Part shown: piece by piece, positions 1 through 64,000 of the stretch
How the letters are laid out: each line of letters starts with the position of its first letter
How positions within the stretch are numbered: position 1 is the stretch's first letter
The notes under the pieces: generated by a model
Seen by the model: only the letters and a program-made list of their open reading frames with translations
The model's database searches: none
What the model was told of the DNA's origin: nothing
Program-made: the position numbers and the translations under genes
Origin: Squalus acanthias
Lineage: Eukaryota
DNA: 64,000 nt
Assembly: GCA_030390025.1 (NCBI GenBank)
Contig: JASTWF010000033.1
Coordinates: forward strand, 2,358,001-2,422,000
Direction of reading: 5' to 3'

Positions 1-838
1 ATTGATTTAAATATTAGCGAAATGTGATGTCATCCACTTCGGAAATAAAAAGGGGCTTTTAGAATACACTCTATACAATGTTAAGCTGGAAACAGTTGAG
101 ATCCAAATAGACTTAAGGGTCCATGTACATATATCATTTAATGGTCATGGACAGGTACAGAAAAGAATGAAAAAGGCTGAATGAAAGGTGATACTTATGT
201 CTATAGGATGACAATATAAGGGGGAGAAATTATGCAACAGCCATACAAAGCACTGGTTAGACCACACCTGGAGTACTGTGTGCAGTTCTGGGCATCACAC
301 CTTAGTATTAGGCTTAAAAAGTGAAGCGTAGATTTACCAGAATGATACACAGAGTCCAAGGGACAAATTACAATGGGAGATTGCACAAACTAGGGATATA
401 TTCCTTGGAATTTAAATGCTGACGTGGTGATTTGATTGAAGTATTCACGATATTAGGTGGAACTGATAGTGTCGATAGAGCGAAGCTATTTCCGATGATT
501 GGCCCGCCTAGGAGTACGGGACACAGACTCAACATTAGTTCCAAGCCTTTCAGGAGAGAAGTTAGGAAAGGCTTCTACATGGAATGAGTGGCAGAAATTT
601 GTAACACACTTCCGCAAACAGCATTTAAATCTGGGTCAGTTGGCAATGTTAAACTTGAGATTGACAGATGTTGGTTAACCAAAGTATTAAGGAATCTGGA
701 GCAAAGGGATGCAAACGGAGTTCGATCGCAGATCCAATTGAACGGCAGAAAGGCTCGAGCGGTTAAAATGCCTTGTTCTGTTGTTATTCTCATTGCTAAA
801 GGATCAGAGCACGAATGCAGAAATGAATATCGTCATTC

Positions 839-843
839 AAAAA
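839..843 (-). terminator. Pol III T5 terminator of the tRNA gene (same position in copies 1-19)
   Basis: Minus strand reads ...GGGCG-CTG-TTTTT, three bases after the discriminator. Confidence 0.85.
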
Positions 844-846
844 CAG

Positions 847-919
847 CGCCCGAACAGGGACTTGAACCCTGGACCCTCAGATTAAAAGTCTGATGCTCTA
901 CCGACTGAGCTATCCGGGC
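847..919 (-). tRNA. tRNA-Lys-TTT: tRNA-Lys(TTT), copy 1
   Basis: Reverse complement GCCCGGATAGCTCAGTCGGTAGAGCATCAGACTTTTAATCTGAGGGTCCAGGGTTCAAGTCCCTGTTCGGGCG. Full cloverleaf, anticodon TTT, intact A and B boxes; matches the conserved vertebrate tRNA-Lys3 sequence. Confidence 0.98.
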
Positions 920-1094
920 ACTTGCTGACTCAATCTCACAAAAGGACTTTCATTGGCTGCAGTGCATCATTGCACCTTCGACAAATTCCATTTTCTTGTC
1001 CATAATCCAGCCTGTGCAGCTCATTTCTCCCACAAATCCAGTTTAACTGCCTCAAACCGGCTTCACGCCAGAAATATTCTCCCTCTCACAAGCG

Positions 1095-1372
1095 ACATGC
1101 TCTTTAGCAGTGGCGTCAAATGTGACAACTGCCGTCCCTCAAATATCTGTATTGGATCTTCAACTTTTCACCGTATTTACGATTGACTCGGATGGAGCAA
1201 TTGAGCGATGTAGATCCAAGTTTGAAGATCGCACTAAGTTAGAAGGTCCGGTCGTAGTGCAAATGGGAACGGGAGCAAACCAAAGGGACAGAGACAGACG
1301 GAGTAAGTCGGCAAACAAAAGGCAAATCGAGTTCACTGTGCCCAAGTGTGACTGCATCCACCTTGCAACATT
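1095..1372 (+). mobile_element. Decayed CR1 LINE RT fragment A (representative; present in every array unit)
   Basis: VPQISVLDLQLFTVFTIDSD...SKFEDRTKLEG...QIEFTVPKCDCIHL resembles CR1 ORF2 VPQGSVLGPQLFTIYINDLD...SKFADDTKLGG...QMEFNVGKCEVIHF. Confidence 0.85.
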
Positions 1373-1429
1373 ATGAGATAGTTCGGAGTATTTTCTAAAT
1401 AATTGGAACCAATTAACTGTTGAGGAGTA

Positions 1430-2575
1430 AAGAGGTTTATGAGCCCCAGTTCACAAATCATTAGTAGCTGGCAGACATGGAGCAAAATACAATTTTATTG
1501 ATCTGGTTAGGAAATTGTTTGCGCGACAGGAGACGCATTTTACGGATAATGATCTGTTACTTTATTTGGCAGGATATGACGAGTGCCGTCCGTGAGGGAT
1601 CTCTTATGTGGCCTCATCCATTCACCGATTTTATTAACGACTTACTTGATGGGATTGAGAGCCAAACATTCAAGTTTAATGATGACAAAATAGATAGGCG
1701 GCATTATAAGCAGTACAGGTGGAAGCAAGAAATTTGCCCAGATATTCATCGATTATGTGAATGGGCAAATCTGTGGCAAATTGATTTAAATATTAGCGAA
1801 ATGTGATGTCATCCACTTCGGAAATAAAAAGGGGCTTTTAGAATACACTCTATACAATGTTAAGCTGGAAACAGTTGAGATCCAAATAGACTTAAGGGTC
1901 CATGTACATATATCATTTAATGGTCATGGACAGGTACAGAAAAGAATGAAAAAGGCTGAATGAAAGGTGATACTTATGTCTATAGGATGACAATATAAGG
2001 GGGAGAAATTATGCAACAGCCATACAAAGCACTGGTTAGACCACACCTGGAGTACTGTGTGCAGTTCTGGGCATCACACCTTAGTATTAGGCTTAAAAAG
2101 TGAAGCGTAGATTTACCAGAATGATACACAGAGTCCAAGGGACAAATTACAATGGGAGATTGCACAAACTAGGGATATATTCCTTGGAATTTAAATGCTG
2201 ACGTGGTGATTTGATTGAAGTATTCACGATATTAGGTGGAACTGATAGTGTCGATAGAGCGAAGCTATTTCCGATGATTGGCCCGCCTAGGAGTACGGGA
2301 CACAGACTCAACATTAGTTCCAAGCCTTTCAGGAGAGAAGTTAGGAAAGGCTTCTACATGCAATGAGTGGCAGAAATTTGTAACACACTTCCGCAAACAG
2401 CATTTAAATCTGGGTCAGTTGGCAATGTTAAACTTGAGATTGACAGATGTTGGTTAACCAAAGTATTAAGGAATCTGGAGCAAAGGGATGCAAACGGAGT
2501 TCGATCGCAGATCCAATTGAACGGCAGAAAGGCTCGAGCGGTTTAAAATGCCTTGTTCTGTTGTTAATCTCATTG
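1430..2575 (+). mobile_element. Decayed CR1 LINE 3' fragment B with RT C-terminus and 3' UTR (representative; present in every unit)
   Basis: WLGNCLRDRR, FINDLLDGIES, LCEWANLWQ, KCDVIHFG, YKALVRPHLEYCVQFW, GDLIEVFTIL across frameshifts; ends in ttgaacggcagaaaggctcgagcgg, similar to the CR1 3' UTR at 63960-64000. Left boundary approximate. Confidence 0.9.
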
Positions 2576-2626
2576 CTAAAGGATCAGAGCACGAATGCAG
2601 AAATGAATATCGTCATTCAAAAACAG

Positions 2627-2699
2627 CGCCCGAACAGGGACTTGAACCCTGGACCCTCAGATTAAAAGTCTGATGCTCTACCGACTGAGCTATCCGGGC
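2627..2699 (-). tRNA. tRNA-Lys-TTT: tRNA-Lys(TTT), copy 2
   Basis: Identical to copy 1. Confidence 0.97.
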
Positions 2700-4403
2700 A
2701 CTTGCTGACTCAATCTCACAAAAGGACTTTCATTGGCTGCAGTGCATCATTGCACCTTCGACAAATTCCATTTTCTTGTCCATAATCCAGCCTGTGCAGC
2801 TCATTTCTCCCACAAATCCAGTTTAACTGCCTCAAACCGGCTTCACGCCAGAAATATTCTCCCTCTCACAAGCGACATGCTCTTTAGCAGTGGCGTCAAA
2901 TGTGACAACTGCCGTCCCTCAAATATCTGTATTGGATCTTCAACTTTTCACCGTATTTACGATTGACTCGGATGGAGCAATTGAGCGATGTAGATCCAAG
3001 TTTGAAGATCGCACTAAGTTAGAAGGTCCGGTCGTAGTGCAAATGGGAACGGGAGCAAACCAAAGGGACAGAGACAGACGGAGTAAGTCGGCAAAACAAA
3101 AGGCAAATCGAGTTCACTGTGCCCAAGTGTGACTGCATCCACCTTGCAACATTATGAGATAGTTCGGAGTATTTTCTAAATAATTGGAACCAATTAACTG
3201 TTGAGGAGTAAAGAGGTTTATGAGCCCCAGTTCACAAATCATTAGTAGCTGGCAGACATGGAGCAAAATACAGTTTTATTGACCTGGTTAGGAAATTGTT
3301 TGCGCGACAGGAGACGCATTTTACGGATAATGATCTGTTACTTTATTTGGCAGGATATGACGAGTGCTGTCCGTGAGGGATCTCTTATGTGGCCTCATCC
3401 ATTCACCGATTTTATTAACGACTTACTTGATGGGATTGAGAGCCAAACATTCAAGTTTAATGATGACAAAATAGATAGGCGGCATTATAAGCAGTACAGG
3501 TGGAAGCAAGAAATTTGCCCAGATATTCATCGATTATGTGAATGGGCAAATCTGTGGCAAATTGATTTAAATATTAGCGAAATGTGATGTCATCCACTTC
3601 GGAAATAAAAAGGGGCTTTTAGAATACACTCTATACAATGTTAAGCTGGAAACAGTTGAGATCCAAATAGACTTAAGGGTCCATGTACATATATCATTTA
3701 ATGGTCATGGACAGGTACAGAAAAGAATGAAAAGGCTGAATGAAAGGTGATACTTATGTCTATAGGATGACAATATAAGGGGGAGAAATTATGCAACAGC
3801 CATACAAAGCACTGGTTAGACCACACCTGGAGTACTGTGTGCAGTTCTGGGCATCACACCTTAGTATTAGGCTTAAAAAGTGAAGCGTAGATTTACCAGA
3901 ATGATACACAGAGTCCAAGGGACAAATTACAATGGGAGATTGCACAAACTAGGGATATATTCCTGGAATTTAAATGCTGACGTGGTGATTTGATTGAAGT
4001 ATTCACGATATTAGGTGGAACTGATAGTGTCGATAGAGCGAAGCTATTTCCGATGATTGGCCCGCCTAGGAGTACGGGACACAGACTCAACATTAGTTCC
4101 AAGCCTTTCAGGAGAGAAGTTAGGAAAGGCTTCTACATGGAATGAGTGGCAGAAATTTGTAACACACTTCCGCAAACAGCATTTAAATCTGGGTCAGTTG
4201 GCAATGTTAAACTTGAGATTGACAGATGTTGGTTAACCAAAGTATTAAGGAATCTGGAGCAAAGGGATGCAAACGGAGTTCGATCGCAGATCCAATTGAA
4301 CGGCAGAAAGGCTCGAGCGGTTAAAATGCCTTGTTCTGTTGTTATTCTCATTGCTAAGGATCAGAGCACGAATGCAGAAATGAATATCGTCATTCAAAAA
4401 CAG

Positions 4404-4476
4404 CGCCCGAACAGGGACTTGAACCCTGGACCCTCAGATTAAAAGTCTGATGCTCTACCGACTGAGCTATCCGGGC
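4404..4476 (-). tRNA. tRNA-Lys-TTT: tRNA-Lys(TTT), copy 3
   Basis: Identical to copy 1. Confidence 0.97.
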
Positions 4477-6181
4477 ACTTGCTGACTCAATCTCACAAAA
4501 GGACTTTCATTGGCTGCAGTGCATCATTGCACCTTCGACAAATTCCATTTTCTTGTCCATAATCCAGCCTGTGCAGCTCATTTCTCCCACAAATCCAGTT
4601 TAACTGCCTCAAACCGGCTTCACGCCAGAAATATTCTCCCTCTCACAAGCGACATGCTCTTTAGCAGTGGCGTCAAATGTGACAACTGCCGTCCCTCAAA
4701 TATCTGTATTGGATCTTCAACTTTTCACCGTATTTACGATTGACTCGGATGGAGCAATTGAGCGATGTAGATCCAAGTTTGAAGATCGCACTAAGTTAGA
4801 AGGTCCGGTCGTAGTGCAAATGGGAACGGGAGCAAACCAAAGGGACAGAGACAGACGGAGTAAGTCGGCAAAACAAAAGGCAAATCGAGTTCACTGTCCC
4901 CAAGTGTGACTGCATCCACCTTGCAACATTATGAGATAGTTCGGAGTATTTGCTAAATAATTGGAACCAATTAACTGTTGAGGAGTAAAGAGGTTTATGA
5001 GCCCCAGTTCACAAATCATTAGTAGCTGGCAGACATGGAGCAAAATACAGTTTTATTGACCTGGTTAGGAAATTGTTTGCGCGACAGGAGACGCATTTTA
5101 CGGATAATGATCTGTAACTTTATTTGGCAGGATATGACGAGTGCCGTCCGTGAGGGATCTCTTATGTGGCCTCATCCATTCACCGATTTTATTAACGACT
5201 TACTTGATGGGATTGAGAGCCAAACATTCAAGTTTAATGATGACAAAATAGATAGGCGGCATTATAAGCAGTACAGGTGGAAGCAAGAAATTTGCCCAGA
5301 TATTCATCGATTATGTGAATGGGCAAATCTGTGGCAAATTGATTGAAATATTAGCGAAATGTGATGTCATCCACTTCGGAAATAAAAAGGGCTTTTAGAA
5401 TACACTCTATACAATGTTAAGCTGGAAACAGTTGAGATCCAAATAGACTTAAGGGTCCATGTACATATATCATTTAATGGTCATGGACAGGTACAGAAAA
5501 GAATGAAAAAGGCTGAATGAAAGGTGATACTTATGTCTATAGGATGACAATATAAGGGGGAGAAATTATGCAACAGCCATACAAAGCACTGGTTAGACCA
5601 CACCTGGAGTACTGTGTGCAGTTCTGGGCATCACACCTTAGTATTAGGCTTAAAAAGTGAAGCGTAGATTTACCAGAATGATACACAGAGTCCAAGGGAC
5701 AAATTACAATGGAGATTGCACAAACTAGGGATATATTCCTTGGAATTTAAATGCTGACGTGGTGATTTGATTGAAGTATTCACGATATTAGGTGGAACTG
5801 ATAGTGTCGATAGAGCGAAGCTATTTCCGATGATTGGCCCGCCTAGGAGTACGGGACACAGACTCAACATTAGTTCCAAGCCTTTCAGGAGAGAAGTTAG
5901 GAAAGGCTTCTACATGGAATGAGTGGCAGAAATTTGTAACACACTTCCGCAAACAGCATTTAAATCTGGGTCAGTTGGCAATGTTAAACTTGAGATTGAC
6001 AGATGTTGGTTAACCAAAGTATTAAGGAATCTGGAGCAAAGAGATGCAAACGGAATTCGATCGCAGATCCAATTGAACGGCAGAAAGGCTCGAGCGGTGA
6101 AAATGCCTTGTTCTGTTGTTATTCTCATTGCTGAAGGATCAGAGCACGAATGCAGAAATGAATATCGTCATTCAAAAACAG

Positions 6182-6253
6182 CGCCCGAACAGGGACTTGA
6201 ACCCTGGACCCTCAGATTAAAAGTCTGATGCTCTACCGACTGAGCTATCCGGC
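6182..6253 (-). tRNA. tRNA-Lys-TTT: tRNA-Lys(TTT), copy 4, 1-nt deletion in acceptor stem
   Basis: tatccggcac instead of tatccgggcac (72 nt); homopolymer indel, possibly a sequencing error. Confidence 0.8.
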
Positions 6254-7954
6254 ACTTGCTGACTCAATCTCACAAAAGGACTTTCATTGGCTGCAGTGCA
6301 TCATTGCACCTTCGACAAATTCCATTTTCTTGTCCATAATCCAGCCTGTGCAGCTCATTTCTCCACAAATCCAGTTTAAACTGCCTCAAACCGGCTTCAC
6401 GCCAGAAATATTCTCCCTCTCACAAGCGACATGCTCTTTAGCAGTGGCGTCAAATGTGACAACTGCCGTCCCTCAAATATCTGTATTGGATCTTCAACTT
6501 TTCACCGTATTTACGATTGACTCGGATGGAGCAATTGAGCGATGTAGATCCAAGTTTGAAGATCGCACTAAGTTAGAAGGTCCGGTCGTAGTGCAAATGG
6601 GAACAAACCAAAGGGACAGAGACAGACGGAGTAAGTCGGCAAAACAAAAGGCAAATCGAGTTCACTGTGCCCAAGTGTGACTGCATCCACCTTGCAACAT
6701 TATGAGATAGTTCGGAGTATTTTCTAAATAATTGGAACCAATTAACTGTAGAGGAGTAAAGAGGTTTATGAGCCCCAGTTCACAAATCATTAGTAGCTGG
6801 CAGACATGGAGCAAAATACAGTTTTATTGTCCTGGTTAGGAAATTGTTTGCGCGACAGGAGACGCATTTTACGGATAATGATCTGTTACTTTATTTGGCA
6901 GGATATGACGAGTGCCGTCCGTGAGGGATCTCTTATGTGGCCTCATCTATTCACCGATTTTATTAACGACTTACTTGATGGGATTGAGAGCCAAATATTC
7001 AAGTTTAATGATGACAAAATACATAGGCGGCATTATAAGCAGTACAGGTGGAAGCAAGAAATTTGCCCAGATATTCATCGATTATGTGAATGGGCAAATC
7101 TGTGGCAAATTGATTTAAATATTAGCGAAATGTGATGTCATCCACTTCGGAAATAAAAAGGGGCTTTTAGAATACACTCTATACAATGTTAAGCTGGAAA
7201 CAGTTGAGATCCAAATAGACTTAAGGGTCCATGTACATATATCATTTAATGGTCATGGACAGGTACAGAAAAGAATGAAAAAGGCTGAATGAAAGGTGAT
7301 ACTTATGTCTATAGGATGACAATATAAGGGGGAGAAATTATGCAACAGCCATACAAAGCACTGGTTAGACCACACCTGGAGTACTGTGTGCAGTTCTGGG
7401 CATCACACCTTAGTATTAGGCTTAAAAAGTGAAGCGTAGATTTACCAGAATGATACACAGAGTCCAAGGGACAAATTACAATGGGAGATTGCACAAACTA
7501 GGGATATATTCCTTGGAATTTAAATGCTGACGTGGTGATTTGATTGAAGTATTCACGATATTAGGTGGAACTGATAGTGTCGATAGAGCGAAGCTATTTC
7601 CGATGATTGGCCCGCCTAGGAGTACGGGACACAGACTCAACATTAGTGCCAAGCCTTCAGGAGAGAAGTTAGGAAAGGCTTCTACATGGAATGAGTGGCA
7701 GAAATTTGGTAACACACTTCCGCAAACAGCATTTAAATCTGGGTCAGTTGGCAATGTTAAACTTGAGATTGACAGATGTTGGTTAACCAAAGTATTAAGG
7801 AATCTGGAGCAAAGGGATGCAAACGGAGTTCGATCGCAGATCCAATTGAACGGCAGAAAGGCTCGAGCGGTTAAAATGCCTTGTTCTGTTGTTATTCTCA
7901 TTGCTGAAGGATCAGAGCACGAATGCAGAAATGAATATCGTCATTCAAAAACAG

Positions 7955-8027
7955 CGCCCGAACAGGGACTTGAACCCTGGACCCTCAGATTAAAAGTCTG
8001 ATGCTCTACCGACTGAGCTATCCGGGC
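7955..8027 (-). tRNA. tRNA-Lys-TTT: tRNA-Lys(TTT), copy 5
   Basis: Identical to copy 1. Confidence 0.97.
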
Positions 8028-9733
8028 ACTTGCTGACTCAATCTCACAAAAGGACTTTCATTGGCTGCTGTGCATCATTGCACCTTCGACAAATTCCATT
8101 TTCTTGTCCATAATCCAGCCTGTGCAGCTCATTTCTCCCACAAATCCAGTTTAACTGCCTCAAACCGGCTTCACGCCAGAAATATTCTCCCTCTCACAAG
8201 CGACATGCTCTTTAGCAGTGGCGTCAAATGTGACAACTGCCGTCCCTCAAATATCTGTATTGGATCTTCAACTTTTCACCGTATTTACGATTGACTCGGA
8301 TGGAGCAATTGAGCGATGTAGATCCAAGTTTGAAGATCGCACTAAGTTAGAAGGTCCGGTCGTAGTGCAAATGGGAACGGGAGCAAACCAAAGGGACAGA
8401 GACAGTCGGAGTAAGTCGGCAAAACAAAAGGCAAATCGAGTTCACTGTGCCCAAGTGTGACTGCATCCACCTTGCAACATTATGAGATAGTTCGGAGTAT
8501 TTTCTAAATAATTGGAACCAATTAACTGTTGAGGAGTAAAGAGGTTTATGAGCCCCAGTTCACAAATCATTAGTAGCTGGCAGACATGGAGCAAAATACA
8601 GTTTTATTGACCTGGTTAGGAAATTGTTTGCGCGACAGGAGACGCATTTTACGGATAATGATCTGTTACTTATTTGGCAGGATATGACGAGTGCCTGTCC
8701 GTGAGGGATCTCTTATGTGGCCTCATCTATTCACCGATTTTATTAACGACTTACTTGATGGGATTGAGAGCCAAACATTCAAGTTTAATGATGACAAAAT
8801 AGATAGGCGGCATTATAAGCAGTACAGGTGGAAGCAAGAAATTTGCCCAGATATTCATCGATTATGTGAATGGGCAAATCTGTGGCAAATTGATTGAAAT
8901 ATTAGCGAAATGTGATGTCATCCACTTCGGAAATAAAAAGGGGCTTTTAGAATACACTCTATACAATGTTAAGCTGGAAACAGTTGAGATCCAAATAGAC
9001 TTAAGGGTCCATGTACATATATCATTTAATGGTCATGGACAGGTACAGAAAAGAATGAAAAAGGCTGAATGAAAGGTGATACTTATGTCTATAGGATGAC
9101 AATATAAGGGGGAGAAATTATGCAACAGCCATACAAAGCACTGGTTAGACCACACCTGGAGTACTGTGTGCAGTTCTGGGCATCACACCTTAGTATTAGG
9201 CTTAAAAAGTGAAGCGTAGATTTACCAGAATGATACACAGAGTCCAAGGGACAAATTACAATGGGAGATTGCACAAACTAGGGATATATTCCTGGAATTT
9301 AAATGCTGACGTGGTGATTTGATTGAAGTATTCACGATATTAGGTGGAACTGATAGTGTCGATAGAGCGAAGCTATTTCCGATGATTGGCCCGCCTAGGA
9401 GTACGGGACACAGACTCAACATTAGTTCCAAGCCTTTCAGGAGAGAAGTTTGGAAAGGCTTCTTCATGGAATGAGTGGCAGAAATTTGTAACACACTTCC
9501 GCAAACAGCATTTAAATCTGGGTCAGTTGGCAATGTTAAATTTGAGATTGACAGATGTTGGTTAACCAAAGTATTAAGGAATCTGGAGCAAAGGGATGCA
9601 AACGGAGTTCGATCGCAGATCCAATTGAACGGCAGAAAGGCTCGAGCGGTTAAAATGCCTTGTTCTGTTGTTATTCTCATTGCTGAAGGATCAGAGCACG
9701 AATGCAGAAATGAATATCGTCATTCAAAAACAG

Positions 9734-9806
9734 CGCCCGAACAGGGACTTGAACCCTGGACCCTCAGATTAAAAGTCTGATGCTCTACCGACTGAGCTAT
9801 CCGGGC
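9734..9806 (-). tRNA. tRNA-Lys-TTT: tRNA-Lys(TTT), copy 6
   Basis: Identical to copy 1. Confidence 0.97.
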
Positions 9807-11512
9807 ACTTGCTGACTCAATCTCACAAAAGGACTTTCATTGGCTGCAGGTCATCATTGCACCTTCGACAAATTCCATTTTCTTGTCCATAATCCAGCCT
9901 GTGCAGCTCATTTCTCCCACAAATCCAGTTTAACTGCCTCAAACCGGCTTCACGCCAGAAATATTCTCCCTCTCACAAGCGACATGCTCTTTAGCAGTGG
10001 CGTCAAATGTGACAACTGCCGTCCCTCAAATATCTGTATTGGATCTTCAACTTTTCACCGTATTTACGATTGACTCGGATGGAGCAATTGAGCGATGTAG
10101 ATCCAAGTTTGAAGATCGCACTAAGTTAGAAGGTCCGGTCGTAGTGCAAATGGGAACGGGAGCAAACCAAAGGGACAGAGACAGTCGGAGTAAGTCGGCA
10201 AAACAAAAGGCAAAACGAGTTCACTGTGCCCAAGTGTGACTGCATCCACCTTGCAACATTATGAGATAGTTCGGAGTATTTTCTAAATAATTGGAACCAA
10301 TTAACTGTTGAGGAGTAAAGAGGTTTATGAGCCCCAGTTCACAAATCATTAGTAGCTGGCAGACATGGAGCAAAATACAGTTTTATTGACCTGGTTAGGA
10401 AATTGTTTGCGCGACAGGAGACGCATTTTACGGATAATGATCTGTTACTTTATTTGGCAGGATATGACGAGTGCCGTCCGTGAGGGATCTCTTATGTGGC
10501 CTCATCTATTCATCGATTTTATTAACGACTTACTTGATGGGAAGAGAGCCAAACATTCAAGTTTAATGATGACAAAATAGATAGGCGGCATTATAAGCAG
10601 TACAGGTGGAAGCAAGAAATTTGCCCAGATATTCATCGATTATGTGAATGGGCAAATCTGTGGCAAATTGATTGAAATATTAGCGAAATGTGATGTCATC
10701 CACTTCGGAAATAAAAAGGGGCTTTTAGAATACACTCTATACAATGTTAAGCTGGAAACAGTTGAGATCCAAATAGACTTAAGGGTCCATGTACATATAT
10801 CATTTAATGGTCATGGACAGGTACAGAAAGGAATGAAAAAGGCTGAATGAAAGGTGATACTTATGTCTATAGGATGACAATATAAGGGGGAGAAATTATG
10901 CAACAGCCATACAAAGCACTGGTTAGACCACACCTGGAGTACTGTGTGCAGTTCTGGGCATCACACCTTAGTATTAGGCTTAAAAAGTGAAGCGTAGATT
11001 TACCAGAATGATATACAGAGTCCAAGGGACAAATTACAATGGGAGATTGCACAAACTAGGGATATATTCCTTGGAATTTAAATGCTGACGTGGTGATTTG
11101 ATTGAAGTATTCACGATATTAGGTGGAACTGATAGTGTCGATAGAGCGAAGCTATTTCCGATGATTGGCCCGCCTAGGAGTACGGGACACAGACTCAACA
11201 TTAGTTCCAAGCCTTTCAGGAGAGAAGTTTGGAAAGGCTTCTTCATGGAATGAGTGGCAGAAATTTGTAACACACTTCCGCAAACAGCATTTAAATCTGG
11301 GTCAGTTGGCAATGTTAAACTTGAGATTGACAGATGTTGGTTAACCAAAGTATTAAGGAATCTGGAGCAAAGGGATGCAAACGGAGTTCGATCGCAGATC
11401 CAATTGAACGGCAGAAAGGCTCGAGCGGTTAAAATGCCTTGTTCTGTTGTTATTCTCATTGCTGAAGGATCAGAGCACGAATGCAGAAATGAATATCGTC
11501 ATTCAAAAACAG

Positions 11513-11585
11513 CGCCCGAACAGGGACTTGAACCCTGGACCCTCAGATTAAAAGTCTGATGCTCTACCGACTGAGCTATCCGGGC
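11513..11585 (-). tRNA. tRNA-Lys-TTT: tRNA-Lys(TTT), copy 7
   Basis: Identical to copy 1. Confidence 0.97.
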
Positions 11586-13291
11586 ACTTGCTGACTCAAT
11601 CTCACAAAAGGACTTTCATTGGCTGCAGTGCATCATTGCACCTTCGACAAATTCCATTTTCTTGTCCATAATCCAGCCTGTGCAGCTCATTTCTCCCACA
11701 AATCCAGTTTAACTGCCTCAAACCGGCTTCACGCCAGAAATATTCTCCCTCTCACAAGCGACATGCTCTTTAGCAGTGGCGTCAAATGTGACAACTGCCG
11801 TCCCTCAAATATCTGTATTGGATCTTCAACTTTTCACCGTATTTACGATTGACTCGGATGGAGCAATTGAGCGATGTAGATCCAAGTTTGAAGATCGCAC
11901 TAAGTTAGAAGGTCCGGTCGTAGTGCAAATGGGAACGGGAGCAAACCAAAGGGACAGAGACAGACGGAGTAAGTCGGCAAAACAAAAGGCAAATCGAGTT
12001 CACTGTGCCCAAGTGTGACTGCATCCACCTTGCAACATTATGAGATAGTTCGGAGTATTTTCTAAATAATTGGAACCAATTAACTGTTGAGGAGTAAAGA
12101 GGTTTATGAGCCCCAGTTCACAAATCATTAGTAGCTGGCAGACATGGAGCAAAATACAGTTTTATTGACCTGGTTAGGAAATTGTTTGCGCGACAGGAGA
12201 CGCATTTTACGGATAATGATCTGTTACTTTATTTGGCAGGATATGACGAGTGCTGTCCGTGAGGGATCTCTTATGTGGCCTCATCTATTCACCGATTTTA
12301 TTAACGACTTACTTGATGGGATTGAGAGCCAAACATTCAAGTTTAATGATGACAAAATAGATAGGCGGCATTATAAGCAGTACAGGTGGAAGCAAGAAAT
12401 TTGCCCAGATATTCATCGATTATGTGAATGGGCAAATCTGTGGCAAATTGATTTAAATATTAGCGAAATGTGATGTCATCCACTTCGGAAATAAAAAGGG
12501 GCTTTTAGAATACACTCTATACAATGTTAAGCTGGAAACAGTTGAGATCCAAATAGACTTAAGGGTCCATGTACATATATCATTTAATGGTCATGGACAG
12601 GTACAGAAAGGAATGAAAAAGGCTGAATGAAAGGTGATACTTATGTCTATAGGATGACAATATAAGGGGGAGAAATTATGCAACAGCCATACAAAGCACT
12701 GGTTAGACCACACCTGGAGTACTGTGTGCAGTTCTGGGCATCACACCTTAGTATTAGGCTTAAAAAGTGAAGCGTAGATTTACCAGAATGATACACAGAG
12801 TCCAAGGGACAAATTACAATGGGAGATTGCACAAACTAGGGATATATTCCTTGGAATTTAAATGCTGACGTGGTGATTGATTGAAGTATTCACGATATTA
12901 GGTGGAACTGATAGTGTCGATAGAGCGAAGCTATTTCCGATGATTGGCCCGCCTAGGAGTACGGGACACAGACTCAACATTAGTTCCAAGCCTTTCAGGA
13001 GAGAAGTTTGGAAAGGCTTCTTCATGGAATGAGTGGCAGAAATTTGTAACACACTTCCGCAAACAGCATTTAAATCTGGGTCAGTTGGCAATGTTAAACT
13101 TGAGATTGACAGATGTTGGTTAACCAAAGTATTAAGGAATCTGGAGCAAAGGGATGCAAACGGAGTTCGATCGCAGATCCAATTGAACGGCAGAAAGGCT
13201 CGAGCGGTTAAAATGCCTTGTTCTGTTGTTATTCTCATTGCTGAAGGATCAGAGCACGAATGCAGAAATGAATATCGTCATTCAAAAACAG

Positions 13292-13364
13292 CGCCCGAAC
13301 AGGGACTTGAACCCTGGACCCTCAGATTAAAAGTCTGATGCTCTACCGACTGAGCTATCCGGGC
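13292..13364 (-). tRNA. tRNA-Lys-TTT: tRNA-Lys(TTT), copy 8
   Basis: Identical to copy 1. Confidence 0.97.
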
Positions 13365-15073
13365 ACTTGCTGACTCAATCTCACAAAAGGACTTTCATTG
13401 GCTGCAGTGCATCATTGCACCTTCGACAAATTCCATTTTCTTGTCCATAATCCAGCCTGTGCAGCTCATTTCTCCCACAAATCCAGTTTAACTGCCTCAA
13501 ACCGGCTTCACGCCAGAAATATTCTCCCTCTCACAAGCGACATGCTCTTTAGCAGTGGCGTCAAATGTGACAACTGCCGTCCCTCAAATATCTGTATTGG
13601 ATCTTCAACTTTTCACCGTATTTACGATTGACTCGGATGGAGCAATTGAGCGATGTAGATCCAAGTTTGAAGATCGCACTAAGTTAGAAGGTCCGGTCGT
13701 AGTGCAAATGGGAACGGGAGCAAACCAAAGGGACAGAGACAGTCGGAGTAAGTCGGCAAAACAAAAGGCAAATCGAGTTCACTGTGCCCAAGTGTGACTG
13801 CATCCACCTTGCAACATTATGAGATAGTTCGGAGTATTTTCTAAATAATTGGAAGCCTATTAACTGTTGAGGAGTAAAGAGGTTTATGAGCCCCAGTTCA
13901 CAAATCATTAGTAGCTGGCAGACATGGAGCAAAATACAGTTTTATTGACCTGGTTAGGAAATTGTTTGCGCGACAGGAGACGCATTTTACGGATAATGAT
14001 CTGTTACTTTATTTGGCAGGATATGACGAGTGCCTGTCCGTGAGGGATCTCTTATGTGGCCTCATCTATTCACCGATTTTATTAACGACTTACTTGATGG
14101 GATTGAGAGCCAAACATTCAAGTTTAATGATGACAAAATAGATAGGCGGCATTATAAGCAGTACAGGTGGAAGCAAGAAATTTGCCCAGATATTCATCGA
14201 TTATGTGAATGGGCAAATCTGTGGCAAATTGATTGAAATATTAGCGAAATGTGATGTCATCCACTTCGGAAATAAAAAGGGGCTTTTAGAATACACTCTA
14301 TACAATGTTAAGCTGGAAACAGTTGAGATCCAAATAGACTTAAGGGTCCATGTACATATATCATTTAATGGTCATGGACAGGTACAGAAAAGAATGAAAA
14401 AGGCTGAATGAAAGGTGATACTTATGTCTATAGGATGACAATATAAGGGGGAGAAATTATGCAACAGCCATACAAAGCACTGGTTAGACCACACCTGGAG
14501 TACTGTGTGCAGTTCTGGGCATCACACCTTAGTATTAGGCTTAAAAAGTGAAGCGTAGATTTACCAGAATGATACACAGAGTCCAAGGGACAAATTACAA
14601 TGGGAGATTGCACAAACTAGGGATATATTCCTTGGAATTTAAATGCTGACGTGGTGATTTGATTGAAGTATTCACGATATTAGGTGGAACTGATAGTGTC
14701 GATAGAGCGAAGCTATTTCCGATGATTGGCCCGCCTAGGAGTACGGGACACAGACTCAACATTAGTTCCAAGCCTTTCAGGAGAGAAGTTAGGAAAGGCT
14801 TCTACATGGAATGAGTGGCAGAAATTTGTAACACACTTCCGCAAACAGCATTTAAATCTGGGTCAGTTGGCAATGTTAAACTTGAGATTGACAGATGTTG
14901 GTTAACCAAAGTATTAAGGAATCTGGAGCAAAGGGATGCAAACGGAGTTCGATCGCAGATCCAATTGAACGGCAGAAAGGCTCGAGCGGTTAAAATGCCT
15001 TGTTCTGTTGTTATTCTCATTGCTGAAGGATCAGAGCACGAATGCAGAAATGAATATCGTCATTCAAAAACAG

Positions 15074-15146
15074 CGCCCGAACAGGGACTTGAACCCTGGA
15101 CCCTCAGATTAAAAGTCTGATGCTCTACCGACTGAGCTATCCGGGC
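15074..15146 (-). tRNA. tRNA-Lys-TTT: tRNA-Lys(TTT), copy 9
   Basis: Identical to copy 1. Confidence 0.97.
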
Positions 15147-16852
15147 ACTTGCTGACTCAATCTCACAAAAGGACTTTCATTGGCTGCAGTGCATCATTGC
15201 ACCTTCGACAAATTCCATTTTCTTGTCCATAATCCAGCCTGTGCAGCTCATTTCTCCCACAAATCCAGTTTAACTGCCTCAAACCGGCTTCACGCCAGAA
15301 ATATTCTCCCTCTCACAAGCGACATGCTCTTTAGCAGTGGCGTCAAATGTGACAACTGCCGTCCCTCAAATATCTGTATTGGATCTTCAACTTTTCACCG
15401 TATTTACGATTGACTCGGATGGAGCAATTGAGCGATGTAGATCCAAGTTTGAAGATCGCACTAAGTTAGAAGGTCCGGTCGTAGTGCAAATGGGAACGGG
15501 AGCAAACCACAGGGACAGAGACAGTCGGAGTAAGTCGGCAAAACAAAAGGCAAAACGAGTTCACTGTGCCCAAGTGTGACTGCATCCACCTTGCAACATT
15601 ATGAGATAGTTCGGAGTATTTTCTAAATAATTGGAACCAATTAACTGTTGAGGAGTAAAGAGGTTTATGAGCCCCAGTTCACAAATCATTAGTAGCTGGC
15701 AGACATGGAGCAAAATACAGTTTTATTGACCTGGTTAGGAAATTGTTTGCGCGACAGGAGACGCATTTTACGGATAATGATCTGTTACTTTATTTGGCAG
15801 GATATGACGAGTGCCTGTCCGTGAGGGATCTCTTATGTGGCCTCATCTATTCACCGATTTTATTAACGACTTACTTGATGGGATTGAGAGCCAAACATTC
15901 AAGTTTAATGATGACAAAATAGATAGGCGGCATTATAAGCAGTACAGGTGGAAGCAAGAAATTTGCCCAGATATTCATCGATTATGTGAATGGGCAAATC
16001 TGTGGCAAATTGATTTAAATATTAGCGAAATGTGATGTCATCCACTTCGGAAATAAAAAGGGGCTTTTAGAATACACTCTATACAATGTTAAGCTGGAAA
16101 CAGTTGAGATCCAAATAGACTTAAGGGTCCATGTACATATATCATTTAATGGTCATGGACAGGTACAGAAAGAATGAAAAAGGCTGAATGAAAGGTGATA
16201 CTTATGTCTATAGGATGACAATATAAGGGGGAGAAATTATGCAACAGCCATACAAAGCACTGGTTAGACCACACCTGGAGTACTGTGTGCAGTTCTGGGC
16301 ATCACACCTTAGTATTAGGCTTAAAAAGTGAAGCGTAGATTTACCAGAATGATACACAGAGTCCAAGGACAAATTACAATGGGAGATTGCACAAACTAGG
16401 GATATATTCCTTGGAATTTAAATGCTGACGTGGTGATTTGATTGAAGTATTCACGATATTAGGTGGAACTGATAGTGTCGATAGAGCGAAGCTATTTCCG
16501 ATGATTGGCCCGCCTAGGAGTACGGGACACAGACTCAACATTAGTTCCAAGCCTTTCAGGAGAGAAGTTAGGAAAGGCTTCTACATGGAATGAGTGGCAG
16601 AAATTTGTAACACACTTCCGCAAACAGCATTTAAATCTGGGTCAGTTGGCAATGTTAAAGTTGAGATTGACAGATGTTGGTTAACCAAAGTATTAAGGAA
16701 TCTGGAGCAAAGGGATGCAAACGGAGTTCGATCGCAGATCCAATTGAACGGCAGAAAGGCTCGAGCGGTTAAAATGCCTTGTTCTGTTGTTATTCTCATT
16801 GCTGAAGGATCAGAGCACGAATGCAGAAATGAATATCGTCATTCAAAAACAG

Positions 16853-16925
16853 CGCCCGAACAGGGACTTGAACCCTGGACCCTCAGATTAAAAGTCTGAT
16901 GCTCTACCGACTGAGCTATCCGGGC
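16853..16925 (-). tRNA. tRNA-Lys-TTT: tRNA-Lys(TTT), copy 10
   Basis: Identical to copy 1. Confidence 0.97.
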
Positions 16926-18619
16926 ACTTGCTGACTCAATCTCACAAAAGGACTTTCATTGGCTGCAGTGCATCATTGCACCTTCGACAAATTCCATTTT
17001 CTTGTCCATAATCCAGCCTGTGCAGCTCATTTCTCCCACAAATCCAGTTTAACTGCCTCAAACCGGCTTCAGGCCAGAAATATTCTCCCTCTCACAAGCG
17101 ACATGCTCTTTAGCAGTGGCGTCAAATGTGACAACTGCCGTCCCTCAAATATCTGTATTGGATCTTCAACTTTTCACCGTATTTACGATTGACTCGGATG
17201 GAGCAATTGAGCGATGTAGATCCAAGTTTGAAGATCGCACTAAGTTAGAAGGTCCGGTCGTAGTGCAAATGGGAACAGGAGCAAACCAAAGGGACAGAGA
17301 CAGTCGGAGTAAGTCGGCAAAACAAAAGGCAAAACGAGTTCACTGTGCATCCACCTTGCAACATTATGAGATAGTTCGGAGTATTTTCTAAATAATTGGA
17401 ACCAATTAACTGTTGAGGAGTAAAGAGGTTTATGAGCCCCAGTTCACAAATCATTAGTAGCTGGCAGACATGGAGCAAAATACAGTTTTATTGACCTGGT
17501 TAGGAAATTGTTTGCGCGACAGGAGACGCATTTTACGGATAATGATCTGTTACTTTATTTGGCAGGATATGACGAGTGCCGTCCGTGAGGGATCTCTTAT
17601 GTGGCCTCATCTATTCACCGATTTTATTAACGACTTACTTGATGGGATTGAGAGCCAAACATTCAAGTTTAATGATGACAAAATAGATAGGCGGCATTAT
17701 AAGCAGTACAGGTGGAAGCAAGAAATTTGCCCAGATATTCATCGATTATGTGAATGGGCAAATCTGTGGCAAATTGATTGAAATATTAGCGAAATGTGAT
17801 GTCATCCACTTCGGAAATAAAAAGGGGCTTTTAGAATACACTCTATACAATGTTAAGCTGGAAACAGTTGAGATCCAAATAGACTTAAGGGTCCATGTAC
17901 ATATATCATTTAATGGTCATGGACAGGTACAGAAAAGAATGAAAAAGGCTGAATGAAAGGTGATACTTATGTCTATAGGATGACAATATAAGGGGGAGAA
18001 ATTATGCAACAGCAATACAAAGCACTGGTTAGGACCACACCTGGAGTACTGTGTGCAGTTCTGGGCATCACACCTTAGTATTAGGCTTAAAAAGTGAAGC
18101 GTAGATTTACCAGAATGATACACAGAGTCCAAGGGACAAATTACAATGGGAGATTGCACAAACTAGGGATATATTCCTTGGAATTTAAATGCTGACGTGG
18201 TGATTTGATTGAAGTATTCACGATATTAGGTGGAACTGATAGTGTCGATAGAGCGAAGCTATTTCCGATGATTGGCCCGCCTAGGAGTACGGGACACAGA
18301 CTCAACATTAGTTCCAAGCCTTTCAGGAGAGAAGTTTGGAAAGGCTTCTTCATGGAATGAGTGGCAGAAATTTGTAACACACTTCCGCAAACAGCATTTA
18401 AATCTGGGTCAGTTGGCAATGTTAAATTTGAGATTGACAGATGTTGGTTAACCAAAGTATTAAGGAATCTGGAGCAAAGGGATGCAAACGGAGTTCGATC
18501 GCAGATCCAATTGAACGGCAGAAAGGCTCGAGCGGTTAAAATGCCTTGTTCTGTTGTTATTCTCATTGCTGAAGGATCAGAGCACGAATGCAGAAATGAA
18601 TATCGTCATTCAAAAACAG

Positions 18620-18692
18620 CGCCCGAACAGGGACTTGAACCCTGGACCCTCAGATTAAAAGTCTGATGCTCTACCGACTGAGCTATCCGGGC
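18620..18692 (-). tRNA. tRNA-Lys-TTT: tRNA-Lys(TTT), copy 11
   Basis: Identical to copy 1. Confidence 0.97.
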
Positions 18693-20399
18693 ACTTGCTG
18701 ACTCAATCTCACAAAAGGACTTTCATTGGCTGCAGTGCATCATTGCACCTTCGACAAATTCCATTTTCTTGTCCATAATCCAGCCTGTGCAGCTCATTTC
18801 TCCCACAAATCCAGTTTAACTGCCTCAAACCGGCTTCAGGCCAGAAATATTCTCCCTCTCACAAGCGACATGCTCTTTAGCAGTGGCGTCAAATGTGACA
18901 ACTGCCGTCCCTCAAATATCTGTATTGGATCTTCAACTTTTCACCGTATTTACGATTGACTCGGATGGAGCAATTGAGCGATGTAGATCCAAGTTTGAAG
19001 ATCGCACTAAGTTAGAAGGTCCGGTCGTAGTGCAAATGGGAACGGGAGCAAACCAAAGGGACAGAGACAGTCGGAGTAAGTCGGCAAAACAAAAGGCAAA
19101 ACGAGTTCACTGTGCCCAAGTGTGACTGCATCCACCTTGCAACATTATGAGATAGTTCGGAGTATTTTCTAAATAATTGGAACCAATTAACTGTTGAGGA
19201 GTAAAGAGGTTTATGAGCCCCAGTTCACAAATCATTAGTAGCTGGCAGACATGGAGCAAAATACAGTTTTATTGACCTGGTTAGGAAATTGTTTGCGCGA
19301 CAGGAGACGCATTTTACGGATAATGATCTGTTACTTTATTTGGCAGGATATGACGAGTGCCGTCCGTGAGGGATCTCTTATGTGGCCTCATCTATTCACC
19401 GATTTTATTAACGATTTACTTGATGGGATTGAGAGCCAAACATTCAAGTTTAATGATGACAAAATAGATAGGCGGCATTATAAGCAGTACAGGTGGAAGC
19501 AAGAAATTTGCCCAGATATTCATCGATTATGTGAATGGGCAAATCTGTGGCAAATTGATTGAAATATTAGCGAAATGTGATGTCATCCACTTCGGAAATA
19601 AAAAGGGGCTTTTAGAATACACTCTATACAATGTTAAGCTGGAAACAGTTGAGATCCAAATAGACTTAAGGGTCCATGTACATATATCATTTAATGGTCA
19701 TGGACAGGTACAGAAAAGAATGAAAAAGGCTGAATGAAAGGTGATACTTATGTCTATAGGATGACAATATAAGGGGGAGAAATTATGCAACAGCCATACA
19801 AAGCACTGGTTAGACCACACCTGGAGTACTGTGTGCAGTTCTGGGCATCACACCTTAGTATTAGGCTTAAAAAGTGAAGCGTAGATTTACCAGAATGATA
19901 CACAGAGTCCAAGGGACAAATTACAATGGGAGATTGCACAAACTAGGGATATATTCCTTGGAATTTAAATGCTGACGTGGTGATTTGATTGAAGTATTCA
20001 CGATATTAGGTGGAACTGATAGTGTCGATAGAGCGAAGCTATTTCCGATGATTGGCCCGCCTAGGAGTACGGGACACAGACTCAACATTAGTTCCAAGCC
20101 TTTCAGGAGAGAAGTTTGGAAAGGCTTCTTCATGGAATGAGTGGCAGAAATTTGTAACACACTTCCGCAAACAGCATTTAAATCTGGGTCAGTTGGCAAT
20201 GTTAAACTTGAGATTGACAGATGTTGGTTAACCAAAGTATTAAGGAATCTGGAGCAAAGGGATGCAAACGGAGTTCGATCGCAGATCCAATTGAACGGCA
20301 GAAAGGCTCGAGCGGTTAAAATGCCTTGTTCTGTTGTTATTCTCATTGCTGAAGGATCAGAGCACGAATGCAGAAATGAATATCGTCATTCAAAAACAG

Positions 20400-20472
20400 C
20401 GCCCGAACAGGGACTTGAACCCTGGACCCTCAGATTAAAAGTCTGATGCTCTACCGACTGAGCTATCCGGGC
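20400..20472 (-). tRNA. tRNA-Lys-TTT: tRNA-Lys(TTT), copy 12
   Basis: Identical to copy 1. Confidence 0.97.
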
Positions 20473-22173
20473 ACTTGCTGACTCAGTCTCACAAAAGGAC
20501 TTTCATTGGCTGCAGTGCATCATTGCACCTTCGACAAATTCCATTTTCTTGTCCATAATCCAGCCTGTGCAGCTCATTTCTCCCACAAATCCAGTTTAAC
20601 TGCCTCAAACCGGCTTCAGGCCAGAAATATTCTCCCTCTCACAAGCGACATGCTCTTTAGCAGTGGCGTCAAATGTGACAACTGCCGTCCCTCAAATATC
20701 TGTATTGGATCTTCAACTTTTCACCGTATTTACGATTGACTCGGATGGAGCAATTGAGCGATGTAGATCCAAGTTTGAAGATCGCACTAAGTTAGAAGGT
20801 CCGGTCGTAGTGCAAATGGGAACGGGAGCAAACCAAAGGGACAGAGACAGTCGGAGTAAGTCGGCAAAACAAAAGGCAAAACGAGTTCACTGTGCCCAAG
20901 TGTGACTGCATCCACCTTGCAACATTATGAGATAGTTCGGAGTATTTTCTAAATAATTGGAACCAATTAACTGTTGAGGAGTAAAGAGGTTTATGAGCCC
21001 CAGTTCACAAATCATTAGTAGCTGGCAGACATGGAGCAAAATACAGTTTTATTGACCTGGTTAGGAAATTGTTTGCGCGACAGGAGACGCATTTTACGGA
21101 TAATGATCTGTTACTTTATTTGGCAGGATATGACGAGTGCCGTCCGTGAGGGATCTCTTATGTGGCCTCATCTATTCACCGATTTTATTAACGACTTACT
21201 TGATGGGATTGAGAGCCAAACATTCAAGTTTAATGATGACAAAATAGATAGGCGGCATTATAAGCAGTACAGGTGGAAGCAAGAAATTTGGCCAGATATT
21301 CATCGATTATGTGAATAGGCAAATCTGTGGCAAATTGATTGAAATATTAGCGAAATGTGATGTCATCCACTTCGGAAATAAAAAGGGGCTTTTAGAATAC
21401 ACTCTATACAATGTTAAGCTGGAAACAGTTGAGATCCAAATAGACTTAAGGGTCCATGTACATATATCATTTAATGGTCATGGACAGGTACAGAAAAGAA
21501 TGAAAAAGGCTGAATGAAAGGTGATACTTATGTCTATAGGATGACAATATAAGGGGGAGAAATTATGCAACAGCCATACAAAGCACTGGTTAGACCACAC
21601 CTGGAGTACTGTGTGCAGTTCTGGGCATCACACCTTAGTATTAAAAAGTGAAGCGTAGATTTACCAGAATGATACACAGAGTCCAAGGGACAAATTACAA
21701 TGGGAGATTGCACAAACTAGGGATATATTCCTTGGAATTTAAATGCTGACGTGGTGATTTGATTGAAGTATTCACGATATTAGGTGGAACTGATAGTGTC
21801 GATAGAGCGAAGCTATTTCCGATGATTGGCCCGCCTAGGAGTACGGGACACAGACTCAACATTAGTTCCAAGCCTTTCAGGAGAGAAGTTTGGAAAGGCT
21901 TCTTCATGGAATGAGTGGCAGAAATTTGTAACACACTTCCGCAAACAGCATTTAAATCTGGGTCAGTTGGCAATGTTAAACTTGAGATTGACAGATGTTG
22001 GTTAACCAAAGTATTAAGGAATCTGGAGCAAAGGGATGCAAACGGAGTTCGATCGCAGATCCAATTGAACGGCAGAAAGGCTCGAGCGGTTAAAATGCCT
22101 TGTTCTGTTGTTATTCTCATTGCTGAAGGATCAGAGCACGAATGCAGAAATGAATATCGTCATTCAAAAACAG

Positions 22174-22246
22174 CGCCCGAACAGGGACTTGAACCCTGGA
22201 CCCTCAGATTAAAAGTCTGATGCTCCACCGACTGAGCTATCCGGGC
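22174..22246 (-). tRNA. tRNA-Lys-TTT: tRNA-Lys(TTT), copy 13, A21G variant
   Basis: tgctccaccg instead of tgctctaccg (22226); D-loop position 21. Confidence 0.9.
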
Positions 22247-23953
22247 ACTTGCTGACTCAATCTCACAAAAGGACTTTCATTGGCTGCAGTGCATCATTGC
22301 ACCTTCGACAAATTCCATTTTCTTGTCCATAATCCAGCCTGTGCAGCTCATTTCTCCCACAAATCCAGTTTAACTGCCTCAAACCGGCTTCAGGCCAGAA
22401 ATATTCTCCCTCTCACAAGCGACATGCTCTTTAGCAGTGGCGTCAAATGTGACAACTGCCGTCCCTCATATATCTGTATTGGATCTTCAACTTTTCACCG
22501 TATTTACGATTGACTCGGATGGAGCAATTGAGCGATGTAGATCCAAGTTTGAAGATCGCACTAAGTTAGAAGGTCCGGTCGTAGTGCAAATGGGAACGGG
22601 AGCAAACCAAAGGGACAGAGACAGTCGGAGTAAGTCGGCAAAACAAAAGGCAAAACGAGTTCACTGTGCCCAAGTGTGACTGCATCCACCTTGCAACATT
22701 ATGAGATAGTTCGGAGTATTTTCTAAATAATTGGAACCAATTAACTGTTGAGGAGTAAAGAGGTTTATGAGCCCCAGTTCACAAATCATTAGTAGCTGGC
22801 AGACATGGAGCAAAATACAGTTTTATTGACCTGGTTAGGAAATTGTTTGCGCGACAGGAGACGCATTTTACGGATAATGATCTGTTACTTTATTTGGCAG
22901 GATATGACGAGTGCCGTCCGTGAGGGATCTCTTATGTGGCCTCATCTATTCACCGATTTTATTAACGACTTACTTGATGGGATTGAGAGCCAAACATTCA
23001 AGTTTAATGATGACAAAATAGATAGGCGGCATTATAAGCAGTACAGGTGGAAGCAAGAAATTTGCCCAGATATTCATCGATTATGTGAATGGGAAAATCT
23101 GTGGCAAATTGATTGAAATATTAGCGAAATGTGATGTCATCCACTTCGGAAATAAAAAGGGGCTTTTAGAATACACTCTATACAATGTTAAGCTGGAAAC
23201 AGTTGAGATCCAAATAGACTTAAGGGTCCATGTACATATATCATTTAATGGTCATGGACAGGTACAGAAAAGAATGAAAAAGGCTGAATGAAAGGTGATA
23301 CTTATGTCTATAGGATGACAATATAAGGGGGAGAAATTATGCAACAGCCATACAAAGCACTGGTTAGACCACACCTGGAGTACTGTGTGCAGTTCTGGGC
23401 ATCACACCTTAGTATTAGGCTTAAAAAGTGAAGCGTAGATTTACCAGAATGATACACAGAGTCCAAGGGACAAATTACAATGGGAGATTGCACAAACTAG
23501 GGATATATTCCTTGGAATTTAAATGCTGACGTGGTGATTTGATTGAAGTATTCACGATATTAGGTGGAACTGATAGTGTCGATAGAGCGAAGCTATTTCC
23601 GATGATTGGCCCGCCTAGGAGTACGGGACACAGACTCAACATTAGTTCCAAGCCTTTCAGGAGAGAAGTTTGGAAAGGCTTCTTCATGGAATGAGTGGCA
23701 GAAATTTGTAACACACTTCCGCAAACAGCATTTAAATCTGGGTCAGTTGGCAATGTTAAACTTGAGATTGACAGATGTTGGTTAACCAAAGTATTAAGGA
23801 ATCTGGAGCAAAGGGATGCAAACGGAGTTCGATCGCAGATCCAATTGAACGGCAGAAAGGCTCGAGCGGTTAAAATGCCTTGTTCTGTTGTTATTCTCAT
23901 TGCTGAAGGATCAGAGCACGAATGCAGAAATGAATATCGTCATTCAAAAACAG

Positions 23954-24026
23954 CGCCCGAACAGGGACTTGAACCCTGGACCCTCAGATTAAAAGTCTGA
24001 TGCTCTACCGACTGAGCTATCCGGGC
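23954..24026 (-). tRNA. tRNA-Lys-TTT: tRNA-Lys(TTT), copy 14
   Basis: Identical to copy 1. Confidence 0.97.
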
Positions 24027-25733
24027 ACTTGCTGACTTAATCTCACAAAAGGACTTTCATTGGCTGCAGTGCATCATTGCACCTTCGACAAATTCCATTT
24101 TCTTGTCCATAATCCAGCCTGTGCAGCTCATTTCTCCCACAAATCCAGTTTAACTGCCTCAAACCGGCTTCAGGCCAGAAATATTCTCCCTCTCACAAGC
24201 GACATGCTCTTTAGCAGTGGCGTCAAATGTGACAACTGCCGTCCCTCAAATATCTGTATTGGATCTTCAACTTTTCACCGTATTTACGATTGACTCGGAT
24301 GGAGCAATTGAGCGATGTAGATCCAAGTTTGAAGATCGCACTAAGTTAGAAGGTCCGGTCGTAGTGCAAATGGGAACGGGAGCAAACCAAAGGGACAGAG
24401 ACAGTCGGAGTAAGTCGGCAAAACAAAAGGCAAAACGAGTTCACTGTGCCCAAGTGTGACTGCATCCACCTTGCAACATTATGAGATAGTTCGGAGTATT
24501 TTCTAAATAATTGGAACCAATTAACTGTTGAGGAGTAAAGAGGTTTATGAGCCCCAGTTCACAAATCATTAGTAGCTGGCAGACATGGAGCAAAATACAG
24601 TTTTATTGACCTGGTTAGGAAATTGTTTGCGCGACAGGAGACGCATTTTACGGATAATGATCTGTTACTTTATTTGGCAGGATATGACGAGTGCCGTCCG
24701 TGAGGGATCTCTTATGTGGCCTCATCTATTCACCGATTTTATTAACGACTTACTTGATGGGATTGAGAGCCAAACATTCAAGTTTAATGATGACAAAATA
24801 GATAGGCGGCATTATAAGCAGTACAGGTGGAAGCAAGAAATTTGCCCAGATATTCATCGATTATGTGAATGGGCAAATCTGTGGCAAATTGATTGAAATA
24901 TTAGCGAAATGTGATGTCATCCACTTCGGAAATAAAAAGGGGCTTTTAGAATACACTCTATACAATGTTAAGCTGGAAACAGTTGAGATCCAAATAGACT
25001 TAAGGGTCCATGTACATATATCATTTAATGGTCATGGACAGGTACAGAAAAGAATGAAAAAGGCTGAATGAAAGGTGATACTTATGTCTATAGGATGACA
25101 ATATAAGGGGGAGAAATTATGCAACAGCCATACAAAGCACTGGTTAGACCACACCTGGAGTACTGTGTGCAGTTCTGGGCATCACACCTTAGTATTAGGC
25201 TTAAAAAGTGAAGCGTAGATTTACCAGAATGATACACAGAGTCCAAGGGACAAATTACAATGGGAGATTGCACAAACTAGGGATATATTCCTTGGAATTT
25301 AAATGCTGACGTGGTGATTTGATTGAAGTATTCACGATATTAGGTGGAACTGATAGTGTCGATAGAGCGAAGCTATTTCCGATGATTGGCCCGCCTAGGA
25401 GTACGGGACACAGACTCAACATTAGTTCCAAGCCTTTCAGGAGAGAAGTTTGGAAAGGCTTCTTCATGGAATGAGTGGCAGAAATTTGTAACACACTTCC
25501 GCAAACAGCATTTAAATCTGGGTCAGTTGGCAATGTTAAACTTGAGATTGACAGATGTTGGTTAACCAAAGTATTAAGGAATCTGGAGCAAAGGGATGCA
25601 AACGGAGTTCGATCGCAGATCCAATTGAACGGCAGAAAGGCTCGAGCGGTTAAAATGCCTTGTTCTGTTGTTATTCTCATTGCTGAAGGATCAGAGCACG
25701 AATGCAGAAATGAATATCGTCATTCAAAAACAG

Positions 25734-25806
25734 CGCCCGAACAGGGACTTGAACCCTGGACCCTCAGATTAAAAGTCTGATGCTCTACCGACTGAGCTAT
25801 CCGGGC
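25734..25806 (-). tRNA. tRNA-Lys-TTT: tRNA-Lys(TTT), copy 15
   Basis: Identical to copy 1. Confidence 0.97.
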
Positions 25807-27513
25807 ACTTGCTGACTCAATCTCACAAAAGGACTTTCATTGGCTGCAGTGCATCATTGCACCTTCGACAAATTCCATTTTCTTGTCCATAATCCAGCCT
25901 GTGCAGCTCATTTCTCCCACAAATCCAGTTTAACTGCCTCAAACCGGCTTCACGCCAGAAATATTCTCCCTCTCACAAGCGACATGCTCTTTAGCAGTGG
26001 CGTCAAATGTGACAACTGCCGTCCCTCAAATATCTGTATTGGATCTTCAACTTTTCACCGTATTTACGATTGACTCGGATGGAGCAATTGAGCGATGTAG
26101 ATCCAAGTTTGAAGATCGCACTAAGTTAGAAGGTCCGGTCGTAGTGCAAATGGGAACGGGAGCAAACCAAAGGGACAGAGACAGTCGGAGTAAGTCGGCA
26201 AAACAAAAGGCAAAACGAGTTCACTGTGCCCAAGTGTGACTGCATCCACCTTGCAACATTATGAGATAGTTCGGAGTATTTTCTAAATAATTGGAAGCTA
26301 TTAACTGTTGAGGAGTAAAGAGGTTTATGAGCCCCTGTTCACAAATCATTAGTAGCTGGCAGACATGGAGCAAAATACAGTTTTATTGACCTGGTTAGGA
26401 AATTGTTTGCGCGACAGGAGACGCATTTTACGGATAATGATCTGTTACTTTATTTGGCAGGATATGACGAGTGCTGTCCGTGAGGGATCTCTTATGTGGC
26501 CTCATCTATTCACCGATTTTATTAACGACTTACTTGATGGGATTGAGAGCCAAACATTCAAGTTTAATGATGACAAAATAGATAGGCGGCATTATAAGCA
26601 GTACAGGTGGAAGCAAGAAATTTGCCCAGATATTCATCGATTATGTGAATGGGCAAATCTGTGGCAAATTGATTTAAATATTAGCGAAATGTGATGTCAT
26701 CCACTTCGGAAATAAAAAAGGGGCTTTTAGAATACACTCTATACAATGTTAAGCTGGAAACAGTTGAGATCCAAATAGACTTAAGGGTCCATGTACATAT
26801 ATCATTTAATGGTCATGGACAGGTACAGAAAAGAATGAAAAAGGCTGAATGAAAGGTGATACTTATGTCTATAGGATGACAATATAAGGGGGAGAAATTA
26901 TGCAACAGCCATACAAAGCACTGGTTAGACCACACCTGGAGTACTGTGTGCAGTTCTGGGCATCACACCTTAGTATTAGGCTTAAAAAGTGAAGCGTAGA
27001 TTTACCAGAATGATACACAGAGTCGAAGGGACAAATTACAATGGGAGATTGCACAAACTAGGGATATATTCCTTGGAATTTAAATGCTGACGTGGTGATT
27101 TGATTGAAGTATTCACGATATTAGGTGGAACTGATAGTGTCGATAGAGCGAAGCTATTTCCGATGATTGGCCCGTCTAGGAGTACGGGACACAGACTCAA
27201 CATTAGTTCCAAGCCTTTCAGGAGAGAAGTTTGGAAAGGCTTCTTCATGGAATGAGTGGCAGAAATTTGTAACACACTTCCGCAAACAGCATTTAAATCT
27301 GGGTCAGTTGGCAATGTTAAAGTTGAGATTGACAGATGTTGGTTAACCAAAGTATTAAGGAATCTGGAGCAAAGGGATGCAAACGGAGTTCGATCGCAGA
27401 TCAATTGAACGGCAGAAAGGCTCGAGCGGTTAAAATGCCTTGTTCTGTTGTTATTCTCATTGCTGAAGGATCAGAGCACGAATGCAGAAATGAATATCGT
27501 CATTCAAAAACAG

Positions 27514-27586
27514 CGCCCGAACAGGGACTTGAACCCTGGACCCTCAGATTAAAAGTCTGATGCTCTACCGACTGAGCTATCCGGGC
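27514..27586 (-). tRNA. tRNA-Lys-TTT: tRNA-Lys(TTT), copy 16
   Basis: Identical to copy 1. Confidence 0.97.
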
Positions 27587-29293
27587 ACTTGCTGACTCAA
27601 TCTCACAAAAGGACTTTCATTGGCTGCAGTGCATCATTGCACCTTCGACAAATTCCATTTTCTTGTCCATAATCCAGCCTGTGCAGCTCATTTCTCCCAC
27701 AAATCCAGTTTAACTGCCTCAAACCGGCTTCACGCCAGAAATATTCTCCCTCTCACAAGCGACATGCTCTTTAGCAGTGGCGTCAAATGTGACAACTGCC
27801 GTCCCTCAAATATCTGTATTAGATCTTCAACTTTTCACCGTATTTACGATTGACTCGGATGGAGCAATTGAGCGATGTAGATCCAAGTTTGAAGATCGCA
27901 CTAAGTTAGAAGGTCCGGTCGTAGTGCAAATGGGAACGGGAGCAAACCAAAGAGACAGAGACAGACGGAGTAAGTCGGCAAAACAAAAGGCAAATCGAGT
28001 TCACTGTGCCCAAGTGTGACTGCATCCACCTTGCAACATTATGAGATAGTTCGGAGTATTTTCTAAATAATTGGAAGCAATTAACTGTTGAGGAGTAAAG
28101 AGGTTTATGAGCCCCAGTTCACAAATCATTAGTAGCTGGCAGACATGGAGCAAAATACAGTTTTATTGACCTGGTTAGGAAATTGCTTGCGCGACAGGAG
28201 ACGCATTTTACGGATAATGATCTGTTACTTTATTTGGCAGGATATGACGAGTGCCGTCCGTGAGGGATCTCTTATGTGGCCTCATCTATTCACCGATTTT
28301 ATTAACGACTTACTTGATGGGATTGAGAGCCAAACATTCAAGTTTAATGATGACAAAATAGATAGGCGGCATTATAAGCAGTACAGGTGGAAGCAAGAAA
28401 TTTGCCCAGATATTCATCGATTATGTGAATGGGCAAATCTGTGGCAAATTGATTTAAATATGAGCGAAATGTGATGTCATCCACTTCGGAAATAAAAAAG
28501 GGCTTTTAGAATACACTCTATACAATGTTAAGCTGGAAACAGTTGAGATCCAAATAGACTTAAGGGTCCATGTACATATATCATTTAATGGTCATGGACA
28601 GGTACACAAAAGAATGAAAAAGGCTGAATGAAAGGTGATACTTATGTCTATAGGATGACAATATAAGGGGGAGAAATTATGCAACAGCCATGCAAAGCAC
28701 TGGTTAGACCACACCTGGAGTACTGTGTGCAGTTCTGGGCATCACACCTTAGTATTCGGCTTAAAAAGTGAAGCGTAGATTTACCAGAATGATACACAGA
28801 GTCCAAGGGATCAATTACAATGGGAGATTGCACAAACTAGGGATATATTCCCTGGAATTTAAATGCTGACGTGGTGATTTGATTGAAGTATTCACGATAT
28901 TAGGTGGAACTGATAGTGTCGATAGAGCGAAGCTATTTCCGATGATTGGCCCGCCTAGGAGTACGGGACACAGACTCAACATTAGTTCCAAGCCTTTCAG
29001 GAGAGAAGTTAGGAAAGGCTTCTACATGGAATGAGTGGCAGAAATTTGTAACACACTTCCGCAAACAGCATTTAAATCTGGGTCAGTTGGCAATGTTAAA
29101 CTTGAGATTGACAGATGTTGGTTAACCAAAGTATTAAGGAATCTGGAGCAAAGGGATGCAAACGGAGTTCGATCGCAGATCCAATTGAACGGCAGAAAGG
29201 CTCAAGCAGTTAAAATGCCTTGTTCTGTTGTTATTCTCATTGCTGAAGGATCAGAGCACGAATGCAGAAATGAATATCGTCATTCAAAAACAG

Positions 29294-29366
29294 CGCCCGA
29301 ACAGGGACTTGAACCCTGGACCCTCAGATTAAAAGTCTGATGCTCTACCGACTGAGCTATCCGGGC
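29294..29366 (-). tRNA. tRNA-Lys-TTT: tRNA-Lys(TTT), copy 17
   Basis: Identical to copy 1; 5' flank differs. Confidence 0.97.
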
Positions 29367-31073
29367 ACTTGCTGGCTGAATCTCACAAAAGGACTTTCAT
29401 TGGCTGCAGTGCATCATTGCACCTTCGGCAAATTCCATTTTCTGGTCCATAATCCAGCCTGTGCAGCTCATTTCTCCCACAAATCCAGTTTAACTGCCTC
29501 AAACCGGCTTCAGGCCAGAAATATTCTCCCTCTCACAAGCGACATGCTCTTTAGCAGTGGCGTCAAATGTGACAACTGCCGTCCCTCAAATATCTGTATT
29601 GGATCTTCAACTTTTCACCGTATTTACGATTGACTCGGATGGAGCAATTGAGCGATGTAGATCCAAGTTTGAAGATCGCACTAAGTTAGAAGGTCCGGTC
29701 GTAGTGCAAATGGGAACGGGAGCAAACCAAAGGGACAGAGACAGACGGAGTAAGTCGGCAAAACAAAAGGCAAATCGAGTTCACTGTGCCCAAGTGTGAC
29801 TGCATCCACCTTGCAACATTATGAGATAGTTCGGAGTATTTTCTAAATAATTGGAAGCAATTAACTGTTGAGGAGTAAAGAGGTTTATGAGCCCCAGTTC
29901 ACAAATCATTAGTAGCTGGCAGACATGGAGCAAAATACAGTTTTATTGACCTGGTTAGGAAATTGTTTGCGCGACAGGAGACGCATTTTACGGATAATGA
30001 TCTGTTACTTTATTTGGCAGGATATGACGAGTGCCGTCCGTGAGGGATCTCTTATGTGGCCTCATCTATTCACCGATTTTATTAACGACTTACTTGATGG
30101 GATTGAGAGCCAAACATTCAAGTTTAATGATGACAAAATAGATAGGCGGCATTATAAGCAGTACAGGTGGAAGCAAGAAATTTGCCCAGATATTCATCGA
30201 TTATGTGAATGGGCAAATCTGTGGCAAATTGATTTAAATATTAGCGAAATGTGATGTCATCCACTTCGGAAATAAAAAAGGGCTTTTAGAATACACTCTA
30301 TACAATGTTAAGCTGGAAACAGTTGAGATCCAAATAGACTTAAGGGTCCATGTACATATATCATTTAATGGTCATGGACAGGTACACAAAAGAATGAAAA
30401 AGGCTGAATGAAAGGTGATACTTATGTCTATAGGATGACAATATAAGGGGGAGAAATTATGCAACAGCCATGCAAAGCACTGGTTAGACCACACCTGGAG
30501 TACTGTGTGCAGTTCTGGGCATCACACCTTAGTATTCGGCTTAAAAAGTGAAGCGTAGATTTACCAGAATGATACACAGAGTCCAAGGGATCAATTACAA
30601 TGGGAGATTGCACAAACTAGGGATATATTCCCTGGAATTTAAATGCTGACGTGGTGATTTGATTGAAGTATTCACGATATTAGGTGGAACTGATAGTGTC
30701 GATAGAGCGAAGCTATTTCCGATGATTGGCCCGCCTAGGAGTACGGGACACAGACTCAACATTAGTTCCAAGCCTTTCAGGAGAGAAGTTTGGAAAGGCT
30801 TCTTCATGGAATGAGTGGCAGAAATTTGTAACACACTTCCGCAAACAGCATTTAAATCTGGGTCAGTTGGCAATGTTAAACTTGAGATTGACAGATGTTG
30901 GTTAACCAAAGTATTAAGGAATCTGGAGCAAAGGGATGCAAACGGAGTTCGATCGCAGATCCAATTGAACGGCAGAAAGGCTCAAGCAGTTAAAATGCCT
31001 TGTTCTGTTGTTATTCTCATTGCTGAAGGATCAGAGCACGAATGCAGAAATGAATATCGTCATTCAAAAACAG

Positions 31074-31146
31074 CGCCCGAACAGGGACTTGAACCCTGGA
31101 CCCTCAGATTAAAAGTCTGATGCTCTACCGACTGAGCTATCCGGGC
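31074..31146 (-). tRNA. tRNA-Lys-TTT: tRNA-Lys(TTT), copy 18
   Basis: Identical to copy 1; 5' flank as copy 17. Confidence 0.97.
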
Positions 31147-32849
31147 ACTTGCTGGCTGAATCTCACAAAAGGACTTTCATTGGCTGCAGTGCATCATTGC
31201 ACCTTCGACAAATTCCATTTTCTTGTCCATAATCCAGCCTGTGCAGCTCATTTCTCCCACAAATCCAGTTTAACTGCCTCAAACCGGCTTCAGGCCAGAA
31301 ATATTCTCCCTCTCACAAGCGACATGCTCTTTAGCAGTGGCGTCAAATGTGACAACTGCCGTCCCTCAAATATCTGTATTGGATCTTCAACTTTTCACCG
31401 TATTTACGATTGACTCGGATGGAGCAATTGAGCGATGTAGATCCAAGTTTGAAGATCGCACTAAGTTAGAAGGTCCGGTCGTAGTGCAAATGGGAACGGG
31501 AGCAAACCAAAGGGACAGAGACAGTCGGAGTAAGTCGGCAAAACAAAAGGCAAAACGAGTTCACTGTGCCCAAGTGTGACTGCATCCACCTTGCAACATT
31601 ATGAGATAGTTCGGAGTATTTTCTAAATAATTGGAACCAATTAACTGTTGAGGAGTAAAGAGGTTTATGAGCCCCAGTTCACAAATCATTAGTAGCTGGC
31701 AGACATGGAGCAAAATACAGTTTTATTGACCTGGTTAGGAAATTGTTTGCGCGACAGGAGACGCATTTTACGGATAATGATCTGTTACTTTATTTGGCAG
31801 GATATGACGAGTGCCGTCCGTGAGGGATCTCTTATGTGGCCTCATCTATTCACCGATTTTATTAACGACTTACTTGATGGGATTGAGAGCCAAACATTCA
31901 AGTTTAATGATGACAAAATAGATAGGCGGCATTATAAGCAGTACAGGTGGAAGCAAGAAATTTGCCCAGATATTCATCGATTATGTGAATGGGCAAATCT
32001 GTGGCAAATTGATTTAAATATTAGCGAAATGTGATGTCATCCACTTCGGAAATAAAAAAGGGCTTTTAGAATACACTCTATACAATGTTAAGCTGGAAAC
32101 AGTTGAGATCCAAATAGACTTAAGGGTCCATGTACATATATCATTTAATGGTCATGGACAGGTACAGAAAAGAATCAAAAATGCTGAATGAAAGGTGATA
32201 CTTATGTCTATAGGATGACAATATAAGAGGGAGAAATTATGCAACAGCCATACAAAGCACTGGTTAGACCACACCTGGAGCACTGTGTGCAGTTCTGGGC
32301 ATCACAACTTCGTATTAGGCTAAAAAAGTGAAGTGTAGATTTACCAGAATGATACACAGAGTCCAGGACAATTACAATGGGAGATTGCACAAACTAGGGA
32401 TATATTCCCTGGAATTTAGAAGCTTACGTGGTGATTTGATTGAAGTATTCACGATATTAAGTGGAACTGATAGTGTCGATAGAGCGAAGCTATTTCCGAT
32501 GATTGGCCCGTCCAGGAGTACGGGACACAGACTCAACATTAGTTCCAAAGCTTTCAGGAGAGAAGTTTGGAAAGGCTTCTACATGGAATGAGTGGCAGAA
32601 ATTTGTAACACACTTCCGCAAACAGCACTTAAATCTGGATCAGTTGGCAATGTTAAACTTGAGATTGACAGATGTTGGTTAACCAAAGTATTAAGGATCT
32701 GGAGCAAAGGGATGCAAACGGAGTTCGATCGCAGATCCAATTGAACGGCAGAAAGGCTCGAGCGGTTAAAATGCCTTGTTCTGTTGTTAATCTCATTGCT
32801 AAAGGATCAGAGCACGAATGCAGAAATGAATATCGTCATTCAAAAACAG

Positions 32850-32922
32850 CGCCTGAACAGGGACTTGAACCCTGGACCCTCAGATTAAAAGTCTGATGCT
32901 CTACCGACTGAGCTATCCGGGC
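32850..32922 (-). tRNA. tRNA-Lys-TTT: tRNA-Lys(TTT), copy 19, G69A variant (C4:A69 mismatch)
   Basis: gcctgaac instead of gcccgaac at 32854, a CpG transition. Confidence 0.85.
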
Positions 32923-34634
32923 ACTTGCTGACTCAATCTCACAAAAGGACTTTCATTGGCTGCAGTGCATCATTGCACCTTCGACAAATTCCATTTTCTT
33001 GTCCATAATCCAGCCTGTGCAGCTCATTTCTCCCACAAATCCAGTTTAACTGCCTCAAACCGGCTTCAGGCCAGAAATATTCTCCCTCTCACAAGCGACA
33101 TGCTCTTTAGCAGTGGCGTCAAATGTGACAACTGCCGTCCCTCAAATATCTGTATTGGATCTTCAACTTTTCACCGTATTTACGATTGACTCGGATGGAG
33201 CAATTGAGCGATGTAGATCCAAGTTTGAAGATCGCACTAAGTTAGAAGGTCCGGTCGTAGTGCAAATGGGAACGGGAGCAAACCAAAGGGACAGAGACAG
33301 TCGGAGTAAGTCGGCAAAACAAAAGGCAAAACGAGTTCACTGTGCCCAAGTGTGACTGCATCCACCTTGCAACATTATGAGATAGTTCGGAGTATTTTCT
33401 AAATAATTGGAACCAATTAACTGTTGAGGAGTAAAGAGGTTTATGAGCCCCAGTTCACAAATCATTAGTAGCTGGCAGACATGGAGCAAAATACAGTTTT
33501 ATTGACCTGGTTAGGAAATTGTTTGCGCGACAGGAGACGCAGTTTTCGGATAATGATCTGTTACTTTATTTGGCAGGATATGACGAGTGCCGTCCGTGAC
33601 GGATCTCTTATGTGGCCTCATCTATTCACCGATTTTATTAACGACTTACTTGATGGGATTGAGAGCCAAACATTCAAGTTTAATGATGACAAAATAGATA
33701 GGCGGCATTATAAGCAGTACAGGTGGAAGCAAGAAATTTGCCCAGATATTCATAGATTATGTGAATGGGCAAATCTGTGGCAAATTGATTTAAATATTAG
33801 CGAAGTGTGATGTCATCCACTTCGGAACTAAAAAGGGGCGTTTAGAATACACTGTATACAATGTTAAGCTGGAAACAGTTGAGATCCAAATAGACTTAAG
33901 GGTGCATGTACATATATCATTTAATGGTCATGGACAGGTACAGAAAAGAATGAAAAAGGCTGAATGAAAGGTGATACTTATGTCTATAGGATGACAATAT
34001 AAGGGGGAGAGATTATGCAACAGCCATACAAAGCACTGGTTAGACCACACCTGGAGTACTGTGTGCAGTTCTGGGCATCACAGCTTAGGGGGTAATATTA
34101 GGCTTAAAAAGTGAAGCGCAGATTTACCAGAATGATACACAGAGTCCAAGGGACAAATTACAATGGGAGCTTGCAGAAACTAAGGATATATTATTTGGAA
34201 TTTAGAAGCTTACGTGATTTGATTGAAGTATTCACGATATTAAGTGGAACTGATAGTGTCGATAGAGCGAATCTATTTCCGATGATCGGCCCGTCTTGGA
34301 GTACGGGACACAGACTCAACATTAGTTCCAAGCCTTTCAGGAGATAAGTTAGGAAAGGCTTCTGCATGGAATGGGTGGCAGAAATTTGTAACACACTTCC
34401 GCAAAAAGCACTTAAAGCTGGGTCAATTGGCAATGTTAAACTTGAGATTGATAGATGTTGGTTATCCAAAGATATTGATGGATCTGGAGCAAAGGGATGC
34501 AAACGGAGTTCGATCACAGATCTAATTGAACGGCAGAAAGGCCCGAGCGTTTAAAAGGCCCGGTCTTGTTGTTATTCTCATTGCTAAAGGATCAGAGCAC
34601 GAATGCAGAAATGAATATCGTGATTTAAGTGCAG

Positions 34635-34707
34635 CGCCCGACCAGGGACTTGAACCCTGGACTCTCAGATTACAAGTCTGTTTTTCTCCCGACTGATTTA
34701 TCCGGGC
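34635..34707 (-). pseudogene. tRNA-Lys-derived pseudogene, copy 20 (anticodon TGT)
   Basis: GCCCGGATAAATCAGTCGGGAGAAAAACAGACTTGTAATCTGAGAGTCCAGGGTTCAAGTCCCTGGTCGGGCG: D stem and A box damaged, T5 terminator lost, B box intact. Confidence 0.9.
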
Positions 34708-34932
34708 TCTTGCTGACTGAACCTCACAAAAGGACTTTCATTGGCTGCAGTGCATCATTGCACCTTCTACAATTTCCATTTTCCTGTCCATAATCCAGCC
34801 TGTACAGCTCATTTCTCCCACAAATCCAGACTGACTGCCTCAAACCGGCTTCACGTCAGAAATATTCTCCCTCTCACAACCGACATGCTCTTTATCATTG
34901 GCGTCAGATGTGACAACTGCCGTCCCTCAAAT

Positions 34933-35374
34933 TTCTCGCCCCAAATCTCAGAGTAACTCTTCTCACTTTTCCCATCTCCCTGTACTATTCCGATTACTGC
35001 ATGAGCTCCCGGAGCCCCTTACCTATCCGAAAGACTGTTCGCAAACTTTTCTCTAAAATATATATCTGCCATTTCGTTTTTACTTTCCAACCCGATAAGA
35101 ATGCCTTGTAACATTATAGACTGAACCCGTCCTCAGCACGTTTCGAAAACAACAACCCTGACTCGGCTCGCCAATTTGTAGAGATTCACGTATCTTTGGT
35201 AAACAGGATCGAGTGCAAACCAATATCGTGGGTATATTGTGTTTAATCGGAGTTTAGGACGAATATAACAAACTAGTAAAACAGCAAAAACATACGACCG
35301 TGACAAGCAGCTGGTATCAGAACCGATCAGCATGCGTAAACAGTTCTCTGGCCTCTGGCCTCTTCTCCTTATCG

Positions 35375-35409
<35 letters not shown>

Positions 35410-36287
35410 TCTCCCTCTCTCGAACCTCCAATGCTGAGCATGGGCTCGCTCTCAAAAGAGCGTTCGACCAGCCCAACTTCTGTTCGGCTCTCCCCTCCAC
35501 CGTCTGTGGGCAAGCCCTTGGAGTTTCACTTTTTATTCTCCTTTTAGGGTTGGGCCTGAGGCCAAGTTATTGACAAGACCAGTTTACCTGTAGAGGTTCC
35601 TCTAAAACTTCATCAACCAATGGCAGCTCAAGTTCTTTTTCTTGGATCTTGGATGAACGCCTTCCCCAAAAGAGGGTCTCATCACTTCATCCAATTTATC
35701 TTTCTTGTTTTTACATTTAAAGGTTCCTCCTTTGGAATCCATCTTATCTCCTTTGAAAATATCCTCCTTAACCCAGCAAGTATAAGCCCCGGCCCTGTCC
35801 CTCTTAATCATGGCCCCAGCCAGAGCTGTTGCACATTAGCCAGTCGCTATCTCACCTTCATCTCGCAAATGGCCCATTCTAAGATGGATACCTTAGCCTC
35901 CTCAAATGTCTTTCATTCTATGCCTATTCCTAATTCACTTTTAATTATCTTGAAAAGCAGTTCTGCTGAACAAATTCCAAATTCTATCTGTGGAGATTAT
36001 AATATGGTTATTAGTAACAATGCAAGAAACAGGTTGGGCCTTCACTGGCCAAATTAAAGATACATAATCAAAGTCAAAACCCTAACTTACAAACCACAGA
36101 TAACGTGCCTGACAACACCATCGTATGGGCCCCCGTGTGGAATGTTTATGTTTCCCCTACTCTGACTGATTAAAAAGACTGTCTCAAATTCTAATGCATG
36201 CTTTCCAGGAAAACGGAACTTATCATTTCAACACAGCATTATTCATGCAGCCATATTCATTTTTAGGCACCCCTAGTCTCGAAGACA
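34933..36287 (-). mobile_element. Truncated ERV-like element: 5' LTR (35177-36287), PBS and leader
   Basis: Minus strand TGTCTTC...TCTCTACA, then AAT, then TGGCGAGCC. AATAAAA TATA-like motif near 35531-35537 and ATTAAA at 35242-35247. No second LTR in the window, so the LTR outer end is inferred. Confidence 0.6.
35156..35173 (-). promoter_or_regulatory. Primer binding site, tRNA-Arg(ACG)-like
   Basis: TGGCGAGCCGAGTCAGGG versus the complement of the tRNA-Arg(ACG) 3' end, TGGCGAGCCAGCCAGGAG: 9 perfect pairs, one bulge, then pairing with one G:U. Confidence 0.65.
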
Positions 36288-38060
36288 TTGCACTGTTCTA
36301 TTGCATTGCAAATAACAATCATATTGCAAAGCGATATTCCATTGCATTGTGCTATTGCCTTGCAAATGACTATTACATTGAACGTTATATTCCATTGCAA
36401 TGTTCTATTGCAATACAAATATCTACGTTATTCCTAAGTTATATTCCATTGCAATGTGCTATTGCATTGTAAATGACTATTATAATGCAAAGTGATGTTC
36501 CATTGAAATGTGCTATTGCATTGCAAATGACGATTATATTGCAGTGATATTTCATTGCAATGATCTATTGCATTGCAAATGACTATTATATGGCAAAGTG
36601 ATATTCCATTGCAATGTTCTGTTGCATTGCAAAAGACTATTATATTGCAAAGTGATATTCCATTGCAATATGCTATTGCATTGCAAATGACGAATATATT
36701 GCTAAGTGATATTCCATAGCAATATTGTATTACATTACAAATGTCTACTGTACTGTTAAGTGATATTCTATTGCGATATTTTATTGCATTGCAAATGACT
36801 ATTATACTGCAAAGCGATATTCCATTGCAATGTGCTATTGCACTGCAGATAATGATTATATTTTAAAGCGATATTACATTACAATTTGCCATTGCATTGC
36901 AAATAGACTATTATATTGCAAAGTTATATTCCATTGAACTGTTCCATTGCATTGCCAATGACATTTATATTGCAAAGTGAAATTCCATTGCATTGTTACA
37001 ATGCTTTGCAAATTACGATTATATTGGAAATCGACATAATGACTATTATATTACAAAGTGATATTCCATTGCAATGTGCTATTGCATTGTAAATGACTAT
37101 TATAATGCAAAGTGATGTTCCATTGAAATGTGCTATTGCATTGCAAATGACGATTATATTGCAGTGATATTTCATTGCAATGATCTATTGCATTGCAAAT
37201 GACTATTATATGGCAAAGTGATATTCCATTGCAATGTTCTGTTGCATTGCAAAAGACTATTATATTGCAAAGTGATATTCCATTGCAATATGCTATTGCA
37301 TTGCAAATGACGAATATATTGCTAAGTGATATTCCATAGCAATATTGTATTACATTACAAATGTCTACTGTACTGTTAAGTGATATTCTATTGCGATATT
37401 TTATTGCATTGCAAATGACTATTATACTGCAAAGCGATATTCCATTGCAATGTGCTATTGCACTGCAGATAATGATTATATTTTAAAGCGATATTACATT
37501 ACAATTTGCCATTGCATTGCAAATAGACTATTATATTGCAAAGTTATATTCCATTGAACTGTTCCATTGCATTGCCAATGACATTTATATTGCAAAGTGA
37601 AATTCCATTGCATTGTTACAATGCTTTGCAAATTACGATTATATTGGAAATCGACATAATGACTATTATATTACAAAGTGATATTCCATTGCAATGTGCT
37701 ATTGCAATGCAAATTCATATTATTTGGCAAAGCGACATTGCATTACAATGTGCTGTTGCATTGCAAATGACAATTATATTTTAAATTGATATTCCATTGC
37801 AATAAGCAATTGCATTGCCAATTACGATTTTAGTTGAAAGCGATATTCCATTACAATGAGAAATTGCGTTGCAGATTACTATTATGTTCCAAATTTATAT
37901 TCCATGGCAATTTGCTATTGCATTGCAAATGAGTATTATATTGCAAAGTGATATTCCTTTGCAATGTACGATTGCATTGTTATGTGCCATTGCATGTCAA
38001 ATGACGAATTTATTTAAAAGTGATATTCCATTGCAATATTCTGTTGCATTGTAAATAACT
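36288..38060. repeat. 54-bp AT-rich satellite, block 1
   Basis: Consensus attatattgcaaagtgat-attccattgcaatgtgct-attgcattgcaaatgact. Confidence 0.95.
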
Positions 38061-40335
38061 AACATAGAAACATAGAAAATAAGAGCAGGAGTAGGCCATT
38101 CGGCTCCTCGAGCTGGCTCCGCCATTTAATTAGGTCATGGCTGATCATCCATATTCAGTACCCTGTCCCTGATTTCTCCATATATCCCTTGATCTCTTTA
38201 GCCTTAAGAAATATATCTAACTCCTTTTGAATATATTTAATGAATTGACCTCAACTGCCTTCTGTGGTAGAGAATTCCGCAGGTTCACCACTCTCTGGGT
38301 GAAGAAATTCATCCTCATCTCTGTGCTAAACGGCTTACCCCTTATCTTTAGACTGTGACCCCTGGTTCTGGACTCCCCCGCCATCAGGAACATCCTTTCT
38401 GCATCTAGTCTGTCTAGTCCTGTTAGAATTTTATATGTTTCAATGAATTCGCCTCTCATTCTTCTAAATTACATCGAATATAAGCCCAATGGATCCCATC
38501 TCTCCTCATACGTCATTCATGCCATCCCAGGTATCAGTCTGGTGTATCTTCGCTGCACTTCTTCCATTGCAAGAACATCCTTCCTCAGATAAGGCGACCA
38601 AAAGTACACATTATACTCAAGGTGTGGTCTCACCCACGCCCTCTACATCTGTAGCAACTCATCCTTGCTCCTGTACTCGAATCCTCTCGCTATGAAGGCC
38701 AAAATACCATTTGCCTTCTTAAACTCCTACCGCACCAACATGCTTACCTTCAGCGACTGGTGCACGAGGACACCCAGGTCTCGTTGCACTTCTCCTTCTC
38801 CCAATCTATTGCCGTTCAGATAATAACATGCCTTCCTGCTTTTGCCACCAAAGTGGATAACCTCGCATTTATCCACGTTATATTGCATCTGCCATGTATC
38901 TTCCCAATCACCCAACCTGTCCAAAACATATTGGAGTTTCTCGGCATCCTCCTCACAGCACACACGCCCACCCAGCTTTGTTTCGTCTGCAAACTTGCAA
39001 ATATTACATCTAGTTCCCTCATCTAGTTCATTAATATATATTGTGAATAGCTGGGGTTCTAGGACCGATGCCTGCGGTACCCAGTATTCACTGCCTGCCA
39101 CTCGGAAAAAGACCCGTTTATTCCAACTCTTTGCTTCCTGTCTGCCAACCAGTTCTCTATCCAAGTCAGGACCTTACACCCAATCACATGGGCTTTAACT
39201 TTACAGGCTAATCTCTGATGCGGGACCTTATCGAAAGCCTTTTGAAAGTCCAAATACACCACATCCATGGTTCTCCCTTATCTATTCTACGAGTTACATC
39301 CTCAAAAAATTCCATTGGTTAGTCAAGCACGATTTAGCTTTTGTAAATCCATGTTGACTTTTTCTGAACCTGTCACTGTTTTTCAAGTGCTCTGCTATTA
39401 CATCTTTTATAATGGACTCTAACATTTTCCCCACTACCGATGTCAGGCTTACCGGTCTATAATTCTACGTTTTCTCTCGACCATCTTTATTAAATAGTGG
39501 GGTTACATTAGCTACCCACGAATCCATGGGAACTGTTCCAGAGTCTAAATAATTTGGGAAGATGACCAGCATTGCATCTACTATTTCTAGGGCCACTTCC
39601 TTAAGTACCTTAGGATGTAGATTATCAGGCCCTGGGGATTTATCGGCCTTTAATCCCGTCAATTTCCCTTAACACCATTTCCCTACAATTACTGATTTCA
39701 TTCAGTTCCTCGCTCTCATTCGACCCTATGTTCCACGACATCTCTGGGAGGTTATTGGTGTCGTCCTTTTTGAAGACAGAACCAAAGTATGTATTTAATT
39801 GGTCAGCCATTTCTTTGTTCCCCATTATAAATTCCACTGATTCTGACTGCAAGAGACCTACGCTTGACTTCACAAATCTTTTTATCTTCACATATCTATA
39901 GAAGCTTTTACAGTCAGATTTTATGTTCCCTGAAAGCTTACTCTCATACTCTATTTTCCTCCTCTTATTTAATCTTTTGGTCCTCCTTTGCTGAATCCTA
40001 AACTGCTCAGGTTTGCTGGTTTTTCTGGCCAATGTATATGTCTTCTCATTTGATCTTATGCTATGCCTAATTTACCTTGTTAGCCATGTTTGCACCACAT
40101 TTTTTGTTTTAGTTTTATGCCAGACAGGGATGAACAAATTGTGTAGTTAATCCATGCGATCTTTAAATGATTGCCATTGCCGATTCACCATGAACCCTAT
40201 AAGTAACGTTCCCCAGTCCACCCTAGCCAACTCGCACCTCACACCATCGTAGTTACCTTTATTTAAATTCAGGACCCAAGTCTCTGAGTCAACTACTTCA
40301 CTCTCAATCTTAATGAAGAATTCTATCATATTATG

Positions 40336-43189
40336 TGTGGTAACACAATACAGCTTCCTGTGACTCGAACTTTATTGCATCACTTCCTGTGATTAGTCCA
40401 GGATAAATACTGGACTGATCAGTTGGATCCTGGAGAGGCATAGAGTAAGACCTCTTTTGTATGTAGCACCTTTTTAGTTGATTAAAGCTTACTTTAAGTT
40501 CACCACGCGTAAGGCTCATTCTTACGACAATTTAATCAACTTTGGAAAACTTCGCACTCAAACTTTTTGGACGAACTCGGAACTCAGGATCCAGGGAATC
40601 ACTCATCATGGAAAACATCCTTAAACCATCGCGTCTTGACTTGGACCCAAAAACCCCAGCAGCCGGTAAGTTGTGGAAACACTGGTACCGCACGTTTGAC
40701 AATTTTCTGGAATATTGCAAGGCTGATGATGACTCAAAGTTGCGGATACTCATCAACTGTGTCACCCCGAATGTATTTCAGTATGTGGAGGAATGGGACA
40801 GTTACGAGGAGGCAATTCGGACGCTTAAGAGACTATATACTAAGACACCGAATGAGGTCTATGCCAGACATCTACTAGCTACAGCCCAACAAGGGCCGGA
40901 GGAATCCATTGATAAATTCCTCCAAGAGCTTCGCAGACTTAGTATGGACTGTAACTTTCAGGCGGCCTCACCTGAGCTGTACCGTGAAGAAATGATCCGT
41001 GATGCTTTCATCTGCGGGCTTGCCTCCCCATTTATACGCCAGCGTCTACTGGAAAGTAAGACTCTTGAGCTTCAGAGAGCTTATGACATGGCTTGCTCTC
41101 TAGATCTGGCAAAAAGAAATGCAGACCTTTATACAGTGCCCAGACCTCGGTCTGCTGCCTTAACTACAGTCAGGCAATTTAAGAGGCCACAGGTGAACTC
41201 TATTAGGAAGGCCAGCACATTCCCACGAGACACAGCGGCTGTTGCAGCCTTTAACCTCCTGAAAAAACAGTTGGAGAAAGCGGCTCTTCACTCCATCGAT
41301 GAGAGTCTTCCTTTTGTTGTCGAGTGTGATGCCTCGGAGGTGGCGATCTCGGCCACTCTGAATCAGGAAGGTCGTCCGGTGGCATTTTTGTCCAGGACTT
41401 TAGAAGGGGCTGAGCTTCATTATCCTCCAGTCGAGAAAGAAGCTACAGCCATCATAGAGGCAGTACGGAAGTGGAGTCATCTCCTAGCTCGCCAGCACTT
41501 TACCTTAATCACGGACCAGCGATCGGTCGCCTTCATGCTCGATAATCGAAAACGGACCAAAATTAAAAATAATAAAATCCAGCTTTGGCGGCTGGAATTG
41601 GCCTCTTTTGGTTACACCATCCACTATCGACCTGGCAAGGAGAATGTGGCTCCGGATACCCTCACACGAGCATTCTGCTCCGCCATGGCACCCTCTACGC
41701 TCGTAGACATCCATGATGGGTTGTGTCATCCGGGCGTTACTCGCATGCTACACTTTGTGCGGTCCCGAAATCTCCCATTCTCTACCGGGGATGTAAAGAA
41801 GATGTGCTCGGACTGCAGAGTCTGTGCGGAATTGAAACCTCTGTTTTTCCGCCCTCGGGTGGTATACTCATACATGCGACCCAGCCAATGCAACGGCTTA
41901 GCATCGATTTTAAGGGGCCGTTGCCCTCTTCAACTCGCAACACTTATCTATTAACCATGGTCGATGAGTATTCCCGTTTTCCGTTTGCCTTTCCCTGCCC
42001 CAATATGCTGACGACCACGGTTATCAGCTGAATTGAGCAGGTATATGCTTTCTGTGGCATGTCATCCTATGTTCATTCGGATCGGGGCCCTTCTTTTATG
42101 TCAGGAGAACTCAAGGCCTATCTCTCGGAACGGGGTATTGCTGCCAGCAAAACGACGCCTTATCATCCGGTCGGGAATGGGCAAGTCGAGCGCTTTAACG
42201 CTATCATCTGGAATGCGGTACGTCTGGCTTTGAGATCTCGGGGCCTACCCAACCAGCAATGGGAAGCAGTACTTCCAGACGCATTACACTCCACACGGTC
42301 CCTCCTTTCGACCGCCCCAAATACGACGCTTCATTAACGGTTCTTCCGATTTCAGCGTCGCTCATCCTATGGGATATCTCTCCCGTCGTGGCTGACTGCA
42401 CCGGGACCAGTTCTACTCTGAAGATATGTCCGGGCGTCTAAGAATGATCCCCTGGTAGATGAGGTTGAGCTCACTGATGTCAACCCTACCTACGCCTATA
42501 TTCAGTATCCTGATGGTCGGGAATCTACCGTGTCATTGCGGGATCTGGCTCCCTGCCCGCTGAAACATAGGGGGACTCCAGGGGATGATATTGTACCAGG
42601 CACATCTCTGGGCTCGCCAGGTGCCTCTCATCACGATCTGGATCTGACGCCGGCTGGTACCTCACTCCAGCGTGCAGACCTGGGGCAGACTGAATATGAG
42701 CCCGTCGGGGCTCGCACGCGCAGCCACGATCCACCCTGTACCGTATGCTTGGAAACGGACCTGCCACAGCCCTGTCCGACACCCGTTCGGGCACCAGTAC
42801 ACAGTCAGGATCGTCCTGACCCCTCACAGAGCGGGCTGGATCACTCGGACTCTGGTCCACGGCCCGCGGCGGGTAAACAGGTTAGGGGCCCTCTACCGCT
42901 ACGAGAACTCAAACGGGTGCGGCTCTCCCTCGTCCAGCGGCTACGAAATGGAGGGAGCATCCCGGCCTCCTAATCTTTTGGGGGGGGGGGGAGAATGTGG
43001 TAACACAATACAGCTTCCTGTTACTCGAACTTTATTGCATCACTTCCTGTGATTAGTCCAGGATAAATACTGGACTGATCAGTTGGATCCTGGAGAGGCA
43101 TAGAGTAATACCTCTTTTGTATGTAGCACCTTTTTAGTTGATTAAAGCTTACTTTAAGTTCACCACGCGTAAGGCTCATTCTTACGACA
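40336..43189 (+). mobile_element. Gypsy-type LTR retrotransposon, internally deleted (no protease or RT)
   Basis: 194-bp LTRs (TG...CA) at 40336-40529 and 42996-43189 with 2 mismatches; PPT 42980-42995; TSD TTATG/TAATG; Gag, RNase H (CDASEVAISATLNQ, EKEA, TDQRS) and integrase (HDGLCHPG, CSDC..C, IDFKGP, VDEYSRF, HSDRGPSF, GNGQVER). Confidence 0.95.
40608..41954 (+). CDS. Gypsy Gag-RNase H-integrase zinc-finger fusion ORF (frameshifts out of integrase near 41860)
   Basis: Open from ATG 40608 (MENILKPSRLDLDP...WKHW); Gag runs directly into KASTFP...AFNLLK and RNase H. Confidence 0.75.
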   Translation: MENILKPSRLDLDPKTPAAGKLWKHWYRTFDNFLEYCKADDDSKLRILINCVTPNVFQYVEEWDSYEEAIRTLKRLYTKTPNEVYARHLLATAQQGPEESIDKFLQELRRLSMDCNFQAASPELYREEMIRDAFICGLASPFIRQRLLESKTLELQRAYDMACSLDLAKRNADLYTVPRPRSAALTTVRQFKRPQVNSIRKASTFPRDTAAVAAFNLLKKQLEKAALHSIDESLPFVVECDASEVAISATLNQEGRPVAFLSRTLEGAELHYPPVEKEATAIIEAVRKWSHLLARQHFTLITDQRSVAFMLDNRKRTKIKNNKIQLWRLELASFGYTIHYRPGKENVAPDTLTRAFCSAMAPSTLVDIHDGLCHPGVTRMLHFVRSRNLPFSTGDVKKMCSDCRVCAELKPLFFRPRVVYSYMRPSQCNGLASILRGRCPLQLATLIY

Positions 43190-43986
43190 TAATGATCGCT
43201 CCTCCCCAAGGGGCTTCGCACAATAAGATTGCTAATCAATCCTTTCTCATTACATAATACCCAGTCTAAGATGGCCCGATCTCGAGTTGTTTCCTCGACA
43301 TATTGGTCCAGCAAACCATCCCTTATACGCCCTAGGAATTCCTCCTCCACAGTAATGTTACTAATTTGGTTAGCCCAATCTGCATGTAGATTAAAGTCGC
43401 CCATGATAACTGCTTCCTGCTTATTGCACGCATCTTTAATTTCCTGTTTAATGTCATCCCCAACACCAGCATTACTGTTTGAGGATCTGTATACAACTCC
43501 CACGAACGTTTTCTGCACCTTGGTATTTCTCAGCTCTACCCATACAGATTCCACATCATCAGAGCTAATATCCTTCCTTATTATTGTGTTAATCTTCCTC
43601 TTTAACCGGCAATGCTACCCCACCTTCTTTTTCTTTTCGCCTATCCTTCCTGAATATTGAACACCCCTGGATGTTAAATTCCCGCCCTTGGTCACGCTGG
43701 AGCAATGTATCCGCAATCCCAATTATATCATATCCGTGTATATCTAATTGCGCAGCTTATTCATCCACCATATTACGAATTCTCCTCGTATTAACAAACA
43801 AAGCCTTCAGGCTTGTTTTTTTAAAACTCGGAGTCCTTTTAGAATTATTATTTACTGTGGCCCTGTTTGATTTACACACTTCATTTCTTTGCCTTCCACT
43901 TCTGCTTTTCGCCTTCCCGTCTTTTGCTTATATCCTTGCTTCCCTTTTCTCCGTCTCCCTGCGCAGGTTCCCAACCACCTGCCATT

Positions 43987-44932
43987 TTAGTTTAAACACT
44001 CCCCAACAGCACTAGCAAACACTCCCCCTAGGACATCGGTCCAAGTCCTGCCCAGGTGCAAACCGTCCAGTTTGTACTGGTCCCACCTCCCACAGAACCG
44101 GTTCCAATTTCCCAGGAATTTGAATCCCTCCCACTTGCACCATTCATCTAGCCACGTATTCATCTGAAAAATCCTTCTATTTCTTCTCTGACGAGCACGT
44201 GGCGCTTCTAGCAATACTGAGATTACTACCTTTGAGGACCTATGTTTTAATTTACCTCCTAATTTCCTATATTCAGCTTTGAGGACCTCAACCCGTTTTT
44301 TACCTATATCGTTGATACCTATATTCACCACGACAGCTGGCTGTTCAGCATCCCCCTCCAGAATGCCCTGCAGCCGCTCTGAGACACCTTGACCCTTGCA
44401 CCAGAGAGGCAACTATCCATGCTGGAGTCTCGTTTGCTGCCGCAGAAACGTCTATCGATTACCCTTACAATAGAATCCTCAATCACTATAGCTCCCCCGC
44501 TGTTTTTCCTCCCGTCCTGTGCAGTCGGACCATCCATGGTGCCAGAAAGCTGGCTACTGCTGCCTTCCCCGGATAAAACGTCTCCCCCCACAATATCCAA
44601 GCGGTATAACTGTTTGAGAGGGGGATGACCACAGGGGACCCCTGCACTACCTGCCGAGCCTAGTGCTCTGACTGGCGTTCACCCATTCTCTTCCTGCCTG
44701 TGCAGCCTTTACCTGCGGTGTGGCCAACTCCCTAATCGTTCTATCCACGATGTCCTCAGAATAGCCAATGCTCCAATATTTTTCAATTCGCAGCTCCAGC
44801 GCCGCTATGCGGTCTGCCAGTAGCTGCAGCTGGATACACTTCCCGCACACATGGTCGTCAGGGTCAAGGACGTGTCCCTGATTTCCCACACAGTGCAGGA
44901 GGAGCATGCCAGGGGCCGAGCTGTGCTGCCAT
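43987..44932 (-). pseudogene. CR1 ORF1 (zinc finger/leucine zipper plus SGNH esterase), frameshifted
   Basis: DDHVCGKCIQLQLLADRIAALELR; IVIEDSIVR; VVVNIGINDIG; YKLDGLHL. Confidence 0.85.
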
Positions 44933-45346
44933 GAATTCCCCTTTAATTAATTCAAATTAAATTAAATCAAATCAATACCACTAATTACACAACAATTATA
45001 TGATATACTCAAGGGCCCTTTTTCACTCGCACTCCCCGCTACACAACAGAGACCCTAGAAACTATAAACCACCAAATTTAAGTTTGGAAAAAAGCGACAA
45101 AGAGAGAAATGCTCACCAACCAATCATTTACCTGCTTTCTGGTGACGTCACACTTCGATTACTATTTACTTCTCTCTCTCCGCGCTCCTTAAATCCTCGG
45201 ACTCTGCGCTCAGTCTCCACCAAGGGCCGCTCTCGCTGCTGCTGCCGGTGAGTCTGGGCTGCTCTCTCTCACCCCAGTGCTTAATTCCTCGGTCTCTGCG
45301 CTCAGTCTCCACCCAGGGCCACTCTCGCTGCTGCTGCCGGTGAGTC

Positions 45347-48001
45347 ATTTGCAATATAACTATTATATTGCAAAGTGTTAGTCCAGTGTAATTTTCGATT
45401 GCATTGCAAATGATAATTATATTGGTGTGATATTCCATTGCAATGTTCTGTTGCATTGCAAATGACTATTATATAGCAACGTGATATTCGATTGCAATGT
45501 TCTATTGCATTGCAAATGATGATTATATTCCAAATTGATATTCCATTGCAATATGCTATTGCACTGCCAATTATGATTTCATTTTAAAGCGATATTCAAT
45601 TACAATGTGATATTGCATTGCAACTGACTATTATGTTGCACATTTATATTCCGTTGCAATTTGCTATTGCATTGCAAAATAACTATTATAATGCAAAGTG
45701 ATATTCCATTGCATTGTTATGTTGCATTGCAAATGACGATTATATTGCAAAGCGACATTTCATTCCAATGTGCTATTGCATTATAAATAACTACTATGCT
45801 GTTAAGTGATATTACATTGTAATTTTCTAATGCATTGCAAATGACTATTACTTTGCAAACTAAAATTCCATTGCAAAGTGCTATTGCAATGCAAATGCCT
45901 ATTCTATTGCATAGTGACATATCATTACAATGTGCTATTGCATTTCAACAGACAATTATATTGCAAAGTGATATTCCATTGCAAAGTGCTATTGCATTGC
46001 AAATGACAGTTTATTGCCAAGTTACATTGTTCTATTGCCTTGGAAATGACTATTAGACTGTAAAGTGATATTGCATTGCAATGTCCTATTGCCTTGGAAT
46101 TGACTTTAATATTACAAAGTTATATTCCATTGCAATGTGCTATTTCATTGCAAATGACTATTACATTGAAAAGTGATATCACATTGCAATGTACTATTGC
46201 ATTGAAAATGACTATTATATTGCAAAGCGAAATTGCATTACAACGTGCTATTGCTTTGCAAATAACGATTTTATTTGAAAGTAATATTCCATTGCAATGT
46301 CTATTGCATTGCAAATGACGATCATATTGCAAAAGCGATATTCCATTGCAATGTGCTATTGCATTGCAAATGACTATTGTATTGCAAAGTAAAAGCCATT
46401 GCAAAGTTTGTTTGCATTGCAAGTGACAATTATATTGCCAAGTGCTATTCCAGTGCAAAGTGTTATAGCATTGCAAATGACTATTATATTGCAAAGTAAT
46501 ATTCCATTGCAATGTTCCATCGCATTGCAAATGATGATTATATTGCAAAGCGACATTCCATTGCAATGTGCTATTACATTGCAAATGACGATCATATTGC
46601 AAAGCGATAGTCCATTGCAATGTGCTATTATATTGCAAATGACTATTATATTGCAAAGTAATAAGCCATTGCAATGTTTTATTGCATTGCAAGTGACAAT
46701 TATATTGCAAGGTGATATCGGATTGCATTTTTCTATTGCATTGCCAATGACTATTATATTGCAAAGTGATATTCCATTGCAATGTTCTATTGCCTTGGAA
46801 TTGACTATAATATTACAAAGTGATATTCCATTGCAATGTGTTATTTCATTGCAAATGACTATTATATTGCAAAGCGACATTTGATTAAAATGTGCTATTG
46901 CTGTGCAAATAACGATTTTATTGCAAAGTGATATTCCATTGCATGTGCCATTGCATTTTAAATGTCTATTGTATTGCAAAGTAATCTTCCATTGCAATGT
47001 TCTATCGCATTGCAAATGATGATTATATTGCAGAGCGATATTCCATTGCAATGTTATGTTGCATTGCAAATGACGGTTAGATTGCAAAACGATATTCCCT
47101 TGCAATATGCTATTACATTGCAAATGACAATTCTATTGCAAACTAATATTCCATTGCAATGTTCTATTGCATTGCAAATGACGATCGTTTTGCAAAGCGA
47201 TATTCATTTGCAATGGTTTATTGCATTGCAAATGAATTTCATTTTGTAAAGTAATATTCCACTGCAATGTGCTATTGCATTGCAAATGACGTTCACATTG
47301 CAAGGTGATATTCCATTGCAATGTGCTATTGCATTGTAAATGACTGTTATATTGCAAAGTAATTTCCATTAAAACATGATATTACATTGTAAATGTCTAT
47401 TATATTGCAAAGCAATATTCCATTGCAATGTTTTATGGAATTGCAAATAACTTTCATATTGCAAAGTGATATTCCATTGCAATGTTGGACTGCATTAGAA
47501 ATAACTACGATATTGTTCAGTGATTTTACATTGCAATGTGCTATTGCATTGCAAATAAGTATTATATTGCAATGTGGTATTTCATTGCAATGTTCTATTG
47601 CTTTGCAAATGACTATTATATTGCAAATTCAGAATTTATTGCAATGTGCCATTGCATTGCAAATAATTATTGTATTACAATGTTATATTAGGTTGCAATG
47701 TACTATCGCACTGCAAATAACTGTTACATTACAAAGTGATATTCCATTGTAATATGCAATTGCATTGCAAATGACTATTATATTGCAAAGTCAGATGCCA
47801 TTGCAAAGGGATATTTCACCGCAAAGCACTATTATATTGCAAAGTGATATTCCATTGCAATGTTCCATTGCATTGGAAATGACTTTTATATTGCAAAGTG
47901 CAATTCAATTGCAATGTTCTATTGCATTGCAAATGACGAATATATTGCAGTGATATTCAATTGTAATGTTCTATTGCATTGCTAATGACTGTTATATTGA
48001 A
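45347..48001. repeat. 54-bp satellite, block 2
   Basis: Same consensus and orientation as 36288-38060. Confidence 0.95.
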
Positions 48002-48019
48002 AGAAAATTTAAAGGGGCC

Positions 48020-48140
48020 ATTGTGATTAAGTAGGATTCTTCCGATGACTTTACCCGTGGCAGGCAGCAGGGTAACTCCTCTGCTATTACCGCAATCGGA
48101 TTTGTCACCTTTCTTGAAGATGTTCACGATTACGGCGTGG
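48020..48140 (-). mobile_element. Short RTE LINE fragment
   Basis: AVIVNIFKKGDKSDCGNSRGVTLLPATGKVIGRILLN, homologous to 52141-52260. Confidence 0.8.
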
Positions 48141-48179
48141 GATAGCAGGATGGTGTCTGGTAGCAAATAAATTTGAACT

Positions 48180-51128
48180 ATGTCTCTCTGTCTCTGTCTG
48201 TCTCTGTTTCGCTGTCTAAATCTGGCTCTCAGACTGAGTCTTGTCTGTCTGTCTCTGTCTGTCTGTCTGCATCTTTGTCTGTATCTGTCGGTCTGACCGT
48301 CTCTTTCTCTGTGTATGTTGGTCTATCTCTGTCTGGTTGCCTGAGTCTCTGTCTGTCTATTTCCATGTCTGTCTCTCACTCTTTGGAGCTATTTCTCTTT
48401 CTCTCTCTCTATCACTGGTCCTCTAGCTCTGTTGTCTCTCTCAGTCTGGACCTGGCACGGCCTGTCTGTCTCTACATGTCTGTCCCTGTCTGTCTGTCCG
48501 TGTCTGCGTGTCTGTTTCTATTGGTCTGTCACTGTCCGTCTTTGTCTCTGTCTCTGTCCGTCTGTGCCCACGTCTGAATGTGTCTCTGTCTGCCTGTCTT
48601 TTTCTCTGAGTTTGATTCCCTGTCTGTGTCTGTCTATCTCGGTGTCTCTCTCTGGAACTGTCTGCCTTCGTCATTCAGTTTCAGTTTCTGCCGCTGTCTG
48701 TGTCTGCTGTGTGCCTGTCTTAGTCTGTATGTCTATCTCTGTGTCTCTCTGTCCGTCTCTGTCATTCTTTGTCTCTCTCACTCTCTCTCTCTCTCTTTGT
48801 CAGTTGTTGTTGCTGCCTTTGTCTCTATCCGTCTGCAACCCTTTTTACTTTCTGACTGTCTGTCTCCCATCTATTTCATTTTCTGTGTCTACCTCTGTCT
48901 GGCTGTATCAATCTGAGTCTATTCCTCTGTCTGTCCGTCTGTGCTCTGCCTGTCTGAGTTTGTCTGTCTCTGTCTATCTGTCTGTCTCTGTATGTCTATT
49001 TCCATATCTCTGCCTATGTATCTCTCTCTGTCTGGCTCTGCATGTCTTTCTGTCTCTCTCTGTCTTTCCTTGTTGCTGTCTGACTGTCTCAGTCTGTCTG
49101 TGTCCCTGTCTGTCTGTGTCTCTGTCTGCCTGTTTGTCTGTCTGCATATTTCTGTCTGTTTGGTGGTCTCTCTCTGTCCATCTGTGTCTCGTTTTCTGTC
49201 TGTCTGTCTCATTCTGTCTACGTTTCTCTGTCTCTCTCTGTTCTCTCTCTCTCTCTCTCTGTCAGTTTCTGTCGCAGTCTGTGTCTCTGCCCGTCTGTGT
49301 CAGTATCTCTGTCATTCTGTCTATATCTGCTTGTTTCTTACTCTGCCTACCTCTGTCTGATTCTTTTTCACTCTCTGTCTCTCTGTCTGTCTCTGTTTGT
49401 TTGTCTGTATCTGTCTGCCTCTCTGTCTGTCTCTCTGTTTCTCTCTATCTGTCTGGATCTCTTCGCCCATGCCTCTGTCTCTGTCTCTCTCTTTATCTCT
49501 CTCTCTCTGTTTCCCTCCATGTGTTGCCTCTGTCAGTCTGAGCCTGTCCCTGCCTGTTTGTCTGTCTCTGCATGTCTGTCCCTGCCTGTCTGTCCATGTC
49601 TGTCTGTCTGTTACTGTTGGTCTGCCACTGTACGTCTGTGTCTCTGTTTGTCTATCTCCCCCTCTCTGTCTCTCGCTGTCCTTCTCTTTCTGGCGCTGTC
49701 TGTATTTGTGTCTGTCTCTCTCTGTGTCTCTGTTGCTATCAGTATGTCCCTGTCTGTCTATGCCCCCTTTGGAATGTATCTCTGTCTGCCTGTCTGTATC
49801 TGTCTGTCAGTCCCTTCACCTAAATCTGAACTCTGCCTGTGTCTCTGTGTTTGTTTCTCTGTTTATGTCTGTTTGTCCCAGTCTCTCTATCGGGCTGTAT
49901 TTATCTGTCCCTCTCTCTGGCTGTCTGTCTTTGTCTTTCACTCTGTCTGTTTCTGTCGCTGTCTTTGACTGCTGTCTGCCTGTGTCAGTCTGTCTGTCTA
50001 TGACTGTCACTATTTCTGTCTGTATCTGTCTCCCTCTCTCCCGCTCTGTCTGTCGTTGTCTCTCTCTCTCTGTCAGTTTCTGTTACTGTCTGTTCTCTGT
50101 CCATCTGCCTCTCTCTCTCTCTGTCTGTCTCTTTCTCTGTGTGTACCTCTGTCTGGCTGTGTCACTCTGAGTCGATTGCTCTTTCTGCCTCTCTATCTCT
50201 GTCTGTCTCTGTCTTTCTGTATCTGCCGTTCTCTCTGTATGTATCTCTCTCTCTGCCTACGTCCGTCTGACTATCTCAGTCTGTCTGTCACTGCCTGTCT
50301 GCATCTCTCTCTTTGTTTGTCTCTATCTGTCTCTATCTCTTTGCCAGTCTCTGTCTCTGAGCTTTTCTCTCTCTCTCTGTCTCTCTGTCTGTATGTCTGT
50401 CCGTGACTCTGACTGTGCCTCTCCCTCTGTCTCTGCATATCTCTGTCTGTCGACGTTTCTGTATCCTTCTGTATGTCACTCTTTCTCCCTCTCTGTCTGT
50501 CTGATTTTGTTTGTTGGTTTATACTGTCTATCACTTTCCGTTTGTGTCTCTGTCTGTCTTTCTGTCTCTTTGTGTTTCTCTATCTCTGTCTTTCTGAGTC
50601 TTCCATTCTCTGGCTGTCCCCATCGCTGGCAATCTGTCTCTGCCTGTCTTTGTCTGTTTCTCTGTCTGTCTGTCTCTCTGTGTCTCTATCTTGGCCTCAT
50701 TTTCTGTCTCTGTATATCTCTGTATGTCTCTGCCTCCGTCTCCCTGCTTGTGTCTCTGGCTTTGTCTGTCTATCTGTCTCTGTCTGTTTTTCTGTCTCTG
50801 TCTGATTGTCTGTCGCAGTCTGCCTCAGTCTCCTTCTGCCTCATTATCTGTCACTTTCTTTCAGGCTCAGTTTTCCACTGTCTCAGTCTTTCTTTGTCTG
50901 TCCGTCTCTGTCTCTCGGCCTGTCTCTTTCAGATTGGCTCTCTCTGTCTGTCTGTCTCTGACTGTCTCTGACTGTCTCTATTTCTGTCTATATCTGTCTC
51001 CCTCTCTCCGGCTCTGTTCTCAGTGTGTCTCTCTCTCTGTGTCAGTTTCTGTTGCTGTCTGTGTCTCGGACGGTTTGCGTCCCTCTGTCTGTTTGTCTGT
51101 CTGTCTGTCTCTTTCTTTGTGCCTACCT
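48180..51128. repeat. CT-rich (TCTG/TC) complex repeat, block 1
   Basis: Strong pyrimidine bias on + strand with recurring landmarks. Confidence 0.9.
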
Positions 51129-53743
51129 ATGGCCTTGTTATAACCAACACATTGTTCCGTCAGAGGGACAAGTACAAGACTTCATGGCAACATTCCCGCT
51201 CCAAGCACTGGCATCTGCTGGACGACATCTTCATTCGAGCGAGGGCCCGAAAAGACGTCCGCATCACACGTGCCATGACTGGAGCTGACGTCTGCTGGAC
51301 CGACCACCGCCTAATCCGCTCTGTCATTTCCATCAATGCCGCAGGAAAATCAATGCTGGAGCACACAAAGACCATGCTAAGAATGCCCTATTCAGCGTGC
51401 GCCTCACAACCAACCTGGCGACTCCCAGTGATCCAGAGTCACAGAGTGCCCACATCGCCTGGTCTGCACTCAAGGCCTCCATAATCAGCACCTGTGAACA
51501 GACGCTCGGTCACTCGACCAAGAAACAACAAGACTGGTTCGACGAGAATGACCAGGAGATCCAGGAGCTAATAAGCCGGAAGCGCACGGCATTCCTGATC
51601 AGGAACCAGCAACAGAACTCGAGAGAAAGAAAGAAGCTCCACAGACGCCTGAAGGCCGAGGTCCAAAAAAACTCGCGACCTAAAGAACAGATGATGTGTG
51701 GAGAAAGCGCAGGAGGCCCAGCAGCGAGCCGCAACCACGACGTGCTTGGATTCTTTAGCGCAGTCAAGACCACCTCCGGCCCATTCACCCAAGTTCCTAC
51801 CCCATTGCGGGTCAAGAACGGAGAGGTACTCATCAAGGACAGAGAGGCAGTCAGTGCCCGCTGGAAGGAGGACTTCGAAGATCTCATAAACCGAGACTCT
51901 GTCTTCAATGCGAGTGTGCGCAAATCCATCCCGCAGCATTCTACCCGCCACCACCTCAGTACAACCCCAGCCCGACATGAGGTTGAAAAGGCTATCCGAC
52001 AACTGAAGAACAACAAGACCACAGGATCCGATGGAACCCCCGTCGAGGCACTAAAGCATGGCGAAGAAGCAGTATTGACGTGAATACATGAACTAATTTC
52101 GCTTATCTGGAAGGAGGAGAGCATGCCAGGGGATCACAGAGACGCCATAATCTTGACCTTCTTAAAGAAAGGTGACAAGTCCGATTGCGGTAATTACAGA
52201 GGAGTTTCCCTGCTGTCTCCCACAGGGAAAGTCATCGCAAGAATCTTCATCAATTGCCTTCTCCCAGTGGATGAAGAGCTCCTACCAGTGTTACAATGCG
52301 GAATCCGCCCACTAAGGGGCACAATGGACATGATCTTCACCACATGTCAACCACAATAGAAATGCTGGGAACAGCACCAACCTCTGTACATGGCCTTCTT
52401 TGACCTCACAAGGCCTTCGACACTGTCAACCGTGAGGGATTACGGAGTGTCCTCCTCAAATTCGGCAGCCCTCAAGAGATTGTCATCATCCTGCACCTGC
52501 TTCACAACGACATGCAAGCAGTGATCCTGACCAACGGATCCACCACAGACCCAATAAACGTATGGACCGGTGTCAAGCAAGGCTGTGTCATCGCACCAAC
52601 GCTCTTCTCGGTCTTCCTGGCTGCAATGCTCCATCTCACTCTTAGTAAGCTCCCCGCTGGAGTGGAGCTAATGTACAGAACAAACGGGAAACTGTTCAAC
52701 CTCCGTCGCGTCGCCTCCAGTCCCGATCCAAGGGCGTCCCATCCTCTGCCATTGACTTACAGTATGCAGACGACGCTTTGTCTGCGCACACTCGGAGTTC
52801 GATCTCCAAACCATTCTCAACACCTTCACCAAAGCGTACGAGAGCATGGGCCTTACACTAAACATCCTTAAGACAAAGGTCCTCTACCGACCTGCCCCGA
52901 CACACAGTACTGCCCCCCGCTTATCAAAATCCACGACGAGACCTTGGACAACGTGGACCACTTTCCATACCTCGGGAGCCTACTGTTAACAAGGGCAAAC
53001 GTCGATGACGTAGTCCAACACCGCACTCAGTGTGCCAGTGCAGCCTTCGGTCGCCTGAGGAAGAGAGTGTTTGAAGACCAGGACCTCAAACCCGGCACCA
53101 AGCTCATGGTCTACAGGGCAGTGGTGATTCCAGCCCTCCTGTATGCTTCAGAGATATGCACCATGTACAGCAGGCAACTCAACGCACTGGAGAGGTACCA
53201 CCAACGCTGCCTCCGCAAGATCCTGCAAACCCATTGGCAGGATAGACGCAGCAACGTCAGTGTTCCCGCTCAGGCCAACATCCCTAGCACCGAAGCTTTG
53301 ACCAGGCTCTATTAGCTCCTATGGACCGGCCACAACATCCGCATGTCCGATACAAGACTCCCTAAACAAGGGCTCTACTCGGAGCTCCGACAGGGTAGGA
53401 GAGCTCCAGGTGGGCAGAGGATACACTTCAAGGACACCCTCAAAGCCTCCTTCGACACCTGGGATTCCCTGGCCGAAGATCGCTCAAAGTGGAGGTGAAG
53501 CATCCCGGAAGGCTCCGAACACATCGAGATTCTTCGCCGGGAGTAAGCGGAAGCCAAGCGCAAATAGCGGTAGGAGCGCACGTCAACCAAAGCACCCCAC
53601 CCTCCCGCCCCTTCAACCACCGTCTGCCCCACCTGTGACAGAGACTGCAGGTCCCGCATTGGACTCATCAGTCACCTGAGAACTCATCTTCAGTGTGGGA
53701 GCAAGTCATCCTCGGTTCCGAGGGACTGCCTAAGAAGTGAAGA
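51129..53743 (+). mobile_element. 5'-truncated, decayed RTE-clade LINE
   Basis: TSWQHSRSKHWHLLD, CWTDHRLIRS, DWFDEND, KKGDKSDCGNYRGVSLL, GVKQGCVIAPTLF, FPYLGS, C-terminal CPTC..C.SRIGLISHLRTH; tail gcctaagaag; probable TSD gcctacct (51121-51128) / gtctacct (53744-53751). Confidence 0.93.
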
Positions 53744-54606
53744 GTCTACCTCTGTCAGGCTCTGTCAGGCTGAGTCTATTTATTTTTCTGCCTCTCTATC
53801 TCTGTCTGTCGCTTCTTTCTATGTATCTGTCTCTCTGTCCATGTCCGTCTGACTACCTCAGTCTGTCTGTCATTGCCTGCCTGTTTCTGTCTCATTTTTC
53901 TGTCTCTGTCACTTAGTTTGTCTCTGTCTGCCTCTATCTCTCTGCCTGTGTGTCTAGCTTTGTCTCGCTGTCTCTGTCTGTCTGTCTTTGTCTGTTTCAC
54001 TGTCTCACTGTCTATGCCTCTTCATCTGTCTCTGTATATCTCTGTCTGTCGCTGTATGTTTCTCTGTCTGTCTGTCTGTTTGTCTGTGTCTCTGTCTTGG
54101 CCTCGCTCTCTGTCTCTCCATATCTATGTATCTCTCTGCCTCTGTCTGTCTGTATCACTGCCTGTGTCTCCGGATTTACATGTCTCTCTGTCCCCGTCGG
54201 TTTATCGGCATCTTTCTGATTGTCTGTCTAATTCTCCGTCAGTCTCATTCAGTCACGTCAACTGTCTTCCGCTATCTGTCTCTTCTGTCAGTCTCAGTCA
54301 GCCTCTGTCAGACATAATCTGTCTATATCTCTTTGTCGTCCTTTTTGCGTGTGTTTCTCTGTCTGTCTGTCTGCCTCTGTCTGTCTGACTCTGTCTGTCT
54401 GTCTCTCCGTCTATTTCTGTGTTTCTGCGGGTGTGCGTGCGTGCGTGTGTGTGTGTGTGTGTATGCCTGTGAGACAGACAGAGGCAGGCAGATGGAGAAA
54501 GACATAGAAACAGACAGACTGTGCCAGACAAACAGACAGAGACAGACACGCAGAAAGAGACTGACAGAGAGAAACAGAAAGACTGTGCCTGACAGAGACA
54601 GAATGA
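53744..54606. repeat. CT-rich repeat block 2, (GT)n tract and inverted GA-rich segment
   Basis: CT-rich to ~54430, GT/GCGT microsatellite ~54431-54462, GA-rich ~54470-54606. Confidence 0.85.
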
Positions 54607-56220
54607 GAGAGGAAGTATTACGGGACTTACCAGCTTTGAAAGTGGATAAATCCCTAGGCCCGGATGAAATGTATCCCAGGTTATTAAGAGCAGCAAAATA
54701 GGAAATAGCAGAGACTTTTACCATCATTTTCTAATCCTATCTGGCTACAGGTGTGGTGCCGGAGATCTGGAGGACTGCTAACGTTCTACCTTGTTTAAAA
54801 AGGGAGAAAGGGATAGACCGAGTAATTACAGGCCAGTCAGTCTAACCTGGGTGGTGGGAAAATTATTGAAAAATGTTCTGAGGGACAGGTTAAATCTTCA
54901 TTCAGAAAGACACGGATTAATCAAGGATAGTCAGCACGGATTTGTTAAGGGAAGATCGTCTCTGATTAACTTGATTGAATTTTTTGAGGAGGTGACAAGG
55001 AGGGTCGATGAGGGTAGTGCGATGATGTAGTGTATATGGATTTTAGCAAGGCTTTTGATAAGGTCCCACATGGCAGACTGGTCGCGAAAGTAAAAGCCCA
55101 TGGGGTCCAGGGCAAAGTGTCAAGTTAAATTCAAAACTAGCTCGGAGACAGGAAGCAGAGGGTAACTGGTTAATGGGTGTTTTTGTTACTGGAAGGCTTT
55201 TTCCATTCAGGTTCCGCATGGCTCAATATTAGGTCCCTTGCTTTTCGTGGTATATATCAATCATCTAGACTTGAATATAGGGGGTACGATTAAGAATTTT
55301 GCAGATGATACCAAACACAGCTGTGTGGCTGACACTGCAGAAGGAAGCTGTAGACTGCAGGAAGATATCAATACATTGGTCAGGTGGGCAGAACAGTGGC
55401 AAATGGTATTCAATCGGGAGAAGTGTGAGGTAATGCATTTGGGGAGGGCTAACAAGGCAAGGGAATACACATTAAATGGCAGGACACTGAAAAGTGTAGA
55501 GGAATAAAGGGATCAGGGAGTGCATGTCCAAAGATCCCTAAAGGTAGCAGGCCAGGTAGATAAGGTGTTTAAGAAGGCATACGGAATGTTTGTCTTTATT
55601 AGCCGTGGCATAGAATACAAAATCAGGGTTGTTATGCTTCAACTGTATAAAACACTAGTTAGGCCTCAGCTAGAGTACTGCGTGCAGTCCTAGTCACCAC
55701 ATTGCAGGAAATATATGATTGCACTAGAGAGGGTACAGAGGAGATTTACAAGGATGTTGCCGGGATTAGAGAATCTTAGCTGTGAGGAAAGACTAGAAAA
55801 GGTAGGATTTGTTTTCCTTGGATCAGAGGAGGCTGAGGGGATACCTTATTGAGGTGTATAAAATTATGAGGGGCCAAGATAGAGTGGACAGGAAGAGTCT
55901 ATTTCCCTCAGCAGAGGGTTCAAAAACCAGGGTGCACAGAACTAAAGTAATTGGTAGAAGGTTTAGAGGCGATTTCAAGGGGAAAGTCTTCAGCCACAGG
56001 ATTGTGAGGGTCTGGAACTCACTGACTGAAAGGATGTTAGAGGCAGGAACCCTCATCACATTTAAAAAGTGCTTGGATGTACACTTGAAGTGCCGTAATC
56101 AACAGGGCTACGGACCAACCGCTAGAAAGTGGAATTAGGCTGGATAGCTCTTTTTCGGCAGGTGCGGACAGGAGGGGCCGAAATGTAAATTTCTATGATT
56201 ATATTTCTATGATGCTATGT
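54607..56220 (+). mobile_element. 5'-truncated decayed CR1 LINE
   Basis: [61 protein letters not shown]; tail ttctatga repeats. Confidence 0.93.
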
Positions 56221-57745
56221 ACGTGTGTCCCTGTGTGTCTCTCTCTGTCTGAATTTGTTGTTCAGTTTCTGTCTGTCTCTGTCAGTCTTTCACTCTCCGC
56301 CTGTACTCTGCCTGTCTGAGTCTGTCTGTCTCAGTTCATCTGTCTCTCTCTGTATGTCTATTTCCATCTGTCTGCCTCTCTCTGTTTCTGTCTCTCCCTC
56401 TCTGTCTGGCCCTGTTGGTCTATCTGTCTCCCTCTGTCTGTCCTTGTTGCTGTCTCTCTGTCTCAGTCTGGCTGTGTCCCTATCTGTCTGTGTCTCTATC
56501 TGTCTGTTTGTCTGACCATATATTTTTGTCTGTCTGTTGGACTCTCTCTGTCCATCTGTGTTTCTTTCTCTGTCTATCTGTCTCATTCTGTCTATGTGTC
56601 TGTGTCTCTGTCTGTCCCTCTCTCTCTGTTAGTTTCTATCGTTGTCTCTGTCTCTGTCCGTCTGTGTCCCTGTCTATGTCATTCTTTCTCTATCTGCCTG
56701 TTTCCTTCTCTGCCTACCTCTTTCTGTTTCTTTGTCTCTCTGTTTGTCTGTCTATAACTCTCTGTTTTTCTGTCTGTATCTGTCTGCCTCTCTATTTGTG
56801 TCTCTCTGATTGTCTCTCTGTTTCTCTCTGTCTGTCTTTATCTTTTCTAATATGTCTCTGTCTCTCTCTGTCTCTCTCTCTCTCTGGTTCTCTCCATCTG
56901 TTGTCTCTGTCTGTCTGAGTCTGTCCCTGCCTATCTTCCTGTCTCTGCATATCTCTCCCTGGCTGTCTGTCCAAGTCTGTGTGTCTGTTTCTGTTAATCT
57001 GCAACGGTACGTCTGTGTCTCTGTCTGTCTATCTCCCCCTGTCTTTCTCTCCCTGTCCCTCTCTATGTGGCTCTTTCTGTCTTTGTGTCTCTATCTGTTT
57101 GTCTCTGTTGCTGCCTGTCTGTCCCCGTCTGCCTATTTCCCCGTCTTAATTTATGTCTGTCGCCTGCCGGTATCTGTCTGTCAGTCTGTCCATCTGAATC
57201 TGTGTCTCTGTCTGTGTCTCTGTGTTTGTTTCTCTGTCTATGTTTGTCTGTCTCTGTCTCTATGTCGAGCTGTCTTTCTCTGTCCCTCTCTCTGGCTCTG
57301 TCTGTCTTTGTCTTTCACTCTGTCAGTTTCTTTCGCTGTATTTGTCTGCTGTCTGCCTGTCTCAGTCTGTCTGTCTGTGACTGTCTCTATTTCTGTTTGT
57401 CTCTGTCTCCCTCTCTCCGGCTCTGTCTATCTTTGTCTCTCTCTCTCTCTCTCACTTTCTGTGTCAGTTTCTGTTGCTGAATGTGTCGCTGTCCGTCTGT
57501 ATGTCTCTCTCTCTTTGTCTGTCTGTCTGATTCTCTGTGTCTACCCCTGTCTGTCTCTGTCTGTCGGAGTCTATTTCTCTTTCTGCTTCTCTATCTCTGT
57601 CTTTCTGTGTCTCTGTCTGTCGGTCTCTCTGTATGTATCTGTCTCTCTGGCTATATCCGTGTGAGTATCTCAGTCTGTCTGTCACTGCCAGTCTGTCTCT
57701 GTCTCTTTGTTTGGATCTGTCTGTCTCTAACTCTCTGCCTGTCTT
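56221..57745. repeat. CT-rich repeat, block 3
   Basis: Collinear with ~48900-50350. Confidence 0.9.
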
Positions 57746-59605
57746 TTTTAACTCGTTTCAGGGATGTGGGCGTCGCTGGCAAGCCCAGCATTTATTGCCC
57801 ATCCCTAATTGCACTTGAGAAGGTGGTGCTGAGCCACCTTCTTGAACCGCTTCAGTCCGTGTGGTGAAAGTATTCGCGCAGTGCTGATACGGAGGGAGTT
57901 TGACCCAGCACGAAGAAGGATCTGCGATATACTTCTAAGTCAGGATGGTGTGTTAATTGGAAGGGCTCTTGGAGTTGCTGGTGTTACCATGCGTCTGCTG
58001 CCCTTGCCCTTCAAGGTGGAAGAGTTCACGGGTTTGAGAGGTGCTGCCAAATACACCTGGTGAGTTGCTGCAGTGCATCTTGTAGATGGTACACACTTTA
58101 GCCACGGTAGGCCGGTAGTGGAGGTAGTGAATGTTTGAACTGGTGGGTGGGGTACCATTAAAGCGGGCTGCTTTGTCCTGGATGGGGTCGAGCTTCTTGA
58201 GTGTTGTTGGAGCTGCACTCATCCAGGCAGGTGGAGAGTATTCTATCACACTCCTTACTTGTGCCTTTTAGATGGTGGAAAGGATTTGGGGAGTCAGAAT
58301 GTGACACCCTCGCCGCAGAATACCTAGCCTCTGACCTGCTCTTGTTGCCACAGTATTTATGTGGTTGGTCCAGTTAAGTTACTGGTCAATTGTGACCCCC
58401 AGGATGTTAATGCTGGTGGATTCGGCGATGGTAATGCCGTTGAATGTCAAGGGACGTGGGTTAGACTCTCGCCTGTTGGAGATATTCATTGCCCTGCACT
58501 TCTGTGGCGCGAATATTACCTGCCACTTATCAGCCCAAGCTTGAATGTCGTCCAGGTCTTGCTGAATTCGGGCATGGACTGCCTCATTATCTGAGGGGCT
58601 GAGAATGGAACTGAACACTGTGAAATAATCAGTAAACATCCCCAATTCTGACCTTATGATGGAGGGAAGTTCATTGATGAAGCAGCTGAAGGTGGTTGGG
58701 CCTAGGACACTATCCTGAGGAACTCCTGCAGCGATGTCCTGTGCCTGAAATAATTGACCTCCATCAACCACAACCATCTTCCTTTGTGCTAGTTATGGCT
58801 CCAGCCAGTGGTGTGTTTTTCCCTTGATTCCCATTAACTTCAATTTTGATAGTGCTCCTTGATGCCACACTCGGTCAAATTCTGTCTCTCTCACCTCACC
58901 TCTGGTATTAAGCTCTTTCGTCTATGTTTGGACCAAGGCTGTAATGAGGTCTGGAGCCGAGTGGTCCTGGCGGATCCTGAACCGATCATTGGTGAGCATC
59001 TTATTGCTGTGTAGGTGCTGCTTGATAGCACTGTCGATGACACCTTCCATCACTTTGCTGATGATTGAGAATAGACTGATGGGGTGGTAATTGATCAGAT
59101 TGGATTTGTCCTGCTTTTTATTGATATGACATATCTGGGCAGGTTTCCACATTGTCGGGTAGATGCCAGTTTTGTTGCTGTCCTAGATCAGCTAGGCTAG
59201 AGTCCCGGCTAGTTCTAGAGCACAAGTCTTCAGCACGACAGCCGGGATGTTGTCAGGGCCCATCGCCTTTGCTGTATCCAGTGCGCTCAGCCTTTTCTTG
59301 TTATCACGTGAAGTGAATCGAATTGGCTGAAGACTGGCTTCTGTGATGGTGGGAACTCAGAAGGAGGCCGATATGGATCCTCCACTTTGGCACTTCCTAT
59401 TGAAGATGGTTGTAAACGCATCAGACTTGTCTTTTGCATTCATTGAGGATGGGGATATTCCTGGAGCCTCCTCCTCCCATAAGTTATTTAATGGTCCACC
59501 AGCATTCACGACTGGATGTGGCTGGAATGCAGAGCTTTGTTCTGATCCGTTGATTGTTGGATCGCTTAGCCCTGTCTATAGCAAGCTGCTTCCCCTGTTC
59601 AGCAT
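57746..59605 (-). mobile_element. 5'-truncated LINE of a second CR1/L2-group family
   Basis: NYHPISLFSIISKVME, AGVPQDSVLGPTTFSCFINEL, WADKWQVIFAPQKC, EYSPPAWM; 3' end caattagggatgggcaataaatgctgg then a short A tail. Confidence 0.85.
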
Positions 59606-61130
59606 GTTTGCTCCTCTATATCTTTCCCACTAGTTGGTGGCCTATAAAATACACCTAGTCGTGTAATGGCACCTCTATTATTTATTACATGTAACCAAAT
59701 AGGTTCTGTCCTTTACCCCTCCAGGACATCCTCTCTCTCCAGCACTGTAACATTCTACTGAATCAATACTACCACACCTCCTCCTTTCTTTCCTTCCATT
59801 TCTTTCCTGAACACCTTCTACCAAGGAATAATTAGTACCCAATCCTGCCCTTTTTTGAGCCAGTTCTTCGTTATCACCACGACATCATATTTCCATGTGT
59901 CTATTTGTGCTTGCAGCTCACCAACTTAATTAACCACACTTCATGCATTTAACCAAATGCACTGCAAACCTGTCTTGTATTCTCTTAGTCTGACCCCACA
60001 TAATACCTTATTATTTATTACCCTAGTGCTATCCGTGTCCCAATTCTTTGTGCACCTTGTTTCTCCTTTCTAATGCTACAGCCTGGTGCCCACCCCCTGC
60101 CAAATTAGCTTAAAAGCTCCCCAACACTACGACCAACCCACACCACCCCCGTCAAGGCCATTGGTTGCGGCTCTGTTGATGTGCAACCTGTCCGGCCTGT
60201 ACAGGTCCCACCTCCCCGAGAACCAGTCCCAATGTCCCAGGAATCTAATGCCCTCCCTCTTGTAGCATCTCTCCAAACACACATTTATCTGCTCTATCCT
60301 CCTATTTCTATACTCACCAGCACAGGCACCGGGAGTTATTCGAAGATTACTACTTTTGGGGTCCTGATTTTAATCTCTTTCCTAGCTCCCTAAAATCTGC
60401 CTGCAAGTCTTCATCCCTCTTTCTACATATGTCATTGGTACCGATATGGACCACAAACTCTGGCTGTTTAACCTCCCCCCTCAGAATGTTCTTGAGCCGC
60501 TCAGTGACATTCTTGACCCTGGCACCAGGGAGGCAACATACTATCCTGGATTCACGTAAGCGGCCGCAGAAACACGTGTCTATTCCCCTAACTATTGAAT
60601 CCCCTATCACTATTGCTTTCCTGATCTTTCTCCTCGCCACTCCTCAAACACACTGTACAGCTGATCCACCCGTGGTGCTCTGGACTTGGCTCTGGCTGTA
60701 GTCGCCACATGAACCATCTTCCTCTCCAGTATTTAGAAATGAATACCGGTTAGAGAGTGAGATGCACTCAGGGGACTCCTGCACTACCTGCCTGGTCCTC
60801 CTTGTCTGTCTGGCGGTCACCCATTCCCTCTCTGCGATCACATTCTTAAGCTGCGGGGTGACCACCTCCTGAAACGTGCTATCCACGTAGCTCTCAGCCT
60901 CACGGATGCACCGCAGTGACGTCAGTTGCTGCTCAAGCTACGAAACCCGGAGTTCGAGCTACTCCAGCTGACGACACCTCCTGCACATGTGGTTGTCCAG
61001 GACACGGGAAGAGTACTGGAGATCCCACATGGCACAAGATGTGCATTCCACGGGAATTAGGTGCCCTGCCATGCCTTTATTTAATAGACCATTACTAACT
61101 TAACAGACATAAACTCAAGACTTTTAAATA
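59606..61130 (-). mobile_element. 5' part of a CR1 LINE (ORF1 and start of endonuclease)
   Basis: ATG at 61072 MAGHLIPVECTSCAMWD; IVIGDSIVRG, CLPGARV, VVHIGTND esterase motifs; GVFYRPPTSGKDIEE endonuclease motif. Confidence 0.85.
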
Positions 61131-61299
61131 TATATTTAGAATTCGCATTGTTAAACTGTTCAAATAATCTGCACAATCAGTTCTTGTTAGCCTGGTAACG
61201 ACCTCTTGGTGTCTGGCAAGTGATATCCCATGCACTGTGATTTTGTGGGACCACGAGATTACAGGACTTTGGAACAGAAAGGCGGTGGGCGGGTCTGGC

Positions 61300-61853
61300 T
61301 ATTAGTTTGAGGAGCTGTAATAGTTTGAGGGTGTTGTATCACTTTGAGGTACTCTATTATTTTCAGGGGGTGTATTAGTTTGAGGTACTGTATTAGTTTC
61401 AGGGGCTGTATTAGTTTGAGGGGATGTATTAGTTTCAGGGGCTGTATTAGTTTGAGGGGTTCTTTTAGTTTGAGGTACTGTATTTTTTTGAGGGTGTGTA
61501 TTACTTTGAGGGGCTGTATTAGTTTGAGGTACTGTATTTTTTTGAGGGTGTGTATTACTTTGAGGGGCTGTATTAGTTTGAGGTACTGTATTTTTTTGAG
61601 GGTGTGTATTAGTTTGAGGTATTCCATTAGTTTGAGGGGCTGTATTAGCTTGAGGTACTTTATTAGTTTGAGGGTCTGTATTAGTTTGAGGGGCTGTATT
61701 AGTTTGAGCTACTGTATTAGTTTGAGGGCCTGTATTAGTTTGAGGAGCTGTATTAGTTTGAGGTACTTTATTAGTTTGAGGGGCTGTATTAGTTTGAGGT
61801 ACTGTATTAGTTTGAGGGGCTGTATTAGTTTGAGGAGCTGTATTAGTTTGAGG
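61300..61853. repeat. 18-bp minisatellite (~30 copies)
   Basis: Unit tgtattagtttgaggggc / tgtattagtttgaggtac. Confidence 0.95.
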
Positions 61854-62283
61854 ATCCATCGACACAAATTCCTCACTTTAATTGTTTAAATAAATGGCCA
61901 CAGTTAAGGCGGACAGCCCCATCCCAGTGTGCAGCAGAGCAGCCCTGAGAGCACACCCTAACATTTGGAATTTAATTATTGAATGACCACAGCAGAGTGA
62001 AAGACATCACCGAAACAATATGAGGTCTAGAGATGGGTCTGGTGGTGTTTGAAACAACAATCCCATTGCTGGGAGAATACAGCTGGCAATTTTCATTAGT
62101 TAATTCATGTGATCAGAAATGTCCGGTCTTTGGGGTTTTCAATTTCAATCTCAGCACGAAATATATTCCATCACAGCAGGGAATTAACTCGGCTGTCGTC
62201 ATCTGTTTGTTCAAATGTTTTTTTTTTAAACAGTATTTTCAGCGATGTTGCTACCTCACTGTCCTCGTGGAGATGCCGCAGGG

Positions 62284-62293
62284 TATATATGAA
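62284..62293 (+). promoter_or_regulatory. Candidate TATA box
   Basis: TATATATGAA about 90 bp upstream of ATG 62376. Confidence 0.4.
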
Positions 62294-62375
62294 AGGCTCT
62301 GGGAATGTCGCGCCTCAGAGTTTAATTCAGAGAGATTGCCTGCATCACGAAGAGACACATCGCTTCACACAGAAA

Positions 62376-62442
62376 ATGCATCGACCAATTCAACATATGG
62401 AGAAAATATGCTACATGATCATTGCCGTCATTGGTGTTCCTG
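62376..62442 (+). pseudogene. Candidate first coding exon of a GPR139-like class A GPCR, donor site non-canonical
   Basis: MHRPIQHMEKICYMIIAVIGVP resembles the short N-terminus and TM1 (..YY.IIAVIGVP) of chondrichthyan GPR139-like receptors, recognised from memory. The expected phase-1 donor reads GGCAGT. No exon 2 in the window. Confidence 0.5.
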
Positions 62443-62761
62443 GGCAGTGATTATAACCATTGAATTTGTGTAAATCTATGTGTGAGCTGGTCTCTGGTCT
62501 GGCTCTGTGACTGATAATGTTACATCCTGATCTAGTAGTCACCGTTATACAGACACCCGATCAGTGATAACATTTCGTTCAGTGCAATGTCGTGAATTAC
62601 TTCTGAAGTTTTATTCCATTGCCTCAACTGAAAGTAAAATTCTGTTTGTAACTCACGGGCTCGCTGTATTATGAAGTTATTGCTTTTAGTGAAATATTGT
62701 GTACTTTTGAATCAGACCTCAGCAAAATCAACTCTGTGAGAGTAGGTATTAGTGGAAGGGA

Positions 62762-63398
62762 CTGTCACTGTAGAACGACTGAGTGTGGGTGACCAACTGG
62801 GGTGGAACACCTCATCCCAGTGGCCATGTATTACTGGGAATATCTGTCACTGTAGAATTGTACTGAGTGTGGGTCACCAACTGCAGTGGAACACCTGACC
62901 CCAGTGGCCATGTATTACTGGGATTGCCTGTCTTGTAGAACTGTACTGAGTGTGGGTCACTAACCGGAGTGGAACACCTGACCCCAGTGGCCATGTATTA
63001 CTGGGAGTATCTGTCACTGTAGAATTCTAGTGAGTGTGGGTCACCAACTGCAGTGGAACACCTGACCCCAGTGGCCATGTATTACTGGGAGTATCTGTCA
63101 CTGTAGAATTGTACTGAGTGTGGGTCACTAACCGGAGTGGAACACCTGACCCCAGTGGCCATGTATTACTGGGAGTATCTGTCACTGTAGAATTGTACTG
63201 AGTGTGGGTCACTAACCGGAGTGGAACACCTGACCCCAGTGGCCATGTATTACTGGGAGTATCTGTCACTGTAGAATTGTACTGAGTGTGGGTCACTAAC
63301 GGGAGTGCAACACCTGACCCCAGTGGCCATGTATTACTGGGAGTACCTGTCACTGTAGAACTGTCCTGCGTGTGGGTCACTAAACCGAGTGGAACACG
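62762..63398. repeat. 84-bp minisatellite (~7.6 copies)
   Basis: Unit ctgtcactgtagaattgtactgagtgtgggtcactaaccggagtggaacacctgaccccagtggccatgtattactgggagtat; starts at 62762, 62844, 62928, 63011, 63095, 63179 ... Confidence 0.95.
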
Positions 63399-63539
63399 TC
63401 GGTTCGAATTTGAAATTATTATTTGAGATAATTGATCTTTCCCCTTCATGGAGCTGCATTCGTGTTTTCTCAATGTAACCAACAGCAAAGGGGAAGATTT
63501 TTGCTGTTGGTTGAAAACGTTTGGTTATAAGCATATGAG

Positions 63540-64000
63540 GCGCTGCAGCGAAGGTTCACCACATTGATTCCTGGGATGTGAGGGCTGTCCTATGATGAGA
63601 GATTGTGTAGAATGGGCCTATACTCTCTGCAGTTTAGAAGAATGCGAGGTGATCTCATTGAAACATACAAGATTCTGAAGGGAATTGCCAGGGTTCGATG
63701 CTGAGAGGTTGTTTCCCCTGGCTGAAGTGTCCAGAACTGGGTGGCATAGTCTCAGGATAAGGGGAAGTCCATTTAAGACTGAGATTAGAAGGATATTCTT
63801 CACTCAGAGGGTTGTGAATCTTTGGAATTATCTGCCCCAGAGGCCTGTGAAAGTATATTCAAGACTGAGATAGATAGATTTTTGGACTCCAGCGGAATCA
63901 AGGGATATAGAGATCGGGCAGGAAAGGGCTATTGAGGTCGATGATCAGCCATGATCTTCTTGATTGGCGTAGCTGGTTCGAGGGGCCGTATGGCCTACTC
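63540..64000 (+). mobile_element. CR1 LINE 3' fragment (runs off window)
   Basis: QRRFTTLIPGM, RGDLIETYKIL, FFTQRVVNLWN; 3' UTR gatcagccatgatc...tggcctactc. Confidence 0.92.

Follow-up and report, generated by a model that had tools for sequence, protein, structure and literature searches.

A stretch of 64,000 nucleotides of Squalus acanthias DNA (the window) carries a tRNA-Lys(TTT) gene repeated many times over, which raises the question of whether these genes form a real tandem array and, if so, what has kept them intact. Tandem tRNA arrays are already known, and the Squalus acanthias array is not a new system. In sharks and rays, which have very many tRNA loci, it is debated whether these are functional, maternal or junk, and the present array is useful as a clean test case: each unit holds a single gene, dispersed LINE copies allow changes in its neutral LINE spacer to be polarised, and an old edge has been left stranded.

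The array and its tRNA genes

ARAGORN identified 20 tRNA genes in the window, all on the minus strand, from 846-919 through to 34634-34707, and the same 20 were recovered by Rfam at the gathering score, at which no RNA family besides tRNA was matched anywhere in the window. The 5' ends of the genes lie 1767-1785 bp apart. Whole units align to the reference unit with 96.2-99.6% identity over ~1780 bp (BLAST, E=0), far beyond chance, and the pairwise difference among interior units is 0.1-1.6%; the locus therefore has the near-identical, kilobase-scale, head-to-tail units, each bearing an intact tRNA gene, that characterise a tandem tDNA array. Since base 1 of the window falls mid-unit, the array extends leftwards out of the window, whereas the rightmost match to the repeat unit stops at 34936. 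The array adjoins satellite- and retroelement-rich DNA.

Sixteen of the genes are identical over 73 nt, each scoring 74.1 bits on RF00005 against a gathering score of 29. With all 21 stem pairs and all 13 invariant positions present in the intact gene, these 16 copies are, by cloverleaf and invariant bases, canonical eukaryotic type 2 Pol III tRNA genes. Three bases past the gene, a CTG trailer gives way to a run of five T residues (T5) in 19 of the 20 copies, which thus possess the run of at least four T residues just downstream that terminates type 2 tRNA genes; it is lost in copy 20. The remaining four genes are altered to differing degrees (Table 1). The deletion in copy 4 is possibly a read error, as its unit has three one-base deletions, all within base runs. 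Copy 20 retains 17 of 21 stem pairs and is not a canonical tRNA gene. Taken together, this is a real tandem array of a canonical, terminator-bearing tRNA-Lys(TTT) gene.

Table 1. Coordinates of the array and its components within the window
Feature	Position	Strand	Remarks
Head-to-tail array, one tRNA gene per unit	1..34936	-	~19.6 units x 1.78 kb; left end open at window edge
First tRNA-Lys(TTT) copy	847..919	-	Among 16 identical; 21/21 pairs, 13/13 invariants
tRNA copy 4	6182..6253	-	One base missing in acceptor-stem C run
tRNA copy 13	22174..22246	-	Single change, at invariant position 21
Representative unit	24027-25806		
Spacer fragment A, dead LINE reverse-transcriptase (RT) remnant	24207..24571	+	~46% identity to two dispersed LINE copies in window
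Spacer fragment B, dead LINE remnant, RT region to 3' end	24572..25678	+	50-54% identity to dispersed copies
3-nt trailer and T5 Pol III terminator, representative unit	25726..25733	-	Downstream of 19/20 genes
tRNA-Lys(TTT) gene, representative unit	25734..25806	-	
Non-LINE 5' flank	25807..25986	-	~180 bp, same place in every unit
tRNA copy 19	32850..32922	-	Single change at position 69, one acceptor-stem pair broken
Old edge segment	34179..34936		~7-12% diverged from interior units; ancestral LINE bases kept
tRNA copy 20, pseudogene	34635..34707	-	9/73 changes, anticodon TGT, D-stem broken, terminator lost, 36.1 bits

The original prediction, of 20 same-orientation copies at ~1.78 kb spacing, 16 of them identical and 19 with the T5 terminator, in an array continuing past the left edge, is borne out on all these points. 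It had placed the right end at 34932, which is correct as to the array ending there but four bases short of the last unit match, and had described an array of tRNA-Lys(TTT) only, which holds for 19 copies but not for copy 20 with its altered anticodon. The term 'rDNA-like' suits the layout; however, rDNA itself was rejected as an identity, the Rfam matches being to tRNA alone with no rRNA gene. The LINE-derived spacer and the edge preserving an older state of the unit had both been overlooked.

Composition of the spacer

Approximately 83% of each unit consists of two dead LINE (CR1-type) fragments in antisense orientation to the tRNA. Fragment B, which by its motifs would belong to the CR1 clade, is riddled with stops and frameshifts and stops ~50 bp short of the tRNA terminator, the two facing tail to tail. 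On the LINE strand of the unit the longest stop-free stretch is 106 codons, and six plus-strand spacer translations returned zero matches in Pfam; among six translations of the two dispersed LINE copies, RVT_1 was found in four, two of them above the curated cut-off. A 54-aa piece submitted to the ESM Atlas gave weak matches, to unnamed clusters only. In LINE coordinates, fragments A and B overlap, and the A/B junction aligns to both; an origin of the unit via recombination between two flanking LINEs was considered and set aside, as it cannot be shown at ~50% identity. A second, hidden RNA in the spacer was likewise rejected: a search of Rfam with E values allowed up to 10 gave two matches, each falling far short of the gathering score. 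The CpG observed/expected ratio of the spacer (0.65-0.83) overlaps that of the dispersed elements (0.39-0.81). Within 60 nt of the gene, the 5' flank contains a CCAAT word in every one of the 20 copies and, in 16 of them, a TGA(G/C)TCA word; both are candidate elements.

Turnover of units and the old right edge

No identical pair was found when the 19 whole units were compared. Neighbouring units differ on average at 4.2 of 21 shared variable columns, as opposed to 7.25 when the order of units is shuffled, with none of 20,000 shuffles giving a value as low, and 62 of 210 column pairs fail the four-gamete test. One-base indels fall mostly within base runs (19 of 25), and most interior substitution alleles (53 of 75) occur as singletons.

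The right edge is ~8% diverged overall and carries ancestral LINE bases where the interior is derived. Units 19 and 20 agree with each other but not with the interior at six LINE-B sites, and at five of these their base matches both dispersed LINE copies; of the five derived bases, four occur in all 17 interior units and one in 16 of the 17. Among 19 informative sites there are 10 at which the edge agrees with both outgroups, compared with the 14-19% that an ancestral interior would predict (p≤0.001), the outgroups used for polarising being dispersed LINE copies only 50-54% identical to the spacer. With either outgroup taken singly, the edge-versus-interior polarity is 9:10 and 14:18, ratios that are informative once set against the chance rate. 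Variants that are shared by neighbours and recombine, together with derived states fixed across interior units, are the marks of concerted evolution, and the array has evidently turned over, with derived spacer bases filling the interior while the edge holds older ones. Arrays of the 5S rDNA type, in which one Pol III gene is joined to a spacer, undergo concerted evolution with divergent edge units. The Squalus array resembles these in its layout and in its signs of concerted evolution, but it has no rRNA gene and its gene has a type-2 internal promoter.

Dating of the edge depends on the pedigree mutation rate of 7e-10 per generation (CI 1.4-14.1e-10; PMC10587355). At that rate, ~4% divergence per lineage corresponds by hand arithmetic to at least ~3e7 generations, which looks too old taken literally; the array is old, and nothing finer is claimed.

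Selection, proposed function and competing explanations

The old edge provides a spacer standard against which changes in the tRNA can be set. Its part of LINE-B differs from the interior at 33 of 397 bases, and the 16 differences that could be polarised divide equally into eight interior-derived and eight edge-derived. Conversely, all nine tRNA differences read as edge-derived (0:9, Fisher p=0.022 versus the spacer), and no interior change is observed in the 73-bp tRNA where 3.0 are expected (p=0.048), although the contrast relies on a single edge copy in an array that was noticed because its tRNAs are intact. Restricting the comparison to the seven tRNA changes that break a pair or alter the anticodon gives p=0.052. 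These data lend modest support to the tRNA having been maintained by selection, and they speak for constraint on the lineage leading to the interior unit but do not extend to every amplified copy. Among the 17 interior units the deficit of tRNA variant alleles is not significant (1 against 3.1 expected, p=0.19), nor is the decay of the edge tRNA significantly faster than that of the sequence around it (p=0.18). Transcription-associated mutagenesis has been discussed as a possible mark of transcription (PMC6130373, in the part bearing on this point). The first 20 bp of the 5' flank hold four variant alleles where 0.84 are expected (p=0.011), and 19 of 75 alleles fall in its first 180 bp; nine of these form one cluster in one unit, however, and with clusters collapsed the comparison becomes 8 against 33 (p=0.06), so that this signal was set aside.

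Several known systems are similar in part. The human 1q23.3 tRNA repeat, as described in the relevant sections of PMC4041453, also has head-to-tail multi-kb units with intact tRNA genes, ~98% inter-unit identity and a retroelement fragment in each unit. That unit, however, is 7.3 kb with 64% GC and five tRNA genes, is bound by CTCF and varies in copy number, whereas the Squalus unit is 1.78 kb with 40-45% GC, one gene and ~83% dead LINE; at a CpG observed/expected ratio of 0.65 and one tRNA per unit, it is not a GC-rich, CpG-island, multi-isotype unit of the human type. The original prediction held that vertebrate arrays usually carry several isotypes per unit, and in this it overstated the rarity of single-isotype arrays, since plants are reported to have them: 27 tRNA-Pro genes in Arabidopsis and 28 tRNA-Ile genes in maize (as cited in PMC12652284). 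As in those clusters, as summarised there, one isotype is tandemly repeated some 20-30 times; the Squalus array differs in being a vertebrate Lys(TTT) array whose spacer derives from LINEs and whose old edge has been preserved. Zebrafish clusters, located mainly on chromosome 4, similarly comprise many identical tRNA genes in retroelement-rich, repetitive fish DNA (passages of PMC11417395 and PMC11075544). According to the former, zebrafish egg tRNAs derive from repetitive multicopy loci, and the data presented there and in part in bioRxiv 10.1101/869651 favour a maternal role for repeat-encoded tRNAs. Close tRNA pairs in zebrafish are, as PMC2888827 describes them, mostly of mixed isotype, whereas the Squalus array is single-isotype; in zebrafish, egg expression has been measured. 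Within the same animal group, Squalomix (bioRxiv 10.1101/2025.06.08.657570) reports an abundance of clustered tRNA loci in sharks and rays, with more than 300 on red stingray chromosome 28; its accessible text gives counts and positions rather than unit anatomy, homogenisation or selection.

The explanation that we favour, and hold to be probable though by no means assured, is that of a uniform tandem array of intact tRNA-Lys genes on a dead-LINE unit, kept by unequal crossing-over and gene conversion and transcribed by Pol III in at least one cell type, most likely oocytes. In each unit a tRNA-Lys(TTT) gene of the ordinary kind has a short 5' flank on one side and the two LINE fragments, long dead, on the other, and it is this entire segment that is repeated. 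The differences between units, their neighbour-shared and recombining variants, and the derived interior and older edge would reflect recombination between units over a long period, leaving at least three time layers (0.5%, 1-2% and ~8%). Along the interior lineage, selection may have purged changes to the tRNA and terminator, while the stranded edge copy decayed. Each gene would be transcribed separately, from internal A and B boxes to T5, the product being a tRNA of 73 nt followed by a CUG-U(n) trailer, with the spacer as a passenger. By analogy with zebrafish, the array might be opened in growing oocytes and closed in most somatic cells. It is likely that the array supplies extra lysine tRNA, possibly in eggs. 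The roles put forward in the original prediction, a dosage amplifier that might serve oocyte stockpiling and would probably vary in copy number, are candidates on which the zebrafish data point both ways, with a maternal role favoured on one side and, on the other, methylated embryonic clusters and abundance unrelated to copy number. A bolder version, namely that the array is an ancient, selected maternal source of tRNA-Lys(UUU) alone, tandem in several cartilaginous fishes and switched on in oocytes, can be entertained only tentatively. If true, the division seen in zebrafish, with maternal tRNAs encoded in repeats and somatic ones at solitary loci, would date back to the common ancestor of jawed vertebrates, and the frozen edge unit and LINE spacer would constitute a built-in neutral clock for selection on tRNA dosage. 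Trailer and leader should tag array transcripts and, together with the single gene per unit, the spacer and the old edge, make both expression (oocyte versus soma) and selection directly measurable.

Alternatively, the locus could be a largely silent macrosatellite, in which a functional single locus was amplified neutrally, its copies are methylated and little tRNA is made, the genes appearing intact only through a constrained founder and recent last expansions. We think this doubtful, though deserving of serious attention. Heavy germ-line methylation is expected to produce an excess of CpG transitions, and the variants show none (1.5-fold in the interior, p=0.52; 1.0-fold at the edge), albeit with small counts and no same-genome control. 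The layers of edge divergence also imply a long-lived array, in which ~4% change became fixed in the spacer and the interior tRNA and T5 nevertheless remained intact. On the other hand, the non-significant variant deficit among interior units and the lack of a firm flank-mutation signal are what silent copies would give; two of the 19 Lys copies have an altered invariant or paired position and another has a deletion; and, in the zebrafish embryo data of PMC11574265 that concern clusters, clustered tRNA genes are near-completely methylated and inaccessible, with copy number unrelated to abundance. An array whose main role is to act as a chromatin boundary or to organise the nucleus, through binding of TFIIIC or CTCF and with tRNA output secondary, would fit a multi-kb tDNA repeat beside satellite- and retroelement-rich DNA, and such a role has been argued for the human 1q23.3 repeat in the pertinent part of PMC4041453. 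It is nonetheless improbable here, as the A and B boxes suffice for a binding platform, whereas the interior retains the whole cloverleaf, anticodon and terminator, and the unit is far from the 64% GC of the human locus.

That the assembler expanded one or a few real copies is very improbable, given that no two units are identical and that variants are common to neighbours. The indels in base runs and the singleton alleles do point to some read error, but random error cannot produce the ordering of neighbours, the four-gamete failures, or an edge gradient with alleles matching outgroup LINEs. SINEs are built from just such a pairing of a tRNA with a LINE 3' end, and their hallmark is a degenerate tRNA head running into a same-strand LINE-type tail. 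A tRNA-derived SINE, or satellite derived from one, is contradicted by the anatomy of the unit, in which a full-score, intact tRNA gene is ended by T5 after 3 nt and the strand opposite to it carries the LINE remnants. Non-LTR retrotransposons that target tRNA arrays (Dewa/Tx1 type) have an intact or young endonuclease-RT frame at a fixed site in such arrays, and were rejected on the basis of the 106-codon longest frame, the absence of Pfam matches in the six spacer translations and the 46-54% identity to dispersed copies. Tandem stacking of either kind of element is therefore extremely improbable as a source of the array, even though tRNA-derived tandem repeats are known in amphibians (PMC12054243).

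Related DNA was also found in sequencing runs, which are contig sets and uninformative on RNA strand or level. Leaving out as evidence eight rows with shares of 0.05-0.19 and four at 0.00, 12 of the 24 listed runs contain 26-59% of the 31-mers sampled from the unit; these runs are filed under four organism labels or, in three rows, with no label. In this independent DNA the tRNA by itself would yield ~2.5%. The shares of 0.26-0.34 under other organism labels would equate to ~96% identity if spread evenly, as estimated from unaligned word sharing.

The tRNA array and its repeat unit

ARAGORN predicted 20 tRNA genes, all minus-strand, between positions 846 and 34707 of the window, 19 of them assigned to Lys(TTT) and the last to Thr(TGT), and Rfam returned the same 20 matches, and no other RNA, over the whole 64 kb. 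Sixteen of the genes are identical. Copy 4 has lost one base within a C run, a single substitution distinguishes each of copies 13 and 19, and nine are present in copy 20, which has also lost the terminator; the CTG trailer and T5 follow the other 19 genes. The units are spaced by 1767–1785 bp and match a reference unit at 96.2–99.6% when whole, with the window starting mid-unit and unit homology ending at 34936. The original prediction of 20 copies, 16 identical and 19 with T5, is borne out by ARAGORN, Rfam and the unit comparison.

The tRNA accounts for 4% of the unit. The ∼180 bp on its 5' side are not LINE-like, and the subsequent ∼1470 bp comprise two non-LTR retrotransposon remnants, fragments A and B, which are antisense to the tRNA, the LINE 3' end in fragment B lying ∼50 bp from the tRNA terminator. 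The fragments share 46–54% identity with two dispersed LINE copies of the window, the translations of which match Pfam RVT_1 (E = 4e-15 and 8e-12). A 112-residue piece of fragment B, translated with X at two stops, gave one match from 45 candidates: at E = 2e-23 and 50% identity it aligned with a Mobula birostris protein of 843 residues that has RVT_1 and endonuclease domains, which points to a cartilaginous fish as the likely host. By its motifs the spacer LINE probably belongs to the CR1 clade. The LINE strand has no stop-free stretch longer than 106 codons, none of the six plus-strand spacer translations tried matched Pfam, and an Rfam scan of one spacer at relaxed stringency gave only two matches, both far under threshold. 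Since the LINE remnants are dead, with neither a Pfam match nor a second RNA, the unit is an ordinary repeat-filled piece of the genome that contains a single tRNA gene and was amplified once its LINEs had died. A SINE identity was rejected because the tRNA is complete, terminates immediately and faces the LINE tail. Sequence at the junction of the fragments (unit ∼525–550, window ∼24550–24575) can be aligned either as the final stretch of A or as the opening stretch of B, possibly reflecting a microhomology join. A 141-codon ATG-started frame on the spacer minus strand (window 24031–25730), antisense to the remnants, is probably due to chance.

Features of the repeat unit and of the window
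Feature	Position	Strand	Remarks
Fragment A	unit 181-545	+	LINE remnant
Fragment B	unit about 546-1652	+	LINE remnant, includes the element's 3' end
LTR retrotransposon	40336-43189		194-bp LTRs, 99% identical
AT-rich 54-bp satellite	36286-38052 and 45349-48003		18-bp sub-period, about 75% alike
Decayed LINE, different family	about 51120-53740	+	amid long TCTG-type microsatellite tracts
18-bp tandem repeat	61300-61853		31 copies
84-bp tandem repeat	62762-63397		7.6 copies, 92% alike

Turnover of the units and possible selection on the tRNA

Some read error is likely in the array sequence, since 19 of 25 one-base indels lie in base runs and, of the 75 substitution alleles seen across the 17 interior units, 53 occur only once; the copy 4 deletion may be such an error. 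Each of the 19 whole units differs from all the others. Across 21 shared variable columns, neighbouring units show an average of 4.2 differences as opposed to 7.25 in random order, a value reached by none of 20,000 shuffled orders, and all four gametes occur in 62 of 210 column pairs. In 12 of the 24 listed public runs (under four organism labels, plus three rows with no label), 26–59% of the unit's sampled 31-mers were present, compared to ∼2.5% expected from the tRNA alone; 93% of the representative unit's words recur in the window's other units. The remaining 12 rows, eight with 5–19% of the 31-mers and four with none, were set aside. These runs indicate that the spacer sequence exists elsewhere, word shares saying nothing of its tandem state there. 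A cluster of nine substitutions in 14 bp, confined to unit 5 (window 6365–6378, 112–125 bp upstream of copy 4), is perhaps a micro-inversion, a template switch or a local read error.

Divergence is 0.1–1.6% for interior units, about 2% for unit 19 and about 4% for unit 20, in which 15 sites differ in the first 1252 bases and 33 in the next 397, a distribution that points to a crossover near 34179, with homogenised sequence on one side and the old edge on the other. Units 19 and 20 have the same base, different from that of the interior, at six fragment B sites, and both dispersed LINEs agree with them at five; the derived base is carried there by all 17 interior units at four sites and by 16 at the fifth. 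Unit 20 retains a further seven bases lost from the interior. Among the informative sites of fragment B, the edge agrees with both outgroup LINEs at 10 of 19 for unit 20 and at 6 of 11 for unit 19, as opposed to 14–19% expected were the interior ancestral (p from 7e-5 to 0.01). Derived bases in the interior and outgroup bases at the edge argue that new mutations have spread through the interior, i.e. that units turn over via concerted evolution or repeated re-expansion, presumably by unequal crossing-over and conversion. The array is a real, old and homogenised single-gene tRNA array, and we place high confidence in this structural and evolutionary part of the reading.

Polarised differences in the old part of fragment B comprise eight interior-derived and eight edge-derived, whereas all nine tRNA differences read as edge-derived (p = 0.022 by Fisher's test, and 0.052 when restricted to the seven clear ones); six are at paired positions, with the pair broken in the edge copy, one changes the anticodon and two are unpaired and less certain. 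No interior change is fixed in the 73-bp tRNA against 3.0 expected (p = 0.048). This contrast, drawn from one edge copy and distant outgroups and possibly subject to ascertainment, weakly suggests that the tRNA has been maintained by selection along the interior lineage, and could also arise through conversion from identical tRNA genes elsewhere. The deficit of tRNA variants in interior units is not significant (1 against 3.1 expected, p = 0.19), which counts against current selection. A flank-mutation signal of transcription was dropped, with p = 0.06 after collapsing clustered changes, and CpG decay in the array was uninformative.

Potential for transcription and known relatives

The tRNA gene structure is intact. 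Each gene would be transcribed singly, from internal A and B boxes to T5, and the array would lift the ceiling on tRNA-Lys(UUU) synthesis wherever it is open. Post hoc inspection of the 60 bp upstream found a CCAAT word in all 20 copies and TGA(G/C)TCA, which we take to be AP-1-like, in 16 of 20, and no TATA box; a T4 run ∼21–24 bp upstream of each tRNA, also noted post hoc, would stop read-through.

Activity in a particular tissue is suggested by analogy. Zebrafish egg isodecoders are multicopy and lie in repetitive regions, late isodecoders being solitary (PMC11417395; bioRxiv 10.1101/869651), a division proposed also in PMC11075544. Another report, however, describes clustered tRNA genes in zebrafish embryos as almost fully methylated, and tRNA copy number and abundance as unrelated (PMC11574265). 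The main rival, that the array is a silent macrosatellite, is considered unlikely, and the reading as a whole, of a homogenised array with transcribed genes and oocytes as the likeliest place, is moderately probable; the oocyte step taken by itself is tentative. That the array is an ancient maternal tRNA-Lys supply common to cartilaginous fishes is doubtful.

The array adds to a known kind, tandem tRNA arrays. The human 1q23.3 repeat differs in its units, which are GC-rich, 7.3 kb long, carry five tRNA genes and occur in 9–43 copies (PMC4041453), and plant runs of one isotype, 27 tRNA-Pro genes in Arabidopsis and 28 tRNA-Ile in maize, are cited in PMC12652284. The original remark that vertebrate units of one isotype are less common finds backing in a survey in which close tRNA pairs of zebrafish and Xenopus are mostly mixed, although its 1-kb cut-off would leave this array uncounted (PMC2888827). 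Clustered tRNA loci are abundant in sharks and rays (bioRxiv 10.1101/2025.06.08.657570), and tRNA-like tandem repeats are present in amphibians (PMC12054243). A literature search on tandem tRNA arrays, covering few subscription papers, gave no description of a single-isotype tRNA-Lys array in a cartilaginous fish, although preprint supplements may list such clusters.

Surroundings of the array

The array ends abruptly within fragment A. The 1.35 kb beyond it (34937–36285) has no match elsewhere within the window, and carries near 35312 a primer-binding-site-like word, presumably resembling that for initiator-Met, followed by a TC microsatellite. Within the first satellite block, about 600 bp are duplicated. 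The LTR retrotransposon, which by motifs read by eye is probably of Gypsy type, apparently lacks its protease–RT middle; it is hosted by a minus-strand LINE copy (about 38076–40335, resuming at 43190), and its flanking 5-mers agree at four of five positions.

Follow-up and report, generated by a model that had tools for sequence, protein, structure and literature searches.

A truncated LTR retroelement 5' end from Squalus acanthias with a short open reading frame running into a predicted splice donor

The window (the whole 64,000-nt stretch of Squalus acanthias DNA that was analyzed, to which all positions refer unless stated otherwise) holds an LTR, a primer-binding site (PBS) and a leader on the minus strand, and in this leader a short upstream open reading frame (uORF) runs into a GTAAG motif. 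The layout recalls snakehead retrovirus (SnRV) and raises the question whether the leader ATG starts a spliced product, or whether the uORF meets an ordinary splice donor by accident. We tentatively favor the latter. We put a probability of roughly 0.42 on the locus being a truncated 5' end left by a single copy from a multi-copy LTR family (likely an endogenous retrovirus, ERV), with an ordinary major donor at 35022 and an incidental 17-codon uORF.

An LTR of a multi-copy family and its flanks

The first-pass annotation had described a TGT...ACA segment of about 1.1 kb on the minus strand containing AATAAA and ATTAAA, and we found all of these in place. TGT lies at 36287 and ACA at 35177, and the 5' LTR that they delimit (35177..36287) spans 1,111 bp. 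The ATTAAA at 35247 (35242..35247), located 71 nt ahead of the LTR end, is the likeliest polyadenylation signal, and the AATAAA at 35537 (35537-35532) would be the alternative. A further ATTAAA lies at 35945, and a (GA)n microsatellite occupies 35378..35421. By eye, 9 of the 11 positions in a U5 motif (35204..35214) agree with the tRNA-Arg(ACG) T-arm complement, so that a U5-T-loop contact is possible; the tRNA sequence, also used for the PBS pairing below, was taken from an excerpt of PMC7757669.

Evidence on further copies comes from contigs of four public runs (X5, X6, X9 and X20) aligned to the window. Parts of the stretch were present in 20 of the 22 runs listed (10 organism labels, 9 studies; best share, 0.39), and these four were the ones checked in detail. 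In run X9, 42 contigs depart from the LTR at 35177; their flanks are diverse and agree poorly (0.36), which pins down where the LTR ends on its 3' side. Thereby, one of the two boundaries that the first-pass annotation expected to recur in other copies was borne out, while 36287 gained no support: no loose end on its outer side was found among the 24 loose-end rows listed out of 539. Since the TG at 36287-36286 also fits the adjoining 54-bp satellite, the 5' boundary stays putative. Summed contig depth in most LTR bins was several-fold or more above that of the leader bins in all four runs examined, as expected from paired and solo LTRs, contig depth not being equal to copy number. The segment 35177..36287 is a genuine LTR of a multi-copy family. 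Its combination of a multi-copy terminal repeat ending in CA with a tRNA PBS directly following identifies an LTR retroelement.

The element stops at 34934, 14 codons into a candidate gag, where it abuts a minus-strand tandem array (1..34936) with 20 units of 1.78 kb in the window, each unit carrying one tRNA-Lys(UUU) gene. Comparison of the two sequences places a 3-nt microhomology at the break point (34934..34936). In an Rfam search, only tRNA-Lys genes scored above threshold; additional parts of the array unit presumably resemble LINE fragments. Measured against a mid-array unit, the one adjoining the break shows 94.8% identity and the other 18 show 98.3-99.6%, and divergence climbs toward the break. 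From this decay of the edge unit, we infer that the truncation is old. In this edge unit, the tRNA shows changes in its anticodon and in its D arm.

Three diverged contigs (25 and 26 of X9, 1 of X20) align up to 34934 and extend beyond it by 18, 15 and 82 letters, respectively, which is consistent with other copies continuing where the window copy is cut. An X6 contig (34850-34963; organism label B) joins a decayed array unit to 27-30 nt of leader, at a depth of 7.4 compared with 8.9 for the leader contig. This hints that the array junction is real, perhaps repeated and common to another organism label, the overlap falling below the 31-nt bridging rule. After insertion, a deletion or an unequal exchange at the microhomology may have replaced everything downstream with the tRNA-Lys array, early enough that the edge unit could escape homogenization. 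What is left is a dead fragment of about 1.35 kb that has no coding capacity and is likely an ERV relic.

On its other side, the LTR 5' end adjoins a 54-bp AT-rich satellite (36286..37979), within which about 570 bp seem to be duplicated exactly at a 620-bp spacing (37500-36881 and 36880-36261 region). A young Gypsy-type element lies at about 40336-43190 on the plus strand. Of 192 aligned sites, its LTRs disagree at 2; the ten bases right after its 5' LTR show complementarity to the element's own LTR, and its ORF (40536-41954) reaches RNase H and an integrase zinc finger, with no RT match. We considered this element as the missing body of the truncated copy and dropped it, since it inserted separately and has another LTR (about 190 bp compared with 1,111 bp). 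An ORF end at about 62380-62450 on the minus strand resembles, we assume, the N-terminus of a fish GPCR.

As the first-pass annotation had stated, no pol is present in the fragment, and our searches recovered no gag, pol or env. A degenerate PBS pattern hit at least 120 loci in viral contigs (from 11 of 64 parts), including one 26-nt match at the PBS itself and no relative, and a U5 pattern scan gave 29 loci, none reaching past about 23 nt. The exact LTR-PBS junction had 0 matches in metagenomes, and none of these three scans recovered a linked copy. Searching the viral contigs with the SnRV RT returned SnRV alone. Protein searches with the three leader frames gave 5, 4 and 35 candidates, none at an E-value up to 10. 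Against 1.84 billion representatives, the leader frames obtained two marginal matches (E about 6e-4), both inside unrelated repeat-rich proteins, and they matched nothing in Pfam or in the Atlas. Nothing credible emerged for Gag homology, for which a query of only 14 codons has weak power. Three short motifs of the window were not found in the supplement text of PMC4422223, where line breaks can hide matches, and topic searches, which cannot show absence, found no published description of this LTR family.

The primer-binding site and the leader

A 3-nt spacer, AAT (35174..35176), separates the LTR from the PBS (35156..35173), both on the minus strand. From 35173 onward, the site pairs with tRNA-Arg(ACG), although imperfectly, through 17 pairs with one bulge and G-U wobbles, so that both the spacer and the Arg-tRNA assignment of the first-pass annotation hold. 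The duplex with the tRNA 3' end amounts to -31.7 kcal/mol, compared with -41.3 for a perfect site, and is the strongest tRNA-Arg duplex among the 905 TGG sites in 34937-64000, the part of the window outside the array. The PBS is convincing because it sits 3 nt from the confirmed LTR end, and it is spanned without a gap by X6 contig 18. The second-strongest site (about 38105-38124, minus strand; -30.5 kcal/mol) lies at the end of a LINE-like segment with no known LTR beside it, and it shows how high the background of Arg-PBS-like pairing reaches.

The leader comprises 240 nt between the LTR and the break. Its ATG at 35072 stands, as noted before, in a good context and gives a hydrophilic 17-aa peptide (35019..35072, minus strand), whose frame is open into the predicted donor at phase 2. 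A second in-frame ATG at 35114, overlooked in the first-pass annotation, lengthens the uORF to 31 aa (35019..35114). A third leader ATG at 35002 was found in the window only, when compared with the contigs of the runs examined; being private to this copy, it indicates that ATGs do arise in the leader by decay. The predicted major splice donor (35017..35025, minus strand), with its GT at 35022-35021, matches 7 of 9 positions of the U1 consensus, and the next-best donor-like site in the leader matches 5 of 9. The uORF stop does overlap AG|GTAAG at this position, but it is no independent evidence. As GTAAG contains TAA, any frame that meets the donor at phase 2 stops there, which makes donor and stop one observation instead of two, and we dropped the stop as a separate argument. 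Downstream, the previously described ATG-GGA is present at 34975 and encodes an MG start; this candidate gag start, an ATG with 14 codons, spans 34934..34975 on the minus strand.

Neither form of the uORF contains a hydrophobic signal peptide. The 17-aa form has a GRAVY of -0.61 with 6 of 17 residues charged, and the 31-aa form, which has a short apolar start, a GRAVY of -0.25. Their best 11-residue hydropathy means are -0.10 and 1.25, respectively, compared with 2.95 for the SnRV leader peptide.

We evaluated the arrangement against 20,000 dinucleotide shuffles of the leader. AGGTAAG occurred in 4.4% of the shuffles, GTAAG in 35%. Among those with a donor, 23-26% also had an upstream ATG open for at least 10 codons, and 5.4-6.5% had one in strong context. 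The whole ATG-donor-stop arrangement with strong context was seen in 0.1% (AGGTAAG) or 0.8% (GTAAG). As a donor is to be expected in a retroviral leader, it is fairer to use the conditional figures, and the window had been selected for this pattern. Folding of the leader was no better than that of shuffles (z 0.21; SnRV leader, z 0.02), and the folds of a hairpin 3' of the donor and of U5 (z -1.07 to -1.87; antisense, -0.12) were not clearly significant.

Run contigs allow some comparison with other copies (difference rows listed, 40 of 208). As inferred from difference counts, both ATGs and the donor are retained in X5 contig 9 (2 differences over 179 nt, depth 352) and in X6 contig 18 (4 differences over 324 nt), but these contigs are nearly identical to the window and tell little about selection. 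One X5 contig (depth 142 of 956) misses a base at 35112. A base other than the G of the window at donor position -1 accounts for a depth of 732 out of 1085 in X5, 3.6 out of 12.4 in X6, 286 out of 286 in X9 and 2.5 out of 2.5 in X20, making the G of the window the minority allele in three of the four runs. This variation weakens the predicted donor but does not remove it. In X9, the stretch from 34934 to about 35100 is alignable at 80% or more, and depth falls at 35100-35149 (55 vs 205-324), a weak hint of constraint on the alignable block. X9 contig 26 differs at 22 places over 158 nt and X20 contig 1 at 20 over 127 nt, both free of gaps, but LTR contigs of like divergence are also often gap-free. 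None of the 15 joint rows listed, out of 31, showed a splice joint at the donor in X20, a run guessed to be RNA in which one contig (depth 2.5) covers the donor, and this is no evidence on splicing either way; a joint in X5 (34964-35168) falls away from the donor.

The same frame could also be read as coding sequence throughout. The ATG at 35072 (or 35114) would then be the true gag start, the stop at 35021-35019 would be damage or bypassed, and the ATG at 34975 would not belong to gag. The frame stays open for 28 further codons up to the break and has the best start context in the leader. However, 28 open codons arise by chance in about 1 of 4 cases, X5 contig 9 and X6 contig 18 also carry the stop (again judged from difference counts), and the frame searched with an X at the stop gave no credible homolog. 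We therefore regard this explanation as highly improbable.

An ordinary donor or the start of a spliced product

For comparison, we used record L121/L122 (10,688 nt), which we identify as SnRV from its gag, pol and env ORFs and from the same length given in an excerpt of PMC12193657. It was the one record returned by an exact Arg-PBS scan of viral contigs, its PBS being identical to the tRNA-Arg(ACG) 3' end complement used here as the target. In the record, AATAAA lies at 26 and CA at 82-83. The leader holds a single ATG at 180 that opens a hydrophobic 14-aa peptide (GRAVY 2.14, 1 of 14 residues charged) and a phase-2 donor at 221, whose TGA ends the unspliced frame. The acceptor at 6184 has the best pyrimidine tract of 8 candidates and is in phase with env. 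By eye, the start of the env main exon (L121 6184-6330) reads as an immunoglobulin-type domain. The first-pass annotation had distinguished SnRV by an Arg PBS and an env start codon ahead of gag and the common donor; the layout is indeed readable from the record, while the Arg PBS fails as a distinguishing mark, since HERV-W is Arg-primed too.

The window resembles SnRV in several respects. Both have a PBS of the tRNA-Arg(ACG) type, that is, the same isoacceptor, although the site in the window is imperfect, and both have an ATG ahead of the donor that is open at phase 2. The distance from PBS to ATG is 78 nt in SnRV and 84 nt in the window, and that from PBS to donor is 119 nt and 134 nt, respectively. 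In either leader, the unspliced uORF ends on the donor and the next ATG lies 3' of it. Other features differ. The SnRV leader contains a single ATG, compared with two ahead of the donor in the window, and the leader peptide is hydrophobic in SnRV but hydrophilic in the window. A perfect PBS with a 1-nt spacer stands against a bulged PBS with a 3-nt spacer, and an LTR of 518 bp (excerpt of PMC12193657) against one of 1,111 bp. Further, SnRV Gag lacks Gly2 and is presumably not myristylated (according to an excerpt of PMC2717909), in contrast to the MG start of the candidate gag in the window. Similarity of LTR and leader to SnRV was not significant (best blastn E 0.48, best tblastx E 0.09), and none need be expected in these regions.

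Thus, of the earlier proposal of a relic of an SnRV-related chondrichthyan retrovirus, the 5' end of a multi-copy LTR retroelement stands, but the SnRV signal peptide is absent and significant similarity is lacking. Kinship to SnRV is neither demonstrated nor excluded. Because the leader peptide does not pass as an SnRV-type signal peptide, membership among SnRV-type leaders is lowered more than the claim that the leader works in a similar way.

Such similar working would mean that the ATG at 35072 is the true start of a spliced product, probably Env, and that a first coding exon ahead of gag consists of its 16 codons and 2 further nt, as in SnRV and the insect ZAM/Beagle elements. The leader would then provide just a polar N-terminus, and the sequence 3' of the acceptor would encode the hydrophobic core of the signal. 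The window agrees with the SnRV record in order, spacing, phase and primer isoacceptor, and in that record the 6184 acceptor is in phase with env; a strong start context arises in only about 5-6% of shuffles given a donor; and the diverged X9 contig 26 and X20 contig 1 are free of gaps. Against this count the missing hydrophobic core, the second upstream ATG at 35114, the varying donor -1 base, the equally gap-free LTR contigs, the SnRV-clade elephant-shark element CmiERV1, which is without this layout, and the lack of significant similarity to SnRV. We consider a start exon possible but, on balance, doubtful.

If the donor is instead an ordinary one and the uORF incidental, as we prefer, the intact element would have been primed by tRNA-Arg for reverse transcription and would have made an unspliced gag-pol RNA and an env RNA spliced from the donor at 35022, with env starting at its own ATG 3' of the acceptor. 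The confirmed LTR end and the multi-copy state in all four runs examined speak for this, as do the hydrophilic uORF, the frequency of open upstream ATGs given a donor (23-26%) and the private ATG at 35002. What speaks against it is the rarity of a strong context given a donor (5.4-6.5%), the closeness of spacing, phase and isoacceptor to SnRV, the alignable block in X9, the ATGs and donor kept in X5 contig 9 and X6 contig 18, and the fact that our searches brought up no gag, pol or env.

As it stands, the locus adds one more shark-type LTR family in the form of a dead fragment. If the leader ATG starts Env, the SnRV gene layout would be no one-off among vertebrate retroviruses, and env annotations in such families would miss the first exon. 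That an abundant cartilaginous-fish family represents a second vertebrate lineage starting Env from a leader exon, with a charged segment in the leader and, unlike SnRV, the hydrophobic core after the acceptor, appears unlikely to us at present.

Comparison with known systems

Several features of the locus are shared well beyond the SnRV clade. HERV-W also uses a tRNA-Arg primer (excerpt of PMC11905727), although with another Arg isoacceptor sequence than the window. An Arg PBS therefore does not identify the SnRV clade, and we dropped it as a marker. Likewise, in the Drosophila errantiviruses ZAM and Beagle (Metaviridae), env is spliced from a short peptide exon ahead of gag, according to an excerpt of PMC12992720. 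These belong to an insect Ty3/Gypsy lineage, which shows that the layout has evolved repeatedly and cannot serve to mark kinship with SnRV.

Another reading is a non-retroviral LTR retrotransposon (Ty3/Gypsy or BEL) that would be Arg-primed and whose donor-like site and uORF would be due to chance or regulation. Gypsy elements of the MDG1 group use an Arg primer. They also bear ORFs ahead of gag (excerpt of PMC11952523), and TG...CA ends and AATAAA are common to animal Metaviridae and retroviruses, so that LTR end motifs do not separate the two (excerpt of PMC3601003); in addition, a bare GTAAG appeared in 35% of our shuffles. On the other hand, the spacer and leader donor of the window match both complete elephant-shark ERVs, its LTR far exceeds the roughly 190 bp of the Gypsy element in the window (a single example), and one screen, as excerpted, detected no errantivirus-like element in intact form when vertebrate genomes were searched (10.1101/2023.10.26.564294). 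We hold such an origin to be rather improbable, and a retroviral identity of the element to be quite probable.

A comparison within cartilaginous fish is offered by the elephant shark. Its CmiERV lineages I and II presumably have PBS types for Ser and Gln. Diverse ERVs, including those of the SnRV clade, are already known from cartilaginous fish (excerpt of PMC4422223). Like the window, elephant-shark CmiERV lineages I (SnRV clade) and II (epsilon-like) have TGT...ACA LTRs and a 3-nt spacer, and both complete elements carry a GTAAG donor-like site in the leader (PMC4422223; supplement, by eye). We dropped the 3-nt spacer as an SnRV marker; the SnRV record has 1 nt and both complete elephant-shark ERVs have 3 nt. 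Unlike the window, lineages I and II have no Arg(ACG) PBS, and no ATG precedes the first donor-like site that follows their PBS (PMC4422223). Since CmiERV1 belongs to the SnRV clade and is without it, the upstream-ATG layout is not a constant of that clade. Both complete elephant-shark ERVs combine the 3-nt spacer with an ATG-free stretch before GTAAG, which makes a leader donor the ordinary state.

Follow-up and report, generated by a model that had tools for sequence, protein, structure and literature searches.

How does a retrotransposon that carries no tRNA-type primer-binding site (PBS) begin reverse transcription? This question is raised by a Ty3/Gypsy element in the window, the 64,000-nucleotide stretch of Squalus acanthias DNA (contig JASTWF010000033.1) that was analysed here and whose numbering is used throughout. 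Self-primed reverse transcription was demonstrated experimentally in the fission-yeast element Tf1, and passages on priming in two papers take it as a mark of Tf1/sushi chromoviruses (PMC10085805, PMC6317226). The original prediction for this locus proposed that the PBS is replaced by an 11-nt complement of the element's own long terminal repeat (LTR), that the element would prime itself from an RNA starting at 40476, and that it belongs to a non-chromovirus lineage. It named compensatory changes between the two 11-mers and a screen for matching host tRNAs as ways of checking these ideas.

The insertion shows the hallmarks of Ty3/Gypsy elements, with TG..CA LTRs, a target-site duplication (TSD), a polypurine tract (PPT) and the order protease-reverse transcriptase (RT)-RNase H-integrase (Table 1). 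In sister copies, Pfam domains run Gag-protease-RT-RNase H-integrase with no chromodomain, and the closest solved structure is the Ty3 Gag-Pol/RT; the ESM Atlas yielded nothing beyond generic Gag clusters. The two LTRs differ by 2 mismatches over 194 nt, and the TSD of the window copy is 5 bp long (TTATG/TAATG, one mismatch). The window copy itself is dead, having lost about 1.59 kb in a private deletion (about 41207-41211) that took away the Gag end, protease and RT; its integrase frame is broken as well. At the deletion point, the sequence departs from the window copy in 29 of 29 other copies. Five sister copies measure 3.2-4.4 kb and have 5-bp TSDs. The Gag start LKPSRLDLDP..WKHW is present as predicted. 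The family is young, and its exact LTR-PBS junction occurs at least 719 times in the genome.

The element interrupts a minus-strand LINE-like frame, which we take to be of the CR1 type. The LINE is flanked by a 54-nt satellite of 18-nt near-palindromic units (36286-37979 and 45349-48003). The window also holds a minus-strand tandem array of 20 tRNA genes (846-34707, about 1780-nt spacing), 19 of which are Lys(TTT) and the last of which is degenerate and read as Thr(TGT); similar arrays occur on other contigs.

Table 1. Features of the Ty3/Gypsy copy in the window.
Feature	Position	Strand	Basis or remark
Ty3/Gypsy element, whole copy	40336-43189		
Left TSD, TTATG	40331-40335	+	4/5 bases same as right TSD
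5' LTR, 194 nt, TG...CA	40336-40529	+	
Putative TATA-like box GATAAATA, -74 nt from 11-mer	40402-40409	+	
Predicted self-primer AGTTGATTAAA, hexamer ATTAAA inside	40476-40486	+	complementarity, covariation
Predicted cut in self-primer	between 40485 and 40486		rearrangement junctions
Short hairpin GCTTA/TAAGT, abutting primer 3' side	40487-40499	+	first-base-anchored helix enriched clade-wide
Predicted U5-end hairpin	40508-40526	+	at chance across families (97 vs 93, P=0.24)
Spacer (1 base, A at 40530) and putative PBS TTTAATCAACT	40530-40541	+	in 30/30 copies
Gag N-terminus, in frame with RNase H and integrase zinc finger via private deletion	40608-41954	+	
Integrase core and tail, broken, without chromodomain	41717-42973	+	frameshift near 41870, stop 42029-42031, more breaks
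PPT, ends AGAA, abuts 3' LTR	42980-42995	+	
3' LTR, 194 nt, second 11-mer copy at 43136-43146	42996-43189	+	
Right TSD, TAATG	43190-43194	+	

The first 8 nt past the 5' LTR contain no TGG, in agreement with the original prediction, and TTTAATCAACT (40531-40541) matches the reverse complement of AGTTGATTAAA (40476-40486) at every base. When the LTR was shuffled 20,000 times with dinucleotides preserved, a helix of at least 11 bp starting at +1 to +4 arose only 8 times. The TTAGTT context and the ATTAAA described for the LTR site are likewise both there. A 70-nt RNA folded from 40476 gives the helix (z=-3.1), with z values of -0.8 to -2.1 for longer windows, and both 11-mer sites are kept in all 30 best-matching copies. 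A sibling LTR in related organisms differs from window positions 40378-40531 by about 12 changes, none of them in the 11-mer, and has one insertion immediately before it.

Homologues were found in sea anemone, soft coral, crustaceans, arachnids, nematodes, a tunicate, a rotifer, an insect and a catshark; no relatives were found in viral contigs. We examined 145 loci, 80 from metagenomes and 65 from the Squalus acanthias genome; a Gag start was present in 95 and a usable LTR boundary in 88, and a strict TG..CA/TSD filter retained 53. From these loci came 23 family representatives, good copies being picked where a family had several. TGG followed the LTR in none of 24 representatives. Pairing of the PBS with the representative's own LTR was 11/11 in 16 of the 23, 10/11 in five, 9/11 in one and 6/11 in one, the last being a case in which the rule chose a wrong LTR boundary and the alternative boundary gives 11/11. 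By comparison, eight other Gypsy elements of the host genome have TGG sites, and their own-LTR pairing is 6-8 of 11. Compensatory changes between the two 11-mers, the first of the proposed checks, were indeed detected: 16 distinct PBS sequences formed 166 cognate pairs, as opposed to 127 with permuted LTRs, a value reached in 0 of 200,000 permutations. At each of primer positions 4-6, all of A-T, T-A, G-C and C-G occur. The register is fixed, with the PBS at +2, one base after ...CA, and the LTR site, 20-67 nt from the LTR end, mostly ends in TAAA; in most families the helix starts with AG. The oldest of the three families in the Squalus acanthias genome retains a helix of at least 11 bp in 39 of 50 copies. 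At one locus (L058:170-260), a second PBS 11-mer lies 56 nt downstream, directly before Gag. Other Gypsy elements neighbour some of the loci of this clade (L090:10254-11942, L047:418-2082 and L114:2272-2661); those of L090 and L047 have integrase upstream of RT, an order that is presumably Gmr1-like. These data indicate that the self-priming signature is real across the clade.

The same survey bears on two other explanations of the site. A host tRNA fragment or another small RNA might match it by chance, and the 11-mer is in fact identical in the three host-genome families and in some distant ones; half-tRNA priming is also known in copia lineages, as described in part of one study (PMC6317226). 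Nevertheless, at least 16 different site sequences are each matched by their own LTR, and no Rfam family covers the site. The tRNA screen, in which the 11-mer was sought before a B box, gave six pattern matches, none of them in a tRNA gene; the sample of host tRNAs that was obtained is mostly Lys and Cys. We regard priming by such a host RNA as very improbable.

Alternatively, the helix might be only a switch that occludes the poly(A) signal against cleavage in the 5' LTR, with some other primer being used. AATAAA or ATTAAA lies inside the paired site in 15 of 24 representatives, and the pairing partner is present only after the 5' LTR, as such a switch would need. However, a canonical hexamer is missing from nine of the 24 sites, two of which have an unpaired hexamer downstream; moreover, occlusion requires no register fixed at +2, supplies no primer site and leaves the breakpoints at the helix end, described below, unexplained. 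Occlusion as the sole role is thus improbable; it may be a second function of a self-priming helix.

Rearranged copies provide evidence of another kind. In six copies of family 1, the PBS is not followed by T: three continue as inverted U3, two have a substitution and one has a deletion. Each of the three families contains fold-back copies, arranged LTR-A-PBS-inverted U3 (3, 5 and 3 loci); a fold-back pattern search gave eight loci in family 2 and three in family 3, two of these three on one contig. Two fold-backs sit in insertions whose own LTRs do not contain the copied segment. Four loci (L344, L348, L351 and L364), at least three of them in family 2, follow the LTR as far as the 3' end of its 11-mer, continue with T and 18-26 nt of minus-strand U5, and then re-enter the LTR at the final A of the 11-mer. 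We infer that this structure is a copied primer-cDNA junction, which would form if strong-stop DNA ended at the last A, folded onto its own start and was copied through the attached primer.

A pattern for foreign sequence fused to the base following the 11-mer was used to collect breakpoints. Family 1 gave seven matches, six of which are rearranged junctions in four insertions, and family 2 gave ten, namely six rearranged junctions (two seen before), three two-base deletions and one double substitution. Four further insertions have LTR nt 22-151 missing from both LTRs, at least three of them descending from one parent. At three control positions, all in family 1, nine matches consisted of seven 1-2-base changes and two plain deletions, with no inverted or distant partners. 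The last A of the 11-mer was kept in every rearranged junction, though the pattern permitted G or T, and in four junction types it was not supplied by the partner sequence; several junctions show AG or AGC microhomology. Because 9 of 10 insertions inspected are flanked by a 5-bp TSD with 4-5 matches, the errors likely arose before integration, and since the insertions with the LTR deletion have a common parent, the junctions are not all independent. Breakpoints at the helix end are the footprint expected if the primer is cut from the element's own RNA, and the evidence that they give for the cut is indirect.

These junctions also bear on the idea that the 11-mers are an inherited inverted repeat with no priming role and that template switching in the chromosome produced the rearranged copies. 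Inverted repeats are known to favour fold-back of DNA, and some of the breakpoint matches are solo LTRs. In contrast, compensatory changes extend across RT distances of about one change per site, TSDs flank the rearranged insertions, one deletion is common to both LTRs, and copied segments are missing from the insertion's own LTRs. We therefore give this explanation hardly any credence.

Several observations on deleted copies may be recorded here. Miniature or palindromic insertions of 290-410 bp (L330/L338, L333, L345, L347 and L349) contain LTR, PBS and inverted U3 and nothing else, and 5-bp TSDs flank them. Another set of deleted copies (L336, L338, L342 and L356-L359) forms a lineage in which the PPT-LTR start is duplicated close to the 3' end; two different LTR deletions occur in it, both of which end at LTR nt 151/152 and remove the primer site. 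Some copies whose primer site is deleted retain a normal PBS, so that they may have been primed in trans. Locus L355, the one copy with a junction at the 5' side of the 11-mer, was rejected as a post-insertion event, its deletion being in the 3' LTR alone. A poly(A)-tailed retrocopy was looked for, and none was found.

On balance, we favour the reading, which we hold to be reasonably probable, that 40476-40486 is a self-primer released by cleavage from the 5' terminus of the RNA of the element. The RNA would start at 40476 or a few nt upstream of it and fold so that 40476-40486 pairs with 40531-40541, and the RNase H of RT would cut near the helix end, probably between 40485 and 40486. This would leave a 10-nt primer with its 3' end two bases from the LTR edge, just as two bases (AA) form the spacer at the PPT end, and the primer on strong-stop DNA is predicted as AGUUGAUUA(A). 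Minus-strand strong-stop DNA would then copy U5 and R back to 40486 and jump to the 3' LTR, and copying of the attached primer into the plus strand would keep the PBS and the LTR site complementary while families diverge. The pairing would also hide ATTAAA or AATAAA in the 5' LTR where present. The simplest reading of the junctions is that the RNA 5' end lay at 40486 upon completion of strong-stop DNA, hence that the cut fell after base 10 and the primer length is probably 10 nt; the kept A could also be a non-templated base following an 11/12 cut. The junctions thus yield a base-exact prediction, an RNA 5' end at 40486 once the cut has been made.

The position of the transcription start is the part of the original prediction that fared less well. 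Covariation, the lack of a matching tRNA gene, the tree position and the error products speak for self-priming; putative TATA-like boxes, at -74 in family 1 and at -90 and -92 (TATAAAT) in two sister families, argue against a start at 40476, and no TATA conserved at -30 of the 11-mer was found across families. Moreover, in many families the helix runs 13-19 bp and extends upstream of the 11-mer, which is simpler if the RNA includes these bases, and fold-backs L346 and L352-L354 continue past the PPT into internal sequence, which means that the 3' LTR copy was copied. A second version of self-priming by the same LTR site would accommodate these features: the primer would be the 3' end of a longer RNA, starting about 30 nt past the TATA-like box (about 40432), or the 11-mer of the 3' LTR would pair with the PBS and be cut there. 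Fold-back L328, whose exit from the LTR (nt 96-97) lies about 30 nt past the TATA-like box, would also fit; that end shows microhomology as well, however, and none of eight fold-back-pattern matches in family 2 ends at TATA+30. A long retained primer, once copied, would be expected to block second strand transfer, yet fold-backs number 3 as opposed to 719 normal junctions. Furthermore, the AG with which most helices start is what a start site might show, and the box is missing in 5 of 5 invertebrate-type LTRs checked. Alternative start sites decide primer inclusion in Tf2, according to part of one report (PMC5341516). The longer-RNA version is possible, if rather unlikely. The error products fit both versions, and taking the two together, we are highly confident that the LTR site primes the element itself.

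Adjacent to the primer, a helix with its first five bases fixed forms 86 pairs across the clade, as opposed to 61 after shuffling (0/2000), a statistic chosen after a first version was non-significant (93 vs 86).

The original prediction also placed the element outside the chromoviruses. Neither a chromodomain nor a Tf2-type SH3 was found at Pfam E<=0.01 in eight proteins (a full-length sister copy and seven homologues), which bears out the stated lack of a chromodomain; in chromovirus controls, the domain was found in 3 of 3. Neither domain appears in the precomputed domains of the 48 and 120 homologues listed. In host-genome profile searches, DUF4939 and Ty3_capsid gave no matches and Chromo gave 16. 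Matches to SH3_Tf2-1 in the host genome were rejected as chromovirus references, those inspected being env-bearing retroviral stretches. Seven loci (L180, L185, L187-L189, L193 and L194) picked out by the Tf2-type SH3 profile are retroviral-type stretches with pol and a downstream env-like frame, and several of these stretches have long open frames.

An RT-RNase H tree was built under LG+C20 from 391 columns and 48 of 82 rows, with L107 and L110 dropped as too short. Its 10 chromovirus-side rows are viral contigs with verified chromodomains and their homologues, with no true Tf1, Tf2, sushi or Cigr-1 among them; five vertebrate proteins first called 'chromoV' were treated as unlabelled, as none of the four scanned had a chromodomain. 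The 15 rows of the clade cluster together (100/100) on a long branch that lies apart from the 10 chromovirus-side rows and adjoins host-genome elements that we take to be Mag-like (support 93/73, not starred). The approximately unbiased (AU) test rejected a union of the clade with the three fungal-type chromovirus rows (p=0.027) and did not reject one with all 10 chromovirus-side rows (p=0.17). The predicted non-chromovirus placement is accordingly upheld against the fungal chromoviruses by tree position and this rejection. Since a sister relationship to all chromoviruses was not rejected, an origin of self-priming independent of Tf1 is likely but unproven.

If self-priming is confirmed, a clade with no chromodomain, ranging from cnidarians to sharks, would indicate either repeated origins of tRNA-free priming or a greater age for it than has been assumed. 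Tools that find the PBS through tRNAs would miss this class of elements, and 3' tRNA fragments would presumably be unable to silence it. The full scenario is that a widespread animal Gypsy clade evolved tRNA-free priming apart from Tf1, with a 10-nt primer overlapping the element's poly(A) signal, an RNA fold unlike that of Tf1 and a cut by which the standard two-base end is regained, the position of the cut being legible in replication errors that a vertebrate genome has preserved; we put its chances at about even. We found no paper on self-priming in this clade in the accessible literature, subscription papers, Repbase and GyDB being largely beyond reach.

A candidate relative is the Cigr-1 clade (Ciona intestinalis) of the Mag lineage of Ty3/Gypsy, which would share with the present clade a single ORF of about 1200-1300 aa, short LTRs and tunicate members. 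In a published table, Cigr-1 is filed under Mag (PMC6238403). Unlike the clade, the Mag-like elements of the host genome have TGG sites. Self-priming has already been proposed outside Tf1/sushi, in the plant TAR copia elements Houba and Osr-1, and was also predicted for moss Tcn1, on the strength of a complementary stretch of 10 nt or more beginning 0-5 nt past the LTR (PMC6317226). The TAR elements thus share this trait with the clade, but they belong to a different superfamily, Tcn1 is a chromovirus, and the hosts of both are plants.

Like Tf1 and Tf2 of Schizosaccharomyces pombe, Tj1 of S. japonicus and Tf1/sushi elements, the clade has no tRNA site, and an LTR site of about 11 nt is complementary to a PBS adjoining the 5' LTR. 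In Tf1, the primer is the first 11 bases, and RNase H cuts between bases 11 and 12, as given in part of one paper (PMC7175516). In the clade, the cut predicted from the junctions would likewise fall at the end of the LTR site, probably one base earlier, after base 10 rather than 11. The Tf1 RNA is described as a pretzel of three duplexes (PMC10085805, in part), whereas in 21 representatives of the clade the two flanking duplexes are at chance (113 vs 114; 97 vs 93), and a hairpin after the primer takes the place of the pretzel; the site also often bears a poly(A) hexamer, in contrast to Tf1. Chromoviruses are reported absent from cnidarians, arthropods, nematodes and tunicates (PMC2774666, in part), all of which host the clade. 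Given its tree position and the absent pretzel, the clade, which has no chromodomain and is not sister to the fungal chromoviruses, would resemble Tf1 in its working without being placed in Tf1/sushi.
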